From the NCBI GenBank assembly GCA_024704765.1, contig JAKMXF010000321.1, positions 806,001 to 870,000 of the forward strand: a stretch of DNA of 64,000 nucleotides. The letters are read 5' to 3'. Below the pieces are notes generated by a model. The model saw only the letters and a list, made by a program, of their open reading frames with translations. It searched no databases and was not told the DNA's origin. The stretch comes from Oopsacas minuta (Eukaryota; Animalia; Porifera). The first letter of the stretch is position 1, and each line of letters opens with the position of its first letter. This document shows positions 1 through 64,000 of the stretch, piece by piece. A program made the translations under genes and the position numbers.

Positions 1-969
1 GTATTAGTCTATCATTTTGTCAGATTCCTTATTTTCCCAGATTATCTGCTGTAATAATAACTTTATGTTTGTATTTGTCTATTATAATTAATCTCATTAA
101 ATCATTGAATATTCCAGAAGTGTCTGCTATAAACATAGAAACTATCTAAAATACTAATATAGTACACTTCATTATTGGATCACATCAAACATAAAAACGC
201 GGAAAATGGTTTTGGATTCATTAAAACTCAGGTTGATGTAAGTAATTGGTAGTTCTATTAAGCTGAGCTATTATATTCTCTTGCAGACCATTAACCGCTA
301 CTCATTTTTTGGACCGCGCTGCCGCCCAGGAATGTAGCGTACCCCCAAATGTAAGAGAATTTATCACACCTATCCTTTTGATTCTCTTCTTTCCCTTATC
401 TATTTGTTAATGCTAACGTTTGAAGTCACATACTACTTTAATCATATGTACATACCTTCTATTAGTTCTATTCAAGGTATAAGAATGTCCAGCCGATAGG
501 CTGGTAGTGCAGTTCTAGCCAATTTTGTACCCAACTTCCAATCCAGCCGTCGAAGCCATTTCTCTAGCATCGTTTGAATATTCGTGAAAAGGTCAAAATG
601 CGATTAATCATGCAGATATGGAATTGAATTTGACGGACCGTCGTGCATACTGTCCATGTCATTCGGACATCCCCCTGGGGAGCTCCACTAAACCTCGACC
701 TGAATTTAGAAAATTCCTGAAGCTACTGAAACAGGAAATTCTGACTAAAGACGAAATTTGACTACAACTATAGCTATTTGAACACCATTAATACTAACAA
801 TAATAAGAAGTAAGCCAAATACAAATATTTATAAAGTAGAGAGCTGAAAAATATCCAAATATACATAAACATCCATTATCCTAATATGATGATAGATAGA
901 TACAAGAGTCCTAAGTACGCTAATTAGGCCTAAAGCCTCACCGCTAAACTAACAAGATAAGATAAAATG

Positions 970-3900
970 TCAATGCATTTCGGAGTCAATGAAAATACGT
1001 AGAATAGCATTATCAACCTGTTCTTTAGAAACTTCCTGAAGATTTCCAATCAGATCTCCCAATTCAGTTTTCATCACTTGTTCAAACTTGGACAATTTCT
1101 TTCCAGTATTTATTCCATAATACTTGATTTGGAATTCTTTCATTCTGGCCCAGACATCTCTTTGCCAATCAAACAGACACTTGGTACCATGATTACAACA
1201 ACAACAGTTTGATTTATCACTCATTTTATTATGTCGATTGTAATTCGGAAAGTCTCCATGTGGTGGTGCGTCGAATATATGGATGATTATGTTTCTATTT
1301 TGGGTATGAGTATTCCATTTACATTTAGTGGCTGCAGTCGCTAGACCATCCAATGCTGCTTCTGGATAGTCTCCACCACCAGTAGCCTTAACTTCTTTAA
1401 GAAATTGTTGAATTTCTTCGTGTTGTGAAGTAAAGTTGTTTCCAATCGGAAACATTTCAACAACTGTCTCATCACAGTGATCACGATAGATAACGACTTT
1501 AAAATTTGACATACTTCCTCTTTGTTTGTAGTTGTTAATGAATTTTTTAACAGATTTTCTTGCCTTTTTGATATCTGTATGCATGGATCCAGTTCCATCA
1601 ATAACGAAACAGATATTGTAGTCAAACGAAGATGGCGAATTGTAAATATCATCAACAGAAGTATATTGTGTATATTTCATTTCTATTCCTTTTTGTGCGT
1701 AGTAATGTATGATTGCTTTACCAAACCTATCCCAGATTCGTTCCATTTTTTCTTGATTACTTCGCTGTAAAGCTAGAAACCTATATTCCTTAGGGAGTTC
1801 CCAGTTCCAATCCATTTTAGACTTTTCTTTGAACTGACCCCAATTTAACATTTTACCGTGTAGAATAAGTTCAGTATCTTCTTTATAGTCGTCACAAGTG
1901 AATAATACTACAGATTTATCCCTGTCATCCTTCCACACCTTACCCCCCATTGAACACATTTGGTGACCAGTCTTTATCTGACATTTCCCATCGTTTGGAT
2001 GGAGTTTTCTATCACAAAATTTGCCACAACTTGGACATTGGTTTGGACAACCGAGTACATCTTTTTCATAGATTTCTTTGATATGTCGCACCATTATTCC
2101 AAAGTCTTCACGAGAAATTTCATACTTGCAATCACGAACAACTCGCGTAAATTCTGTGATGTACTCGTAGATATTGAATATATTTTCAGAGTTAAACATT
2201 TTAGTGTTTTCCAACTTTTTGAAGAGATCTTCACTAAGAACACAATGTCGTGAATTTGGTTTATTGCATAATATGTAAGTGTCAGATTTTTTGATTTTTA
2301 CTCCATCTAATTCGAAAATGTCTGAAAAATATTTATTGAATTCTTCTGCATTGACTTTGGGGTCTAGATACATCTTTAAATATGTTACCATTGCTTTGAA
2401 CGGACTTTCTCTCTCCTTCGCCTTCTGTTCGGAATTATTCTTTTTGCTGTTTTGCAAATCAATTACATCAAAGTTGCTATCTGAATCGAATGCATTTTGC
2501 TCAGAGTTTCTCTGTTCAGAGCATGATTCAATCAAGTCATTTGTCATTGCTTCTAGAACCTTTGTAATATCATTCATGTGTTTTACAAAATCAGCTTTCA
2601 TCTGTGAAACGATTATATTGTATAATTCATCTTCAACTTGACTCCATTTATACTTGAATAAGCTCCTGATTACCTCGTTTCGATTACATATGTATTGGAC
2701 AACAATATGGTTTGTATCAAAAACTTTGTCATCAGATTTATACAGCTCCTCTGTAATTATATGGTTTGCTTCAAAGAAGATGGTTTCGTTTGAGAAATAG
2801 TCTTTTCGTTTGTTGAGATTGCATTCGATAAGTTGCCTAGACATATTTGATATTCCTCTTCCTACACCTTCTATGAAGTCCACCGCGAACTTTTGAGAGA
2901 TTGCTTTATCGCTATCTCTCATTTTCTCACGATCCCATTCCCCTCTTACCATTTTTCGATTTTCGATTTTTTGCAAAAAGTACTGGCAGTAAGTAATTTT
3001 CTTCTTTTCCTTTATCTTTTTATCCTCGGATAGTTTATTCCTTGTTCTTTCCCAAATAGATTCGAATGCAAGAGCAAACACGAATGTTCCTATTGTCCTC
3101 TCTGCGGTATTACTCAACTTTGCATGAATAAATCCGATTTCATAGTTTACAATTTTGAATAATTGAGTTAGGTAGTTAATCATCTCTTTGACTGTTGCTG
3201 CTGAAATATTTGGATCTTTTTCGATGAATCTTTCTATTTCCTTCTTAATGTTATTCAATAATTTACTCCATGTGCTTCTTTTGGTCTTGTTTGGATCTTT
3301 TAACTGAGATACCAACAATAAGATTTGACTTTCTTTGTTCAATTTGCCCCAAATTATGTCTGGATGGTTGAAGTATCCTGAACAATATTGGATTAGTGGG
3401 TGGCATTCCTTTGGGGCTAATCCTATGATTTCAGGGTTCTTTTCTGGTTGAATCGATTTGCAATTTCCGAACAAATAATCTTTACTAAAGTACTCATAAT
3501 CCTCTTTCCCTATGTAAGGAGTCATTTCCTTGATTACTTGATTATTTCCATTGGTAGCATAGAATAACCTCTCTGACCCTTCGATTTGAGTTGGCTGACA
3601 TTGGAATCTTGTAAGAGTATCTTCAGAAATGTCTTGTATTATTTCTTTCATTTGAAAGTTCATACTACGAAAAAGTTCGTAGGTTGTTGACATTTTTTCC
3701 ATTACCTTTGATTCCATCATAAATATCGAATATAAGTTGCTAAAACTCTGATAAATTTCAGTTTCTTCTTCTTCTTTCAAATCACAATTTCCGAAACATT
3801 CTTCCCAGGTTGTTTCGAAAGCATGCTTTTGTTCTTCTACATTGATTTCTAGATATTTATCCACGTTTTTAATGATTAATTCTTGAAATTTTATCATGCT

Positions 3901-6900
3901 CTGAGATAATTTAATCTCCGTAAGAACTGCATTAATCTGAAATTTGAAGCTATCTTCATACTCCTTCCTCACCATATATAGTAATTTAAGTAGGTTTGAT
4001 TTCGCTTCGCTACAAATACGAAACAATTCTTTGAGTTGCCTATCATCTTGACATTTCTTCAAAAGGTCTGCCACACAACGTTCGTAGTATATATTGAAGG
4101 TCTCATCAAACTTTAGCATTACGCTTGTTAGTTGTTGATTTGAGTTCACTTGTGTTTTTATGTCTTGTATTTCTTGGGTTAGTATTTCTGCAGTTTGATC
4201 GAAGAGATCTCTTTTACTGTAAATATATTTTCCCATTATTTCAGAGATTATACTGTTGAGCAATTCACTGCATTTAATCTCTTGATAATCATCATACTTC
4301 ACAATATCTTGATAATTGATTATTGTGTCCCAAACAGTGCCAGACATTTGTATCCACTCACTCATTGTTTGAAAGTGTTCTATCTCATTAGTTTTCATGT
4401 TATCTAACTTGTCAATAATAGCAAGCCTCAATTTTGCACATTTTTCTGCAAATGAAATAGTCGGAGATAATTTGATTACGTCTGAATCAAATAGTTTAGA
4501 ATTTGGTTTATTCATTGAATCCGAATTGAATGCTGAAGGAAGGATGAATAGATTTTCTTCTGTAATTTGAATTAAATCTGACATCTTAACACCCTCAGTA
4601 TCTGACATATAGGATTCTGTATTGATGTTATTCATCAGAATATTCATAGATTCTAAATGTTTCCCAGGATCAGGATCTGCTTGTTGATTTAATACAAAGA
4701 AGATTTTTGGTGGTGCTACTCTCTTAACTTTCAGTTTGTTTAGAGCATATGCACATATCTGTAACATATTCTGCATTTGAGTGCCTATATCTCCTTTCAC
4801 ATTTATGATTACAACTTGTGACACTGCAAGACAGAACAATACCATAGTTCTGTCAAAATGAATAATAGACGTATCTTGCATACTCTTCTTCTCAATATCA
4901 TTCTTCATCTTTTTCCTTTCAATAGCATCCAAACCTTCTGTATCAAGAATTAACAATTGATGTGTACCATTAACCTTTCGACTTGATCTAGAGAGTGATC
5001 CGTAAATTCCTCTGGTGCATCTGCCTGCACTGGTTAAGAACTTACAGCCAAAGCAGTAGTTCAATAATGTAGATTTTCCTGAACTTTGTGGTCCGAATAT
5101 GCTTACAACAATTGGAGCTTCTTTTTCCTTATTCATTTCTCTCTCACCGGCCAATAGCGAATCGATTTCTTTATCAAAGTATCTTAGATTATCACCATCA
5201 ATTAATTCAAATGCCTCTCCCATTTCCACATGTTTGCTGTAGTTTGATGCAATTTTTTTTTTGAAGTGGTATGCTCCCCTAAAACCTAAATTCCCATACT
5301 TATTATACAACAATGTTTCTCTCCAAAGAATTTCTAGAGTAAATTTCTCTTTATTTTGTTCAATCACATTCTTAGGGAATAGTCTATTCGATAATTGAGA
5401 AAGTTCCTGTGATAATTTCCACAAAATCAGTGTTGAACGATTAGTTTCTAATATTTGGTTGTAACTCTCAACAACTTCACCCATATGCTGATTGAGAATT
5501 TGTTGGTAGAGTAACTGTCTTTCTTCATTCAGTTCATCAATAAGTTTCTGTTCTGTTTCATAACATGATTTATAGAAACAATTCATATATTTCACGAACA
5601 AAGGATAATAATTGAAGGAGGAGAAATTCAATTTATCAGACTCTTCTGTTTCGTTGCATATGTGTTCTGTAATCTTCGTTATCAATTGGTTGTCTGATAT
5701 GATAGCATCCAGACTTTCATGCTTAAGATCTCCTAGTACATTTTCTAGAAATTTCCCTCCAAAATTTTTTTCAGATTTCTGATGCAAAATCTCGTAACCA
5801 ATTTCTCTTAATCTTCTCTTTACAGATTGGATATTGGTGTTTGTGTTGGTGAGATTCGGAACGAAGATTAATTTTGCTGATTTATGGATATAGAAATCTT
5901 CTTCTTGTCTCTTCAATTCGGTTTCATTATAATCTCTGATAAGAAAATATACCCATTTGATTGTCCGTGTTGATTTAAGGGTGTCAATTTCCAACAATGC
6001 GCCACGATTAATGTAATCATTATAACTGATGTGGACTAATGCAATATCCAAGTGTTGAGATATAGCATTGATAACCTCTAATTTGGCATTTCCCTGACAG
6101 TCAAGGTATGCCCATTTAGTGGATTCACTCTTATCCTCCACTTTTTCACCGAATAGATTTTTTGTCATTTGAATGTCAATCGAACCTGAATGAAATGCAC
6201 TCTTTTGAGAACTTGCGTTAACAAAGTCAGTACCAAAAGTCAAATCTAGCAGATATGATTTTCCCATCTGATTCCATCCAGCTCTTCCTATTCCAAATGA
6301 GATTAGTCCATTAAACGATTCCATAGAATACCACAACTCATTGGTTGGTTTGAAACTTATTGCATTATCATTTTGAGAAAGTATAGGATAGTAGAATGGC
6401 ACTGGATTACTGAATGAATAGTGTTCAATACAGAATCCTCTTAATATGGGGTCAGATAACTGGAATATCATATGAAATATTTCATGATTTGTGAGAGATA
6501 TATTACATGTTTTTGCAAGGATTTGAGTGATATCATCAAAGGGAAGACTACACTTTAGGTAATAGAATGTTAATGGTAAAAGTTGTTGAAATATTTCCTT
6601 TGGTGTTTTTCCTGGCAACTCTGCATCTTTCATGATTTCCTCAAATGAATTTACAATTACCATTCTATATGAGTGGAATTTCAGTTCTTCATTTCCGAAA
6701 TGTTCCACTATGTTATGAATTTGTTTATTTTGTTCAATTTGGCATTGTTGAATCAGTTTTTGATCTGGATGATACTGTTCTAGATAATTTCTTATTACTG
6801 ATTCTACCTTTTGTAATTTGATGCTGAGTTCTACGATATCATTTGCACCATATTGATTGATATAGGAAATGTCTTCAGATGTTAATTTTGTATCTAACTC

Positions 6901-7752
6901 AAAGAAATATTTGGATTCTTCATATTTCTTAAAGTATTTCTTCAATTCATTGTACTGCGCATCATTTCTATCGGGTAAAATGTAACAAAGTTGATCTTGT
7001 AATTTCAAATCTCTGTCAATTATCTTCTTCCGTAATTTGGATGGTGTAATTTCCCCAATATTATTCTGAATAATCTCAAGAACTATTTTTCCTTCTTCAT
7101 CAGAAAATGTTAAGAATGATTCTTCCACAAATTTTCTAACTTTTTCTTGTGATATTTTGAGTATATTCGCAATGTCACTAATTGGATATCCCGTATTATA
7201 TTTTTCCTTTATTGAAAATTTTTGTTTTTCAGTCAGAGGTTGCGTTCTGAAATATTCCGAAACTAACTGTACATTAATTTCGCACATGATTGCAATTTCT
7301 TCGTCACTTTCAAATTCTGGGTTTTCTTTCAAATATTCTTCGATTTTGCGTATTACTTCAGGAGTAACTTGGTCAGTTTGCATTTTTATTATTTCTAGCA
7401 CTTGGTTTGCTACTTCGAGTGTAATTTTTATTTTCTTAGATAGAAGTCGAGGTTTATCGATGAATTTTTCTCCTTGTTCGATGATATAGTTTATCTGTTC
7501 TTGCGAAAGGCAAAGCAAATCTAATTTTTCCTGCAGAATCTTAACTTCTGATCCAAGTGAAGAACATTTTATAGGCTCAATATCCAAACCACTCATGTAG
7601 TCTTCAGTTTCAGAATATTTGCCTGTGTATGTTGTCGAAGCGGAAAATTTCGAATCCTCATTCAAAGATTGGAGGGTAGTCGCATCTTGAATTATCTCTT
7701 GTTCAAGATCCTTAGAACCTTGATCTGTTTTAAACTGATCATTACAAGCCAT
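970..7752 (-). CDS. Very large inducible GTPase (VLIG/GVIN1/URGCP-like) with C-terminal vWA domain, single exon, 2260 aa
   Basis: Uninterrupted ORF. G1 GPQSSGKS at 5071-5094 in the context VVSIFGPQSSGKSTLLNYCFGCKFLTSAGRCTRG, and G3 DTEG at 4933-4944; both match the VLIG-type GTPase pattern. A CxxxCPxCxxxC..H motif lies at ~1950-2052. The C-terminal vWA has FVIDGTGSM (MIDAS DxTxS, 1585-1599), GGGDYPEA and IFDAPPHG. Family assignment is from motif recognition only. Confidence 0.9.
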   Translation of the reverse strand: MACNDQFKTDQGSKDLEQEIIQDATTLQSLNEDSKFSASTTYTGKYSETEDYMSGLDIEPIKCSSLGSEVKILQEKLDLLCLSQEQINYIIEQGEKFIDKPRLLSKKIKITLEVANQVLEIIKMQTDQVTPEVIRKIEEYLKENPEFESDEEIAIMCEINVQLVSEYFRTQPLTEKQKFSIKEKYNTGYPISDIANILKISQEKVRKFVEESFLTFSDEEGKIVLEIIQNNIGEITPSKLRKKIIDRDLKLQDQLCYILPDRNDAQYNELKKYFKKYEESKYFFELDTKLTSEDISYINQYGANDIVELSIKLQKVESVIRNYLEQYHPDQKLIQQCQIEQNKQIHNIVEHFGNEELKFHSYRMVIVNSFEEIMKDAELPGKTPKEIFQQLLPLTFYYLKCSLPFDDITQILAKTCNISLTNHEIFHMIFQLSDPILRGFCIEHYSFSNPVPFYYPILSQNDNAISFKPTNELWYSMESFNGLISFGIGRAGWNQMGKSYLLDLTFGTDFVNASSQKSAFHSGSIDIQMTKNLFGEKVEDKSESTKWAYLDCQGNAKLEVINAISQHLDIALVHISYNDYINRGALLEIDTLKSTRTIKWVYFLIRDYNETELKRQEEDFYIHKSAKLIFVPNLTNTNTNIQSVKRRLREIGYEILHQKSEKNFGGKFLENVLGDLKHESLDAIISDNQLITKITEHICNETEESDKLNFSSFNYYPLFVKYMNCFYKSCYETEQKLIDELNEERQLLYQQILNQHMGEVVESYNQILETNRSTLILWKLSQELSQLSNRLFPKNVIEQNKEKFTLEILWRETLLYNKYGNLGFRGAYHFKKKIASNYSKHVEMGEAFELIDGDNLRYFDKEIDSLLAGEREMNKEKEAPIVVSIFGPQSSGKSTLLNYCFGCKFLTSAGRCTRGIYGSLSRSSRKVNGTHQLLILDTEGLDAIERKKMKNDIEKKSMQDTSIIHFDRTMVLFCLAVSQVVIINVKGDIGTQMQNMLQICAYALNKLKVKRVAPPKIFFVLNQQADPDPGKHLESMNILMNNINTESYMSDTEGVKMSDLIQITEENLFILPSAFNSDSMNKPNSKLFDSDVIKLSPTISFAEKCAKLRLAIIDKLDNMKTNEIEHFQTMSEWIQMSGTVWDTIINYQDIVKYDDYQEIKCSELLNSIISEIMGKYIYSKRDLFDQTAEILTQEIQDIKTQVNSNQQLTSVMLKFDETFNIYYERCVADLLKKCQDDRQLKELFRICSEAKSNLLKLLYMVRKEYEDSFKFQINAVLTEIKLSQSMIKFQELIIKNVDKYLEINVEEQKHAFETTWEECFGNCDLKEEEETEIYQSFSNLYSIFMMESKVMEKMSTTYELFRSMNFQMKEIIQDISEDTLTRFQCQPTQIEGSERLFYATNGNNQVIKEMTPYIGKEDYEYFSKDYLFGNCKSIQPEKNPEIIGLAPKECHPLIQYCSGYFNHPDIIWGKLNKESQILLLVSQLKDPNKTKRSTWSKLLNNIKKEIERFIEKDPNISAATVKEMINYLTQLFKIVNYEIGFIHAKLSNTAERTIGTFVFALAFESIWERTRNKLSEDKKIKEKKKITYCQYFLQKIENRKMVRGEWDREKMRDSDKAISQKFAVDFIEGVGRGISNMSRQLIECNLNKRKDYFSNETIFFEANHIITEELYKSDDKVFDTNHIVVQYICNRNEVIRSLFKYKWSQVEDELYNIIVSQMKADFVKHMNDITKVLEAMTNDLIESCSEQRNSEQNAFDSDSNFDVIDLQNSKKNNSEQKAKERESPFKAMVTYLKMYLDPKVNAEEFNKYFSDIFELDGVKIKKSDTYILCNKPNSRHCVLSEDLFKKLENTKMFNSENIFNIYEYITEFTRVVRDCKYEISREDFGIMVRHIKEIYEKDVLGCPNQCPSCGKFCDRKLHPNDGKCQIKTGHQMCSMGGKVWKDDRDKSVVLFTCDDYKEDTELILHGKMLNWGQFKEKSKMDWNWELPKEYRFLALQRSNQEKMERIWDRFGKAIIHYYAQKGIEMKYTQYTSVDDIYNSPSSFDYNICFVIDGTGSMHTDIKKARKSVKKFINNYKQRGSMSNFKVVIYRDHCDETVVEMFPIGNNFTSQHEEIQQFLKEVKATGGGDYPEAALDGLATAATKCKWNTHTQNRNIIIHIFDAPPHGDFPNYNRHNKMSDKSNCCCCNHGTKCLFDWQRDVWARMKEFQIKYYGINTGKKLSKFEQVMKTELGDLIGNLQEVSKEQVDNAILRIFIDSEMH

Positions 7753-8252
7753 ACTAAACGTACACTGCTCTAATCTAATAATTTGAAATAGAACATGTCA
7801 TTAGAATAAGGTAATACGGTTTATTGTTATCAAGTTACGAAGCAGGGCTAACTTTAGCACTTTCTTGGTTTCTAAACTGAAATTTCATACATATAAGAAT
7901 GTGAAATTGAAAAGCATGCTAGAGATTAAGTTTCAATAGGGTGTAAAGGGTAGATGGACGCGTTAGAGCCCGATTTTGAGATTTTGAGAGTCTAAATAAT
8001 GAAAGTTACAAATTCCCATATTTATCATATGATTAATCACATTTTCATATGTTTTGTTTATATTTCAAAATGAGGTTAGATTCGTTCCAACGGCTACTCT
8101 GGGGTATTTGAGGATGGCAATTCCAACATTGAAATTTTCAAATCTGCATCTGTATGATTTTCATATGATTAATTAGGTTTCCACACTTTTTGAAAATCTG
8201 TATTTGAATATTACGCTAGAGCTAGAAATTTCATTTCAACTGTTTGTTCGAA

Positions 8253-8272
8253 GGGGGGAGGGGGGAGGGGGG
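8253..8272 (+). repeat. G6-A-G6-A-G6 purine tract
   Basis: Read directly as ggggggaggggggagggggg, about 500 bp upstream of the VLIG start codon. Confidence 0.8.
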
Positions 8273-8877
8273 TAATTGAGTATGTAGATACTAAATAATC
8301 TTTTCAAATATATATCTACACGATTTATCATTTCAAAATTGTACAAAGATTTAGTTCCAACGGTTAGTCAGGAGGTATACTGACACATAGGCTCGAACTT
8401 TGAATATTGTATCTACAGGATTTATCACATGATTACTCCTTAGCCCACTATGCTTACGGCCAGACAGTAACTAGCGGATTTTGTACTAGGGATACATTAG
8501 CCGATATAACAAATTATACGTGATTTCTATGTATGTATTGAATACTGTAGAGCTCTGATTAAGACGGCTCTCGGTTAATGTGTGCTTTCTCCACAACCAA
8601 TTGTCAATTCTTGTACCAATTCAATAAATTCTAAATGCATAGTTATGCCACTTTCCAGAATCGTGTAATTCAAATTCAATATAGCATACCATACATCTTT
8701 CCTTTACCACGAAGAAGCAGTCAAACACAAATTTGCATTCTAATAATTCTGATTATTTTAGATTACATTTAGTGGATAGGGAGTTGACTATTATATTATG
8801 GAACTATTACTGGTGTAAAGTTTGGGGCTGTAGGTAGCTCATCGTTTTTGAGTTACAGCTTCAACAAACAGAATTGG

Positions 8878-9031
8878 ATTTCCTTACAACACAGGACCGT
8901 CTTTACATCCATTCATAGCAACCATTGTTATTAAAATATGTTTAACTACTCGCTTCCGTCATAAACATACAACTGTCAAGCAGTATAGGCAATGGAACAT
9001 GGTTTAAACACAGTTTGTAAAGCAGAATTTT
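8878..9031 (+). repeat. Dispersed repeat fragment, second copy at 38569-38714
   Basis: Both copies share atttcctta(g)caacac...cattcata(g)caaccatt...tacaactgtca.gca...aacatggtttaaacacag...aaagcag.atttt in the same orientation; visibly diverged. Confidence 0.65.
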
Positions 9032-9290
9032 AGTGCAGCACCTATAGGGAGATGACCTAATGACATGGATGATGTACGACTTGTGCACGTCCGTCATTCC
9101 ACGGGGCCGTGCGAAATCTAGCAATCCAAATTAAATGAAAATTGGTACACATATACATTTTAAGTAGGAATTTTGCATCTCGGAAATGAATTTCTGCTCA
9201 AGCCAAAATCTTAGAACAATGTCCTTGATCTGGCAACACTTGACTAGTAATCCTGTAGAAGCAATACTGTAAAACGCAATTACTCTATGT

Positions 9291-9600
9291 CAGGGGTGGG
9301 CACAAAAGTTAGCTTTCGGGCCGCAGTGAAATTTGGAGGCGACTTGGAGAGCCACAAGACTTGAGGATGTTTTCTACTACCATGAATATAGAGAAGTGGG
9401 ATTGCAATTATATGTGTACTTGAATTACAAAGCAGTTATAGAAAGGTAGGGATATATATGGAAGAATACAATATACTCATCTCAAGTCACTGAAGGTTAA
9501 AAGTGTCATAAAAATTCTTTGGGCCGCATTGATGCCCTTTTCAAACGAATACTGAGGGCGGTATAAATTGAGCGAGCAGGCCGCACTTTGCCCACATGTG
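9291..9600. mobile_element. hAT-type MITE, 310 bp, with an exact 8-bp target-site duplication
   Basis: Left end caggggtgggca; right end tgcccacatgtg (reverse complement cacatgtgggca). Subterminal gggccgca/ggccgca motifs. ctctatgt occurs at both 9283-9290 and 9601-9608. An 8-bp TSD with CAG-start TIRs is typical of hAT elements. Confidence 0.85.
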
Positions 9601-9607
9601 CTCTATG

Positions 9608-9858
9608 TGTATGTTTGTATGTCCAGAATTGGTTGAAGAAACTGGAAGCCTCCCAGAGCTAATTTTTTGCATACAGGGGTATTTTGGGCTTGGCTCGGAG
9701 AATTTCGAGTCTTGGACGAAAATCCACACCAATGACGAAATTATGACGTAATTGTCACCTTAAGTTTTGCTACAATTTCAAAATTGCATAGCGTAAATCA
9801 TTTCCTTGACAACCGACAAACAGACAGACAAACAGACAACAATTGAGATTTTATGGAT
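9608..9858 (+). mobile_element. Interspersed repeat family A, copy 1 (Helentron/DINE-1-like non-autonomous element, tentative)
   Basis: Begins tgtatgtttgtat and ends in (cagac/agaca)n microsatellite-like sequence. The core ggctcgga..ttcgagtcttggacgaaa..cacacc...gaaattatgac..attgtcacct (9691-9760) recurs inverted at 11786-11855 and direct at 40134-40202. Confidence 0.65.
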
Positions 9859-10208
9859 TCAAATTTTATTGAATTCTGTTCACTTCACGACAAATGCACA
9901 GATTTAATATATCTCAGAATTGAGAAATTCGAATTCTATATGACTCCATACATTCTTTGCTTGATAACGAACAGACAGATAGAACAATTGCAATGTTGTT
10001 TTCATGAGTATATAGTAAACAAAATGATGAAATTTCAAAATATCGGTAGAGATTTGTTATCTATCTCCCCACCAGGATAAACATATATGATATGGATTGA
10101 CATTGGTGTTGGAAAATCATGTTACCACACTGAAATATTGACTCAAATTCCAAATCGTAAATTTCGGCTTGCATCTTAACATCAATACATGTTATATTAC
10201 CTTATTTG

Positions 10209-10256
10209 GGTATATACTTGTACATTGTATTAATCTACAATGTACAAGTATATACC
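10209..10256. repeat. Perfect 21-bp inverted repeat with 6-nt loop
   Basis: ggtatatacttgtacattgta-ttaatc-tacaatgtacaagtatatacc; arms are exact reverse complements. Confidence 0.9.
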
Positions 10257-11666
10257 AACAATATTATGAGCAAGATAACAAAACCTAATTAGCTGGAATT
10301 AGTTGAAAAAGAACTTATACGTGGCTATTGTATTTGAATGTTACCTGTGCAGATGTATACAATTCTGGTTTGTGCTGAACAGAATACGTCAAGAAGCATT
10401 TCGATGACTGAATGAAATGTTTCTCAAGTCTTGTTCTTAACAAACATGTGCTTGAATCTTGCTTGTTATAATCATATCATGGCGTAGTGTAGTGCAACTG
10501 TTATAGGGAGATATTAAAGGCGTACTGAGTCTTCCGAAGATCGAAAAAGCAAAGTCTGAGGGCCAAAGGAAGGGGTGGACAAATTTGTGTCTTGAGGAGG
10601 GGGCACAACGGATCAAATTTGTGCAGGTGAAAGATAAACACATTCACCTGATATATATTACTAGTTTGATGTTAGTTGTTACAGTTAGGATTTTAAGGAT
10701 TCATATAAGCCTTATCTAGTGAATTTGGAATTTTATATGGTTTCCTTCTGGAGAAATTGATATTCTATGAATATACAAGTTAGATTCGAGGAATTAATCC
10801 TTCTTCAGGTTACACTAATGCACATATCAATTTCAAAACAAATTCTTTCAGTGAATATTGAATTATTCAATCTTTAAAAAATATTTCTGTACATAGAAAA
10901 CTTCATGAATGAATTATACGTCATAAGATGGATTTTCCTGTAGACATCATTCAGCCATTGTGGCTAAAATTTATACAATTAATACCTCAAAAAGCGACAA
11001 CATGAAGGAACAAATGAATTTTAGTTTTGACCTTACATTTTGCAAGGGGCTAAAATGAAAGTGCACCCCAGAGGATCTTTTTAAGTGATGATTTCCTTCT
11101 TTCTTTCGGGTAAAACACAATAATTATTGCCATCGAAATCGTGTTGTCTCTTGATCTTCCCTAGATAAATATCTATTCATGGTGAATTGGATACTAATCT
11201 TTGTCTGTCTTTCCCGTTTTAGGAAATTGCAAAATATGATGTATGAATATTTAAGGTTGAATAAATGAAGAGTTGTACTTCTGTAATGTAATTCTCTTAT
11301 CCATGGTACAAAACGAAATGAATTGTATTTGCAAAGTTTATGATTTATTTATATACTAGCGCAGTTCGCTTGCCGCGACAGCTTAGTGTACCAGGTTAGC
11401 TTAAGTATTAAAAAACAACCAAATTTTATAGTGTTATTGGTCGCTACGCAACAGAATATACTCGGCACTACGTGCCTCGAATTCACAGATTAGTTAAAAT
11501 TTTTAGATTTTATTATCCATGGTCAATCTAAATTACATTCGATGGCCTTCTGTGGTGACACTGGAGATACTATATCGCTATTGGTGAGTAATCTCGGCAC
11601 TTTGCGCCTCGGGTATTAAGAAAATCTGAAATTTTTCGAGATTTGGAAATTTGGATTTTGGTCAGA

Positions 11667-11890
11667 ATCTTGACGTCATAACATTTGTCACATTAAGGGA
11701 TACCTGTGATTTAAATTTTAAACTTCTATCATGTTTATTTTTGGCTCAACAGTGGTAAAAATAATGTAATTTTTGAAATTCCAAAAGGTGACAATGACGT
11801 TATATTTTCGTCATAGGTGTGAATTTTCGTCCAAGACCCGAAATTGTCCGAGCCAGGTTAAAATACCCCTCTTAACATGCGTATTCAATC
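11667..11890 (-). mobile_element. Interspersed repeat family A, copy 2 (inverted)
   Basis: The reverse complement aligns by eye with 40134-40320 over ~190 bp and with 9691-9760. Adjacent palindromic motifs ctcggcactacgtgcctcg and ctcggcactttgcgcctcg at ~11461 and ~11593 may belong to the same element. Confidence 0.65.
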
Positions 11891-13376
11891 TGTCTGTGTT
11901 TTCCACTTATCTACACTATATTATGTGTAGATAATCTACGTCACACTTAACATATTCTCACAAGTTAGAAATAATTGGAGACATGTTGCACTAATACATC
12001 TAGATAGTAGTTGTGATTATTCAAATCGTCTCTTCATGAAGAAGAAACAAATTTCTGGTACGTTATCTCTCTTGTATCTATATGCTTTTCCCTGATCTGC
12101 TGCTTGCGTATAAAGGAAGTCATATTAGATTTTAAGTTAAGCATTAATGTAATCCTAAGTTGGTCCGAACTGCTCAGAAAATTCCAAAACATTCATCGGC
12201 GTTTAAGATTTAGTTTCCTTGCCTGGGAATTTTTAATTTTCCATGATGATTTAGTTGTTTGGTGTTCTGCTTATCTATTTAATTTTTGCAGCTAGAAATG
12301 AGTTGAAAATAAAAATAGTGCTGCGTTTCATCTTGTTTCGACTACTTATTAATCTCATTTATTCGATACACTAGCATGATTGGTGTCATATACAAAGTTT
12401 GATATATACCTTATTGCCGTTTAGCGTATGAATACTTCCACGATTTTCTCTGGCATATGGTATACATCATTTATACCAGCTTCTCTCGTAAGATCTTATC
12501 GTAATTCTCCTGATTTCTCATCTGCCCTGACTACATAATTCTTCCCTATTCATAGCAAAATTGTACATTTCAAATAAAATAATATATCTGATTTGTTTAT
12601 GCTCTCATGGAGCTGTGTTTTGTAATCGCAGAATATATCAATTTTGTGGACTTTCAAAACAATTACTCTCACAGTCTACTCAACAAAACAACAATAGCAA
12701 AGTAATTATTACTGACAATTAATGCCATTCATATAGCAAATATAAATATCCTTCTTCTTTGTAATAGTTCAATTGTGTAAAGTGAATTTATAAATATTTG
12801 TAACTTTATGTATAGAGTGGTTGTATATAAAAGATAACGCAAAATTCCTGAAGATTTTACCCTCCCTTAACAGTGGTGGGGTTATTGCAATACAAATTGA
12901 TGGAACTGTCACTTTGCTGCCTTACACCTCTATAGGTAACTGTACTTGAAGTTTGAACTGCTCCAATTTACAAACATTATCTTCATGGTATTTACTTGTA
13001 TTCAAGAGATAACCATTGTTGATTAATCGTATATAAGTTCTGTCAATATATTTACTTGACAATTATTGTGTAAGATAAAGTATCTCGACATGTTTAAATT
13101 AGTGGATCATGATACTTGCACAATTACATCACATTTTCTATATAATATATATCCCTAAACATTGACATACAATAAACTATTCTGTAATATCCCTATATAT
13201 TCCAATAAACATAATACTGATATATTATAAGCATTACATACTAGCACGTGAGTGATTACCAAATAATCAAGCATGTATGTAATGTATCCTATTAATGTAA
13301 ACATATACAAATACAAAATACTAAATTTTAAGTTAATTCATTAGAACAGAATATTGTATGTATTTGTAAAAGTGAA

Positions 13377-14561
13377 ATGGAAAATGCTAGCCAACCATCT
13401 GTCAAGGATTCTATCCAAATATCTCTCAACAAGACAGACCCAAGATATCTCAATTTGGATAGCTTTAAGGATCACTGGTATTATCCAATTCATATCCTAG
13501 AATCTATGTATACGGTTAGCTGTGTTTTCTGGTTAATCTATGCTGTTTTGGTTTTGATTTTAAATTTGAGGAAAAAATTATTGTTAAGAAAGAAGTTATT
13601 ATTTGATGATTATCAAATTCAAGATGAAATATTCAGGATTGATGAAACTTTTACTCGATTTTCCATTTTTCTTCTGTTTTTCATCTTTGAGTTGTTATTC
13701 TGTCTCTCTACTAACATTTATGGTATGTTATATAGCTTACTAACATTCATTTTACCATCTACAATACTCCCTATAGAAAATATATGTATTACAAAATCAG
13801 ATATATTCATTACAGAAATGTACGAGGATAAATCGATAATTGTATTCCTCAATTGCTTGTTCTGTTTGGAGAATTTTTCATTTTCTATGATGATTTGGCT
13901 GTTTGCTGTTGCCCTCCTGCACTTAAGTAATGCAGCTAGAAATAAACTGAAATTGAAAGAGGTATCTCAATTCCTATTAATCGGGACAGTGTTAAATGTG
14001 GTTACTCTATTATTCATGATTGTTCCTTATACAATTATTTTCGGTAAGATTGCACAGATTTTATTGAGTATTGTCAGTTACTTTATTGTGATTTACATTG
14101 CTAAGAAGAGATACTTTCCAGCAATCAATAGTCGTGTTGTAAATAGAAAAGGTGTATGTAGTTCTAGTGTGTATAAGAAACAGAAGAGGTTTACACGTCA
14201 TTTTAAGCTACTTATCATTTTCTTAATGCTCATATTCCAAATCTTCATTTTGAGAGATGTCATATTCTATGCTGTTTTTCTAGCTTCTGAATCTGTTAGC
14301 TTGGATCCCTGTTGGTTCCGTAACACATTCCATGCTTCTACCATCAATTTATATGTTAATACTGTAAATACATTAATATCTGCTGAAGGATATTTTCTAA
14401 TGTTGGTGCATTTGTTTGATATTATAGGATATTCCTCTTATATTGCGATTAATATCGCAGCTATAAGTTGCGTCATCTTCACTTTAGTAAAACGGGTTCG
14501 CTCAGGTTACAGAAGATATCGTGTGGATAACAACCAGCTGACTAGATCTCTCATCTCCTAG
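13377..14561 (+). CDS. Orphan 7TM membrane protein, family member 1 (394 aa, intronless)
   Basis: Seven hydrophobic segments; family motifs FxFEL...NIYG (TM2), MxWLFxxxLLHLxxAARN (TM3), KRYFPAINSRV (ICL3), PCWF (ECL3), tail YR...SLIS. Confidence 0.85.
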   Translation: MENASQPSVKDSIQISLNKTDPRYLNLDSFKDHWYYPIHILESMYTVSCVFWLIYAVLVLILNLRKKLLLRKKLLFDDYQIQDEIFRIDETFTRFSIFLLFFIFELLFCLSTNIYGMLYSLLTFILPSTILPIENICITKSDIFITEMYEDKSIIVFLNCLFCLENFSFSMMIWLFAVALLHLSNAARNKLKLKEVSQFLLIGTVLNVVTLLFMIVPYTIIFGKIAQILLSIVSYFIVIYIAKKRYFPAINSRVVNRKGVCSSSVYKKQKRFTRHFKLLIIFLMLIFQIFILRDVIFYAVFLASESVSLDPCWFRNTFHASTINLYVNTVNTLISAEGYFLMLVHLFDIIGYSSYIAINIAAISCVIFTLVKRVRSGYRRYRVDNNQLTRSLIS

Positions 14562-14961
14562 CGTACATTAATATCTGCTTTTATCTGTTATAATTGTATA
14601 ACTTGCGTTTCTTTAATATTAAGACTTGTATGTTTATATGACTATTATTTTGTTCGTGAAAATGAATATTTAGAGTATATTATTAACTGGATAATTATTC
14701 CCCAAATTATTATAAAATCAGTATTTTATTACATCTCTGAAGTCTCAGCAAAATGACATAAATAACAGCATAACTTCAAATGGATTACATCTAGTGATCA
14801 CCCATGTAACCCATCGACATGTGAACATTCATATTATTCTATCTATAAAATTTCTTTCTCATTTTTTCATACACTAAATTATTTTTATTAATTTTCATTA
14901 ATTTTCCAAAATATATAATATATTAAGTAACTGTAGTACATCCATTGGTTATAATATATTA

Positions 14962-16170
14962 TCAATAATGTTTTTCAGCAGCAGATAATAAGGGTGTAGT
15001 GCGTGTAGAATATACTTGATAACGATAATGATCTTTTTTGCTATCGCAGTATCTTCTCTGAAGGTATCTCTTTGAAGTGATATATATGAAAAGTAGACTG
15101 ATTAGAATCAAATCAATATAGACGATAAGGTCAATAATATGTCCGAATATTAAGAAGTAGGCACTGATTTTATGAAGAAGAATATTTGTGGACTCTGATA
15201 TGGTGAACATCGGTATTTGATAGGTCACATTAAACCAACAAGGATTTACACAAATAGATTGGAAAATGGCATACAAATTGAAGAAGAAAATATTCTTAAA
15301 GATGTATAGCTCAAAGGTAAATAAGAAGAATGAAACAAGCAGCTTATACTGTTTTAACAATTTCTTCTGTTGTAGATACACATTAGTATTATGGAGATGG
15401 TATGCATCTATAACACGACTATTCATGGCAGGAAAGAATTTCTTCTTAGCAATGAAAAGCACAATGATGAAACTGATTTGTTCCATCCAACTCTGTGCTA
15501 TGGTACCGAATAGACTAGTATATGGAATATATGCTACGGCCACTGTAACAAAATTGATAAGCATGCCTATTAAGATGAAATGAAGGAGACTTTTACTCCT
15601 CAACTCATTTCTAGCAGCATAAGTCAAATGGAGAAGAGAAGCACCAAACAACCAAATCATCATGAAAAATGAAAAATCACCAAACAAAGAGATAATATTC
15701 AGAAATATATTCATAAATCTAGTGTCATATGTAGTCCCGAGAAAACTTTCCGAATACAGAGAACAATTTTGGCCAATTGAGATTCTAATAATTTCAGGAA
15801 TATACAACATATATACTACGAACCCATAAATATTTATTATTAGACTGTATGTAAGTTCAAAGCAGAGAAAAAGCAAAAAGACAGAATTGCGTTGTATTTT
15901 CTCATTTTGGATGAAAATACGATTGTTATAATCGTCTTTGTAGCACAAAGTTAATATTACAAGTCTCTTCTTGTATCTTAATTGTGATCCTAGATCTAAT
16001 ACGACATAAACTAACCAGAATACACACAAGAATGTGTACACTATTGCTAATGCTTGGTCAAGATGATAGATGTTATCATCAACAGAATTCCAAATAGAAA
16101 AAAATTCTGTATTTTGATCTTTATTACTTATTATGTCAGTAGAGTTATTCATCGTATGTCTTAAGTTCAA
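14962..16170 (-). CDS. Orphan 7TM membrane protein, family member 2 (402 aa, intronless)
   Basis: N-terminal NNS sequon and seven TM segments; FLCFELTY..NIYG, QNCSL, MMIWLFGASLLHLTYAARN, FFPAMNSRVIDAYHLH, NPCWF, tail YRY...PLLS. Confidence 0.88.
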   Translation of the reverse strand: MNLRHTMNNSTDIISNKDQNTEFFSIWNSVDDNIYHLDQALAIVYTFLCVFWLVYVVLDLGSQLRYKKRLVILTLCYKDDYNNRIFIQNEKIQRNSVFLLFLCFELTYSLIINIYGFVVYMLYIPEIIRISIGQNCSLYSESFLGTTYDTRFMNIFLNIISLFGDFSFFMMIWLFGASLLHLTYAARNELRSKSLLHFILIGMLINFVTVAVAYIPYTSLFGTIAQSWMEQISFIIVLFIAKKKFFPAMNSRVIDAYHLHNTNVYLQQKKLLKQYKLLVSFFLFTFELYIFKNIFFFNLYAIFQSICVNPCWFNVTYQIPMFTISESTNILLHKISAYFLIFGHIIDLIVYIDLILISLLFIYITSKRYLQRRYCDSKKDHYRYQVYSTRTTPLLSAAEKHY

Positions 16171-16698
16171 TCTTATATTTGTTCTTTTATAGTTGAATTA
16201 TACTTATCTTGTGATATGATTATACCCTCAATGATAGTATAATTGTAATATATAGAAAGTTGTTCTATCATAACATTTATGACATTATTTTTAGAAAGGT
16301 TCAAAAGTTTCAAAAGTTTCAAAAGTTTCAATTAATCTTACATCATAAGTAGTTGTAAGTTTAACAATTGTATACATGTATAATAAAGGCAAATACGATT
16401 TGATTATAGTATACTAATCATAAATATACTTTACTGTTATCACTAATCATATGATAACACCGATCCGTATTTATAATTATACAAATATAGATTGGAACCC
16501 AAAATCACTTATGTTTTGGGATACTTCCTAACTAGGTGAATTATATGTGATATGGGAAAAGTTAAATATATTCCCAGTAATTGCATAACCCAGAAGAATA
16601 TAACAATTCTGTTAATTATTGACTAATATATACAAGGTTAACTATCATGAGGAAATATTAACAAACATAGATACTAAATATAATAAAGCTACTTCTAA

Positions 16699-17844
16699 TC
16701 AGGATAATAAAGGATTAGAACACACTTGATAACGATATCTTTCTCTGTCGTAAAATCTTCTCTTAAAACACTTCTTGGCTGTGACGTACATAATATTTAG
16801 ATTTACAAGAATAAAATTTAAGTAAACAACAAGATCAATCAAGCGAATACATGCAAAACAATAATCGCTGATTTGATTTAGAATCTGCTTAGTAGAATCT
16901 GGTATAGTGAACATAGAGACATGATAGGTGACGTGGAACCAGCAAGGATTATTGCTAATAGAATCTGTAATCGCATACAAGTTGAAGAACACAATATTCT
17001 TTAGAATATACACTTCAAATGTAAACAAGAAAACAAATACAAGCACCTTATACTGTTTTAACAATTTCTTCTGTTGCAGATACACATTAGTACTATGGAG
17101 ATGATATGCATCTATAACACGACTATTCATGGCAGGAAAGAATCTCTTCTTAGCAATGTAGACTACGATAAATAAACTGATTTGATCCATAAATGGTTGT
17201 GCTATGTTACCGAATATATTAATGTATGGTATAAACACGGAAATTATCACTAAGAGATAGATAACTATTCCTAACAAAATGAAAATTAACAGTATTTTTA
17301 CCCTAATTATATTTCTAGCAGCAAAACTCAAATGGAGAATTGAAGCTCCAAACAGCCAGAGCATCATAGAGAATGAAAAATCACGAAACGATGAAATTGA
17401 ATTTTGCAGGATACTAATAAATCTCTCATCGTACACATAACCAATAAATGTGTTAGAATTTAAGGAACAGTTGGTAGCAATTGGGATCTGAATATCTGTC
17501 CATTTGTGGCCTAGAGCTACGACTCCGAAAATATTGATATTCAAGCAGTAGGAAAGCTCAAAGCAGAGAAATACAAGAAAGATAACATACCGAAAAATAG
17601 TTTCTTTCTGCATGATGAGACGATTCGTATAATCGCAAGTGTAATCTTGATACATTAATGAAAGTAGTCTTCTTTTGTTTCGAATTTGTGTAACTATGCT
17701 TGCTATGACGTACGTTACCCACACGATGCATAACAAAGTGTATATTAATCCTAATGCCTGACCGGCATAGAACGCATAATCGATAACACCCCCAATGATC
17801 TCAGATATCTGAGAATTTGAATTGTTAGTAGCTTCTCTAAACAT
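16699..17844 (-). CDS. Orphan 7TM membrane protein, family member 3 (381 aa, intronless; closest paralog of member 2)
   Basis: Same motif set as member 2; ICL3 nearly identical to member 2; tail YRYQVCSNPLLS. Confidence 0.88.
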   Translation of the reverse strand: MFREATNNSNSQISEIIGGVIDYAFYAGQALGLIYTLLCIVWVTYVIASIVTQIRNKRRLLSLMYQDYTCDYTNRLIMQKETIFRYVIFLVFLCFELSYCLNINIFGVVALGHKWTDIQIPIATNCSLNSNTFIGYVYDERFISILQNSISSFRDFSFSMMLWLFGASILHLSFAARNIIRVKILLIFILLGIVIYLLVIISVFIPYINIFGNIAQPFMDQISLFIVVYIAKKRFFPAMNSRVIDAYHLHSTNVYLQQKKLLKQYKVLVFVFLFTFEVYILKNIVFFNLYAITDSISNNPCWFHVTYHVSMFTIPDSTKQILNQISDYCFACIRLIDLVVYLNFILVNLNIMYVTAKKCFKRRFYDRERYRYQVCSNPLLS

Positions 17845-18340
17845 CTAGTTACTTAGTTATTATCACAATATTACTCTACTGCCGAATTTTGTCCATATAT
17901 ACGCGTAACAGTACCTATTAACAAAGTCGGGAGTTGGAGTTGACATGTAATTTAATCTTTCAAAATGCTCATTTTATTTGTTACATTCGTTACTTCCAAT
18001 TACATTATGTACATTAACTCGGAATAGGTTCTATATTTGCTGAGCGAAATTCGCTCAGTTGTATGAGTAATATTTCTCACTGATAATATCATATTCTCTA
18101 GGATTGATAGAGTGTTTCTGTCATATTAATTAATTTTATTCTTCATTTATTATCCAAACTTATATTTTCCTTGAAAACAACTATCTGATTACAAATATTA
18201 TACTAGCTACATTTCTTAGATATATTATTTGATAACCTAATTATGAGATTATTATTATATAGGAATATGCCCCCCCTATCATATTGCCAGTATTTATATG
18301 AGTTATCTATCTTTCCAACCAAATTCAGTAATTCTGTAAA

Positions 18341-19546
18341 ATGTTATTGGAACAACAACAACAACAACAACAACGTTTGTTTATCAATATCTCGAACGGT
18401 AAAAATTCTCTTTTAACTCCAATTGTCGATCATTTGTATTACCTCAACCAAGTTGTTGCAGGATTCTATTCATTACTACTAGTGGTAATTTTCATATCTA
18501 TTTTAAGTTGGATAATTTCGTCTGTCAAACAAAAAAGGAAATTAGAGGCTATAAATAGCACAGATAATACAGAAGATACATGGAATAGTATTGGTGTGTA
18601 TAGAGAACGTATTCTTTCTTTCAGCATTGCTCTTGTACTACTTGTCTTTGAGATGGGATTCTCATTTACTTTTAATGTGATTGGATTCATTTACATTGCA
18701 TTTTCGGGACAAACCAAGGAACTAAATGTGAATATCAGTAATAACTGCGAGCTGACAGCTAATACATATTTAGCTGAAATTTATGGTTCGAATTCAGTGG
18801 ATTATGTTATGTTACCGATTATGGGTGGTTGTGGCAGATTTTGTTTTCTACTTACCATTTGGTTATTCTCTGTGTCTCTTGTTCATCTCAATTATGCCGC
18901 ATGTGAGCTTTATAAACCTAAAGTTTGTCTCTATTGGATTTTATTTGGGGTGTCTGTGGGAATTGTGATGTTCATCTTAATGCTATTAAAGTGGAGTAAT
19001 CTCTTCGCTGTATTCTTCCTGACCACATTAACACAAGGTAGTATGTTCTGTGTGATTTATAATTATGGAAAGTTTTCTACCTCAATGAAGATGAGAATAA
19101 ACGCAGCATATCATTCTAGAAATAAAGAATATTTGAACGAGCAGAAAAAACTGTTTAAGAAATATAGCAATCTTATCCCACTACTATCGTGTATATTTGA
19201 AATATTCATTTTCAAAGACCTGATAGTTTATAACTGCTATTTATTGCTTGAGACGTTCGCTTTGAATTCTTGTTGGTTTCGTGTCACTTTTGGAATTACT
19301 TCAATTATAAATTTATCAGTACCTACAATTAGGATTATGGCTGAAATAGCATTTTACTGTTTGGTTATTGTACGAATATTGGATTTCCTCTTTTTCACTC
19401 TTAATTGCATAGTTTTGTGTTGCTTTTTGTTAAAATCATACATTGGCTTAAGAAAGAAATATAGCAAAGCACTGAGGTATCGTTACAATTCTGAATATTT
19501 GAAGAATCCACTTATATCTAATGCTTCTACTGATCACACCCAATAA
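18341..19546 (+). CDS. Orphan 7TM membrane protein, family member 4 (401 aa, intronless, N-terminal Q7)
   Basis: LVFEMGF..NVIG, NNCEL, TIWLFSVSLVHL, MRINAAYHSRN..YLNEQKKLFKKY, NSCWF, tail RYRY...NPLIS; (CAA)7 at 18353-18373. Confidence 0.85.
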   Translation: MLLEQQQQQQQRLFINISNGKNSLLTPIVDHLYYLNQVVAGFYSLLLVVIFISILSWIISSVKQKRKLEAINSTDNTEDTWNSIGVYRERILSFSIALVLLVFEMGFSFTFNVIGFIYIAFSGQTKELNVNISNNCELTANTYLAEIYGSNSVDYVMLPIMGGCGRFCFLLTIWLFSVSLVHLNYAACELYKPKVCLYWILFGVSVGIVMFILMLLKWSNLFAVFFLTTLTQGSMFCVIYNYGKFSTSMKMRINAAYHSRNKEYLNEQKKLFKKYSNLIPLLSCIFEIFIFKDLIVYNCYLLLETFALNSCWFRVTFGITSIINLSVPTIRIMAEIAFYCLVIVRILDFLFFTLNCIVLCCFLLKSYIGLRKKYSKALRYRYNSEYLKNPLISNASTDHTQ

Positions 19547-19556
19547 TATATTTATT

Positions 19557-19653
19557 CTACTTGTATAGCTCTCTTCCCATTTCCAGTTCTCTCTACTTGT
19601 ACAGCTCTCTTCCCATTTCCAGTTCTCTCTACTAGTATAGCGCTCTTCCTTCC
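19557..19653 (+). repeat. 36-bp minisatellite, ~2.7 copies
   Basis: Unit ctacttgtatagctctcttcccatttccagttctct starts at 19557, 19593 and 19629 (third copy diverged and partial). Confidence 0.9.
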
Positions 19654-20120
19654 ATTCTATAACCAAGTCGTACATGATGCTCTATGATTTTACATGTCTA
19701 TATATTCATTTGTATGTATTTATATATTTTCTTATTTACATTTTGTATATTTATTTACAATTATATTTAATACCCAGAGAATACTTAAATGAGTAAACAG
19801 GACTGTAGCCATGTTTGTTACGATATTGTAAATTTATAGATTCCCTATGTAAATTAATCAGGTTTAAAATATAATAACGCTGTCTTGAGTATTTAGTTTG
19901 TTGTATCCAGTCAACAGGTCCTTAACACACAATTATTAATTTATTTGACTGTCCTATACTTTCTATATTTACCTCGAAAAGTGATTAAGTCCACCCACGA
20001 ACAACAGATTTGTAATTGAATCCAGACTGATTATTAAATTCATTCAAATACGAACACACACAATAATTCATATTAATAGTAGAATTTACACAAATTTCCT
20101 AATACAAAATGAAATCCGAA

Positions 20121-20195
20121 ATATAGATCCAAATATTGTGACTTTTGAGAGATAGGACTTGTATCTCTCAAAAGTCACAATATTGGGATCTATAT
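20121..20195. repeat. 75-nt hairpin: 34-bp inverted repeat with one mismatch and a 7-nt loop
   Basis: atatagatccaaatattgtgacttttgagagata-ggacttg-tatctctcaaaagtcacaatattgggatctatat. Confidence 0.9.
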
Positions 20196-20736
20196 GGATG
20201 CTTTATTTAGACCACTATTATTTGGAAATAGGAATGTTCTACTATAGCATTCTATGATTCTAAGTATTGAAAATTGAATTTTATGCACCAATGTGCACCG
20301 TATATGTTGCCTTGTTGCATCGTGCATGATGGATATTAGTATTTTACTATTTTAAGTGCAGAGACGGCAAACTGGGATATCAACAGTCTTTAAACGCCAT
20401 TCGCATTCGAGTATATCTATACCAAATATACATTAAACAAGCTAACTATGAATTCTCGGAAATAAGTTATATACAACGCAAATAAAACAAATTAGTGAAG
20501 TTTGTGGATATATTTGTCCTCGTACATTTGAGTCTAGCACTCTTGACATACTCGAATGTATTAGACAACGAATATTTGTTTTAACCTAATAATTATATAA
20601 TTCAACCAAATCAAAGGAAACAGGAACTAACAAAATATACTATCCAATAACAACATATAAGAACAATATACAATCTCTAATGATACATATTCTCTCTCAT
20701 ATACTATCACACGCACACAACACACTCCCCTGTAAA

Positions 20737-23700
20737 CTACGGTGTTTTGGCCGCTAAGAAGGTAGCTGCAAACTGTACTATGTAATTGGGAGTACTGTAG
20801 GCGAATATAACGATCAGAAGGATGAGAATGACTAGGAATATCACTAACATAATCCACCATTTATAATGTTTCCAGATTATGTATTTGAAACTCTTCCAGG
20901 GAGAGAGGAAGAAAGGAAACGAGGTAGCAGGTCGGTTTGGTTTCTCAAGGAATGGATTCGCGTTTGGTTCCAGCTGTGCCTCTCCTGCTGGTTTTAGCTC
21001 CGCGTCGTCTGCAGTTAAAATCTCTAATTCCATTTCCACCTTCCCTGTTATCTCTGGATTATTACCATCAGGATTAGCGATAACTGGCCACCAGCCTCGC
21101 ATTCGTTTTCGCTTGAACAAGTTGTCACAATTGCCAAGATCATCCTGCCAGGATACTTGGTTGATAGTACAGCGCCGAGCAGAAGTTACAGGTTTGAAGA
21201 ATCTAGTTAGATTGAATTCCACAGAGCCCAACACGTCGTCGGGACTGAACAGATCATTATCCCACACTTGTAATACTAAAATAGGATCAAGTCTCTTCTC
21301 TGTGCCTTCTATATTCCAAAAGTGTTCTTTCTTCTTTATAACAATTTCCTGTTCAGCCGGTAGATATCTGAAAGGGAATATCAACCTCCAATTGAACATA
21401 CCCTCTCCATCCATGCTACGGTAGTGTACGTCTGTTTTCCTACTTTTATCTTGTCCTCTAAGGAAAGCTTTCACGTATATATCACTCATACGTTCTCCTC
21501 CTATAATACTCCTCTCCTGTAGTATCACATCTTTCGTATTCCATACTACAATCCGTAGAAACATGTCCTGTGGCTTCCTGGGGGTAATATCAATAGGTGG
21601 TGGCATGCTACCTTCCCCTTTAGGGAATACATCTATAAACATGTCTAAGTATCCTTGAGGGAGATCTCCTTGTATAGGATTAATTAGCTTCCTCTGTTCA
21701 ATATGATCTGGCACATGTTCGAATTGATTGAGTACATACAGTGCGAGTCTCTGCTTCGCATTTCCTAGTTCTCGTTTTCTGTTCTTCCGCTCGTCTTTGT
21801 CTTTTATTTTTGGGAACAATTCATCACCTTCAAAATCTTCCAGACAGTAGGTTATACCGCTAATTTCTACCTGTGTACTTCCGTTCCATTTAACTTCTCC
21901 GTGTCCCTCCTCCTTAACATGTTTCTCCAGCAGAGCAGACGGTACCAGGTGATGTCTCCATTTACACGGACCAGCCACGAAGTAGTTCCTAGGCAAACCA
22001 CATGTTGCCATGTATTTAGTCAATAGTCTGTTTTCTAAATCTATAATGGTGTGACCAATTAGATCATCAGCTGATCCAAAATCATGATCCATGATGACAA
22101 GTTTCATTTCATGTTGGTGAGGAAGTCTGGCGTCGAATTCAAACATCTTTCCAAAGAGAGGATTAAGGTTATTAGGAATGTAGTGCTCCTTATCATCAAC
22201 AACCTCTTCTTCTCCAAGCATTACCTTAATGTAGGGATCTGATTTGCCGTTAGGATCTTGTGGAGCTAAGTTTTTACCTCTGATAACGTAAACTCTAACG
22301 GTTACCTCCTGTAGCCCACTTTGAGTGACATCCTTGTAGAGTAGAGGCACACTGTCTTGATCTTCCTCAGGTAGAAAGTATACCTTAACATCACCCTTGA
22401 AAAGACCACATGCATCTGCGTCTCTCTCAGCAGCTTTACCACGACTTAACTGGAAATCTTTGGTCCGGTCTCTGAAATATTTGAATGTCTGTTCAATTTC
22501 TCTCTCATAGTAAATCATAGGTTCAAATCCTTTCTCAACGAATCCAGTAGATTTCTTTTCATCCCCAACTGTAGAGTAGAATCTGCTCCAGAAGTCAAAC
22601 TCATCCCCCTGACTATCTGGATCCTGTGTCCCAACCTCTGAGTCAATAGAAATAGTTACATCCTTGTCACCTCCTGGGTCATCTCCCTGGGATTTCTTCT
22701 TAGGGGATAGAGGTTCAGGCTCCACAGGTTTCTTTGGAGGTGATTTTATCTTAGCTATGTCATTATCAATAGACTTATCATCTGCTAGAGATAGTCTAGG
22801 AGAAAGACACTGTAACGCATTCATAGCAATTTCCTCTGCCTCTTTAGAACCAGGAGTAGGTACAACGAATGATTCAAGAGATTTGATAGTGTGTACACCT
22901 ACGATTGGAGTTCTACCGAATGGTCGCTTGTCGAGTATCTGTATTTCTAACGGAGGCATGTATATCTGTTCCTTCGGTAGCATACAGTCCATGTGTATAC
23001 AGGGATTAGAGAAGTTAGGATTATCAGAGCATTTATCAATTGGATCACTCTCCCGCATGTAATTACCACATACAAGTCGTAATAGAGGATGTTCTACTGA
23101 GATAAGTTCAAACTTCTTCATATCCCTAACTCCCCATGCGAGGGCCTCAACACGCATCGGTACAAGTTTAGGACGGACATTGAATGGTACCAGATGGTAC
23201 TTAGCGTCCTTAGAGAGGGGAGGGATCTCTAGCTCATGCTCGTTCTTACCATCCATCAGGATAAGTTCAAAAGCTCCCAATAACTCGCCTCCCTCCAAAC
23301 TCTGATGAAATATAGAGTACCATTTCAGTCTAATAGGTTCTTTTTCGGGTCCCAAACGGACCTCTGGTGTAGCGAATGTTCTACCCATCAATTCGTTCTT
23401 ACCGATCAAATCCTTATCAAAGAACTCCACTACAACAAGAGGAGGAGAAGCCATGGTTGTCTCAGGGTCTCCGAAAATAGGAATATCTTTAAACTCTACG
23501 GTTTCATCCCAAGTAGGACATACACTAGCTTTTATTGTGTGCGTTTTCTTGCTTTTATTTACAAATGAAACTATAGCATAAGGGTCAGCTAGGCCGCTCT
23601 TATCACCGGAGAGAAGAGCACGTGCTTGATAGATATAGGCTCTTAGAATCCATTTATGTTCCTTCACGAAGTGCATGTACATACGAGGAGATTGTAGTAG

Positions 23701-26700
23701 AGCTTTCTTCTTAGCTTTTTTAGCAGCTTTTTTTTCTTTCTTACTTTTCTTCTTTCCATCATCTTCGCCATCACCCGATCCCTTAAACTTGAATATACAG
23801 GGGGCAGATTTGTCATTAGCCACCATCTTACGTAGCCATCTCCTCCTCCTAAACACATGTTTCCTCTTCTCGATTCTGTAGTAAGGACCCCCGTGAAATA
23901 TTGAGAACTCCCATCCTTCAGTTTCTTTGGTCTTCTGAGCTGATTTGACTTTAGCTTTCAATTCAGGAGATTCTATAGCTCTAATCCTTAATCTCACAAT
24001 TCTTCTTCGCTTCATAATAGAATCACCACGCTCCATAGGTTGGAAATTATCTCTGGATTCAGAATCGTTAGTATACTCCCAACCGTCCTGGTCCACCATC
24101 CTATTAGTGTCTACATTCCAGTCTGCATCCTTCCACACCCATCCATCTGGACACTTAATCTCCTGTGGGGTCTGATACTCAACACCGGAATCATCTTCAA
24201 ATGTAACTGTAACGTTCTCCCAATCCTGATCATCTTCCGTACGCAGTACTACCTCATATGTCTCTTCCTGAATTTCTCGCATTTTAAGCTCAGGGTCATA
24301 GTCAATGTCATCAGCTGATGAGATGAACCAATCTCCGTCCCATCGCCAGCCTTTGGGGGTCTCGAATGATTCTCTAGGCATGGACATGTCACCATAGTTG
24401 TCTGACCAGTCAGGAACTGGAGAAAAAGCTGTACCCCAAGAGAATCCGTGGAAGACATTGTTCTCATAGGTCTCTGCGAATGTAACAACAGTGCCCCCGG
24501 GGATACACTCCTCCCAATTATCCGTGCACTCTTCACGGCCCAACCAAGCAGCGAATCTTACCTGAGCTCCTAACCTATCAGAAGCATCAGCATTTGCATC
24601 CTTTACAGGCTGCCTTAAGAAACGTGTATGCACCTTCCCACAGTTCAAACCTTTAGCCATATGATTAGGGGAGAAGAATATCTCTGAAGCAGGCACACGA
24701 GCTACTGCTACTCTTTCATTATCATGTATCATCCATAGAATTAAATCAGGAATAGAGATTTGTGATTCAACAGCCATAGCTTTTATTCTGTTCAGAAATC
24801 CTACACACTCTTCAATAGCTTCTTCAACTTCAGTAGCATTCTGCCTCAGTGCGTATATCTCATCCTTCAGTACCATGATCTCGTTCTCTCGGTATTTACC
24901 CCATTGTATGTCTAGCTCTGTAGCTCCGTCGAATGACAGCTGAGGCATCGGTTCATTAAGTCCGTTTACAAGATTCTCCAGCATATTGATAACAGCCTGC
25001 GCTACTTTATCAGGAGATACGTCCTTACCTTCTCTAAGCAGATCCTTAATTCCCTTAATCTTCTTCTCCAGTTCACATGATATGTGTAGTAATATGTTAA
25101 GTGATTCTATACGATAAGTGTTATCCTCCCATTGACATGGAATAACACAGCAAGGCTTCTTATCATCCCATGGCAGGAAGTAGTAGTGCCCCTGGTCTGA
25201 TGCAGGTTTAGTTTCCTGTGTGATGCTGGAAGATGGCGGGGCATTAGGATCCTCTCTGTACCCGTAGCTACCCATACTGACTTCAAACTCCACTCCGTTG
25301 CTATGAGGCTTGACTTGAGTTGCGTGGAAGAAAGCTACGAATAATCTGTGCTTGAAACGACGCTGAGTTTTGAGAATAGATCTATGCTCAATAGCTGGGA
25401 TATCTTCTCGCGTTTTGCTCGGATATTTCCCTAAATCCGTGTTCAGCTGTAGGAGAACTCTCCCTCTGAAAGCAACACCCTCTTGTACCCCTTTGTTCAG
25501 ATGATCGTATTGATCTGTGAAGTCTTTGAATTCTCGAGTAGACCCGTAGAAATTGATCCAAGCTGGACCGAAAGTAGGCAGAAATCCGTCATCTCCAGGC
25601 AGAGATATCCTGGGTATCATCAGGAAACTTGTACCAGCTGTATCATCTCTACCTACTCTATCGTAGTCATATAATCTTATTCGTATACGTTCACACATGG
25701 AAGGGAATCGTATACCCATATTTATCTGTTCATTCCATTCAGGGTTACAAGTTGTGAACTTAACACTACTGCTTATCTTATGACCAGCATAGTTAACCTG
25801 TACATACGGGTCTACGAGATCTTTCTTCTCATCGCAATCTTTGCCGAGGAAAGATTTGAAAGACTGGAAGAATGCGGCGTCCATCTGAGGTACATCCTCA
25901 GCTCGGAATACTCTAACCTTGAAGGTAGCAGGCTGTAGACGGACGCCAGAGGGTCTCAAGAGGTTAGCATCTATGTCATCAATATGTGCACTAGAAGAGT
26001 CGTAAGCTGGGAATGGTTTGGGGTCATCTCCTGGTCCCACAACTCCTATACTAATCTTAAGATAACCCTTAGTACCACCAGATCCTATCTCCTTATCAGT
26101 TACTAATAGGACCCATTTCTGTACAAATCCGTGCTCAGGCTCGTCGTATATAGCACCCACGTCTAGCTTGAAGTTACCGATGAGACTATCCTTCATGCTG
26201 AACTTACTATTCACAACCTTCATAACTACAACACTATCAAATAGTTCTTTTGGACGTATCTTGAAGTTGAATACCAGTGTTTCGTCCCATACAGGGTTAG
26301 TTGAGCTTTTGACTGAGGAAGTACTCTTACTCTTACTAGCACAGCAGATGGTACAACAAGGACTGATACTGCCTCCACCTCCTGCTAGTCTACGTGCTTC
26401 AATGCAATGTATGCGTATTTGGAAATCTAGCTCTTTGTTAGGTAGATTATCTCTAGCTTGTCTGTTCTTGTATTTAGCAGCCCTCTTCTGTGCGGATTTG
26501 CTGCTTTTCAATCCTTTAGATTCTCCCATTGCACCAGTACCTTCCTCGCCATCACCCCCTTCTCCATCTCCTCCTTCATCACCCATCTCTCCGTCCATCC
26601 CATCCCCCATATCTCCTCCTGCATCAGGATCCCCTGGATCTCCTCCCGTGTCCCCACCACCACCTCCTGACTCCCCTGCATCCTGAGAAGCTCCCCCGCC

Positions 26701-27102
26701 CCCTCCTGCACCTCCTCCCCCGCTCTTCTGAGGTGCCGTATAACGTATAGACAGGTTAACACTACCCTGTATGGACTTACTAGACTTATCCACTAATTTC
26801 TGTGCTGGAATAGCTTGTGTCCCTGAACGAATAGCTTGTCCTATAGATATTGATGCTTTTCCCATTACCCTATCTCTGATAGTTTCTTTGTCCATTACTA
26901 TCAGTTCAAGAGTTTCTCCTCCGCTTAGATTAGCAGCTATTGGGAATTCTAGTGTCTCTCCCCATTCAGGATCCAGATTGTTGTCGATTACTTTAGTTTT
27001 CTTCTCCTGACCCTGGAATTTCAGTTTAACATAGGGATCACTCTTACCGATCCTTTCCAGGTTTTTGAGGTTGCTGGCACTCACAACCTCAATACTCAGC
27101 AT
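20737..27102 (-). CDS. MYOF: Type I ferlin (myoferlin/dysferlin-like), single exon, 2121 aa
   Basis: C2A (MLSIEVVSASNL...SDPYV), C2B, C2C (FKVRVFRAEDVPQMD), FerI (LPTFGPAWINFYGS), FerA/FerB, nested DysF (GWRWDGDW, DGWEY, RRRRWLR), C2D (RAYIYQARAL), C2E, C2F (SDIYVKAFL...TDVHYRSMDGEGMFNWR) and a C-terminal TM helix. DysF defines type I. The symbol is family-level; one-to-one orthology with a vertebrate paralog is not claimed. Confidence 0.95.
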   Translation of the reverse strand: MLSIEVVSASNLKNLERIGKSDPYVKLKFQGQEKKTKVIDNNLDPEWGETLEFPIAANLSGGETLELIVMDKETIRDRVMGKASISIGQAIRSGTQAIPAQKLVDKSSKSIQGSVNLSIRYTAPQKSGGGGAGGGGGASQDAGESGGGGGDTGGDPGDPDAGGDMGDGMDGEMGDEGGDGEGGDGEEGTGAMGESKGLKSSKSAQKRAAKYKNRQARDNLPNKELDFQIRIHCIEARRLAGGGGSISPCCTICCASKSKSTSSVKSSTNPVWDETLVFNFKIRPKELFDSVVVMKVVNSKFSMKDSLIGNFKLDVGAIYDEPEHGFVQKWVLLVTDKEIGSGGTKGYLKISIGVVGPGDDPKPFPAYDSSSAHIDDIDANLLRPSGVRLQPATFKVRVFRAEDVPQMDAAFFQSFKSFLGKDCDEKKDLVDPYVQVNYAGHKISSSVKFTTCNPEWNEQINMGIRFPSMCERIRIRLYDYDRVGRDDTAGTSFLMIPRISLPGDDGFLPTFGPAWINFYGSTREFKDFTDQYDHLNKGVQEGVAFRGRVLLQLNTDLGKYPSKTREDIPAIEHRSILKTQRRFKHRLFVAFFHATQVKPHSNGVEFEVSMGSYGYREDPNAPPSSSITQETKPASDQGHYYFLPWDDKKPCCVIPCQWEDNTYRIESLNILLHISCELEKKIKGIKDLLREGKDVSPDKVAQAVINMLENLVNGLNEPMPQLSFDGATELDIQWGKYRENEIMVLKDEIYALRQNATEVEEAIEECVGFLNRIKAMAVESQISIPDLILWMIHDNERVAVARVPASEIFFSPNHMAKGLNCGKVHTRFLRQPVKDANADASDRLGAQVRFAAWLGREECTDNWEECIPGGTVVTFAETYENNVFHGFSWGTAFSPVPDWSDNYGDMSMPRESFETPKGWRWDGDWFISSADDIDYDPELKMREIQEETYEVVLRTEDDQDWENVTVTFEDDSGVEYQTPQEIKCPDGWVWKDADWNVDTNRMVDQDGWEYTNDSESRDNFQPMERGDSIMKRRRIVRLRIRAIESPELKAKVKSAQKTKETEGWEFSIFHGGPYYRIEKRKHVFRRRRWLRKMVANDKSAPCIFKFKGSGDGEDDGKKKSKKEKKAAKKAKKKALLQSPRMYMHFVKEHKWILRAYIYQARALLSGDKSGLADPYAIVSFVNKSKKTHTIKASVCPTWDETVEFKDIPIFGDPETTMASPPLVVVEFFDKDLIGKNELMGRTFATPEVRLGPEKEPIRLKWYSIFHQSLEGGELLGAFELILMDGKNEHELEIPPLSKDAKYHLVPFNVRPKLVPMRVEALAWGVRDMKKFELISVEHPLLRLVCGNYMRESDPIDKCSDNPNFSNPCIHMDCMLPKEQIYMPPLEIQILDKRPFGRTPIVGVHTIKSLESFVVPTPGSKEAEEIAMNALQCLSPRLSLADDKSIDNDIAKIKSPPKKPVEPEPLSPKKKSQGDDPGGDKDVTISIDSEVGTQDPDSQGDEFDFWSRFYSTVGDEKKSTGFVEKGFEPMIYYEREIEQTFKYFRDRTKDFQLSRGKAAERDADACGLFKGDVKVYFLPEEDQDSVPLLYKDVTQSGLQEVTVRVYVIRGKNLAPQDPNGKSDPYIKVMLGEEEVVDDKEHYIPNNLNPLFGKMFEFDARLPHQHEMKLVIMDHDFGSADDLIGHTIIDLENRLLTKYMATCGLPRNYFVAGPCKWRHHLVPSALLEKHVKEEGHGEVKWNGSTQVEISGITYCLEDFEGDELFPKIKDKDERKNRKRELGNAKQRLALYVLNQFEHVPDHIEQRKLINPIQGDLPQGYLDMFIDVFPKGEGSMPPPIDITPRKPQDMFLRIVVWNTKDVILQERSIIGGERMSDIYVKAFLRGQDKSRKTDVHYRSMDGEGMFNWRLIFPFRYLPAEQEIVIKKKEHFWNIEGTEKRLDPILVLQVWDNDLFSPDDVLGSVEFNLTRFFKPVTSARRCTINQVSWQDDLGNCDNLFKRKRMRGWWPVIANPDGNNPEITGKVEMELEILTADDAELKPAGEAQLEPNANPFLEKPNRPATSFPFFLSPWKSFKYIIWKHYKWWIMLVIFLVILILLIVIFAYSTPNYIVQFAATFLAAKTP

Positions 27103-28269
27103 GGTGTAAGACCTGACTCAATAACTAAAAGCTAATCTGGAATACAATTTATCATTGTTAATTACTAAAGTAGCTTATACCAAATCATAATATATCAGGA
27201 TATTCAGTATTTGCTGATAAAGTGTTGAATAGGGTGTGTAGGAATTTGTAGTAACAAAAGCTGCATACTTAAGAATGTTATGGGTTATTTGCCAAGGAGA
27301 GGGTCATCTCGAGCCGAATTTTTTTGTGGCAAAGTTCTGGATATTGTTTTGTACATTGCTGTAATATTCATCAAAGATTTAATGGTCATGTAAAATAACT
27401 GTTTCTCATCTGGAATTTCTTGGGAGACTTGGACGGCGGACTGTATTTTACTTTTAGTTTTTAGAGGCCAGTTAAAATGTAAAATATTTTTACCCTCGAT
27501 TATCCCATCACTTCCTCTCTGGGAATAAAAATTCAACTACGTATACAAGTAGTAAAGTGTGGATTGCACAATCTGTGACCAAAGAATTATCCATAAATTT
27601 GGAAAAAATACAAATAAAATATTTCCAGATAGGGTAGAAAATTGTGAGGGGAGGAGAATAAGTATTTTACTTTACAAGGCCCAATAATATCTGGAAATGT
27701 AATCTTACAAATCTGAATGTGAAGTGTTCATTTGATAATTTACACAAATAATGTACTTATGAGTTAATGAATATAAATATATTCACTGTAATTGAGTTTA
27801 TAGACCTTAAGCCTAACATGAAAAGCCGATACCTTAGAGAATATTGTCAAAAATTTAGTTAAGTAAAATTAAAAGCTAGAATCCAAATAATTTCTATTCA
27901 ACATTATATTTTTTTTGGGGAAGATAATGTATTACAAGTACGTGTATATACGTATGTACTATAGAATTCAATACACACACTTATTGACCTCAGATATCAT
28001 GTGATAGTATATCAAATCAGAATATAACGTATCTTAATGATATAAGTGGATTTACTTGTTCAAAGATAGAATGGTATAAAGTGAAAAGAGATAATGTGTG
28101 ATAAATCTGACTTTATTGTATAATGAAAATCTTGCAAGGGTCCACAGGATATGTAAATTGGTATAGGGGGTCCATGGCTGAAAAAGGTTGGGAATCGCAG
28201 TACTATGTAATGTCAAAATTGTGACAAATATAAGAAAAATATCCCATCATTTCCATTGTTAAACAGATG

Positions 28270-28372
28270 CAGGGGCGGCGGAAACTGTCAGGCAAGTTAG
28301 CTATGGCCAGACCACTTTACAAAAGATCAAGCCAATGGCCTGACCTCTATTTAGCACCTTCCGCCGCCCTTG
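28270..28372. mobile_element. 103-bp GC-ended MITE with 14-bp TIRs
   Basis: caggggcggcggaa ... ttccgccgcccttg (one mismatch), flanked on both sides by agatg (28265-28269 and 28373-28377). Confidence 0.7.
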
Positions 28373-29476
28373 AGATGCCAAGACAGTATGCAATAGTTAT
28401 GAACAAGACGTATCACAAATTAGTATCACAATAACTCGCAACAGACAACTTGTCGGGATAATTGTCATGTTGCGAGTTGTGTTACTACCGAATAAATGCT
28501 CAAGGAACTAGTATCAGTAACAAATATAACGTCAATATTTTAGGGTAATTTTATCACGTATACATAATGTTGATATAGACATAGGCGCCGAATCATTAAC
28601 TAGCCCAGAAATGGATGGAATCATGGCCTTGGTGTGGGAACAGTGGGATTATTACAACATACGTATATACTTAGATCAATTATAATACAATCCGGTAACT
28701 CGAAAGAATTTGATTCTCCTGAGGGTTTGAGTTACCGGATGCAGATGTTGACTGTACGCACATGTTCGTAGAAAATTAGAGGCTAATATTTCGTAGAAAT
28801 GAAATAAATATATTTGTAGAAATTTAGTAAATAATAAACTTACAAAACTTGAGTGAAACAAATAATATAATCACACAATTAAATGAACTTCAGCTACATT
28901 AGCATACTTATGTTGATACTAAGCCTATGAAAATGATAGAGCTAGAGTTACACTAAATAACCTAGAGATTCGTGTCAACGAGTAAGGAGATATTTAAGTC
29001 CTAAACAAATTCCCATTCTCTCATTATATGGCATCATTACAATGTAGGCATAATTATTTAGTTCAGGTGAATAGCGTAATTGAAAAGTCAGTCAAAGTTC
29101 GCTGAATATTAGTTAATCCGAATTTATCAAAACAAAAGATTACATTTCTATAGGAAAGATTACACTTACTACTCAAACCCTAACTTCATAATATACTTAG
29201 AGACTTGGTTCGGTTAAATACTAAGTTTCCAGGCTTGATTAATCCGTGATTAACTATAAGAAATTATGATTAATTCATAATAAAGGTAAATAATGTGGAT
29301 ATTACTTGTAATTAATATTTATCCACAAAAACATTTAATCACTAATTATGGCTATGAGATACACTAATTGTGTATTTTGGCTAGGCACTGTACAAGGTCG
29401 TTATTGATAGAGATTGTTCTCAGGAATTGCAAGAGATCGCGGATTCATCAGTTACAGTAAACCCAGTTAGTGCGTA

Positions 29477-29875
29477 CAGTCGAAATTGAGCTTTTTTGCC
29501 CCCCAAAATGCACGGAAAAGAGGCAAAACTCAAAACCATTTTATGTTTCGAGGGGGTAACTCTTAATCTTAATACAGTAGAGACAACAAAAATAAATATG
29601 TTAGTAAATAACTAAACAATCATCAATATTTATTCATTTTGACCAATTAAATTGCACTCGAAATCGGGAATTTTTTATCACATGAAAGAGGGCAAGAAAC
29701 AGGAGGCAAATAACACGAAAGAAAATGCATTGAAACTGCACTTTTATATAATCAAGGTAGCAAAATAACCTGATACGCAAATAACCAATATGTTTTGTAT
29801 TTAGATATTATTAGGGAGAAACAAGCAAATATAAGGAGGCAATATAACCCAGCGGCAAAAACCCGATTTCGATTG
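29477..29875. mobile_element. pogo/Tigger-like (Tc1/mariner) MITE, 399 bp, TA TSD
   Basis: ta|cagtcgaaattgagcttttttgcc ... ggcaaaaacccgatttcgattg|ta; imperfect ~22-bp TIRs beginning CAG/CAA. Confidence 0.7.
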
Positions 29876-30297
29876 TAGTACTTTTTCCAAAACAGATCGC
29901 TAATCTTATCTTGTATTATTGTATAAGAATAATATTAGGATAAGACGTACTTCCGTTAGTAAGTACTACTTTTGTTTCCCCGAGGGGATATGTCTTTTCT
30001 GAGTTCTACTGCATTGCTCAGGAATTAGGAATAGATTTATAATTTTCACATAGATTCTAAACCAAAAAGAAGGCAGATCAAAGCATCATAAAAGGTCCCT
30101 TGTAAATAGTCTAGAATAATAAATGTTGATAGATACCTCCATAATATGGCCAAAAATCTAATATATGTAGTATTATTATATTGTAATAGAAAAGCAAATT
30201 AAAATCAAAGTAGTACACTTCGATGATGCAATTAGTCGAAAAACAATCTTTCTAACTAAACTATAAGTGATAAGGTTATAATAGCTAATCTTACTAT

Positions 30298-32018
30298 CTA
30301 TTGGGGTTTCTCTAAGTCACTGAGATTCAACATTAAGTTCCTAGCATCTAGATAAGCTCTGTTGTGAGAGGATGAAATTATACGGGCAATCTCTTGAGCT
30401 GTTTTCAGACGTCTAAGTTTAAGATAACCAGGATGAGACTGTATAGCTTTACCTAACATTTTAGCAGCTTCTCCTTCTCCCTCAGCTCTCACTATTTTCT
30501 CCTGTCTCTCCTGTTTAGCACGCTCTACCACGAATTGAGCACGTTGTGCCTCTTGTTGAGCAACCTAACAGTATATCAGAGTATAATATAAGTTCATGGA
30601 ATAAATCAGGAATGCTTTTAGTAAAACATTTTTTGTTGGTCATGTTTGGCCAAAAAGTCATATGAGAAACCCTGAGCTAACGATGTTCCACTTTAGCACA
30701 GTAGACAGGATTTTTTACTGGGAGGGGATAACACCATTAGAACCGAAAGAATAGATTATTCTTCAAAGATACATATCCCTCCCTCCTAGCTACGTCACCA
30801 GTTACCTGCTTCGCTTCAATAGCAGCAGTGTATTCTGAACTGAATGATAAATCAGTGATAGACACGTCATCAAGAATTATATTAAAATCCTTAGCTCTCT
30901 CAATCAGTCTATCTCTCACTAGCTGAGATACCAGAGGTCTCTGTGTAATCAGCTGAGCAGCATTGAATTGAGCTACTACACTCTTTAAGATCTCATTAGT
31001 TATGCTCGGTAGTACTCTAGCATCATAATCCTTGCTTAATGTCCTATACATGTTAGCTAGTGTGTCTTGTGCTGGTCTGTGTAGAACTCTCAACCCTGTA
31101 TTATAAGTATTATTATATTAGTAAGCACATTACAGTAGTACCCCAGATTAATTTTACGCTTTTAGCCTGGTTTGTTTCTAGAAATGTGATCGGTAATTAT
31201 ATATTAATCGGATTGTACTGTATCACACTTTCCAACCTGAGTGAAGAAAAAAGTTTAGCAGGAGGTAGTATATTACCATCAGAGTGGAGTATTAAAAGTC
31301 GAACAAGTATGGTTTTTGACAAATTTCGGAGGGATACCAAAACTGGAGAGTTGGCAAGTATGATGTATATATACACGTACTCTGTAGAGTGGAAGCAGAT
31401 TAATAGACTACTCGGGGTCTGTAGGCGATACTGAGCCGAAGAGCAGGGGGACATACATATTTTATAATCATTTATAAATGGCATAGAGTAAACTCTCATT
31501 TACGAAATGATAAATAGAAATACTACTAGCTCCTTATATAGATAGGAAAAATACTCTCAATGACCTGATCATACCACAAAATGATTTCAAATGCCGAATA
31601 TAAATTCCACATAAATCGAAGTATATATCATCATTAATTAAAAATCTATTCTAATGTATAGAAGTATTAAAGCATCTACCGCGGTAGCTGTTAACATGCT
31701 CCAAGGCATACATGCTATAACCAGAGTTCGCTCCATTATTCAACATAGCATATTAATACAATTGGAATGATGTACGGATGGTTGGTGCTGGCGTGTTGGA
31801 GCTGTGACGGTGTACGTATGTATTTTGAGCATCATATAATTACCTAATTCGTTGGCCAATTTAAAATAAACCTATTACATATTTCTTCGAGTTATACGGT
31901 CAGGGTTGCCCTGGGTATGGGAATTCCATATGGAAAACCTATGAGAATAATTAACATTACTTCCCTATGCACTGGCCTGATTTACTAGTGCCAGTAATTT
32001 TGATCATAAGAACCTGTA

Positions 32019-32092
<74 letters not shown>

Positions 32093-32445
32093 TATTTGTT
32101 ATAAAGAGCTCAATTTGATAGCACCTTACCTATGTTCACAATCTGTAGATCCTTACTCCCACTGGGGCTAATGAACTTGTATGGACGTGCTCTTATATCA
32201 AATATAATGGGCTTATGTACCCAAGGTAATCTGAAGTGTAGACCCTCATTCATCACCTCATTTCCTAAACCACTAACTCTGCTGAACAGAATACTCCTAT
32301 GTCCGCCCTCAACTGTATAGACACAGTTCTTTACCGCATAGCCTATTCCCACTAGTCCTAACGCTACCACTGCGAAGGATCCTGTTCCCTTAGGGAGCTT
32401 GAACCCACTGAAGTCCAGCTTCACTTCAGGACCTTTGTTAGACAT
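30298..32445 (-). CDS. PHB2: Prohibitin-2, three exons, 290 aa
   Basis: Exons 32445-32130, 31095-30806 and 30564-30298 (316+290+267 = 873 nt, in frame); all introns GT-AG. PHB2-type motifs [24 protein letters not shown]|[28 protein letters not shown]|[17 protein letters not shown]. Confidence 0.95.
32021..32091 (+). repeat. (TAA)n microsatellite in PHB2 intron 1
   Basis: Roughly 23 uninterrupted units read directly. Confidence 0.95.
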
Positions 32446-32689
32446 ACTAATCTATGTAATTATTGCCAGAAATAATAGGTTGGGAAAATAGATAAATTAT
32501 ATGTTAAATAAAATAAATGTGGAGCTCATTGACTTATTCCTGTTGCTCTAAAATATATTAGTATACATATCAACCTACCAAAGAAAAGAAAACAAAGGGA
32601 GGGAAGGTCCTACATTAGGGAAACATTTTAATTTTATCCGAGGAGTATATTTGTATTAGCTTGGTCAACCAAAAAAGCGGGACTGTTTT

Positions 32690-32886
32690 CAGGGGTGTCC
32701 TGGATCTGGCAGACCCGAGGGGGGGGAAATGGGGCTTTTGCCCCGGGTCTGACAGATCCTCAAACCACCACAGCGGCCTTCCCATTATATAATAAGATTG
32801 TTCCAGGGTATGCAAAATCCTGGGACCGCCCCTGAACTGGACGGGCCAGGATCTGGGGCCGCTTGCCCCCGCCCCGACCGCCACTG
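32690..32886. mobile_element. GC-rich nested MITE remnants containing an internal 16-bp hairpin
   Basis: Outer imperfect TIR caggggtgtcctggat (32690) and atcctgggaccgcccctg (32817-32834). Inner inverted repeat ggatctggcagacccg (32702-32717) and cgggtctgacagatcc (32744-32759). A further gaccgccactg end follows. No TSD found. Confidence 0.5.
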
Positions 32887-33888
32887 ACTGCTACACTCAT
32901 GTCAAGTTCTACAAGTATGTCCAAAAAAGTACTACCAAAACACAGGAAAATGAAATTCAGTTGAATTTCTTGGATAATGTTTTGTATTTGCTCCATCATT
33001 TGGTCTTGTTATATACAATTATACCAATTATACAATACACTAGTGTGCGATATAGAGCATGAATGAGTATATAATCAGGTCGACTGATACATATATAGAT
33101 AGTCGCTAGCAAATAGTAGTAGGTTATTCAATATTCGCTAGCGAAGCGCACTTGTAAGAGATTTTTACTATATTAGCTAGAAACGACGGTTGCTTATTGC
33201 CACAACTTCTTTGAATGAGTTTTGGAGTTGTCGAGGTAGATTTTTACTGGATTTCCTTAGAAACAATGCCCTGCTTGTCTACATAACAGTGTTCAGAATG
33301 GGTTATTCACTAGCAGATTGTAATTTAATAACTCCGTTCAACGCGTTGTTAAGGATTTGTCCTACACACAATAGACTCTTGGGTGTACAGCATCAAAAGC
33401 TCTATACTTATAGAGTATATTTATGATGGTAAATTGGTAACAAAATAGTTCGTTTCATAGATTAATTAGTCAAAGTAGTGATTTACGTAATTACGCAATT
33501 ACTAACACCCATTCTGGGAAAGCTTATGTACAAGTTATATCAATACCAGGAAAATTTACAAATCTTAGATGTTCGAATAGAATTCAAATTAAAACCTTTC
33601 AATTAGGAAGAACTGCCAATAAAGTAACGCACAATTCGATTACAAAAGCTGAAGACCAAGCAATCAATGCACTAGCTGGTTACAAATGTCCTGATACAAG
33701 GTAAGGGCTTCCTACTAAAAGTTGCTATAGATTCGCAATAAGCAATGTTATATTACGCTGTAAGGAACGATGCATCCAGATGGTGGCATACTGCAAGCCT
33801 TCCATATATAGCATCACACAGCTAGGAACTATAAATATGGCACGGCTTTATGAAGGTAGATTACATATACTTATTACTCAAGGAAAGG

Positions 33889-34698
33889 ATGATGAACTCT
33901 CTCTCAATCTTATTATTAATTCTCTCATTTACTCTAACGGTATTGAGCTCATCTCTGTCTCAGCAGTGTGCGGGCAGTAACCAAACGTGTCAATTGCTAG
34001 ATACATGCTGTAATTTCAAGGGGAAAGACAATACAGGTTGCTGCCCTTTGAGCAATGCAGTATGTTGTAAAGATCTAGCACACTGTTGTCCTCAGGGCTA
34101 CAAGTGCTCAGATAGTCCTTTACTATGTGAACGACCCAAAGCCAGCCCTGTTAGAAAAACACAGATTCAACAACACACAATCCCTCTACGACGACTAGAG
34201 AAGTACGTGAGTAAGCAGATGATACAGGGAGTAGAGTGTGATGATCAAATAAGTTGGTGTGCTGATGGAGATACGTGTTGTAAACTTGAATCTGGCATGT
34301 GGGGATGTTGTCCGTTGACGAATGCACGTTGTTGTGAAGATGGTGAGCACTGCTGCCCGAAATATTATGAATGCACGAAAACAGATGGTCTTTGCAACCA
34401 AACAGTAACTATGTATAATCATCATATTATACCAGCAGGTATTAAGCAAAAAGCTATGCATATCAAAGATTTCATAGCAAAGCAATTGAGTGATGCTATG
34501 TGCGCAGATGTTTCTGAATGCATACAGAAACACAGCTGTTGTGAACTAGAGGAAGAAGAAAATTACGGCTGTAGTGAAGTTTCAAACGCTATCTGTTGTG
34601 CAGATCGTAAGTCATGGTGCCCTGAAGGATATTCTTGCGATCTCTCCCAAGAGGAGTGCAAACAAGTTACCATTGAAGTTGAACATATAGACATTTGA
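33889..34698 (+). CDS. GRN: Progranulin-like secreted protein with three granulin domains, single exon, ~269 aa
   Basis: The likely start is the ATG at 33889, in frame with the listed ORF, followed by a signal peptide (MMNSLSILLLILSFTLTVLS). Two complete 12-Cys granulin motifs (C-C-CC-CC-CC-CC-C-C, with GCCP..NA.CC.D..HCCP) and a third 10-Cys motif at 34501-34659. Confidence 0.93.
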   Translation: MMNSLSILLLILSFTLTVLSSSLSQQCAGSNQTCQLLDTCCNFKGKDNTGCCPLSNAVCCKDLAHCCPQGYKCSDSPLLCERPKASPVRKTQIQQHTIPLRRLEKYVSKQMIQGVECDDQISWCADGDTCCKLESGMWGCCPLTNARCCEDGEHCCPKYYECTKTDGLCNQTVTMYNHHIIPAGIKQKAMHIKDFIAKQLSDAMCADVSECIQKHSCCELEEEENYGCSEVSNAICCADRKSWCPEGYSCDLSQEECKQVTIEVEHIDI

Positions 34699-34933
34699 GA
34701 TGTGACTTGTTGAGTTTGTGTTCTTATTAGTTCTATTCTCAACACACTATTAGTACGTATATAGATGTAGATCCCATATTATATATTGAAATAACCAGAA
34801 ATAGTAGATTTTATTATGTATGTGTTGACAGCATTAATTATTAAATTCACATAAACATATAAATATTTACAATATTTACTCTCGTTAATACGTAGAGTAC
34901 TCCATAACTTAATAGTATTCGTATTTCAGATGT

Positions 34934-36103
34934 TCAGTATGTCCTAATAACGTTATTACCAATACCGAGTCTGTAACGTGGTATCGGCCTTCTAAACTTC
35001 CAAATTCTAAAAGCGTTTACAATTAACACAACAACGTAGATAGCAGCTAATAACAAGTAGAAGAGAGACCTCATTAATTGGATCACAAATAGAGTTATGT
35101 GTTGTAACATTTGGTAAACGTCAGCCTCCGTTTCAGACAGAGAAATGTGAACATTAATTCCGTATGCTTGGAAGAAACAAGTATTCGATACTATTGTTTC
35201 CACCCACATATGTATTGTGTATATTAAATAGCGTAGGAAGTAGAATTGACATGTCCACCAAATAGTAGGAAACAAAACTTTATAAGATTTGAGCTGATAC
35301 CTAGCTCTCTTTAGGTGAATATACTCATTGTCTCTCTTCAGTTCTATAATCCATTGATTGTACCTGTCACAGAATCTACGGTATTCCCTATAAATCATAA
35401 CTAAATTGAACTGGAAGAATAGACAGAATATAGGATGAGATGCTAATAGTGTGAGTGGATGAAAATTAAGGAATACGAATATAACTCCTTGTATTATACC
35501 AACAGGGATAAACTGATATATCTTCAGCTCAGAAACTCCAAATTGCTGATACAACAGAGACTGCATAAGGACCAGATTCTTCCTCCAAATAGACAAATAC
35601 AAAACCCATACCAATAACAGAAGTAACGCACTGTATATGGGAGATATATTAATGTATACAAAGTTGTCTAGCCCTGGATCGTAAGCTTCTCCTACTGCAG
35701 AACCTCGAGCTAATGTACAGTTTCCAGTGAATTTGAGATAACTAGGATGATTACGAATAGGTTCATCATAGATTGCAACGAATAAAGTCAGAAACAGATT
35801 CAATAGAAAGTATACCAGTTCTATGAGAGCTATTATCAAGAATAGAATTAACTCATATTTCCTGTTTGTGTGATTACTGAGTATGCTCGGATCACAGTCA
35901 GAGTTTGTTCCTGCTTTTATAAACTTTAGAACTCTTTTCAAAGCAAAACATGCGTATACCAAACATATTGCAAGGATAACGAAATGGAAAAATTGGGCAT
36001 ATATGTTAAAGCAAAATAGATAATAGTTTGCCCTCGCGATGGCGAAATAATAGTCTTGCATTAGCGAGATGTTATTAAGATTATTGATTAATTTAGCGTC
36101 CAT
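34934..36103 (-). CDS. Orphan 7TM membrane protein, divergent family member 5 (389 aa, intronless)
   Basis: Seven TM segments; IELVY (TM2 Glu), GNCTL (ECL1 Cys), LVW (TM3), basic ICL3 ending SYK, ETIVSNTCFF (ECL3 Cys), tail PRYR. Confidence 0.8.
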   Translation of the reverse strand: MDAKLINNLNNISLMQDYYFAIARANYYLFCFNIYAQFFHFVILAICLVYACFALKRVLKFIKAGTNSDCDPSILSNHTNRKYELILFLIIALIELVYFLLNLFLTLFVAIYDEPIRNHPSYLKFTGNCTLARGSAVGEAYDPGLDNFVYINISPIYSALLLLLVWVLYLSIWRKNLVLMQSLLYQQFGVSELKIYQFIPVGIIQGVIFVFLNFHPLTLLASHPIFCLFFQFNLVMIYREYRRFCDRYNQWIIELKRDNEYIHLKRARYQLKSYKVLFPTIWWTCQFYFLRYLIYTIHMWVETIVSNTCFFQAYGINVHISLSETEADVYQMLQHITLFVIQLMRSLFYLLLAAIYVVVLIVNAFRIWKFRRPIPRYRLGIGNNVIRTY

Positions 36104-36621
36104 TAATAATGAACTCTGTATTTATACATTAGAGTATTAGCTTACAAATATTGTCAACTCTTCTCACAGGGAAAATCGTAATAGAAATAAACTAATGCAT
36201 AATCAGTAGTTTGAGGTTAGCTCATATGTATTTGTACTAATTATTTGCGTGCTGTTTGAAGTAATTTCCCTGTTTTCACAACATATTTTTTAATTTATGT
36301 GTATGTTAGAATTTGTGGGCTACCTTGGCAAATATTAGGTAGAAAAAATATTTGGGCTCAAAAAAATTCGGTAATTCCATGAATTAGAATAACTCCTGTA
36401 TAATCAATGCAAATATATTACGTAATATTATTTGATTATTATAAAGTTAACTATCAAACAATTACATAAGTAGAAACTCGGAAATACGATCACCTTTTGG
36501 ACCAAAAAATGGTCGTAATTTAGTAGTGACCATATTTCTGTGACAAATCAATCCTAATTTCTATGAGTACAAATCCAACTAGACATATAAATGTGCTCGT
36601 CGATATACTGAGGTAGGCGTT

Positions 36622-37722
36622 CTACGATAAAAAACTTTCCTTCTCATCACTCATACTAGAAAACATCCGATACCTGTACTTAACCTTCTTAGCGCTGTTA
36701 GTAATACTCTTCTTAACTACCCAGATATTCAAAACAAGCAGCAAGCAGTATGCTACAATGTTAATTAACCTCGCAGTTAAAATTATCCCAAAGTTAATAT
36801 CACCGATAAGTCTACTAATTTGTACATCAGGTTTGAACTCCAATGAAATTCCAAACGTTGCATGAAACCAACAAGAATTGAATGTAAGAGTCTCCAACAC
36901 AAGATACAGGTTAAAGAACACACTACTACTGAGGTAGTATAACTGTAATGCAATGAAAATGATAGGAATTACAATGTTATAATCTCTGTACAATTTCTCT
37001 TGCTCATCACTCATATGCTTATTCCTTGTATGATAAGCCTCATTAACTCTACTACCCATGGCTATCTTAAACTTTCTACTCATATACCATGCTAACAGTA
37101 TATTCATCTGTCCTATAGCAGACTGAATAAACACCCCAATGAGGGATGTCCATGGGAGAATACGTAGTGTGAATACTATTATTCCTATTAATAAGCCTAC
37201 CAATACCCATCGCTTTAGTATATTAGGTTGAAGTCGCCCTTGACATACGTGAGTTAGGTGCAGTAGTGATACAGCATAAAACCATACCATCATCATTAAG
37301 AGGGTTGTAGATTGTGTACGTAGGAACACTAGGAAGATTTGTCCGATATTTGTACTGTAGACATGAGCTAAATAGGTTGAGCCATCGAGACTACAGTTAT
37401 CATTGATTTCAATTGGCATGCTTTCGTTATAGTTCCAAACCATTTTGAATATACCATACACATTGTAATCAAAGAAATAACCGAATTCACAAATCAGGAA
37501 TGCTACGAATAGAAAGTAGCGGATAAGATATTCACGATAAGTGAATATTTTCTGTTCATCTATAGAGTCAATACGTGATTTACGATGATAGAATGTTATT
37601 AAATTGTACAGTACATGGAAGAGCCAGTAAATGAGGAGGAGAGTATGTAACCCACATAGAAGTTGAGATGAGTAGTAGAGATAGGAAATAAATTGGTTTT
37701 CAAAATTATTAGCAACTCGCAT
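36622..37722 (-). CDS. Orphan 7TM membrane protein, family member 6 (366 aa, intronless)
   Basis: ICEFGY..YNVYG, DNCSL, MVWFYAVSLLHL, AMGSRVNEAYH, FFNLYLVLETLTFNSCWF, tail YRYR...SFLS. Confidence 0.85.
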   Translation of the reverse strand: MRVANNFENQFISYLYYSSQLLCGLHTLLLIYWLFHVLYNLITFYHRKSRIDSIDEQKIFTYREYLIRYFLFVAFLICEFGYFFDYNVYGIFKMVWNYNESMPIEINDNCSLDGSTYLAHVYSTNIGQIFLVFLRTQSTTLLMMMVWFYAVSLLHLTHVCQGRLQPNILKRWVLVGLLIGIIVFTLRILPWTSLIGVFIQSAIGQMNILLAWYMSRKFKIAMGSRVNEAYHTRNKHMSDEQEKLYRDYNIVIPIIFIALQLYYLSSSVFFNLYLVLETLTFNSCWFHATFGISLEFKPDVQISRLIGDINFGIILTARLINIVAYCLLLVLNIWVVKKSITNSAKKVKYRYRMFSSMSDEKESFLS

Positions 37723-38367
37723 TGTACGGGGTAAAACAATATATTATTATTTTATGAGATGAGTAGCTTATATAGTATAAGCCATATTCGTAGAATTACT
37801 TATGCTAACGGGAAAAAGTTGTGTCTGTATGAAATAAATAAAAAATCAGGGAAAGTTCCATGTATAAGTCATAATATCTGTTAACTCTACACATAAAACC
37901 ATAAGATTACTAAAATATTATGTAATGTATGATAGTTGGATCAGTATGGGGATAATATCCAAGAAACATAATTAACCAATAATTACGTATATATAATCCG
38001 CATATTATTCCTACATCATATCAACTATATACTTATTACCATAATCCCGTAATGATTAAAACCTCTTAATGAGATTGCCTAATCTAATATTGAAAAGTAC
38101 AATTTTGAGAAGAACATTAGCTAAGGGATAATTAAATAGGATAAAATAGTAAATTCTAATAATACAGCATATCAAATACATTATGCATATACTGTAGATA
38201 TGAAAGAATAATTGTGTCGGTCAAGTTAGAGAATATTATAAGTAGAGGGAGCAGCCGGAGCGCTATTATTTAACCTTTACAATTTACTTAGTGTATTGAC
38301 AATTCTAACTCATCATACATTGAAAGTTGTTTAATACATTAGGAAATCCCAATAATAAATCTGCCGA

Positions 38368-38842
38368 GAAGGCCAACTGAAAATGTGTTATAACCACATA
38401 TCTCGAGAAATATGTATGATAGTATTGACATATAGGAATATGGTATCAAAGTATGCATTCAAATATGATATCTCATCATGCGGTTACGTAACTATCACGG
38501 TACTGGTATAAGGTTTAGAGTCATAGGACTCATAGTCTTTGAGTTATAGCCTCAACAAATAAAAACACATTTCCTTAGCAACACGGAATGTGTTCACATT
38601 GCATTCATACAACCATTTTTTCAAATTTACTATTCGCCTTTGTCATTATCTACAACTGTCAGGCATTAAAAACACTGAAAACATGGTTTAAACACAGCTT
38701 AAAAAGCAGCATTTTCTCTAGGCAATTGAAATACATACTTTGATACCATATAATTATTCCCATATGTCACTAATACATACTTAAACTCGATCATACATAT
38801 TTCTTGAGATATGTGGTAATAACACATTTTCAGTCGGCCTTC
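38368..38842. mobile_element. Foldback/long-TIR element, ~475 bp
   Basis: 53-bp inverted arms at 38368-38420 and 38790-38842 (three mismatches), with gapped similarity continuing inward (gacatat.ggaata..tatggtatcaaagtatg). The interior holds the repeat also seen at 8878-9031. No TSD found. Confidence 0.7.
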
Positions 38843-38999
38843 ACTTTTTCAAGCCTTCGGGGACATATTTAGCAGTATATTTAGTAGGCCATGAGGGGGC
38901 AATAAATGAAACGCAAACAACATACGAAAATACATTACAATGACATGTTACGTAATAAATAACAAAATAAGCATTAGAAACAATTTCTTAATTATTCAG

Positions 39000-41375
39000 T
39001 CACGTACTAGCTACGTCATTATTCAACTCATCAGATCTCTTAGAAACAGGTCTCTTTTCCCCTGTTCCGCCCCCCTCATAACGTCTAACTACTCTGTCAA
39101 ATGCTTCTGCACACACCTCAACCAATTCCTGACTGTCCTCCTCGTTACATTGGAACACGTGACAGAAGTTACGTCCTCTTTTACGATTTATAAACGCGAA
39201 TATTTTCTTGTTATTAGGGTCTAATGAGCAGAATGATATTCCTTCTATCTTGACTGTAGCTACATGTGTGTTGGTAGATGTATCAAATAGCTTTATACCT
39301 TTAGGCGTTACTATGATTTTCATTTTAACACGGCCCTTATTCCCATACTTCTTCTTCAATTTTTTGACAGCACTCCTCACAACCTCTAAGCCATACAGTT
39401 GTTCTACTTCTATGTATCCGTATCCTCTCACGTCAAAGAACCTTATATTAGCTAATGATGCAGTCTGTTTCATACCTCCGGGCATGCTGAGTCTATCTTT
39501 GTTTAGTTTCTCCAATCTAATCTGAGGTAACTGACGTCTGACAAGGTAACCTCTCCAACAGGACTGTATATAGAGGGCCGCAGACTGATAACAGTGGAAG
39601 TTATCAGATTGTTCGAATGCTGGGTTAGAGAAATCATACTTCAGATCATCAGGTTCATATATAGGAATATGTGTGCTAAGTCTTCTGGTTGCCTTCAATA
39701 AGTGTTGTCCTATCTGCTGGTCTGAATGGGGTATAGTAGCTTTAGACCTGACAGCCTATAATTAAACATATAAATAACAGCTCAGTACTCTGGTATATCA
39801 GATTCATGGAACAGGCTCCTAACACTCCTCCCATGATTAAGCTAAGTTCTAAATACATATATCATCTATACTATTAAGACGCAATTAATATGTATGTTTG
39901 TATTTTCGGAATTGATTGAAGAAACTGGAAGATCCCAAGAAATCTTGATGAGTTTGTTCTTAGACTTCGTCTTGCCGTCGAGGAAGAAACCTACTGCTAT
40001 TGCGGACTGATGTTTCACTAGAATTCATTGGGATGGGAAAAGATTTGTTGAGGATCGACTTGCAATTCTTGCTTCAGATGGCCCGAACTACTAAGAAGGG
40101 AATTACTGGGAATTCCTGGGCTGATCTTTAGCCTGGCTCGGACAAGTTCGAGTCTTGGACGAAATTCACACCTATTAAGAAATTATGACATCATTGTCAC
40201 CTCTTTGGATTTTCGAAAATCACCTTAATGGCCATTGCTCAGCCAATATACATGATAAAAGTTTGAAAATTTAATCACCAGGTACCCCACAATATACCAC
40301 ATGTTCTGACGTCATGATTTAGGCCAAGGGCTAACTCATCATGTGATTATTACGCCATCATGACTGTACAAGAAGTGCCCAGATAACTAACCAAAAGCCT
40401 TGTAGCAGCTCTAGTATTACCACAGAAAACCATTAAATGGAATTTGGATGGACCATGGATAATCAAAAATTTAACCTCGAGCTCGAGGCATATAGTGCTG
40501 AGTATATCCGGTCGCATAGCGACCAAAAGCATTTCAAGAAGTTAGCTGTTTAATACTTAAGCTCATTTGAAGCACTAAGCTGTCGCACAGCGACCTAGCA
40601 AGCGAAGTGCGCTAGTTATGTTATAAGTAGCAGTGTCTTATTTCGAATCATCTGCCCAGGTCGGCTGAACGATCCCGGCGCCCTGGCTGCCTCCCCTGCC
40701 GACGACCCTGGTTATTTCACCAATTCGAATTCTAAGAAAAGTATATTCCAAAACAGTCTACAGGATAAATACGATCCTCCAACCAAATTCATAGATGCCA
40801 ACCTGACCAATCCGTTAGATGTGGTATCCTATATCAAAATGTACAGTTATGGAGCAATACCTTAGAGACCCACAGATAACCCGTGAGAGTTGACATCTCT
40901 GAATATTTAGGAAAACTCCGTTTCTGGCCATGTGACTTGATTAACCATGGTTAAGCGGAGTCTACTGTAATTCTGAATTTATAGTTACCTGATTATCATA
41001 TCCTGTATCATCATCATATTGTGTATGAACAGGACTGTGAGATATATCATCTGATATAGATAGCATTGTATGCTGTGTGATTGTCTGAGACTGCTTTTCT
41101 GCATCCTGTGAAGTATTAGACTTGGCATTCAGAAATTGTGCGTCATCAAAGTCCAGACGGGACGAGGCGTCCTTCATTGAAGGGGTAGGTATATTTTCTT
41201 TGATACGACTGTGAGGATGTGATTTCCTTCTTAGAGATATATCCCGCAAAAAAGATGGATGTTCACGGAAATATTTGTAAATAATATAACTGCCTAAGAT
41301 GACGACAGCTATAAGCAGTGATGTTCCGATAATAGCTGTAACCACAATACCGGCTATTGCTGCAGGGCTAGACAT
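39000..41375 (-). CDS. Predicted two-exon membrane-anchored IQ + PTB domain adaptor, 380 aa
   Basis: Exon 1 is 41375-40989 (129 codons: TM helix, then a basic stretch) ending CAG|GTAACT in phase 0. Exon 2 is 39755-39000, following ttaattatAG in phase 0, and encodes FSNPAF, an IQ motif (IQSCWRGYLVR) and a PTB fold (F.V..YG..EV...G...V..AVKKL...I.V...GIK......ISFCSLD....KIFAFI....CHVFQC). The PTB exon is secure; the splice to the TM exon is inferred. Confidence 0.72.
39891..40325 (+). mobile_element. Interspersed repeat family A, copy 3 (in the intron of the TM-IQ-PTB gene)
   Basis: Starts tgtatgtttgtat...gaattg.ttgaagaaactggaag as at 9608; core at 40134-40202; 3' part aligns with the inverted copy at 11667-11855. 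Confidence 0.65.
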
Positions 41376-41550
41376 GCAGCTTAGAGCTAATTACAAGTTG
41401 AACAAGTCTTAGAATGAGTATAAAATGGCGTGGTAGTGAGAAAAGGTAGCTGGGGAGATGTCGAATGAGTCTGAGATATCCCATTGACATTTCGATGGGA
41501 CAGCCAATTGCATCGAACCTAATACACTCCGAATGCAGGTTATACATTGA

Positions 41551-41707
41551 GGCCCCGTTCAAACGTTAAGTAACAAATTTCCCTAAATTTTGACCCCCTC
41601 CCTGTGTCATGCTTTTCACCGTTTTGTTATACAAAAAGAAGAAGACTGACACACTCTGCATACCACCCACCTCCCCTTATAGCGTTATCTAACCTTTGAA
41701 CGGGACC
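41551..41707. mobile_element. PIF/Harbinger-like MITE, 157 bp, 3-bp TSD (TGA)
   Basis: tga|ggccccgttcaaacgtta ... taacctttgaacgggacc|tga; 18-bp TIRs with two mismatches; about 175 bp upstream of the TM-IQ-PTB start codon. Confidence 0.75.
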
Positions 41708-42792
41708 TGATAGCTTTTTATAAATTAATATCTAGTACAAAATATTATTAATTTACAAGAATAATTCTGAAAATAATTCGTAATCTGGTTAAGAGTACAA
41801 ATGCTGTAACTTGTGCAAGGCAGTGTATTTAGGTACTTGGTAGGGACCTAATAGTGCCAGTTCAGAAGCCATGAGGGAGAATACAAATTATTATTCCCGA
41901 AGGAGTACATCTTATCCGAGTTCTCCTGTACATGGGGATACTTATATTGTAATGGTAGCTCCTCTTAAGGTGCATATAAATTAATAATTACCCGCGCTAC
42001 TATTTGAGTTAATGCGAGATTAACTCAAATTCTTAAAGTTTGAAATTCAGTAGAATCGGATAAGCGGTATCCCTTCTTATCCGAATATTCTTCCTATAAA
42101 AGAATAGAAATTCAGTTTTTAAGAAAAGTAGGCATAAACCAAATTCTATTTGATTTTAAGTTTAAGAATAAGTGATAAGATTCTCCTCAATCCCAATCCC
42201 AATCCCGGTTAATTTAGTGCTAGGAATTCTCCAGTTTGTGTTAGCAGAATCCTAGCTCCCCTCCTCCTCCTCACAAATTTTGTTACGCTTAATTCAGTAA
42301 ATTATTGTTACTATATAGGGACAGATTCTCAATTTTATGCTCCTTTCATTAAAATCATACGCTTAGAGAAGCGTCCGCCGCTCCTAGATAATTCCTTGGG
42401 TAGCTGTATATTGAGAAATATAATTATTATTAACTGATTAGATATCTATGTCATTCTTGCATAGTCAGTAGTCAGTAGTCAGTACATATTAGGATATTGT
42501 ACTCAACACTACCATCTCCGGACAAATCATAAAATGAAATGAACTGTTCTTATACTTAGTATTATCTAATTAGCTATGATTATATAAGCAAAAATGACTT
42601 AAGCAAACTTAGAAAAGATCGCGAATCATTTACCTCAATGTCGTAACCTACTATTATTATTTAGTAATGAAATTCAAGCACAGTCATCTTTCCGGAAATT
42701 ACACTAATTTCATAATTCTATTTATAATTATGATAATTTCCTATAAATACTGATTAATTCAAAAATTTACAAACACAACACTTCTTGATATT

Positions 42793-43968
42793 ATGTTACC
42801 TAACAATACAATTGAATACTATGTTGCGGGTTTAATTAACAGAGGGGTTAATGCAGCATGTGGTCCCGTGGTAGTGATAACAACATTTTTTCTTCTCATT
42901 CTATCATTCTGTTGGTCCTTATACTTCCTAACTGGCGTAATAAAAGGGTTTAGAAAGAAAGAAGTGTATATTAATCGAGACATGAAAGAAGAAGTGATCA
43001 AAAGTATCCTACAAAACCAAAAAAATAACCAAATTAAGATTTTCATACTATTCGCTATTTGTGCAAGTGAGTGTACTTTCATCGTTTCGTTACTAGTATT
43101 TTCATGTACTCATTATTTAAGAGATAATGAAGTAATAAATCCCAAAAACCTATTCTCTTCTCCATTTCATAAGATATCACTCACGTACTCTGACTCTCTG
43201 TATTCTACATGGAGTCGTTTCCAAAGTACTGTCTGTTTCAATTTCTTCCTCTGCCTTCTATTGTTAATCCGTATACTCACACAGTACATGGCTAATTGTT
43301 ATAGCTTTTTCCACTCAAACTACTCTTTAAAATTCCAATTCATTCAATCTGTTGTCATGCTAATCGCCTTGACCTTAATCGGGACATTTCAAATCACAAT
43401 ATTTCTCTACAGAATACTTTACAATATCTACATTATTTACCAGTTTATATTATTCCTACGGGCCTCTACAAATCTAAGAAAAGTTTTGTATAAAAGATTT
43501 TTCGATGCAAAGGTCCATGAAAACCAGAGTCTACATGTTATAGCATATTATAAGAGAGCACATAAAGAATACAAAATAACTTCAGTTCTGTTAGCTCTTG
43601 CATTATTAGGACATATCACTAGTGTTTGTATTGTCTCACTCAATCAACTAATTGTTGCTCTACTCTATCAGCCTGGAAAATTCGCAGATGTTATTTTCGG
43701 TCATGGTCTTAACATTACATTGAAAAATCTACCTATTTCCCTCAAGGCTTATAACCAATTAATCAGTTCACTGAGCGAAATATCCTTTACACTAGGCATG
43801 TGCATGCTTGTTTCTCCTTACATTTTTGTTACTTTGAACTACATTGTATTCTTTACGAAGAGACGGATTAGATCAACAAAGTATAGATTCACATATTTCT
43901 CTGATCCGGATAAAGTCAAAGCACTTATTTCCAAGCATAACTACACTTATACAATAAATCATTTATAA
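42793..43968 (+). CDS. Orphan 7TM membrane protein, distant subfamily member 7 (391 aa, intronless)
   Basis: NNT sequon and seven TM segments; W..Y in TM1, Glu in TM2 (ASEC), Gln in TM5, KRFFDAKVH (compare SRVIDAYH), EYK before TM6, tail KYRF...ALIS. Lacks the ECL1/ECL3 Cys pair of members 1-6. Confidence 0.78.
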   Translation: MLPNNTIEYYVAGLINRGVNAACGPVVVITTFFLLILSFCWSLYFLTGVIKGFRKKEVYINRDMKEEVIKSILQNQKNNQIKIFILFAICASECTFIVSLLVFSCTHYLRDNEVINPKNLFSSPFHKISLTYSDSLYSTWSRFQSTVCFNFFLCLLLLIRILTQYMANCYSFFHSNYSLKFQFIQSVVMLIALTLIGTFQITIFLYRILYNIYIIYQFILFLRASTNLRKVLYKRFFDAKVHENQSLHVIAYYKRAHKEYKITSVLLALALLGHITSVCIVSLNQLIVALLYQPGKFADVIFGHGLNITLKNLPISLKAYNQLISSLSEISFTLGMCMLVSPYIFVTLNYIVFFTKRRIRSTKYRFTYFSDPDKVKALISKHNYTYTINHL

Positions 43969-44670
43969 TTATATCAATTTTCTGTTAATTCTCTCTACCG
44001 TACAATGAATTATATAATTGAAATCTGAGTGAAATGTTTAATTATTATGTTTGAATAATTTTCTTCATTAATATTCTTGGAAGATACTTAAAAAAGGCAT
44101 TAAATCACTGACATACTTCTGAAGCTGATAAGGAATTGATTCTTGAACCTGTACGAACAAGTAGGATCAGACAAGTTGTAATTACATGAATTTGATACTA
44201 CACACATTCAGCGTTCCTTCTAAGTCTAATGAACCCTGGGGGAGTAGCTATACTACTACTCCCTGAAATTTTCAAAGAAATTTCTAACTTTTACAATTGA
44301 GAGAACATTGCATTACAAGGCCAGTAGTGTAGTGAGTATAATTATGTGACAGTGTATCAAAGGAGGATAGATGGAACTATATATCCTTATACTGAATACA
44401 ATAATTTCCATACGTATCAAAACTGAGGGTGCATGTACTAACAATTGATTTAAGCATCCTTTACGTAAGTAAATCTATCTGACATAGAAATTCAATTGAT
44501 TTATTATACCATACAAACACGGATATATTAATAAATAATCAGAACAATAATTATAATTGTAACAACTATTCTTAGATAAATCTAAAGATGCGAGCCGAAT
44601 ATTCGCACCTAGATCCATCTATTGAATAATTATTCAGAACTAAAGTATATACGTATATGTAATGCGTATA

Positions 44671-44826
44671 CAATTGCACCTGCGATAAACCGACACGTTG
44701 GGACATGAAAAATTTGCCGGTTTAGCAAATTATCGGATTATACAGGTGAATTAGTATTGTTGGAAGCTATTTCTGAGCAGAAACACTGTCGGATTATCCA
44801 TGTGTCGGTTTGTGCAGGTTCCATTG
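44671..44826. mobile_element. pogo/Tigger-like MITE, 156 bp, TA TSD
   Basis: ta|caattgcacctgcgataaaccgacac ... gtgtcggtttgtgcaggttccattg|ta. Confidence 0.7.
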
Positions 44827-45339
44827 TATACCATTAATCTGATAAATTTATTTTCTAGAATAGATACAAGTATCTCCGAAAATACTCGTTTGAATTCTTA
44901 TAGGCACTAGCGGATCCGATCGCTACGCGACAAGCAGCCATATACATTCAACAACTTTTGAGTACTTTTGGTGCCTTATTTTGCTCCTCAGCTCTTCACA
45001 TTCACGAGCTACGTTTGTTTGCATAATTATTTAGGCGTAACAACTAGTATATTAGGATTTTTTGAGTGAAGTTAAGTGAACGATAAATTCAAATGATTGG
45101 TAATACTATGTAGAAATCATTTAATAAAACATCAAAATAATTGTTAATTCATGAATATCAGAAATAGACAAAATATACAGTTCTATGAATTAGAAGTTAG
45201 TCTAGTTATCACACAAAGTAGAAGTAATCATTACAAAAATAAAAAGTTAAAATTCTTCTCTGTGTAGAAGAGTTTGTATTAGAGCATGCTCTCAACGGGT
45301 CCGCCAATGCTTCAGTTAAAGTTACGAGTGTATTGTGTG

Positions 45340-48300
45340 CTAATAAGAAAATTCTTTTGCTTTGTAATGCGAACTTCTGTTCTGTTTGTATACAGAAATA
45401 TAAGGTTGAACGCTTTGAATAGATTCTTTCGAAGTTCGACGTGGTTGATAAGGTGAATTTACAGGTGTAATATACCTAGAGCTCTTTGTTATAGGTGAGT
45501 AAGGCTCATCCCTGAGGGAGTGTAGAGAGGTAGATCGTGTCATGAAAGAGTCCCTTTTAATAAGAGGTTTCTCATCGTCAATAGACTGTACTCGCTTTCT
45601 AATATTGAATCTGTCTGATAGAGTTATGGCTGGGTAATTTATAGTAGTGCTCTGCTCCATGATGTCTTCCATGCTAGAATTGATACTACGAGTACTTAAG
45701 GAAGTACGGCTGTATCTGTTCTCCAAACTATTCATTGGAATATAGCTAGTAGGAATTGAGTATTGGCGATTTACGTAATTTCTGTTTGAGTTATTATTGT
45801 TATTGAATTGGGTGTTCCTTACATCTACCTTGAAGTGCTCATCGTATGCGCGAATGCTAGTTTGCACTTTTTGCAAATCTAATTCGTAGAATCTGAGTCT
45901 GCGGCTTGCAGAAATGAGGTCATGAGCTGCATCAGCTGTAATTTCCATTATCTCCGTATCCTTATAATTCGGATAAGAATCGGTATAAGCAATTGTTTCA
46001 TGAACTGGACTCTCAGAGATAGACTGACATGACGTAGGAGATTGGAACAATTCAGGATTATCGTGTACAGTAGCTCGTTCTTTCTCAGAACTACTACTAC
46101 TGTTCTTCTTCATACGAGGCATTGTCCTCGCGTAGATATTCTCATAACTCTCTTTCCTAGTAGAAGAAGAGATGGAGAGAGGCGAGTAGATGTGATTAGG
46201 AAGTGGACTTGTTGGTCTAGATTTATTTCCTCCACTGTTCTCCTTATCCAGCAGACTCTTGATATTATCAGAACTCTTACTCTCGTTCTTTGCAAGCTCC
46301 ATGTAAGATTGAGTCCGAGATAAGCCGGAACGTCCCGTTGTAGGAGAATTCATATTGGATAGATATCCAGATTCTAGCGAGGCTAAGTGTGCTCCCAGAA
46401 AGGGCTTAATTTCACCGTTAGGTGTGCTAGAGCGACGGCTTAACCTAGGTGAGGGGGATCTGATGGTATCATAATTCTGTAAGGGATCTTGTTTGTGTAG
46501 CATCCTCTCCGAGTAAGAACCGCTGTTGGTATAGCTCTCGTTTAGAGTAAGGGTCTTAGAAGTACGTGGAGAATTAGACTTATAAACAGGGGTAGAAGGT
46601 TCACTTGTAGTTACTCCAGCTGTGTCACTTTCATCTAAACTATTATTACCGTTATTGTATTTGTAATTGAAGTATTTTATTAGGTTCGATGTTCTATAGT
46701 TTTGTTCTGAGTTATTGGTGTGTTTAGTGGATTTTGAAGTTCTTGGAACTTCTAGTTTGTTAGAAGTTGGTGAGCCGGTGGTGTTACGAGAGTATTCAGT
46801 TCGTCTTTTGATTTTTGATTCTTGAGCTAGATTTCTTGTAGTAGAGAGGACATCTTTTTCTGGAGTTTTCTCGGCTTTCGAAGAAGATTCCAAAGAAGTA
46901 GATTCATCTGGTATATGATTTTGTTTATCATACGAGGTATTTTTCTGTTCAACCTCGTGTGTGGGAGATCCTTCTGCTACATAGTCAGATCTTTTGAATG
47001 GTATCCCTGGTACTCCGAAGAAGATATTGGTATCAGAACGCTCAGTTTTTCTTCTCATTCCTTTGGTGTTCCTCCTCTTACCATCAGTGTTATCATTTTG
47101 TTGCCTTTGATCTTTGTCAATTGTTGCTGTATCAGTTTGCTTTTCACTGATATCTCCCTGTGTAGATTTCTCACTAGATTCTACTGGAGACTTCCTGGAG
47201 TAGAGTCTGTGCGTATATCTAGATTCTCTCCGTTCTTCTTTGGGAGATGAAACGTGTGTGAATGAACTTTTCTCTTTTTTGTCTGTCATATCAACAATCT
47301 TATCAATTTTTTGGCTCACAATTGACTCAATCCCTTTGTTCTCAACAAACTCTCGTTTTGTATCATCAATTTTAGTCTCATATTTAGGCTCTGCTTTGTA
47401 GCTGGTATCAACTTGTTTTATGATTTCAGACATCGAGTCGCTCTGAGTCTTAACTAGGTCAGTTATGTCAGGCTCTTTCTCCTCAAGGATATTGTGTTCT
47501 GACGGAAATTCAGGTGTTGCAGGCAATGATCTCATAGGTGGTTTGTAATCTGCTGACATGTTTGAACCGAGGTTGGTTGAGATATCGCTCATATCACTGA
47601 AGCCACTTGAAGTAGAGCTTTGTATTGGACTGTGTGCGCTCTGCCTTTGATCCAATGTGATGTCATTATATGTTTTTAACCATTGATGACGTAAGCACTG
47701 CTCTGCATCTGGACGTCTCCTATAACAGTATAATGACAATTAATGCAATAAATTTTGCTAATTAAGCTGACAATATATGACTAAATAGAGCGAATACTAG
47801 CAACAATTCTGAGAAGGCTTATAGACAGAAAACTTACTTTGGATTCAGCACAAGTAGATTTCTGATAAACTCTTTTGCATTCTGAGAAACGCCTTCGAAG
47901 ACTTCATCATCAAAGTCGTATTTAGCCTGAGATACGTTACTTAGAATATCTGCTTGTTCCACAAGTCTGGAGACTTCTTCATCTGTTGAATCATCATCTT
48001 CGGGGAGGAAAGGAGAATACCCACAAAGTCTGTAGAAAGAAGGAATATTTGAAATGTAGAAACCATAATTAATTAGAAATTTAATATAGTTTCTTCAACG
48101 TCGATTGGATATGTTGGAAATTATTTATTAGCCAATGTGAATATAAATTGTACGTTAACATATTTCAATTGTAATCCCTCATATGTGTAACATTAATTTT
48201 TGGCTTCAACAATTTTAATTAATTTCTGCCCTATTAGCTCCGATATTAATTAGTACCCTGACTGTGTCTTGGAAATATGTATCCACATTCATTGGCTTCC

Positions 48301-51300
48301 AAAGGGAAATTTCAAACAGTTATAAATCAATTAAGAATACTGATTGGTGAAAAGACTCATTTTTGTATTTTTGTGAGAAGCATTTGAATACAAATAATTT
48401 CTTTATGACCTCTTGTTTAGTTAATGGATAGATACTCTTGAAATTTGAATAATTAAGAAGATTTATCAGTAGAAATGATAATAGCGATAAATGCCCGACA
48501 ATCTGATGTAATTACAGAATAACAATGTGTATTGTTCTAACTAAAATAGTGATTTCCATGATACTAATATATAAGAACGCCATCACGAATTATAAACTAA
48601 AGATAAATATTTGAACTACATATAATTCATAAAATTCAAGATGCAGCTAGTAGCATGTTTCATAGAAGTTCAGATAATTAATCAATGCTTACAGAAACGC
48701 CATTATATTTCTCAGGATTATTGATGTAGTTAATCAGCTGATAGGTAGGTATTACACACTATCACATGCTATATAATATGGAGATATCAGCTTTGGATAT
48801 AACCAAAGGATAATTGTATTAGGAATTGTGTAGATATAGAATGTAGTCAGAAGAAGAATATTAGAGTTCATATATGTTGCCTAGTAATTGTTGTTGGCAC
48901 ATAAAGCTAATATTACATTGTAAGATAACTACATTTAACTAAACAGCTGTTTGGATAAATAAGCTGACTAAACCTAAATTATTCAGAATATTTTCACAAA
49001 AGAACGCCTACTAATTAACCTAACAACCACCATGTAAGAATGCCATTTACGTTTTTGCATATATCAAATTCAATTGGAAACAGTATCCACAACTTATGCA
49101 ATGAAGTTCATTGTTTTCATAGGTATATTTAAATCCATACAGATACACGCACCTGTGGAATAAGTGGTTTGAACATACTTTGAATTGGTCGATCAGCCCT
49201 CCCGTTTGCAGTTGCAATAATTATATATTTATTCTAATTTATAAAACTGCTATTGAGTTGGGAAACCACGAAAAATGACCATGGAATGGAATAAAAGTTG
49301 CCACGTTTGTTACTAGAGCATCCATAAGTAATTGTTCAAATAAATATACGTGTTACATGGTACATACGTTACTAGGGTGATTGCAGTTTTCTAATATGGT
49401 TCTATACACCACATAACGGTCAATCAGGTGCAAAGAATTAGATATTAGATATTAACTACGCATCATTTTGTCAAGTATTATAGGAATTAGCATTGTTAGA
49501 TAATATTTTCTGATTTACGATTAGTTTAATAATATCACTTACTGGCATTCAACTACTCACTAGTACATAGATTATGGAACAATTCTTGTACAATCATAAT
49601 ACATATAAGGAGTAGAAGGTCACAATATATGGAATGTTCACATGATACTTTTCACCAACACTGTGTTGAATAAATAGAATGGAGAACAAGTAAATCGTTG
49701 ACTCACTACAGGAGTTTATTTAAAGTAATCATTTAAATAAATTCGAATAAACAAATTTGCCCAACCCCTAGCAATGAGTATACTGACAGTTTGTTATGAA
49801 AGAAATTGAACTTGTTTTGAGATAAAAAGAATTCCTATGAGTGGAAGAACAGAATGTCTTAAATGAATAAATAGTTTGTCCCAATTGAAAAGTACCATTA
49901 CTGTTAAGTCTTTAATTTAATAATACGTTGATAGAGTTCATTTGAAAATACCTCACATTCCAACCAGCTTATTTGAACAAGAAGAGGACAGATCGCCGAT
50001 GTAAACTAATAAGAGCTTAAACAAATAAGTTTTCTGCTTTTCAAGGCAAGCCTGACAAATGTTATATAGTTGACACAATTGTATTAATTTTAATGTCTTC
50101 CATAATATAATGTTAAATGTATAAGTCTTTATGCTACCTAGCTCAATTATATTTGGACATTGAAAGACACATGGTTTATTCAGGCGTATGCTGCCCGCGA
50201 GTAGTGGATTGATGGAGCGTTATAGGGGGGCATTTGCCCAACTCCTGGAGCAAAATTTATCAAAAAATTATCCGGTAATGACTAATGAGGAAATAATAGT
50301 GAATCGAGTAAGTAATGAATTATGTATTTCAAATACTCTATTTCTCTAATTGTACGAACTAGTTACACTTGAATATAAGCATTTCTATAAGGCCAAAATT
50401 TGCGAGTGATCAGGTTAAAATTTGTTGCCCCAGCTTACGAAATCCTAGATCCGCCGCGGGCTTATAGACATAAATTGAGCCGATACATAGCTAGTCCCGA
50501 AAAATTCATACATCCGTCATGTCGTAATCTAAACCCTAGAATATCACGTGGAAATATTCCAGTTCAATAATTCCAAGTAATCTACAGATTAATAGTATTT
50601 ATAGATAATATTATAGCATATATTGATGATTACCATAAGCTTTGATCAGGACATGTATATAATTTGTAGTGATAAGTCATAAAAGGAATATATCATAAAT
50701 ACGTATATATTAAGTGTGGGCGAATTGTAATAGTATCAATTAGGGAAAGATTATTTAGATTTAGCTAATTATGTATTGTCAAGGGTGTAAATAGTTTGAG
50801 TGGTTATATCTACATCTATATCTATATGTTTGGTGTGTAAACGATAACAGACTAATCTCATATTTCTATTGTAATTATCAATTTAATTCGGATAGTAATC
50901 AAACTGGGTGGGATGTCTGAGGATAGCTTCCATTATGTACACTAGGTTATACTTACAGTAGAACTCGGTTAGTAAATACTGAAAATATTAGGAAAAAGGC
51001 TCACTTCGGTTAGTATGTGCTAATTTTTGTTTCCCGACGGGGCACGTTTTAACCGAGTTCTACTGTAAGTATAACCTAGTGTACATGGCTTATCCGAGTT
51101 TTATATAATCGAAGCTATCCTTGGACATCTCACCCGGATAAATAGTAATTCTACAATAGAAATATGAGATTAGTCTGTTATCGTTTGCACAACGACAATC
51201 ACAAATTGGCCCTTCGCCACCGTATTTACAACAGTTCATACAATTCACCTGAAAACTAAAATGATTCATAACACGCAATAACATGAAAACAATGAATCTA

Positions 51301-54300
51301 TTCAATACACATTAAACCGATATGACTTCGGTGATTTTAATTTCTGGATAAGGTAACAATCCTAATGGTATCTGGTGTAGTGTAATAGATGTTAGAGGAG
51401 ACTTCGGAGTCCGAGAGGAAATCTTAGTTATTATGTAATATTACGATGTTACATGCACCAATTTGTTTAAGAGTACTGGTTATTACACTCAGAATTTCTA
51501 GGTCTTCTTTCCCATATAAAATGTGGGGTAATCATTTTGTATTTCACTTGACATAATAATATAAATAATAATAAACTGTGCTAAAACTTACAGTGCATAT
51601 GTAAGAGCTCCCAGACTCCTAAAAGATAGAAAATACACCATCAATATTGAAAATATAATACAGAAGCAAAAATCTATCCAAGATGCTAGACAAACTATTG
51701 TATTTGATGTTGCTTACAATTCTGACGAAATGGAGGGGCAAGCTTTGTATAATTCCATAATTACAGACAATTAAACCAAATTGTTATTCAAAATTAATAA
51801 AATATAAACTATAATTTATTGAGATTTAATCGGGGGGGGTTATTGCGAAAGGTGGTTAAAAGATCTTTTAAAATATTACGCTAGGCGGGAGATTTGAATA
51901 TTAAATAAGTTGATGGAATTTACATGAGGTTATAAATATATGTAAATATATACTTACCACATATCTGAAGAAGTTGAAAGAGGTTCAAAATTGATCACTT
52001 CAGGAGCTAAAAGATAAAGAAAACCAATAATAAACCTCTCACGCATAATTTTAATTTCACATATTAAAAATATTATTTCAAGTCAGCTAACTCCTTGAAA
52101 TGCAAATAGCCATATGTTAACATGTATCTGACATAACATTACTTATATACGTGTATGTTACGCATCCTACTGTGAAGAATAAAGCTGTTTGAACCTCAGC
52201 AAATGGTAGATGGAAATATTTACATAAGACATAGTGCACTAAAATTCCAGGAAGTATGTAAGAGGTAGTACTGATGGTTAGCCATATGCAAGAGTAGTTT
52301 ATTATTGGGAATGCACTGTTATCCTACAACTATGTATCTCATGAGATACTTATCACCGTATAGGGTATATTAATTATTTCTTGATGCATGTTCTACTGTA
52401 GGTATCAAAATATTTTAATACATCTTTAAAGAATCTCACATTATCTCCTTAAAATAATTTCTATTCTAAATTCCTTATACTAGTACTGACACTATCCAAT
52501 TCAATTCATTGTATAATATTGGTGTATTGTATATATTCAATCCGTAATATTACACGTGCAAAGTATTGGGAAAGCAATGTCTATACAATACGAACTCTTG
52601 GTAATGCGTTCTTAATATTGTATTAAATGTGTAGGAATGATATTAAATACAATGAAAATGTGGTTGTGATGAGTCACGATTATCTGCAAAAAATGTACTC
52701 TATGATCATATGCAAAAGCGTATTATGTATATAAATTCAAAATACCTATCTTAAATTCATCAATATTTAGAATAATTAATAGGAAATTGAAGAATCCATA
52801 TTAATCAGGCGGGGATTCTAATTTAGTGCTTGTCATTATGTATAGATGTCTATGAAGATTTACAAATTCCAATGTAATTAAATGATTGAGAGAAAAGCCC
52901 CCGAATAATGCAAATAGACGCTTAACTAACTTGTGATACTATGTATCGTCAATTGAGTAGGAGGGTGGTTTAATGACTTTAGTTTCCTCAAAATATAGTT
53001 TGTTAATTAGTCAATGAACAGATTTTATGCGTGTGTATTAATTATGCTTGTGTCAATTTAATGCAATGAAATCGATACCTCACATGTATAGTAAATTTAT
53101 GGATATTATAAATATGTTGCATGGAAATAAGTAAGGCATATGCTTGTGGCATAAGCTAGACATTGAAGTAAGTCTGTTTACCAGATTTAATATTTCTAGC
53201 AATAGATTAATCTCTAATTGGACTACAGCTGTGACAGACATACTCAACAAGCTTCTACATTCCGCAAATTGTTCATGTTTCCCTATCCATATATACATGT
53301 AATATTCGTGTGAAGTTGACATAAAATGAAGCCTGATTGACATAACATCGAAATGTCACTGAATGTTTTAGTCTCTACCTTAATAGAAAGAAATATACGC
53401 TGGTTTCATTCCATTTATGGGTAGCCTTTTGAGTTCATTGTCTTTAACAACTTTAATTACCTGGCCGTTGTTACATTATTGATACGATAGCATAACATAA
53501 TTAGGGACAATGTTAACGATAGAGTAGTATATTGTAACATATGTGATTAATTGTACAGACATTTGCCCGGGTATTATGTAGTAACTATAGCTTGGGGATG
53601 TAGTACTATTAATAATTGTGTCTAATAATATTCTTGTGTTAGTCTTTAGATGTTTAAAAGTCATCTTAACAAATGTTACCATATTAAACTAGCCGATTTG
53701 TACAATTTAACCATATTTTCAAAACTGATGATCCAGTAATATGGCATGACCTCCTACAAAATAATGCTTTAAAGAAGATAGGTTTATGCTCCTACACTCT
53801 TTATGATTAATCTAGCAATTTAATAGTCATTAGGTGCTTTCAATATAAGATTAATAATACTAACGAGTCAATCGGCAATAGTTAAGATATTTAACTTTTG
53901 TAAGAGGGATGAAAATAATGTTCTTAGCTGACTTTATGCCTCATTAGTACACATTATATTCATAAAATTATAACAATCTCAAGTGAAAAAGCTAAAAATG
54001 TGAAATTCGGTATTTTCACATTCTTAGTTATCCTGTGTTGCCGTTGAAGGGAAATTTCTAAGATATTATTACAATTCACAAATTAGTCTACTTATATTCA
54101 TAAAAACTATAGCTAGAAGTATTGATATGACAGGCTGAAATACGAAATACGTATACGACCTTTTGGAAGTGCAGGATCTGGTTTCTACATAAAATTAAAC
54201 CTCAAATCGGACAAAACAAACCAAACTTTCATACAACAACGCATGCAACAATCGAGATTAAAGAATATATAGAATCAAGACGTGTAACACAACATACCTA

Positions 54301-57300
54301 CATACTCTGGTGTTCCGATTATCCTTTTAAATTCTTCAATTGGGCTAAGTTTGACTGCTAATCCGAAATCTGCCAGTTTAATATCGAGTTTCGTCTCATT
54401 TATCAACAAAATATTTTCTGGCTGTAAAAGAAATATAATAAAATAAAATCTGACATTTTTGCGAGTGTAATATGAATTGATTAATGACAATTGAGTTAGC
54501 TATTTCTTGTTAATTCTACAGAAACCAATGCAAATATAACACACTTAACTTCTTCAACTACCATTTTAGTTGTTAATGATGGTAAATACAATACAGGTAA
54601 TTAATACTAAGATATTAAATGAGAACAAAGTCATTCAGGAGTCAATACAAGTGCATGTTAGGAAGGTAGAAATTTTTAATGAAGTAAAGTTCTTAGCTCA
54701 TTACATTCTAAGATATCTCTTTAGCTTGCTAAGGAACATAACTTAATCTATGCTATGGGAGATAAGTTTAAGATACCAATCAAGTGTAGCATACATGCAA
54801 AGAATAAACTTTCTTATAACAGTTACATATTTAAAAATAGTCCTGTTACGGCTGTCGTGTATACTATACAAGTAAATATTCTCAGAGTTATAATAAAATG
54901 TTTCGAAAAAAATTTTGCTTCCGTAATGTTCTTATCAGATAATGTAAGGTCAAATTCGACTACAGTCACAGTTTATTGGCTATGAGGGACGACAAGGGCA
55001 CGTGCCCCAGGTGTTGCTTCGTATGGGTGCCAGATGGGCGTCGAGATACTGGGTTTACCTTGAAAGCGGGAGCACCGGGCGGATGGATGAGAAGCTATTC
55101 GACGGCGTTGACTATAGCAAAATTATACAATTAGCTATCCATAAATAAACACCATTACTATCAAAATAAACTTGAGAATGTTGTTTACATCAGATTCTAT
55201 AATATGAAGACTCATTACCCTAACAGTAATGTAATCGGAGACTTCCTGATAAAGCAGAGAAACCAAAAACTCAGTTACGTAAGTTAGCGCCAGACAGTAT
55301 CAAGAAAAACGAAATAATTGGTTTATCTCTCACAATCACAAGGGTGAGATATGAAAGTGTTTTGTGTAAACAAAGTGTTCAACCATTGCGATAAAGACTA
55401 ATTTACTATAAACAAAGTATGACTGTCAGTTTCACAATAATAAAATTAATAGTAATCAAAATGTTTGGTAGAGGTAAACATTCAGTCTAAAATTGGTTTG
55501 ATGATACTTACACACCTCTTGGATATTGTATAGTTAGTTATTGGGAAGTGTATTACGTATTGGCACATTGTAATAGCAAATGTTACTAGGAGTGACTCGG
55601 GTATAATACATATAAATACACTCTAGTACACGTCATCATTTCGGATGTAACGAATTATATTAGGACATGCAAACCTTTATATCAAGATGTATGATGGATT
55701 TCTTGTGGAGAAATGTTAGTGCATCAATAACTTGTTTGAGGACAAATACGGATTCTCGTTCAGTGAAGGGTTCAGCTGAAATTGAATGGAATAGATCTCC
55801 TCCTGTACATCTAGAATGTTTGGCAATAAATAAAGATACAATAGAATCCAGTTAATAGGATCATTTGAGGTCCAGGGCCATTTCGCCCCGATTTAGATGA
55901 GAAATTAACACTATTTGCATGGGTTTTTCCTGGTTAAGCGACCCGTTTAGTCAGAGGCTCTATTAAGCGCGAATTTACTGTAATTATAAGAATACACAAT
56001 ATCCAATGCATGATTATTCATAATTAGTTCCAAGATACTGATTGATTACAAAAGTATTAATTTGAAATCCTAGAATATGTTCGAATCCATCTTTGGTGGC
56101 TGATAGGATTCATTACTAACGAATCCACGTTAGCATTTAAACAATTATCTTTGAACGACGTAGCCACTATCCAAGTAAGCAGTTATCTGAATTAATTCAT
56201 TAGGCTAGTAGTTAATCAGATAGGCTAAATTGCAAATAGTTTTAATAGGAAATGAGACCAACCCCACTTTAGTAGCTGAAAGGATACGTCATCCTAAGGA
56301 TGATTATACATAGATGCATTGAATATTCAAAAGTGATCCCTCGTCATGATTCATTGGTATAAACAAAGTATAGTAACATGAATATGATCTGACACTCATG
56401 AGTTAGAAACCTATGCTCTTTACAAGCCTCATGACGGAAGTAAACAAAACCCACAATTTTCTCATGGATATAAAGTTATAAACAATACATTCCTGATACT
56501 AGAACATACACAGTATCCGCGAATGACGTCACACAGAGCTGATTTAGTTTCACAATATATTTCAGTATTATTTCAACCTTCATCGTAAAATTCAGTACGT
56601 ATCAAATTATGTAGTAACTAATCTCAGCAATGATTGTACACTGCTTCTTAACTATAGTGATCTTTCTTCTTTAAACCGATTAATAGCTGCTATGAGTTAC
56701 GGGATGATTACAAATCACCTCTGAGAAATAAAAAACTTCGTAGCTTAGCATCTTTGTTTATGAAAAACAATTAGATTCAAAGGTACAGGGTTAATTACAC
56801 TAATTAATAATATTAATCTGCTTCGAAATTAGTCCACGTTGGTGAAAGTAATCTAATGAAATATTATTAAAGCAGACTTATGAATAGAAACATGAGGTGT
56901 GAGACTTTAATGTGCGTATATATGTCGAGAAATAGAATTATTCAGCTCATATTTTATCAATTGAAACTCGTGGATGTCAAATAATGTACTAAGTACCATA
57001 ATATTATTAGTAAGGATACACTGTCCTACTCAATATGTACTCTCTTCCTACGACTAAACTAAATATCATAGAAGATATAGATTTTTCAAAATAGGATAGA
57101 TGGAATTTCGCATTTCAGAGACGTGTGATTATACCCTAAAATGAATAAATAAGCAGATGAGTTCAATCTTGTTAACAAGATAATTAAACAAACAGGCACA
57201 AAGTTCCAAAACTAATCAATTATCTAAAATTAATGCTTGTTTGTCGTCACGACCACACATTATGTATACAATGAATGATATATTAAATTCCTAACATATT

Positions 57301-59938
57301 TGTAAGAAAATAAACTGAAAACTATGAGTTTACAGGAACTGGTCAACAAGTGTTAATGTATAGATTGGAATGTGCAACTCACAATTCAAGGATAATGATC
57401 ATAACCAAGTTTCCTTCGAATACCTCCTTTACATCTACGATAACACGATGTTCTAGTAATTCTTGTAACAGCTCAGCCTCTTGTAGAATTGTGTTACGAC
57501 AATTTACTGCATAATTACGTTTGCGGAGGTATTTAGCTGCATAGCAATTTCCTGTTGCTTTCTCGGTGATGTGTTTCACAGTTGCAAATTTCCCTCTATG
57601 AAGAAATTAATATTAATATACTTACAAGGAAATGTCATATATCACAAAACCCGTGAATATAATAGTATGTATAGCATATAAACTCGTGTGAATTAACCAT
57701 TCAATGACATAACTTCCTGTTTGATGTGATTTGATAATGATTGTATTGCAAAATCGCTAATATTCCTTTTAAGTTTATAGCAATATAATAGTTCAATCAA
57801 CGAATTGCTTAATTCGAAGAAATAATCGTATCAATTGATTAATTAGGAGTATAATGTAAATTAAAACATTGTATCTAATATGGTAAATGAACAAATCTGG
57901 GTATAGAGGCTGATAAAATGATTGCTTGTGGTAGAATCTTCAACATATCTAGCTTACCTCATGGTTATTGGTTGATAATGTGGTATACATAAGCTTATTG
58001 GCAAAAACGACAAACAACCGTATCTACTATATACTAGCAGTGAAAGCTGGGAACGCTCGTGCTAGCCAACTACTTAATGTCGAGATGAATCTGTGTGTCA
58101 CAAGCTATATAGAAAATATCAGCAGACCAATAAGGTGCATTTCTTGCGTAATAAACTGAATAAACTATTTCAACCACAAGTACTAATTGTAGAAATATAC
58201 TGATAACACTTTGTGAATATCAGATTAGTAATTATAGATGAAATGCTAATATTGTACACAGCTGTGAAATTTTACAGCAGCGAAATTCGTGTAACTATCA
58301 ATATAATAATTACTTCAGATTTCTTTATTCGTATATTGTTAAGAGAAAATTGTCCTCGGATATCAAAAAAATTTCCCAATAATTTGGTGAAAATATATAT
58401 TCAAATGTTAATCACTAAATCGTCATTATCGCGGAATGCAATCACACTTAGTAATCTACGTCAAGTGATTCCAGTTATGCGAAAAATTAGAATTTAATAA
58501 TATCTACAATGACGTTTTGGATAAAAATGTTGTTGGGGGATAAAATTTGGAATTTCCACTATATTTGTAAACTAGAACTAGATACTGAAAAGATATGCCA
58601 GCTGTTCACAAAGGAAACACTTGAGAAATCTAAGTAATCGAAGTTCTAACAATGAGACTGAAAATCTCAAGTGCAAATAATCTGTAAAAGATATGCAAAG
58701 CGGGAAAAATAATGAAAATTTCAAATATGTGTTCTAATACTGGATAAGATTAGCACAGCCTTTCAAAACCATTAAATCTCTAGCAAGAAATGATTGGAGA
58801 TATTTTAGAATCAGTGACGCTTTGTATCGTGTTTTACATGTCAACGGTCAACCCGTATAAGAATTCAGAATTTTAAGTCCCGACAATATTACGGTAATTA
58901 TTTAACATACAAGTTATCAGTAAAATTACCTGAATAAGTCAAAACTGTAAAAATTAAATAATATTATGATCTAGAATAAAATATGAATAGACAGAAATTT
59001 TCGGTTCAATGAGTAAGATTTGGCATCACAGTTGGATTCAAAAGGGTTATTCATAATGCTTCATGATTTTGCCGTAAATTGCTGATTTGAATGAGAAATA
59101 GTTTGTGCCAGTTGCTACTGATTATCTATCCAAAACCATTAAATCATACTCATTGAAATCATATAGCAAAATCCAGAATATCTACTTGGTTGTCTGAAAA
59201 TTTTAAAAGTGCACTATGAGATCAGTAGAAGAAAGATTTTAGCCCTGAAATCAAAATAGCAGAGCCTTGTTATAATTTAGATCAGGAAATGTATAACCAG
59301 GTTGTTTCACACATGCCAGATACAAGGGTGTGTGCCGTATGATGCGATGAAGCTTGGCCTTGGCCAATCCACTTTTCATGGGCTTCGGACGACCCTGGCT
59401 GGATTATGTTTATATACATTTTTGGGAATTTTCTATGCTGCCGAGGACAGCATCAGGTTTACTTCAATAGAAATCGTTGCCATAATTGAAGTAGGTTTCT
59501 ATGAATTTCTAGTGTTTTCAAATTCCGATGTAACATTCTGTTTGAATGAAAGATAACAAATGCAGTTGTGCGATTATCTCTCAAATATAGGCTACATAGC
59601 CGACAATGGAAGCAAAAATGAATGACATTTCTAGATTATTAATGCGAGATATATTTTATCGAGCATAGATTCAGATTTCAGAAATATACAAATGCATTTG
59701 GATGGGCCTATTTTGTAATATTATCTTTCTTGAATAATTTTGGAACGAAAAGCGATATTGGAAAAGCAGAGGTCTATATGAAGTGTAGAAGATGACCAAG
59801 TTATTTGAAATTATCTTATACATTGTAACAATGAAGGAAATATATCCGATCTATAACTCACCTTCCCAGTACATCACCAACAACGTAATAAGATTCGATC
59901 TCTTCCTTCTTCACAATCTCTTCGACATTGATAGACAT
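45340..59938 (-). CDS. STK17: DRAK/STK17-like (DAPK family) Ser/Thr kinase, eight coding exons, 1065 aa
   Basis: Exons 59938-59862, 57595-57383, 55810-55675, 54421-54298, 52006-51958, 51618-51592, 48029-47838 and 47719-45340 total 3198 nt in frame, all GT-AG. The spliced kinase reads LGR|GKFATV, YAAKYL, E(alphaC) LQE, GGDLF, HLDIK|PEN, DFG, GTPEYV|APE, DMW|SLG, GYSPF, K|RRP. No ankyrin or death domain. The symbol is family-level. Confidence 0.9.
50834..51191. mobile_element. Nested foldback: Tigger-like MITE (50956-51065) inside a palindrome inside a longer inverted repeat
   Basis: Perfect 37-bp arms at 50935-50971 and 51050-51086 include ta|cagtagaactcggtta...taaccgagttctactg|ta. Outer arms have 35 perfect bp (50839-50873 and 51152-51186) plus an imperfect gggtg.gatgtc..aggatagcttc block. 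Confidence 0.85.
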
Positions 59939-60646
59939 TTCAATTCAAAGATATAGAAATTATAAATGATTCAATTTCCTGATAATAAGTAGTAATATTG
60001 TATAAAGTATATTATATTCAATTAGAAAACTATAATTTAGTCAAGCAGAATCCTTTATATAACCTATACGCGCTGTAGCATCTATACTAGACCCTAGAGA
60101 TTGTGAGATCACAATACACAGGTGATTCACGTTCTCTTATCAAATTACATGAATATATTATTACTATTGCTTATTCACCAATTCATTAATACTTCGTCCA
60201 TTTGCTAATTTTGAAGGAGAGACATAATTTGAAAATAGCGATAATAGAAATGAATCCCATTTTATAAATGACTATGAATATGATAGTTCAGAATCCTAAT
60301 TATATATTTATACTACAGTTATATTCACAGAAAAGGTGGATGTTAAGAGAATATCCTGTTGGTAAATTTGGTAGTAGCATTCCTTTAAGTGTGTGATTGA
60401 TTCTGGACGGAATATCTTGCAATTATCCAATTACAGTATTTTTGAAAAACAATATTGCAGATACTTGAATTATATAATTATGGCAGAGGGAAGGAACTTG
60501 AAAGAATAATATTTTTTCGAAAATTTACCAAAAAGACAGAATAAACATGTCTAATTCAATCGATGCCCTATACTGTAAATCTGTAATACAGGTAAACCTC
60601 CGAAATGTTCTGGAAAATCCGGGAAAAATAAAATTACTTTTGAATA

Positions 60647-60700
60647 CAGGCAGCCCTCGCCGTTCGCGGTGGTTACCTTTCTGAGAATTGTCGCGAACGG
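60647..60700 (+). mobile_element. Truncated Tigger-like MITE left end
   Basis: ta|caggcagccctcg followed by a ccgttcgcg/cgcgaacgg hairpin; no right TIR located. Confidence 0.35.
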
Positions 60701-62619
60701 CAAGACGTTAGTTCAATGAGAATAGAGTGGGGTTACGTTCCTAGATTACAAAATGACAAACCATAAGTCATACTAAATATGATCGGAAAGTATAATCAAG
60801 CAACATTTATGAGTTTTAAAAGGTCGTTGTATTCATTGAGTTGAAATGCACTTAAAATATTACTTGTGTAGCATAAGAGGGTAAAACCAATTCCTCTTCC
60901 CCCAAACAGTTATAGATTGAGCTTGCAGAATTTAGTTTGAAATTAACGTGATAACGTGAATGAATTCATGTCCTTTCAGATTTCCTAAAATTGAAGAGTT
61001 AGCACTTTTGTTGGAAAATTATACCAAGTAAGAGATTAGTAGACAAAAAATATTTGATCGGTAATTTGTATGATTAGGATCTGTTAACTCACTCATAACT
61101 TTGTAAAAAATATCCAGATTAATAAAATACTTACCTAGCATACTATACGGAATAGGAACTAACATACCTTACTTATGTCATGAGAACAATTAGTAATGTA
61201 AATTCAATGTTATTGTATTGTGTAACGATTGCAAAAGTGATTATCACAATAATTGATAGAATTTATTTCCTATCAAAATACGAAATCAATCGTGGGGTGA
61301 AATACAAAATAAGTTCATAAACCAACTTTCTTTTGATCCTGTATTGAGGCATAAATTGTGGCCTGAACTTAATCACAAAGTAAGTTTAAGGTGCCAAACA
61401 TCAGCTGTTCAACTTAGGTTGACTGTAAACATAAACTGAGTTGGTTGCGATAATCATGCTTAATTATTGTACCTGTTGTGAATACCACATACAAGTACGA
61501 TATCTTATTATAATTAGTGTATTTCCAGATTATTCGTATTCCTAATGATTCCTGAAGAATTAATTATGTGAATACATTAAATTAATATGACGTAAGCATG
61601 CGTATATATAATTGTGGACATTATTGAATTAATGTAATAGCACAGCTCTCAGAACCATAGAGAAATGCTATGTCAATACTTTCTAGCAAGATTCCACTAA
61701 GTAAGGAACGAATATTTGATAAGTAAACGAATTAATATTTGAAATATTTAGAATATTTTATCTGATAAAACTTCAAGATGCCTAGGTGGATGGGGGAAGA
61801 TATTGTTGAATGCATTTGCCCTATCAGAGAGGAGAACAGCTATAGAGTGATTTTAAATACATGCATTCTAACCTTATACAAAAAGAAATACTACATTTGT
61901 TATTCATTTTGTTCGGCGAGATGTCCAGTTGTCCACTCATTAGAAAACGCTCTTTCTGCACACAAAATGCAATCAGCTATAGAAGTAGTAATCTCCCATT
62001 TATGGTGAACGGAAAGGTAGGGATGATCTGAGGTTCGAGTTCAAGCTGGTAGTAACACTAAATCACGGATAATTAGTTCTACACAAACATGAATTGCATT
62101 AGTTCTAGATCTTACGTTTGAATAAATATTTGACCACTGCAATAGAACTTCAAATATCGTATGCAAAGTAAGTCAATAGATAATAGCTTACATCTTCAAA
62201 AAATTATCAAGATCAGTAGTTTATGAATCTCTTTGATATATTACTAGCTAGATCACACATATATATATATATATTCTTTGTTGGATGTCTAATTGATTTT
62301 TCTGTAATAGAGTTATCACTAACAAGATGTGAGCGAAGCGAGCACTATTTTACAGTTTTCAATTTGATCCAAGGGGCCATGCCCCGGGGCACGAGATTTT
62401 ACCAGGGTCGGCACCGCCCCCCACCATGGCGACGTCCTGCAAATAATAATCATTACTAATATTTGGAAATTTGAAATCTGATTTCCAAACCTGACTAGAA
62501 CAGATCAGTCTACTATATTCGAGGTATGAAATCAAGATTATTCAGTTAAGAGATTATTATGGTTGTTAACCAAGCTAAAGTTTTATCAAATTACAAACCA
62601 AATTACATATCAACTATAC

Positions 62620-63036
62620 GAGTGTAGAGTGAAGTCAGCAGCGAATTCCAGCAGTGAATATGAGCACAACTTAACACTTAGTAATTCTGTCAATTCTCAA
62701 TCAATCCACCTGAAATTTGGTCAGTACCTTTGTCTACAGTGGTGAATTTCATAGATTCAATAATTAATCACTATCACACTTACTCTTCCCACAATGACAC
62801 GATTGACACCGCAAAATTTGTAATACTAAATACGCATATAGTCAAAGTTGCCTGTTGCAACGTCATTGTGGGAAGAGTAGGTGTGATAGTGATTAATTTT
62901 TTAATATATGAAATTCACCACTGTAGACAAAGGTACTGACCAAATTTCAGGTGGATTGATTGAGAATTGACAGAATTATTAAGTGTTAAGTTGTGCTCAT
63001 ATTTCACTGTTGGAATTCGCTACTGACTTCACACTC
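62620..63036. mobile_element. Foldback element with ~170-bp inverted arms and a ~63-bp spacer
   Basis: 62629-62798 is the near-exact reverse complement of 62862-63032, with only a few substitutions and a 1-nt indel by eye. Confidence 0.9.
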
Positions 63037-63136
63037 ATATGAACTATGGATATATAAGATATCTATTAGGGAAATTTTCGTATAATAAAATGTATAAAGC
63101 TCATGCTTATTTGTCTAGTGACTGAGCATGCTCATA

Positions 63137-63401
63137 GTTGTCAAGTCTCACGTGTACAAAACTTTTGAAATTATACCGTGATAATGTCAAGATTATCATT
63201 ATTTTTAACTATTTTTTTTGAAAAAATGAATTGTGGATTACTAATACGATTTTAGATACCATTATGACCTAACACTGTTATTTTTCGTGTTTATTAAATA
63301 ATTAATTAACTTCACTGTTATATATTAAATTTTAAAGAATTTCAAAGTGAGAATGCAAAGGTTAAGGTGAGACTCAGTTGAAATCCGTGAGACCTGACAA
63401 T
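63137..63401. mobile_element. Putative MITE with 16-bp imperfect TIRs
   Basis: gttgtcaagtctcacg ... cgtgagacctgacaat (two mismatches); no TSD found. Confidence 0.45.
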
Positions 63402-63433
63402 AATGTATATCTGAACACTAAAATTACAAAATC

Positions 63434-63523
<90 letters not shown>
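63434..63523 (+). repeat. (TAA)n microsatellite
   Basis: About 30 units read directly. Confidence 0.95.
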
Positions 63524-63965
63524 GTAGTATACAACAAATCTTTACGATTCAAGAACCTTTCTACGAAACTATTAGTCAACCACCTAACGAAGAACCCGAT
63601 AATACTCCAGATGTCACAATCAATACCACAATTACAACAGATTTAGAATATACTAGTCCAGAAAATTCAAATGATCACCTCTAAACCAAACATGATTACA
63701 TAGCCTGTCAGCAATCAACACTTTCAGAAACCACCATTGCTCAAATCCACTTTATATAGTAACTCCCATAAATAATATTAGTAAGCCCATATACGCTTTA
63801 TCATCTTTTGTTACTCAGAAATCTAGAATGTTCCTTCAAACCTTAGAATAGCAGCAATCAGTTATATTTAGTACTATAGTTGTGTTTGTATTGATGAGCT
63901 GGATAAATAGCCAGCGAAACAAATTATGTTATTGTCTACTACTATTAAATCTACATATACTCTTT

Positions 63966-63968
<3 letters not shown>

Positions 63969-63996
<28 letters not shown>
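63969..63996 (+). repeat. (TAA)n microsatellite
   Basis: About nine units read directly. Confidence 0.9.
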
Positions 63997-63999
<3 letters not shown>

Positions 64000-64000
64000 G

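Follow-up and report, generated by a model that had tools for sequence, protein, structure and literature searches.

Analysis of a 64,000-nucleotide stretch of the genome of the glass sponge Oopsacas minuta (Hexactinellida; contig JAKMXF010000321.1, positions 806,001 to 870,000, hereafter the window) revealed genes of a single membrane-protein family: six are intact, one copy has decayed and a further one is only distantly related. The intact genes are R1 (13377..14561, plus strand, 394 aa), an ORF scored at E 1e-127 by a family HMM that had R1 itself in its training set; R2 (14962..16152, minus strand, 396 aa counted from the first ATG at 16152); R3 (16699..17844, minus strand, 381 aa), whose structure was modelled; R4 (18341..19546, plus strand, 401 aa), likewise an uninterrupted ORF; R5 (34934..36103, minus strand, 389 aa), a divergent and distant member (blastp 1e-12 to family matches); and R6 (36622..37722, minus strand, 366 aa). 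The distant cousin, R7 (42793..43968, plus strand, 391 aa), belongs to a small remote sister branch within the same superfamily. The original prediction had described a family of seven single-exon ORFs. All seven are present at their expected positions and lengths, except that the 402 aa assigned to R2 require an ORF extending up to 16170 that begins at TTG, and the single family holds for R1-R6 but not for R7. An eighth, decayed copy had been overlooked at 11862..12368 (plus strand), where tblastn and HMM searches detect an R3/P0002-like fragment covering part of TM1-TM4, with 49% identity to residues 42-194 of P0002 (tblastn E 2e-28), pieces matching the family HMM at E 2e-8 and 6e-8, and at least nine in-frame stops within its reading frame. 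The family is real, apparently undescribed, lineage-restricted and of GPCR fold, and it is absent from the text of both hexactinellid genome papers.

A family-profile search of 1.84 billion representative proteins returned only 106 clusters, and every cluster checked lacked a Pfam domain or name, which bears out the earlier claim of a lineage-specific family; the automatic UniRef names given to two members are 'G-protein coupled receptors family 1 profile' (P0004) and 'Odorant receptor' (P0003). Neither BLAST nor HMM searches matched R7 to the other six ORFs. Since direct hhalign comparison of R7 with the core is weak (6.7-57% probability), whereas comparison via intermediate subfamilies reaches 96.5-97.8% (reversed-sequence controls, at most 3.4%), R7 is, by profile similarity, a superfamily member outside the core and tied in solely via these intermediates. 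Four sequencing runs contain the region; their contigs cross intergenic DNA at even depth and carry Nextera/TruSeq adapters, and thus resemble genomic DNA; none of the runs listed was RNA-Seq. Poly(A) was not found on a 1.3-kb Logan contig with one distant homologue, which proves nothing on transcription.

The window copies are old. In the tree, each of R1, R4, R5, R6 and R7 pairs with its own orthologue from another assembly and not with a window neighbor. The R1 orthologue (P0148, 53% identity) lies in a tandem array beside THADA-DTWD2 in an ENA assembly, and the R4 orthologue (P0150, 53% identity, clade support 98) on a metagenome contig. As to the origin of the ENA assemblies, KAT8 from one of their contigs is only ~62% identical to its counterpart in any named animal (Oopsacas not being among the matches listed), which is uninformative, and the sample 'BUSC20-1 / SRR11455651' may derive from the Vazella pourtalesii glass-sponge metagenomes (BioProject PRJNA613976, PMC7426153). 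R5 has a syntenic orthologue in L003 (62% identity), adjoined there by granulin and the R6 orthologue (P0143, 68% identity), and the gene order R6-R5-granulin is thereby kept in another species. Values of dN/dS (~0.14-0.26 for R5, 0.13-0.19 for R6 and 0.13-0.26 overall) are rough, since dS is near saturation (1.1-2.6). Contig-level variants comprise 11 synonymous and 5 non-synonymous changes with frame-breaking indels restricted to intergenic DNA, and in the R2 CDS all SNPs are synonymous (8/8) and the single indel is 3 bp. On these sequence comparisons, R1, R4, R5, R6 and R7 are conserved one-to-one subtypes of the putative receptors, and their ligands would probably be conserved as well (endogenous or constant).

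In relatives, as judged from their gene copies, the R2/R3 clade (R2 and R3 are 54-56% identical, depending on the alignment) is instead a duplicating clade that diversifies its outer face. R3-like homologues number more than 100, and one relative has young head-to-tail R3-like arrays (ERZ25072730, ctg83270) with a unit of ~5 kb and 89-92% amino acid identity. Across 116 homologues of the R3 clade, the entropy of the outer loops and outer helix halves is 1.46 and that of the inner side is 0.91 (p = 3.5e-10, in a test assuming independence of related sequences and of sites), and TM3, ICL2 and ICL3 are nearly invariant (0.43-0.53). The variable extracellular face of the original prediction is thus pronounced in the R3-like clade expanded in the relative, but not in orthologue pairs, where the outer face is conserved as much as the inner or more (for example, 0.70 versus 0.58 for R6). 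Similarly, the proposed conserved cytosolic face is strong in the R3-like clade, but the window paralogs show little of it (0.24 identity inside versus 0.21 outside, p = 0.06).

These patterns bear on the idea that the seven window genes are recent tandem products of a chemosensory or microbe-sensing repertoire under fast birth and death. Their tandem layout, the one pseudogene, and the numerous homologues, young arrays and hypervariable outer face of the R3-like clade would all be expected from such a process. However, the window paralogs are only 17-56% identical and mostly nearer to orthologues elsewhere than to one another, synteny is conserved, selection is purifying, orthologue pairs retain their outer faces, and the species-specific clade of Oopsacas amounts to four genes only (R3 and P0002-P0004), making this account unlikely.

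Inspection of the proteins agreed with the predicted seven transmembrane segments: the AlphaFold models of R3 and R7 contain seven long helices each, and the hydropathy profiles of the other five ORFs display a comparable run of hydrophobic peaks. Lys and Arg are abundant in ICL1, in ICL3 and in the C-terminal tail but scarce in ECL1 and ECL3, a positive-inside pattern that, together with sequons located in the N-terminus and ECL1 (NC[ST]), indicates the predicted topology with the N-terminus outside and the C-terminus inside, as had been proposed. The N-terminus is ~30 residues long and domain-free, the long, glycosylatable ECL1 is modelled as a beta-hairpin, there is hardly any ECL2 (~4 residues, without Cys), and TM5-ICL3-TM6 constitutes a long, basic and conserved helical extension, as shown or modelled.

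Residue counts over 74 superfamily sequences revealed a near-universal Glu in TM2 (66/74, with Asp in another 4/74), shown or modelled as buried and present in all seven window ORFs. Less widely shared are a TM1 Trp (53/74), Tyr-Lys (53/74 and 44/74) and Arg (48/74) in ICL3, a TM3 His (35/74) and a TM5 Gln (33/74). The cytosolic end of TM3, the position of DRY in class A receptors, carries His or Tyr, and a Y-R-Y/F ... P-L-L motif is conserved in the C-terminal tail. Cysteines in ECL1 and ECL3 (C126 and C301 in R3 numbering) each occur in 63/74 sequences; 63 sequences have both, 11 have neither and none has a single one, and the pair was lost jointly three separate times on the tree. Because the two cysteines are kept or lost together and never found singly, we infer that a disulfide joins the ECL1 hairpin to ECL3. 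R7 departs from the shared residues listed in the original prediction: it has neither of the loop cysteines, no W...LLH and no Gln in TM5.

A GPCR-like fold is supported by the models, in which the seven-helix bundle superposes on solved GPCRs across TM1-TM7. TM-scores in Foldseek are just 0.3-0.55, and a shape search of the ESM Atlas gave best scores of 0.55-0.59 for GPR143 (ocular albinism) and the 7TM domain of GPCR-PIPK, a likeness at the level of the fold only, with neither a Pfam Ocular_alb or PIP5K match nor a kinase domain. Pfam scans of the seven ORFs, 20 family members and 10 distant members returned noise only. Classes B/adhesion (7tm_2), C (7tm_3) and F (Frizzled) yielded no Pfam match and no ectodomain; in contrast to the 7TM cores of class F (Frizzled/Smoothened) and class B (secretin/adhesion), the sponge proteins carry no cysteine-rich, hormone-binding or GAIN ectodomain on their short N-terminus. 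For insect OR/GR (7tm_6/7tm_7), there was likewise no Pfam match and no such structure among the fold matches, and the predicted topology is N-out. Pfam scans and motif inspection thus uphold the earlier statement that class A motifs, class B/C ectodomains and an insect OR/GR match are absent.

The GPCR fold is found in non-signalling proteins too, and the family could comprise proteins without G-protein signalling that serve endomembrane sorting, scaffold or transport-associated roles, of the GPR137, THH1-TOM1 or LYCHOS kind. ESM feature neighbors include clusters of THH1/TOM1, GPR137_N and PRRT3 (0.89-0.92), LYCHOS is among the fold matches, and the C-terminal tail motif could serve as a sorting signal. 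Against this, shuffled proteins sometimes score as high in the ESM comparison, the Pfam models of the GPR137/THH1-TOM1-TOM3 type (PF06454, PF27607) are unmatched, the fold matches among AFDB clusters and PDB entries are mostly bona fide receptors, and diversification of the outer face over an invariant TM3/ICL2/ICL3 is what one would expect if the proteins bind ligands as receptors; we consider this reading distinctly improbable. Least probable of all is that the family is highly divergent class A (rhodopsin), since, despite the UniRef name of P0004 and a majority of class A receptors among the top Foldseek PDB matches, the 7tm_1 profile matches none of the 26 members scanned at permissive cut-offs of E 1-10 (the seven ORFs at E <= 10, a set of 20 members at E <= 1), profiles from three family alignments found no GPCR among 177,635 PDB sequences (the sole match being a designed TM hairpin, E ~0.01), DRY, CWxP and NPxxY were not found at the relevant positions (TM3 ends in LLHL, and NPxx[YF] strings are confined to ECL3), no proline lies within TM6 or TM7 of R3, and a TM3-ECL2 disulfide is ruled out by the short, Cys-free ECL2.

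The differences from class A extend to the loop architecture. Class A receptors such as prostaglandin EP1, CX3CR1, MRGPRD and GPR55 have no detectable sequence similarity to the sponge family, which is also without the TM6/TM7 proline kinks of that class. Its long, hairpin-bearing ECL1 and vestigial ECL2 are the reverse of the class A arrangement, and its putative disulfide connects ECL1 with ECL3 in place of TM3 with ECL2. A parallel is provided by intronless chemoreceptors that have expanded in single lineages (nematode Srd/Srx/Str, vertebrate TAS2R and cAMP-receptor-like proteins), which are also taxon-restricted, adopt the 7TM GPCR fold, and display tandem arrays, pseudogenes and a variable outer face in expanding clades; Srd-2, TAS2R16 and a cAR-like protein appear among the fold matches of the sponge family. 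However, no relationship to them was detected in sequence, and most window members are conserved single-copy orthologues and not fast-turnover genes.

The best explanation, to which we assign a probability of roughly 0.6, is that the window is part of an old tandem neighborhood of single-exon genes encoding putative cell-surface receptors of a glass-sponge-lineage GPCR-fold family. Such receptors would have their ligand-binding site in an outer vestibule, and the conserved face made up of TM3, ICL2 and ICL3 would relay the signal to a cytosolic partner common to the family, most simply a heterotrimeric G protein. Oopsacas has 8 G-alpha genes (PMC10280926). The mechanism of coupling has no precedent from which it could be read, since the proteins lack the activation motifs of class A. 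A bolder extension of the cell-surface receptor proposal, which we offer tentatively and regard as doubtful, is that the family constitutes a separate, glass-sponge-only GPCR class on par with classes A-F, with putative G-protein coupling by way of a switch that uses the TM2 Glu, the TM3 His and the conserved ICL3 helix instead of DRY and NPxxY, and gating by a lid stapled by the ECL1-ECL3 disulfide, and that it may supply much of the repertoire of sensory and signalling receptors of a syncytial, neuron-free animal.

To our knowledge, orthologues of bilaterian rhodopsin-type receptors are missing from sponges, and glass sponges coordinate their behavior via syncytia, without neurons; for these reasons, their receptor repertoire is largely uncharted. 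The family offers concrete candidates for glass-sponge sensing, and the split into conserved single-copy subtypes and a clade that expands and diversifies its outer face gives a guide to which of them to screen first with endogenous ligands and which with environmental ones. Lastly, a conserved GPCR-fold family that is an orphan in sequence and has a loop architecture of its own tests how far GPCR signalling logic needs the canonical motifs.

The seven single-exon ORFs predicted to encode seven-transmembrane (7TM) receptors are all present in the window, with the ends and lengths originally reported: R1 (13377-14561, + strand), R2 (14962-16170, - strand), R3 (16699-17844, - strand), R4 (18341-19546, + strand), R5 (34934-36103, - strand), R6 (36622-37722, - strand) and R7 (42793-43968, + strand). 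Because the G+C content of the region is ~30%, ORFs of 366-402 codons without stops are not a product of chance. The 402-aa ORF of R2 opens at TTG, and its first ATG, at 16152, gives a 396-aa protein starting with an NNS sequon. R3 is identical to an O. minuta protein, and its closest named relatives are O. minuta LOD99_11768, LOD99_11810 and LOD99_11811. Six-frame HMM and tblastn scans of the window revealed an eighth, fragmentary copy at 11862-12368 (+ strand), which spans TM1-TM4, is 49% identical to the Oopsacas R3 paralogue P0002 and carries at least nine in-frame stops; no further family copies were detectable in these scans.

Other genes share the window. A complete ferlin of 2121 aa (20737-27102, - strand) is encoded by one uninterrupted ORF with five C2 matches, FerI, FerB, a ferlin dsRBD-like domain and Ferlin_C, at a G+C content (0.38-0.44) clearly above the flanking 0.30. 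A 2260-aa single-ORF protein (970-7752, - strand) has a URGCP/RHD3-type GTPase domain in its middle and a C-terminal vWA domain. A Ser/Asn-rich ORF of 799 aa (45340-47739, - strand) has a TTG start and no Pfam domain, and its initial residues resemble the end of a kinase domain, so it probably represents the final exon of a longer gene.

The original prediction placed all seven ORFs in one family. This holds for R1-R6, where similarity is strong among R1, R2, R3, R4 and R6 and weak for R5 (blastp 1e-12 to family hits), while R7 gave no match to the other six by BLAST, or by HMM at E <= 10, and reached 6.7% against the R1-R6 core in a first profile-profile comparison. When the family profile was searched against 1.84 billion representative proteins, just 106 clusters were recovered, full-length weak hits included, and these were split into subfamilies for alignment with hhalign. 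The core aligned with an intermediate subfamily at 99.9%, and the latter with the small family of R7 (10 proteins) at 97.8% (E 1e-12, 338 columns); subfamilies C and D aligned with the R7 family at 96.5-96.6%, and column-reversed controls gave <= 3.4% in every case. These links and the low controls argue that R7 is, at the level of sequence profiles, a genuine yet remote branch of the R1-R6 superfamily, visible through hhalign intermediates only. R7 retains W..Y in TM1, Glu in TM2, Arg in ICL3, Y-K before TM6 and Y-R-F in the tail, but has no Cys pair, no W...LLH motif and no Gln in TM5. One of the 10 proteins of its family is the paralogue P0122 (82% identity), on the same contig outside the window, whose annotation gives a 631-aa 'MCM10-like' protein with an Mcm10 zinc finger; at a relative's locus (L007) a separate ORF close to an R7-like gene carries an Mcm10 zinc finger, and the fusion in the Oopsacas gene model is probably false. 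The family appears confined to glass sponges, a restriction based on the lack of matches elsewhere in very large protein sets and not on named taxon sampling.

Pfam gave no match for the seven ORFs, 20 family members or 10 distant members, and profiles of three alignments matched no receptor among all PDB sequences. The AlphaFold2 model of R3, built from a 54-sequence alignment, is very confident (pLDDT 92.8, pTM 0.89) and has seven long helices, a 45-residue ECL1 with a beta-hairpin at 119-129, an ECL2 of ~4 residues, and TM5 and TM6 reaching far into the cytosol; the R7 model (pLDDT 84.8) follows the same plan without the ECL1 hairpin. For R3 and R7, the models thus bear out the predicted count of seven TM segments, and charge distribution and sequons support the predicted N-out/C-in topology. 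Foldseek searches of PDB, Swiss-Prot models and AFDB clusters gave GPCRs only among the matches listed, at weak scores (E 9e-5 to 1e-2, TM-scores 0.3-0.55), and an ESM Atlas shape search gave TM 0.5-0.6 to GPR143, melanocortin receptors and a GPCR-PIPK core, so that the modeled fold is a GPCR fold with no known class preferred. A very divergent class A offshoot would share this fold; however, D/ERY, CWxP and NPxxY, which belong to class A GPCRs, are all missing from the positions concerned, in line with the original claim, with LLHL at the end of TM3, and R3 has no Pro in TM6 or TM7. A second alternative is a protein with the GPCR fold but no signalling role, comparable to GPR137/TOM1/LYCHOS, which the fold would likewise accommodate.

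Among 74 superfamily sequences, 63 have both an ECL1 Cys (mostly in the context N-C-S/T, itself a glycosylation sequon) and an ECL3 Cys (in N-x-C-W-F), 11 have neither and none has a single one. The 11 Cys-less sequences occupy three separate tree positions (the R7 family and the homologues P0145 and P0156), and this co-loss supports a putative ECL1-ECL3 disulfide. One assembled contig of run X1 has C>T at 16943 (R3 codon 301), which would change the invariant ECL3 Cys to Tyr; the contig ends 35 bases away and the site adjoins a joint to 19459, so the change may be an assembly or paralogue artefact.

The proposed pattern of variable outer and constant inner faces is right only for an expanding clade. 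Among the six window paralogs, conservation was 0.24 in cytosolic versus 0.21 in outer loops (p = 0.06), with TM3 (0.41-0.51) and ICL3 best kept and ECL3 close behind, and in orthologue pairs the outer side was at least as conserved as the inner (R6: 0.70 vs 0.58). In contrast, the R3-like clade, with >100 members in ENA assemblies, including head-to-tail arrays with a ~5 kb unit and 89-92% aa identity, has an entropy of 1.46 in outer loops and outer helix halves versus 0.91 inside (p = 3.5e-10), TM3, ICL2 and ICL3 being almost invariant. One such array (L011; ENA ERZ25072730 ctg83270, 2.5 Mb) has ~5-kb units with R3-like genes of 390-391 aa, adjacent units being 93.5% identical over the CDS and ~300 bp of 3' flank, and small NHL-repeat ORF fragments between copies.

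In the ML tree, R1, R4, R5, R6 and R7 each form a separate group with sequences of other assemblies (SH-aLRT 83-100), while R2 clusters with P0132/P0134 and R3 with three further genes of Oopsacas. A granulin gene with three Pfam Granulin repeats (33850-34698, + strand) lies beside the R5/R6 pair, and ENA ERZ25069837:ctg27584, from another species, carries orthologues of R6 (68%), R5 (62%) and granulin (57%; 14491-15258) in the order and relative orientation of window 33850-37722, as well as THADA-DTWD2 adjoining a five-gene family array that includes an R1 orthologue. Orthologue-pair dN/dS was 0.13-0.26, with dS near saturation and similar values for the neighbouring granulin. In four public runs from a single sample, which appear to be genomic DNA, 16 CDS positions differed from the window, 11 of them synonymously (including all eight of those in R2); the sole CDS indel was 3 bp, and five intergenic indels measured 1, 1, 1, 9 and 10 bp. 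Tree partners, synteny, dN/dS and variants together indicate, from sequence comparison, that the window receptor genes are old and have been retained under purifying selection; a fast chemoreceptor repertoire, which the R3-like arrays might suggest, describes them poorly.

The best reading of the window genes is a lineage-restricted family of GPCR-fold receptors. Full-text literature searches found no published description of it; the Oopsacas and Aphrocallistes genome papers do not mention it, and the retrieved passages of a 2025 GPCR-family survey that included the Oopsacas proteome contain nothing similar. In such a receptor family, the conserved single-copy subtypes would probably sense constant ligands, with one clade prone to expansion and diversification of its outer face. 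The TM3/ICL2/ICL3 surface, conserved in all members, would serve a common cytosolic partner, which we infer to be a G protein because of the GPCR fold and the eight G-alpha genes of Oopsacas (PMC10280926).

Follow-up and report, generated by a model that had tools for sequence, protein, structure and literature searches.

A predicted membrane-anchored Dab-like PTB protein of Oopsacas minuta and its sponge family with NPx[FY] and IQ motifs

PTB adaptors and the Oopsacas minuta protein

Dab, Numb, ARH and GULP are the textbook PTB adaptors, soluble proteins that link receptors carrying NPxY motifs to the sorting machinery. In GULP, the PTB domain is N-terminal, with a coiled coil and then a proline-rich tail behind it. 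The PTB domains of the ARH/LDLRAP1, Dab1/2 and Numb type bind FxNPx[YF] tails, and these soluble proteins also contain clathrin-box, DPF/NPF or AP-2 beta-appendage motifs; neither a membrane helix nor an IQ motif is known from any of them. A different layout is found in the LAT, PAG and NTAL adaptors of vertebrate lymphocytes, which consist of a few extracellular residues, one helix with a juxtamembrane CxxC palmitoylation site and a long, disordered cytosolic tail that bears short docking motifs, tyrosine motifs included, and which lack both a folded domain and a ligand-binding ectodomain. According to the titles of PDB entries, the PTB domains of Numb and AIDA-1 bind NPxF (8ym2), and Mint1/X11 (4dbb) provides a precedent for a PTB groove under the control of an adjacent helix within one polypeptide.

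The protein of the glass sponge Oopsacas minuta described here, and its relatives in other sponges, combine a short N-terminus predicted to lie outside, a membrane helix, a basic flank, a [FWY]xNPx[FY] motif, an IQ motif and a Dab-like PTB domain. This order was found in glass sponges, demosponges and one calcareous sponge.

Gene structure and transcript

The analysed DNA (the window) is a stretch of 64,000 nt from contig JAKMXF010000321.1 of O. minuta. The gene consists of the following parts:

40989–41375, minus strand: coding part of exon 1 (129 aa), which runs from the start codon through the membrane helix and its basic flank into the disordered linker and ends in the phase-0 donor CAG/GTAACT
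39756–40988, minus strand: phase-0 intron with GT..AG ends (1233 nt), full of high-copy repeats
39000–39755, minus strand: coding part of exon 2 (251 aa and stop codon), containing the NPAF and IQ motifs, then the PTB domain and a short tail
41376–41388, minus strand: 5' untranslated stretch behind a splice acceptor, with AG at 41388–41387, where the contig of run X2 changes to 11 foreign letters

The last base of exon 1 is 40989 (donor AATCAG/GTAACT), and the first base of exon 2 is 39755 (acceptor ttaattatag/GCTGTC). The 9-mer CAGGTAACT occurs twice within the window, at 30800 and 40983. The joined product (129 + 251 = 380 aa) is identical, letter for letter, to GenBank entry LOD99_11801, an O. 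minuta "hypothetical protein" of 380 aa. Thus, the proposal of the first-pass annotation that two ORFs form a single gene through these phase-0 sites is upheld, as is its order of membrane helix, linker, IQ motif and PTB domain, whereas its description of the gene as hidden is not, since the same model was already in GenBank.

One contig of the RNA-like sequencing run X2 joins 39754 to 40988 on the minus strand and skips 1233 nt (39756–40988) with GT..AG ends, which is exactly the predicted junction. The depth of this run is 1200–4000 over exon 1 and 950–6300 over exon 2, and about 100 in the flanks. It is this depth profile, rather than any record of X2 as RNA, that suggests that X2 is an RNA run. 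In DNA-like runs, a depth of up to 37000 was observed at 39840–39933 and 40122–40685, both inside the intron. According to the O. minuta genome paper, RNA-seq and DNA-seq data come from one project, and the gene models were built with RNA hints. The same two exons with the same phase-0 donor were found in four other glass-sponge assemblies, with introns of 59 to 1796 nt; both the phase-0 donor and acceptor are kept in five glass-sponge species, O. minuta included. The upstream ORFs of the four other loci are 41–51% identical to exon 1 and share conserved blocks with it. In the transcript-derived (Trinity) protein P0165 of Vazella, the exons are joined at the same residue (DQ/AVRSK). It is close to certain that the two ORFs are one expressed two-exon gene.

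The contig of run X2 has a loose end at 41388, just upstream of the ATG, and a splice acceptor is present 11–22 nt upstream of the ATG in all five glass-sponge loci. Position 41388 is probably the junction with a spliced leader or a 5' exon. Spliced leaders have been reported in another glass sponge, A. vastus (PMC10282587). A nearby 5' exon was rejected as the source of the 11 foreign letters (13 with the shared AG), for which no match was found anywhere in the window. An upstream exon coding for an ectodomain was rejected, because in-frame stops are located two to three codons before the ATG in two species. Also against it speak the MSSPA N-terminus, which is kept in the alignment, the foreign leader placed directly before the ATG in the RNA-like contig, and the gene models of Geodia, Halichondria and Sycon together with the Vazella transcript protein, all of which start no more than about 20 residues before the helix.

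Protein architecture and the sponge family

The following elements were recognised in the protein:

41268–41366, minus strand: membrane helix (about aa 4–36) after an N-terminus of 3–5 residues, with KYFREH..RRK behind the helix
41124–41156, minus strand: block LDFD[DN]xxFLNA (aa 74–84), kept in glass sponges (alignment A3)
39612–39638, minus strand: YDFSNPAFE (aa 169–177), an FxNPx[FY]-type motif whose N and P do not vary among the 12 aligned sequences
39528–39584, minus strand: IQ motif (aa 187–205), IQSCWRGYLVRR, a full match to IQxxxRGxxxR within a predicted 37-residue helix
39069–39440, minus strand: Dab-like PTB (PID) domain (aa 235–358), identified by Pfam, sequence matches to structures, AlphaFold and Foldseek

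The hydropathy of exon 1 (19-residue window) reaches a maximum of 2.70 at residue 10, AlphaFold predicts a helix at residues 4–38 (pLDDT 93–97), and no significant Pfam match was found in exon 1. Hydropathy in the same window is 2.4–3.6 in every full-length family member, and the anchor helix is about 28–33 residues long. The 15-residue flank behind the helix has a charge of +3 in Oopsacas, Vazella and Sycon and of +10 in P0010, while KKR or RRR follows the helix immediately in Geodia, Halichondria and P0158; most members combine a basic flank with a neutral or acidic N-terminus. With one hydrophobic helix near the N-terminus and net positive charge C-terminal to it, the O. minuta product is predicted to be a single-pass membrane protein without an ectodomain. 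Because the positive charges lie behind the helix, the N-terminus would be outside and the remainder cytosolic. The N-terminus of the Halichondria protein contains an N-glycosylation sequon (NIT) before the helix. In O. minuta, about 110 disordered residues separate the basic flank from YDFSNPAFE. The LDFD[DN]xxFLNA block resembles a copy of NPAF that lacks the proline, and MAFFT placed it against DFSNPAF.

Outside the PTB domain, [FWY]xNPx[FY], which plays no part in the first-pass interpretation, is the best-conserved feature of the family, and in the 12 aligned sequences it is always located 17–19 residues before the first IQ motif (19 residues in O. minuta). In P0158 (JGI 3300046527), it reads FDNPTY. 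The IQ motif is present in all of the members, with two copies in demosponges. In O. minuta exon 2, it was detected by Pfam (PF00612; 27.3 bits against a cut-off of 20.3, E-value 2.3e-6), agrees with the consensus [FILV]Qxxx[RK]Gxxx[RK] through IQSCWRGYLVRR, and lies within an AlphaFold helix (residues 182–218). Such a motif is no proof of calmodulin binding; the calmodulin gating proposed by the first-pass annotation is plausible, as an inference from the motif. A scan of the O. minuta protein for clathrin-box, DPF, NPF and AP-2 beta-appendage motifs found none; judged by its motifs, it is not a classical endocytic adaptor. The demosponge members have a conserved DPF, of the type that binds the AP-2 appendage, about 25 residues upstream of NPx[FY]; the glass-sponge members have neither DPF nor another endocytic motif.

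The PTB domain was identified by Pfam (PID, PF00640; residues 108–225 of exon 2) with 51.6 bits against a cut-off of 20.9 (E-value 1.4e-13), and its best sequence and fold match is GULP1 (6itu; E-value 3e-13, TM 0.80), followed in the sequence comparison with solved structures by Numb-like and ARH domains. AlphaFold predicts seven strands and a helix (334–358) with pLDDT above 95, which form a PH-like beta sandwich capped by the C-terminal helix. Foldseek gave TM values of 0.80–0.89 to the PTB domains of GULP1, ARH (0.84 for 3so6), Numb and Fe65. Dab domains were matched as well, and the PTB subtype is the one shared by ARH, Dab1/2 and Numb. Residues V246, A258, S303, C305, D308, F315, C327, F330, A347 and F348, nearly invariant across 51 diverse PTB domains, are kept; the tested core includes the peptide-pairing strand and the C-terminal helix with its Phe. 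The domain may bind NPx[YF] peptides and phosphoinositides, for which its basic stretch KKLKKKYGNKGRVK is no more than suggestive. In the PTB tree, a branch supported at 100/95 separates the domains of the sponge family, which group together, from the GULP-, ARH- and Numb-like clades.

The architecture extends beyond this locus: it defines a sponge-wide family, whose members databases already list by automatic names such as 'GULP1' (Geodia, NCBI) and 'LDLRAP1-like' (Halichondria and JGI members). With GULP1/CED-6, the sponge family shares a PTB domain of the Dab-like type, which in GULP binds NPxY without phosphate. Orthology to GULP1/CED-6, as the Geodia name suggests, was nevertheless rejected: unlike in GULP, the PTB domain of the sponge family comes last, after the membrane helix and the NPx[FY] and IQ motifs, and it lies on a separate branch (100/95). 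Orthology to ARH/LDLRAP1, after which the Halichondria and JGI members are named, was rejected as well, given the separate clade and the absence of a clathrin box or beta-appendage motif from the disordered parts; the sole pattern matches for ARH-type motifs, in Geodia and Halichondria, fall within the PTB helix. The likeness to LAT, PAG and NTAL is one of layout only. Members from demosponges and Sycon, as well as P0158, carry cysteines where the helix meets the cytosol, as in LAT, whereas the glass-sponge members have no juxtamembrane cysteine and the sponge protein ends in a folded PTB domain. The LAT-type combination (juxtamembrane CxxC, tyrosine docking motifs, no folded domain) is thus absent, and no sequence relationship to LAT-type adaptors was found.

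A search of a 1.84-billion-protein set returned 668 matches, and among the best 150, which were examined, no non-sponge protein has the TM-NPx[FY]-IQ-PTB architecture. P0092 and P0104, which are similar in hydropathy, were rejected as non-sponge examples of the architecture: these models are ARH- and GULP-like, and their ends appear to be junk. A feature search of the ESM Atlas gave no usable match. In agreement with the first-pass annotation, the literature searched contained no paper describing a TM-IQ-PTB protein. The existence of the family, found here only in sponges, is close to certain. Family sequences P0158 and P0011 come from JGI 3300046527 and Logan. Alignments A2 and A3 were used; A1, in which exon-1 fragments were combined with full-length rows, smeared the fragments and was discarded. 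The Ephydatia gene model looks truncated.

Proposed function and alternative explanations

Overall, the locus is best explained as encoding a membrane-tethered PTB adaptor with a family-wide NPx[FY]-IQ-PTB module, an explanation that we consider probable. For the O. minuta protein itself, an adaptor role is likely, and the lack of an ectodomain therefore points to a tethered adaptor and not a receptor. Tails of the NPx[YF] type would be bound by the PTB domain and retained at the anchor membrane, perhaps along with phosphoinositides. The NPx[FY] motif may itself dock on a PTB domain, either its own or that of a molecule nearby, and this contact would be under the control of calmodulin, or of a related light chain, bound to the IQ helix next to the motif. 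Self-interaction is suggested because a Dab-type PTB domain and a Dab-type ligand motif are paired throughout the family at a fixed distance from IQ. In Mint1, the blocking helix is C-terminal to the PTB domain and there is no calmodulin-type motif, whereas self-binding of the sponge protein is only hypothetical. Two AlphaFold runs (full protein; residues 150–380) predicted no docking of NPAF on the PTB domain, since the NPAF region reached a pLDDT of only 54–84 and added no strand to the domain; as a modelling result, this is weak negative evidence. A calmodulin-controlled self-ligand switch is accordingly put forward as a tentative possibility. Its extension to a sponge-specific adaptor class, in which calcium acting through calmodulin would toggle the protein between two states, one closed or chained and the other free to capture receptors with NPx[YF], is more doubtful.

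The same motif could have another use. The FxNPx[FY] type has the form of the LDL-receptor internalisation signal, seen also in FDNPTY of P0158, and the protein might be cargo, its motif serving as a sorting signal for soluble PTB adaptors or a sorting-nexin FERM domain and driving internalisation or recycling of the anchor protein, with a separate role for its PTB domain. The DPF of the demosponge members and the undocked AlphaFold models agree with this, but the constant 17–19 residues between motif and IQ in every member would be left unexplained, and the endocytic motifs are missing from glass sponges. A cargo role is compatible with the adaptor explanation and does not exclude it; in its own right it appears improbable. 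Less likely still is that the helix sits inside the cell, in the endoplasmic reticulum or the outer membrane of mitochondria, and that the protein serves there as a tether or scaffold of an organelle. Signal-anchored outer-membrane proteins such as Tom20 likewise have a single helix with a basic flank behind a very short N-terminus, and the sponge protein has no ectodomain; however, its helix is long and very hydrophobic, which, given the lengths of membrane helices, favours the secretory pathway and plasma membrane, and the Halichondria sequon also speaks against an internal location.

The remaining alternatives concern the surroundings and the unity of the gene. The first-pass annotation had proposed the flanking orphan 7TM genes as partners, whose tyrosine-containing tails would be bound by a dedicated PTB protein. 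In three other glass-sponge loci, the order of the PTB gene, two paralogous multi-pass genes and granulin is kept, and the tails are conserved (KVKYRYR.FSS and PIPRYRL). The O. minuta copies, however, have no NPx[FY] anywhere, and AYNPAFDN of two other species is located at residue 131, outside the tail (AYDPGLDN in O. minuta). In Geodia and a related JGI contig, the neighbours are unrelated (LIM, TM231, TIM21, tRNA deaminase), so the linkage is confined to glass sponges. Since the upstream neighbour of the PTB gene is syntenic among glass sponges too, the whole region is simply collinear. The multi-pass proteins matched no Pfam family, and a dedicated partnership is very unlikely. The 1.2 kb between the ORFs and an in-frame TTG in the second one could suggest two separate genes, one for a small membrane protein and one for a soluble adaptor with IQ motif and PTB domain. 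That reading is refuted for practical purposes by the X2 junction contig, the joined Vazella protein and the conserved phase-0 sites with introns down to 59 nt, as well as by Geodia, where the membrane helix, NPLF and first IQ motif share one ORF (exon 1), and by JGI contigs with full-length intronless ORFs of the family.

The family represents a new arrangement of known parts: in at least three sponge classes, a PTB domain is joined to its own membrane anchor, a ligand-type motif and a calmodulin-type motif. The automatic names 'GULP1' and 'LDLRAP1-like' mislead comparative work on phagocytosis and lipoprotein uptake. If the self-ligand switch is real, it would provide a simple coupling of calcium to membrane sorting in early-branching animals. 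Feeding of glass sponges is controlled by calcium action potentials, and, should calcium indeed toggle the adaptor, the family would give these nerveless animals a switch for sorting or scaffolding that is gated by calcium.

Gene structure and transcript support

The gene is encoded by two ORFs, joined across a single intron by the following features:

41375-40962, minus strand: upstream ORF with an ATG start; its product opens with MSSPAA, followed by a hydrophobic stretch and then a polar tail
40989, minus strand: exon 1 donor, phase 0 as read from the DNA; AATCAG ends here and GTAACT follows
39755, minus strand: exon 2 acceptor, phase 0, ttaattatag followed by GCTGTC, in frame with the downstream ORF
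39698-39000, minus strand: downstream ORF that encodes the IQ motif and PTB domain

The two exons measure 387 nt and, with the stop codon, 756 nt, and encode 129 + 251 = 380 aa. The coordinates, splice phases and protein length proposed in the first-pass annotation agree with the DNA sequence at both splice sites. The gene had also been described there as hidden, but an exon-2 word search returned a 100% identical match, LOD99_11801 (P0001, "hypothetical protein", Oopsacas minuta, 380 aa), so the protein was already annotated and the window derives from a glass sponge. In this record, which was used for the full-length protein analyses, exon 1 (ending YDNQ) is followed without a gap by exon 2 (starting AVRSK).

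The gene stretch is present in four sequencing runs from one sample. Three of them behave as DNA, with even coverage of unique sequence and huge depth over the intron repeats. Run X2 reaches a depth of ~950-6300 across exon 2 and 1200-4000 across exon 1, versus roughly 100-280 on the intron and flanks, a profile that suggests RNA. An X2 contig omits 1233 letters between 39754/5 and 40988/9 (CT..AC on the plus strand, GT..AG on the gene strand), exactly matching the predicted exon junction. According to the O. minuta genome paper, RNA-seq and DNA-seq originated from one project, and RNA hints were used in the gene models (PMC10280926).

In all four assemblies of the other glass-sponge loci (L001, L003, L005 and L006), an ORF lies immediately 5' of the PTB ORF. 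These upstream ORFs begin MS[ST]PA[AG][IL]AGIVV, after which come a hydrophobic helix, then YKY and a basic flank; they also contain the blocks LDFDNxAFLNA and DPDQ.SQS.TQ.T.LS. Their last residues are D[QK], and the phase-0 donor behind them reads GTAAC, GTAAT or GTGAT. Each PTB ORF opens after a pyrimidine-rich tract with AG. Identity to the window copy is 41-51% for exon 1 and 73-83% for exon 2. A 388-aa protein from the Vazella pourtalesii Trinity transcriptome (P0165), found in the cluster of the L006 protein, consists of L006 exon 1 plus exon 2 joined as DQ and AVRSK, and is independent transcript-level support for the exon join in a second species. The introns of the four loci measure 59, 135, 466 and 1796 nt. 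High-copy repeats inside the intron of the O. minuta gene explain its 1233 nt as against the 59-135 nt of two of these loci. In the DNA-like runs, the repeats (39840-39933 and 40122-40685) reach a depth of 1,500-37,000, compared with ~70-400 for unique sequence, and show many variant joints.

An in-frame TAG is located 2-3 codons ahead of the ATG in L005 and L006, and an acceptor-like AG is found 11-22 nt upstream of the ATG in all five glass-sponge loci. The X2 contig departs from the genome at 41388 (41376-41390 region, minus strand), where an AG acceptor lies 11-13 nt 5' of the ATG; from there it continues with 11 foreign letters, absent from the 64 kb window. A trans-spliced leader of ~37 bp has been reported in the glass sponge Aphrocallistes vastus (PMC10282587), and the switch, seen in one contig over few letters, would fit such trans-splicing, if weakly. 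On these grounds, the ATG at 41375 is taken as the true start, without an ectodomain.

Domain architecture and the sponge-wide family

Pfam analysis of exon 2 revealed PID (1.4e-13), PTB, PID_2 and IQ (27.3 bits against a cut-off of 20.3) matches, and exon 1 had no significant Pfam match. By sequence, the closest solved structures are GULP1, Numb-like, Numb and ARH. AlphaFold (51-row alignment) predicted a helix at residues 4-38 (pLDDT 93-97) and a disordered region from 52 to 162, then a helix of 37 residues (182-218) that carries the IQ motif, and a PTB fold at 235-358 (pLDDT above 95). In Foldseek, this fold matched GULP1 (6itu), ARH (3so6) and Numb-like (3f0w), as well as AIDA-1 in complex with an NPxF peptide (8ym2) and domains of Numb, Dab and Fe65, all at TM 0.7-0.9 of target. 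The N-terminal helix has a hydropathy of 2.70 (19-residue window), an uncharged N-terminal side and a charge of +3 over the next 15 residues; by the positive-inside rule, the N-terminus would lie outside and the remainder in the cytosol.

A search of 1.84 billion representative proteins with an exon-2 profile gave 668 hits, five of them below 1e-30. Those also spanning the NPxF-IQ part were P0010 (446 aa; the neighbour genes on its JGI contig match those of the Geodia locus), P0011/P0158 (508 aa) and P0057 (XP_065180890.1), an uncharacterised 750-aa protein of the calcareous sponge Sycon ciliatum with the IQ-PTB unit twice. In P0057, IQ motifs are found at 135 and 369, and NPAF precedes the first unit only. 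Word searches added members from Geodia barretti ('GULP1'), Halichondria panicea ('LDLRAP1-like') and Ephydatia. The Ephydatia model P0189 (Em0018g1209a) starts with MLCF, the residues just after the membrane helix in other demosponges, and probably lacks its first exon or true start.

In all full-length members, 1-20 residues precede the helix, whose hydropathy is 2.4-3.6; a basic flank and [FWY]xNPx[FY][DE] follow, and the first IQ motif starts exactly 17 residues past the N of the NPx[FY] motif, or 19 residues past it in glass sponges. A single Geodia exon encodes the helix, DWSNPLF and the first IQ motif, so that the anchor-IQ link in this species is independent of any splice. No further protein with an N-terminal helix, IQ and PTB was found among the 150 best of the 668 hits. 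In an unrooted tree of 99 PTB domains, in which the Sycon branch is long, the 11 family members fall on one side of a branch (support 100/95); the ARH-like, Numb-like and GULP-like clades lie apart from them, as do the multi-PTB kinases. Literature searches of incomplete coverage (this architecture, sponge GULP, transmembrane adaptors with PTB, NPxF and calmodulin) returned nothing relevant.

Demosponge members P0006, P0010, P0188 and P0150 share DPF[AT] ~25 residues before NPxF and LCF directly behind the helix's basic flank; neither is present in glass-sponge members. On JGI contigs (3300046527, 3300046521; L007-L013), the family gene is one ORF without interruption (508 or 446 aa), unlike that of Geodia, which has several introns; gene order on L011 is that of the Geodia locus. 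The exon 1 block LDFD[DN]xxFLNA (41124-41156 in the window; also in L001, L003, L005 and L006) resembles the downstream YDFSNPAFE minus its proline, and is possibly a degenerate second motif copy.

Neighbouring genes

33850-34698: granulin, downstream of the PTB gene
34934-36103: multi-pass gene, downstream of the PTB gene
36622-37722: multi-pass gene, downstream of the PTB gene
42793-43968: multi-pass gene, paralogue of the previous two
45340-47739, minus strand: 799-aa serine-rich ORF, upstream of the PTB gene

The order of the three downstream genes is kept in three other glass-sponge loci, and orthologues of the neighbour genes in other glass sponges are 51-63% identical. None of the three multi-pass genes matched a Pfam family. 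Two of these paralogues have orthologues at the corresponding position in other glass-sponge genomes, and their tails, KVKYRYR.FSS.S.EK..FL and PIPRYRL, are conserved. The upstream neighbour at L005 has a conserved counterpart of the C-terminal end (..VQPYISVYKQNRSSHYKA..) of the serine-rich ORF; synteny therefore extends to both sides of the PTB gene, and that of the 7TM genes is ordinary collinearity. As such, it gives no evidence for the partnership with the flanking 7TM genes suggested earlier; moreover, no NPx[FY] was found in the O. minuta multi-pass neighbours, and the neighbours differ at the Geodia locus and the related JGI contig.

Possible mode of action

Membrane helix, NPx[FY] motif, IQ motif and PTB domain occur in this order in the O. 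minuta protein and are conserved across the sponge family. Such a protein would be a membrane-tethered cytosolic adaptor. Clathrin, AP-2 and EH-domain motifs were all absent from the O. minuta protein, and one conserved DPF is present in demosponge members.

Dab-like PTB domains bind motifs of exactly the NPx[FY] kind found here, and outside the PTB domain no feature is more strongly conserved than this motif (FDNPTY in P0158). Since it keeps a fixed distance from the IQ helix, the two may act together. The best candidate contact of the motif would be the PTB domain of the same chain or of another molecule, and calmodulin on the IQ helix might modulate that self-contact. AlphaFold gave no support for NPAF docking in cis, either in the full protein or in residues 150-380 (pLDDT 54-84, no strand). 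A self-ligand switch of this kind is regarded as rather unlikely, and a plain role as a tethered PTB adaptor is much more likely.
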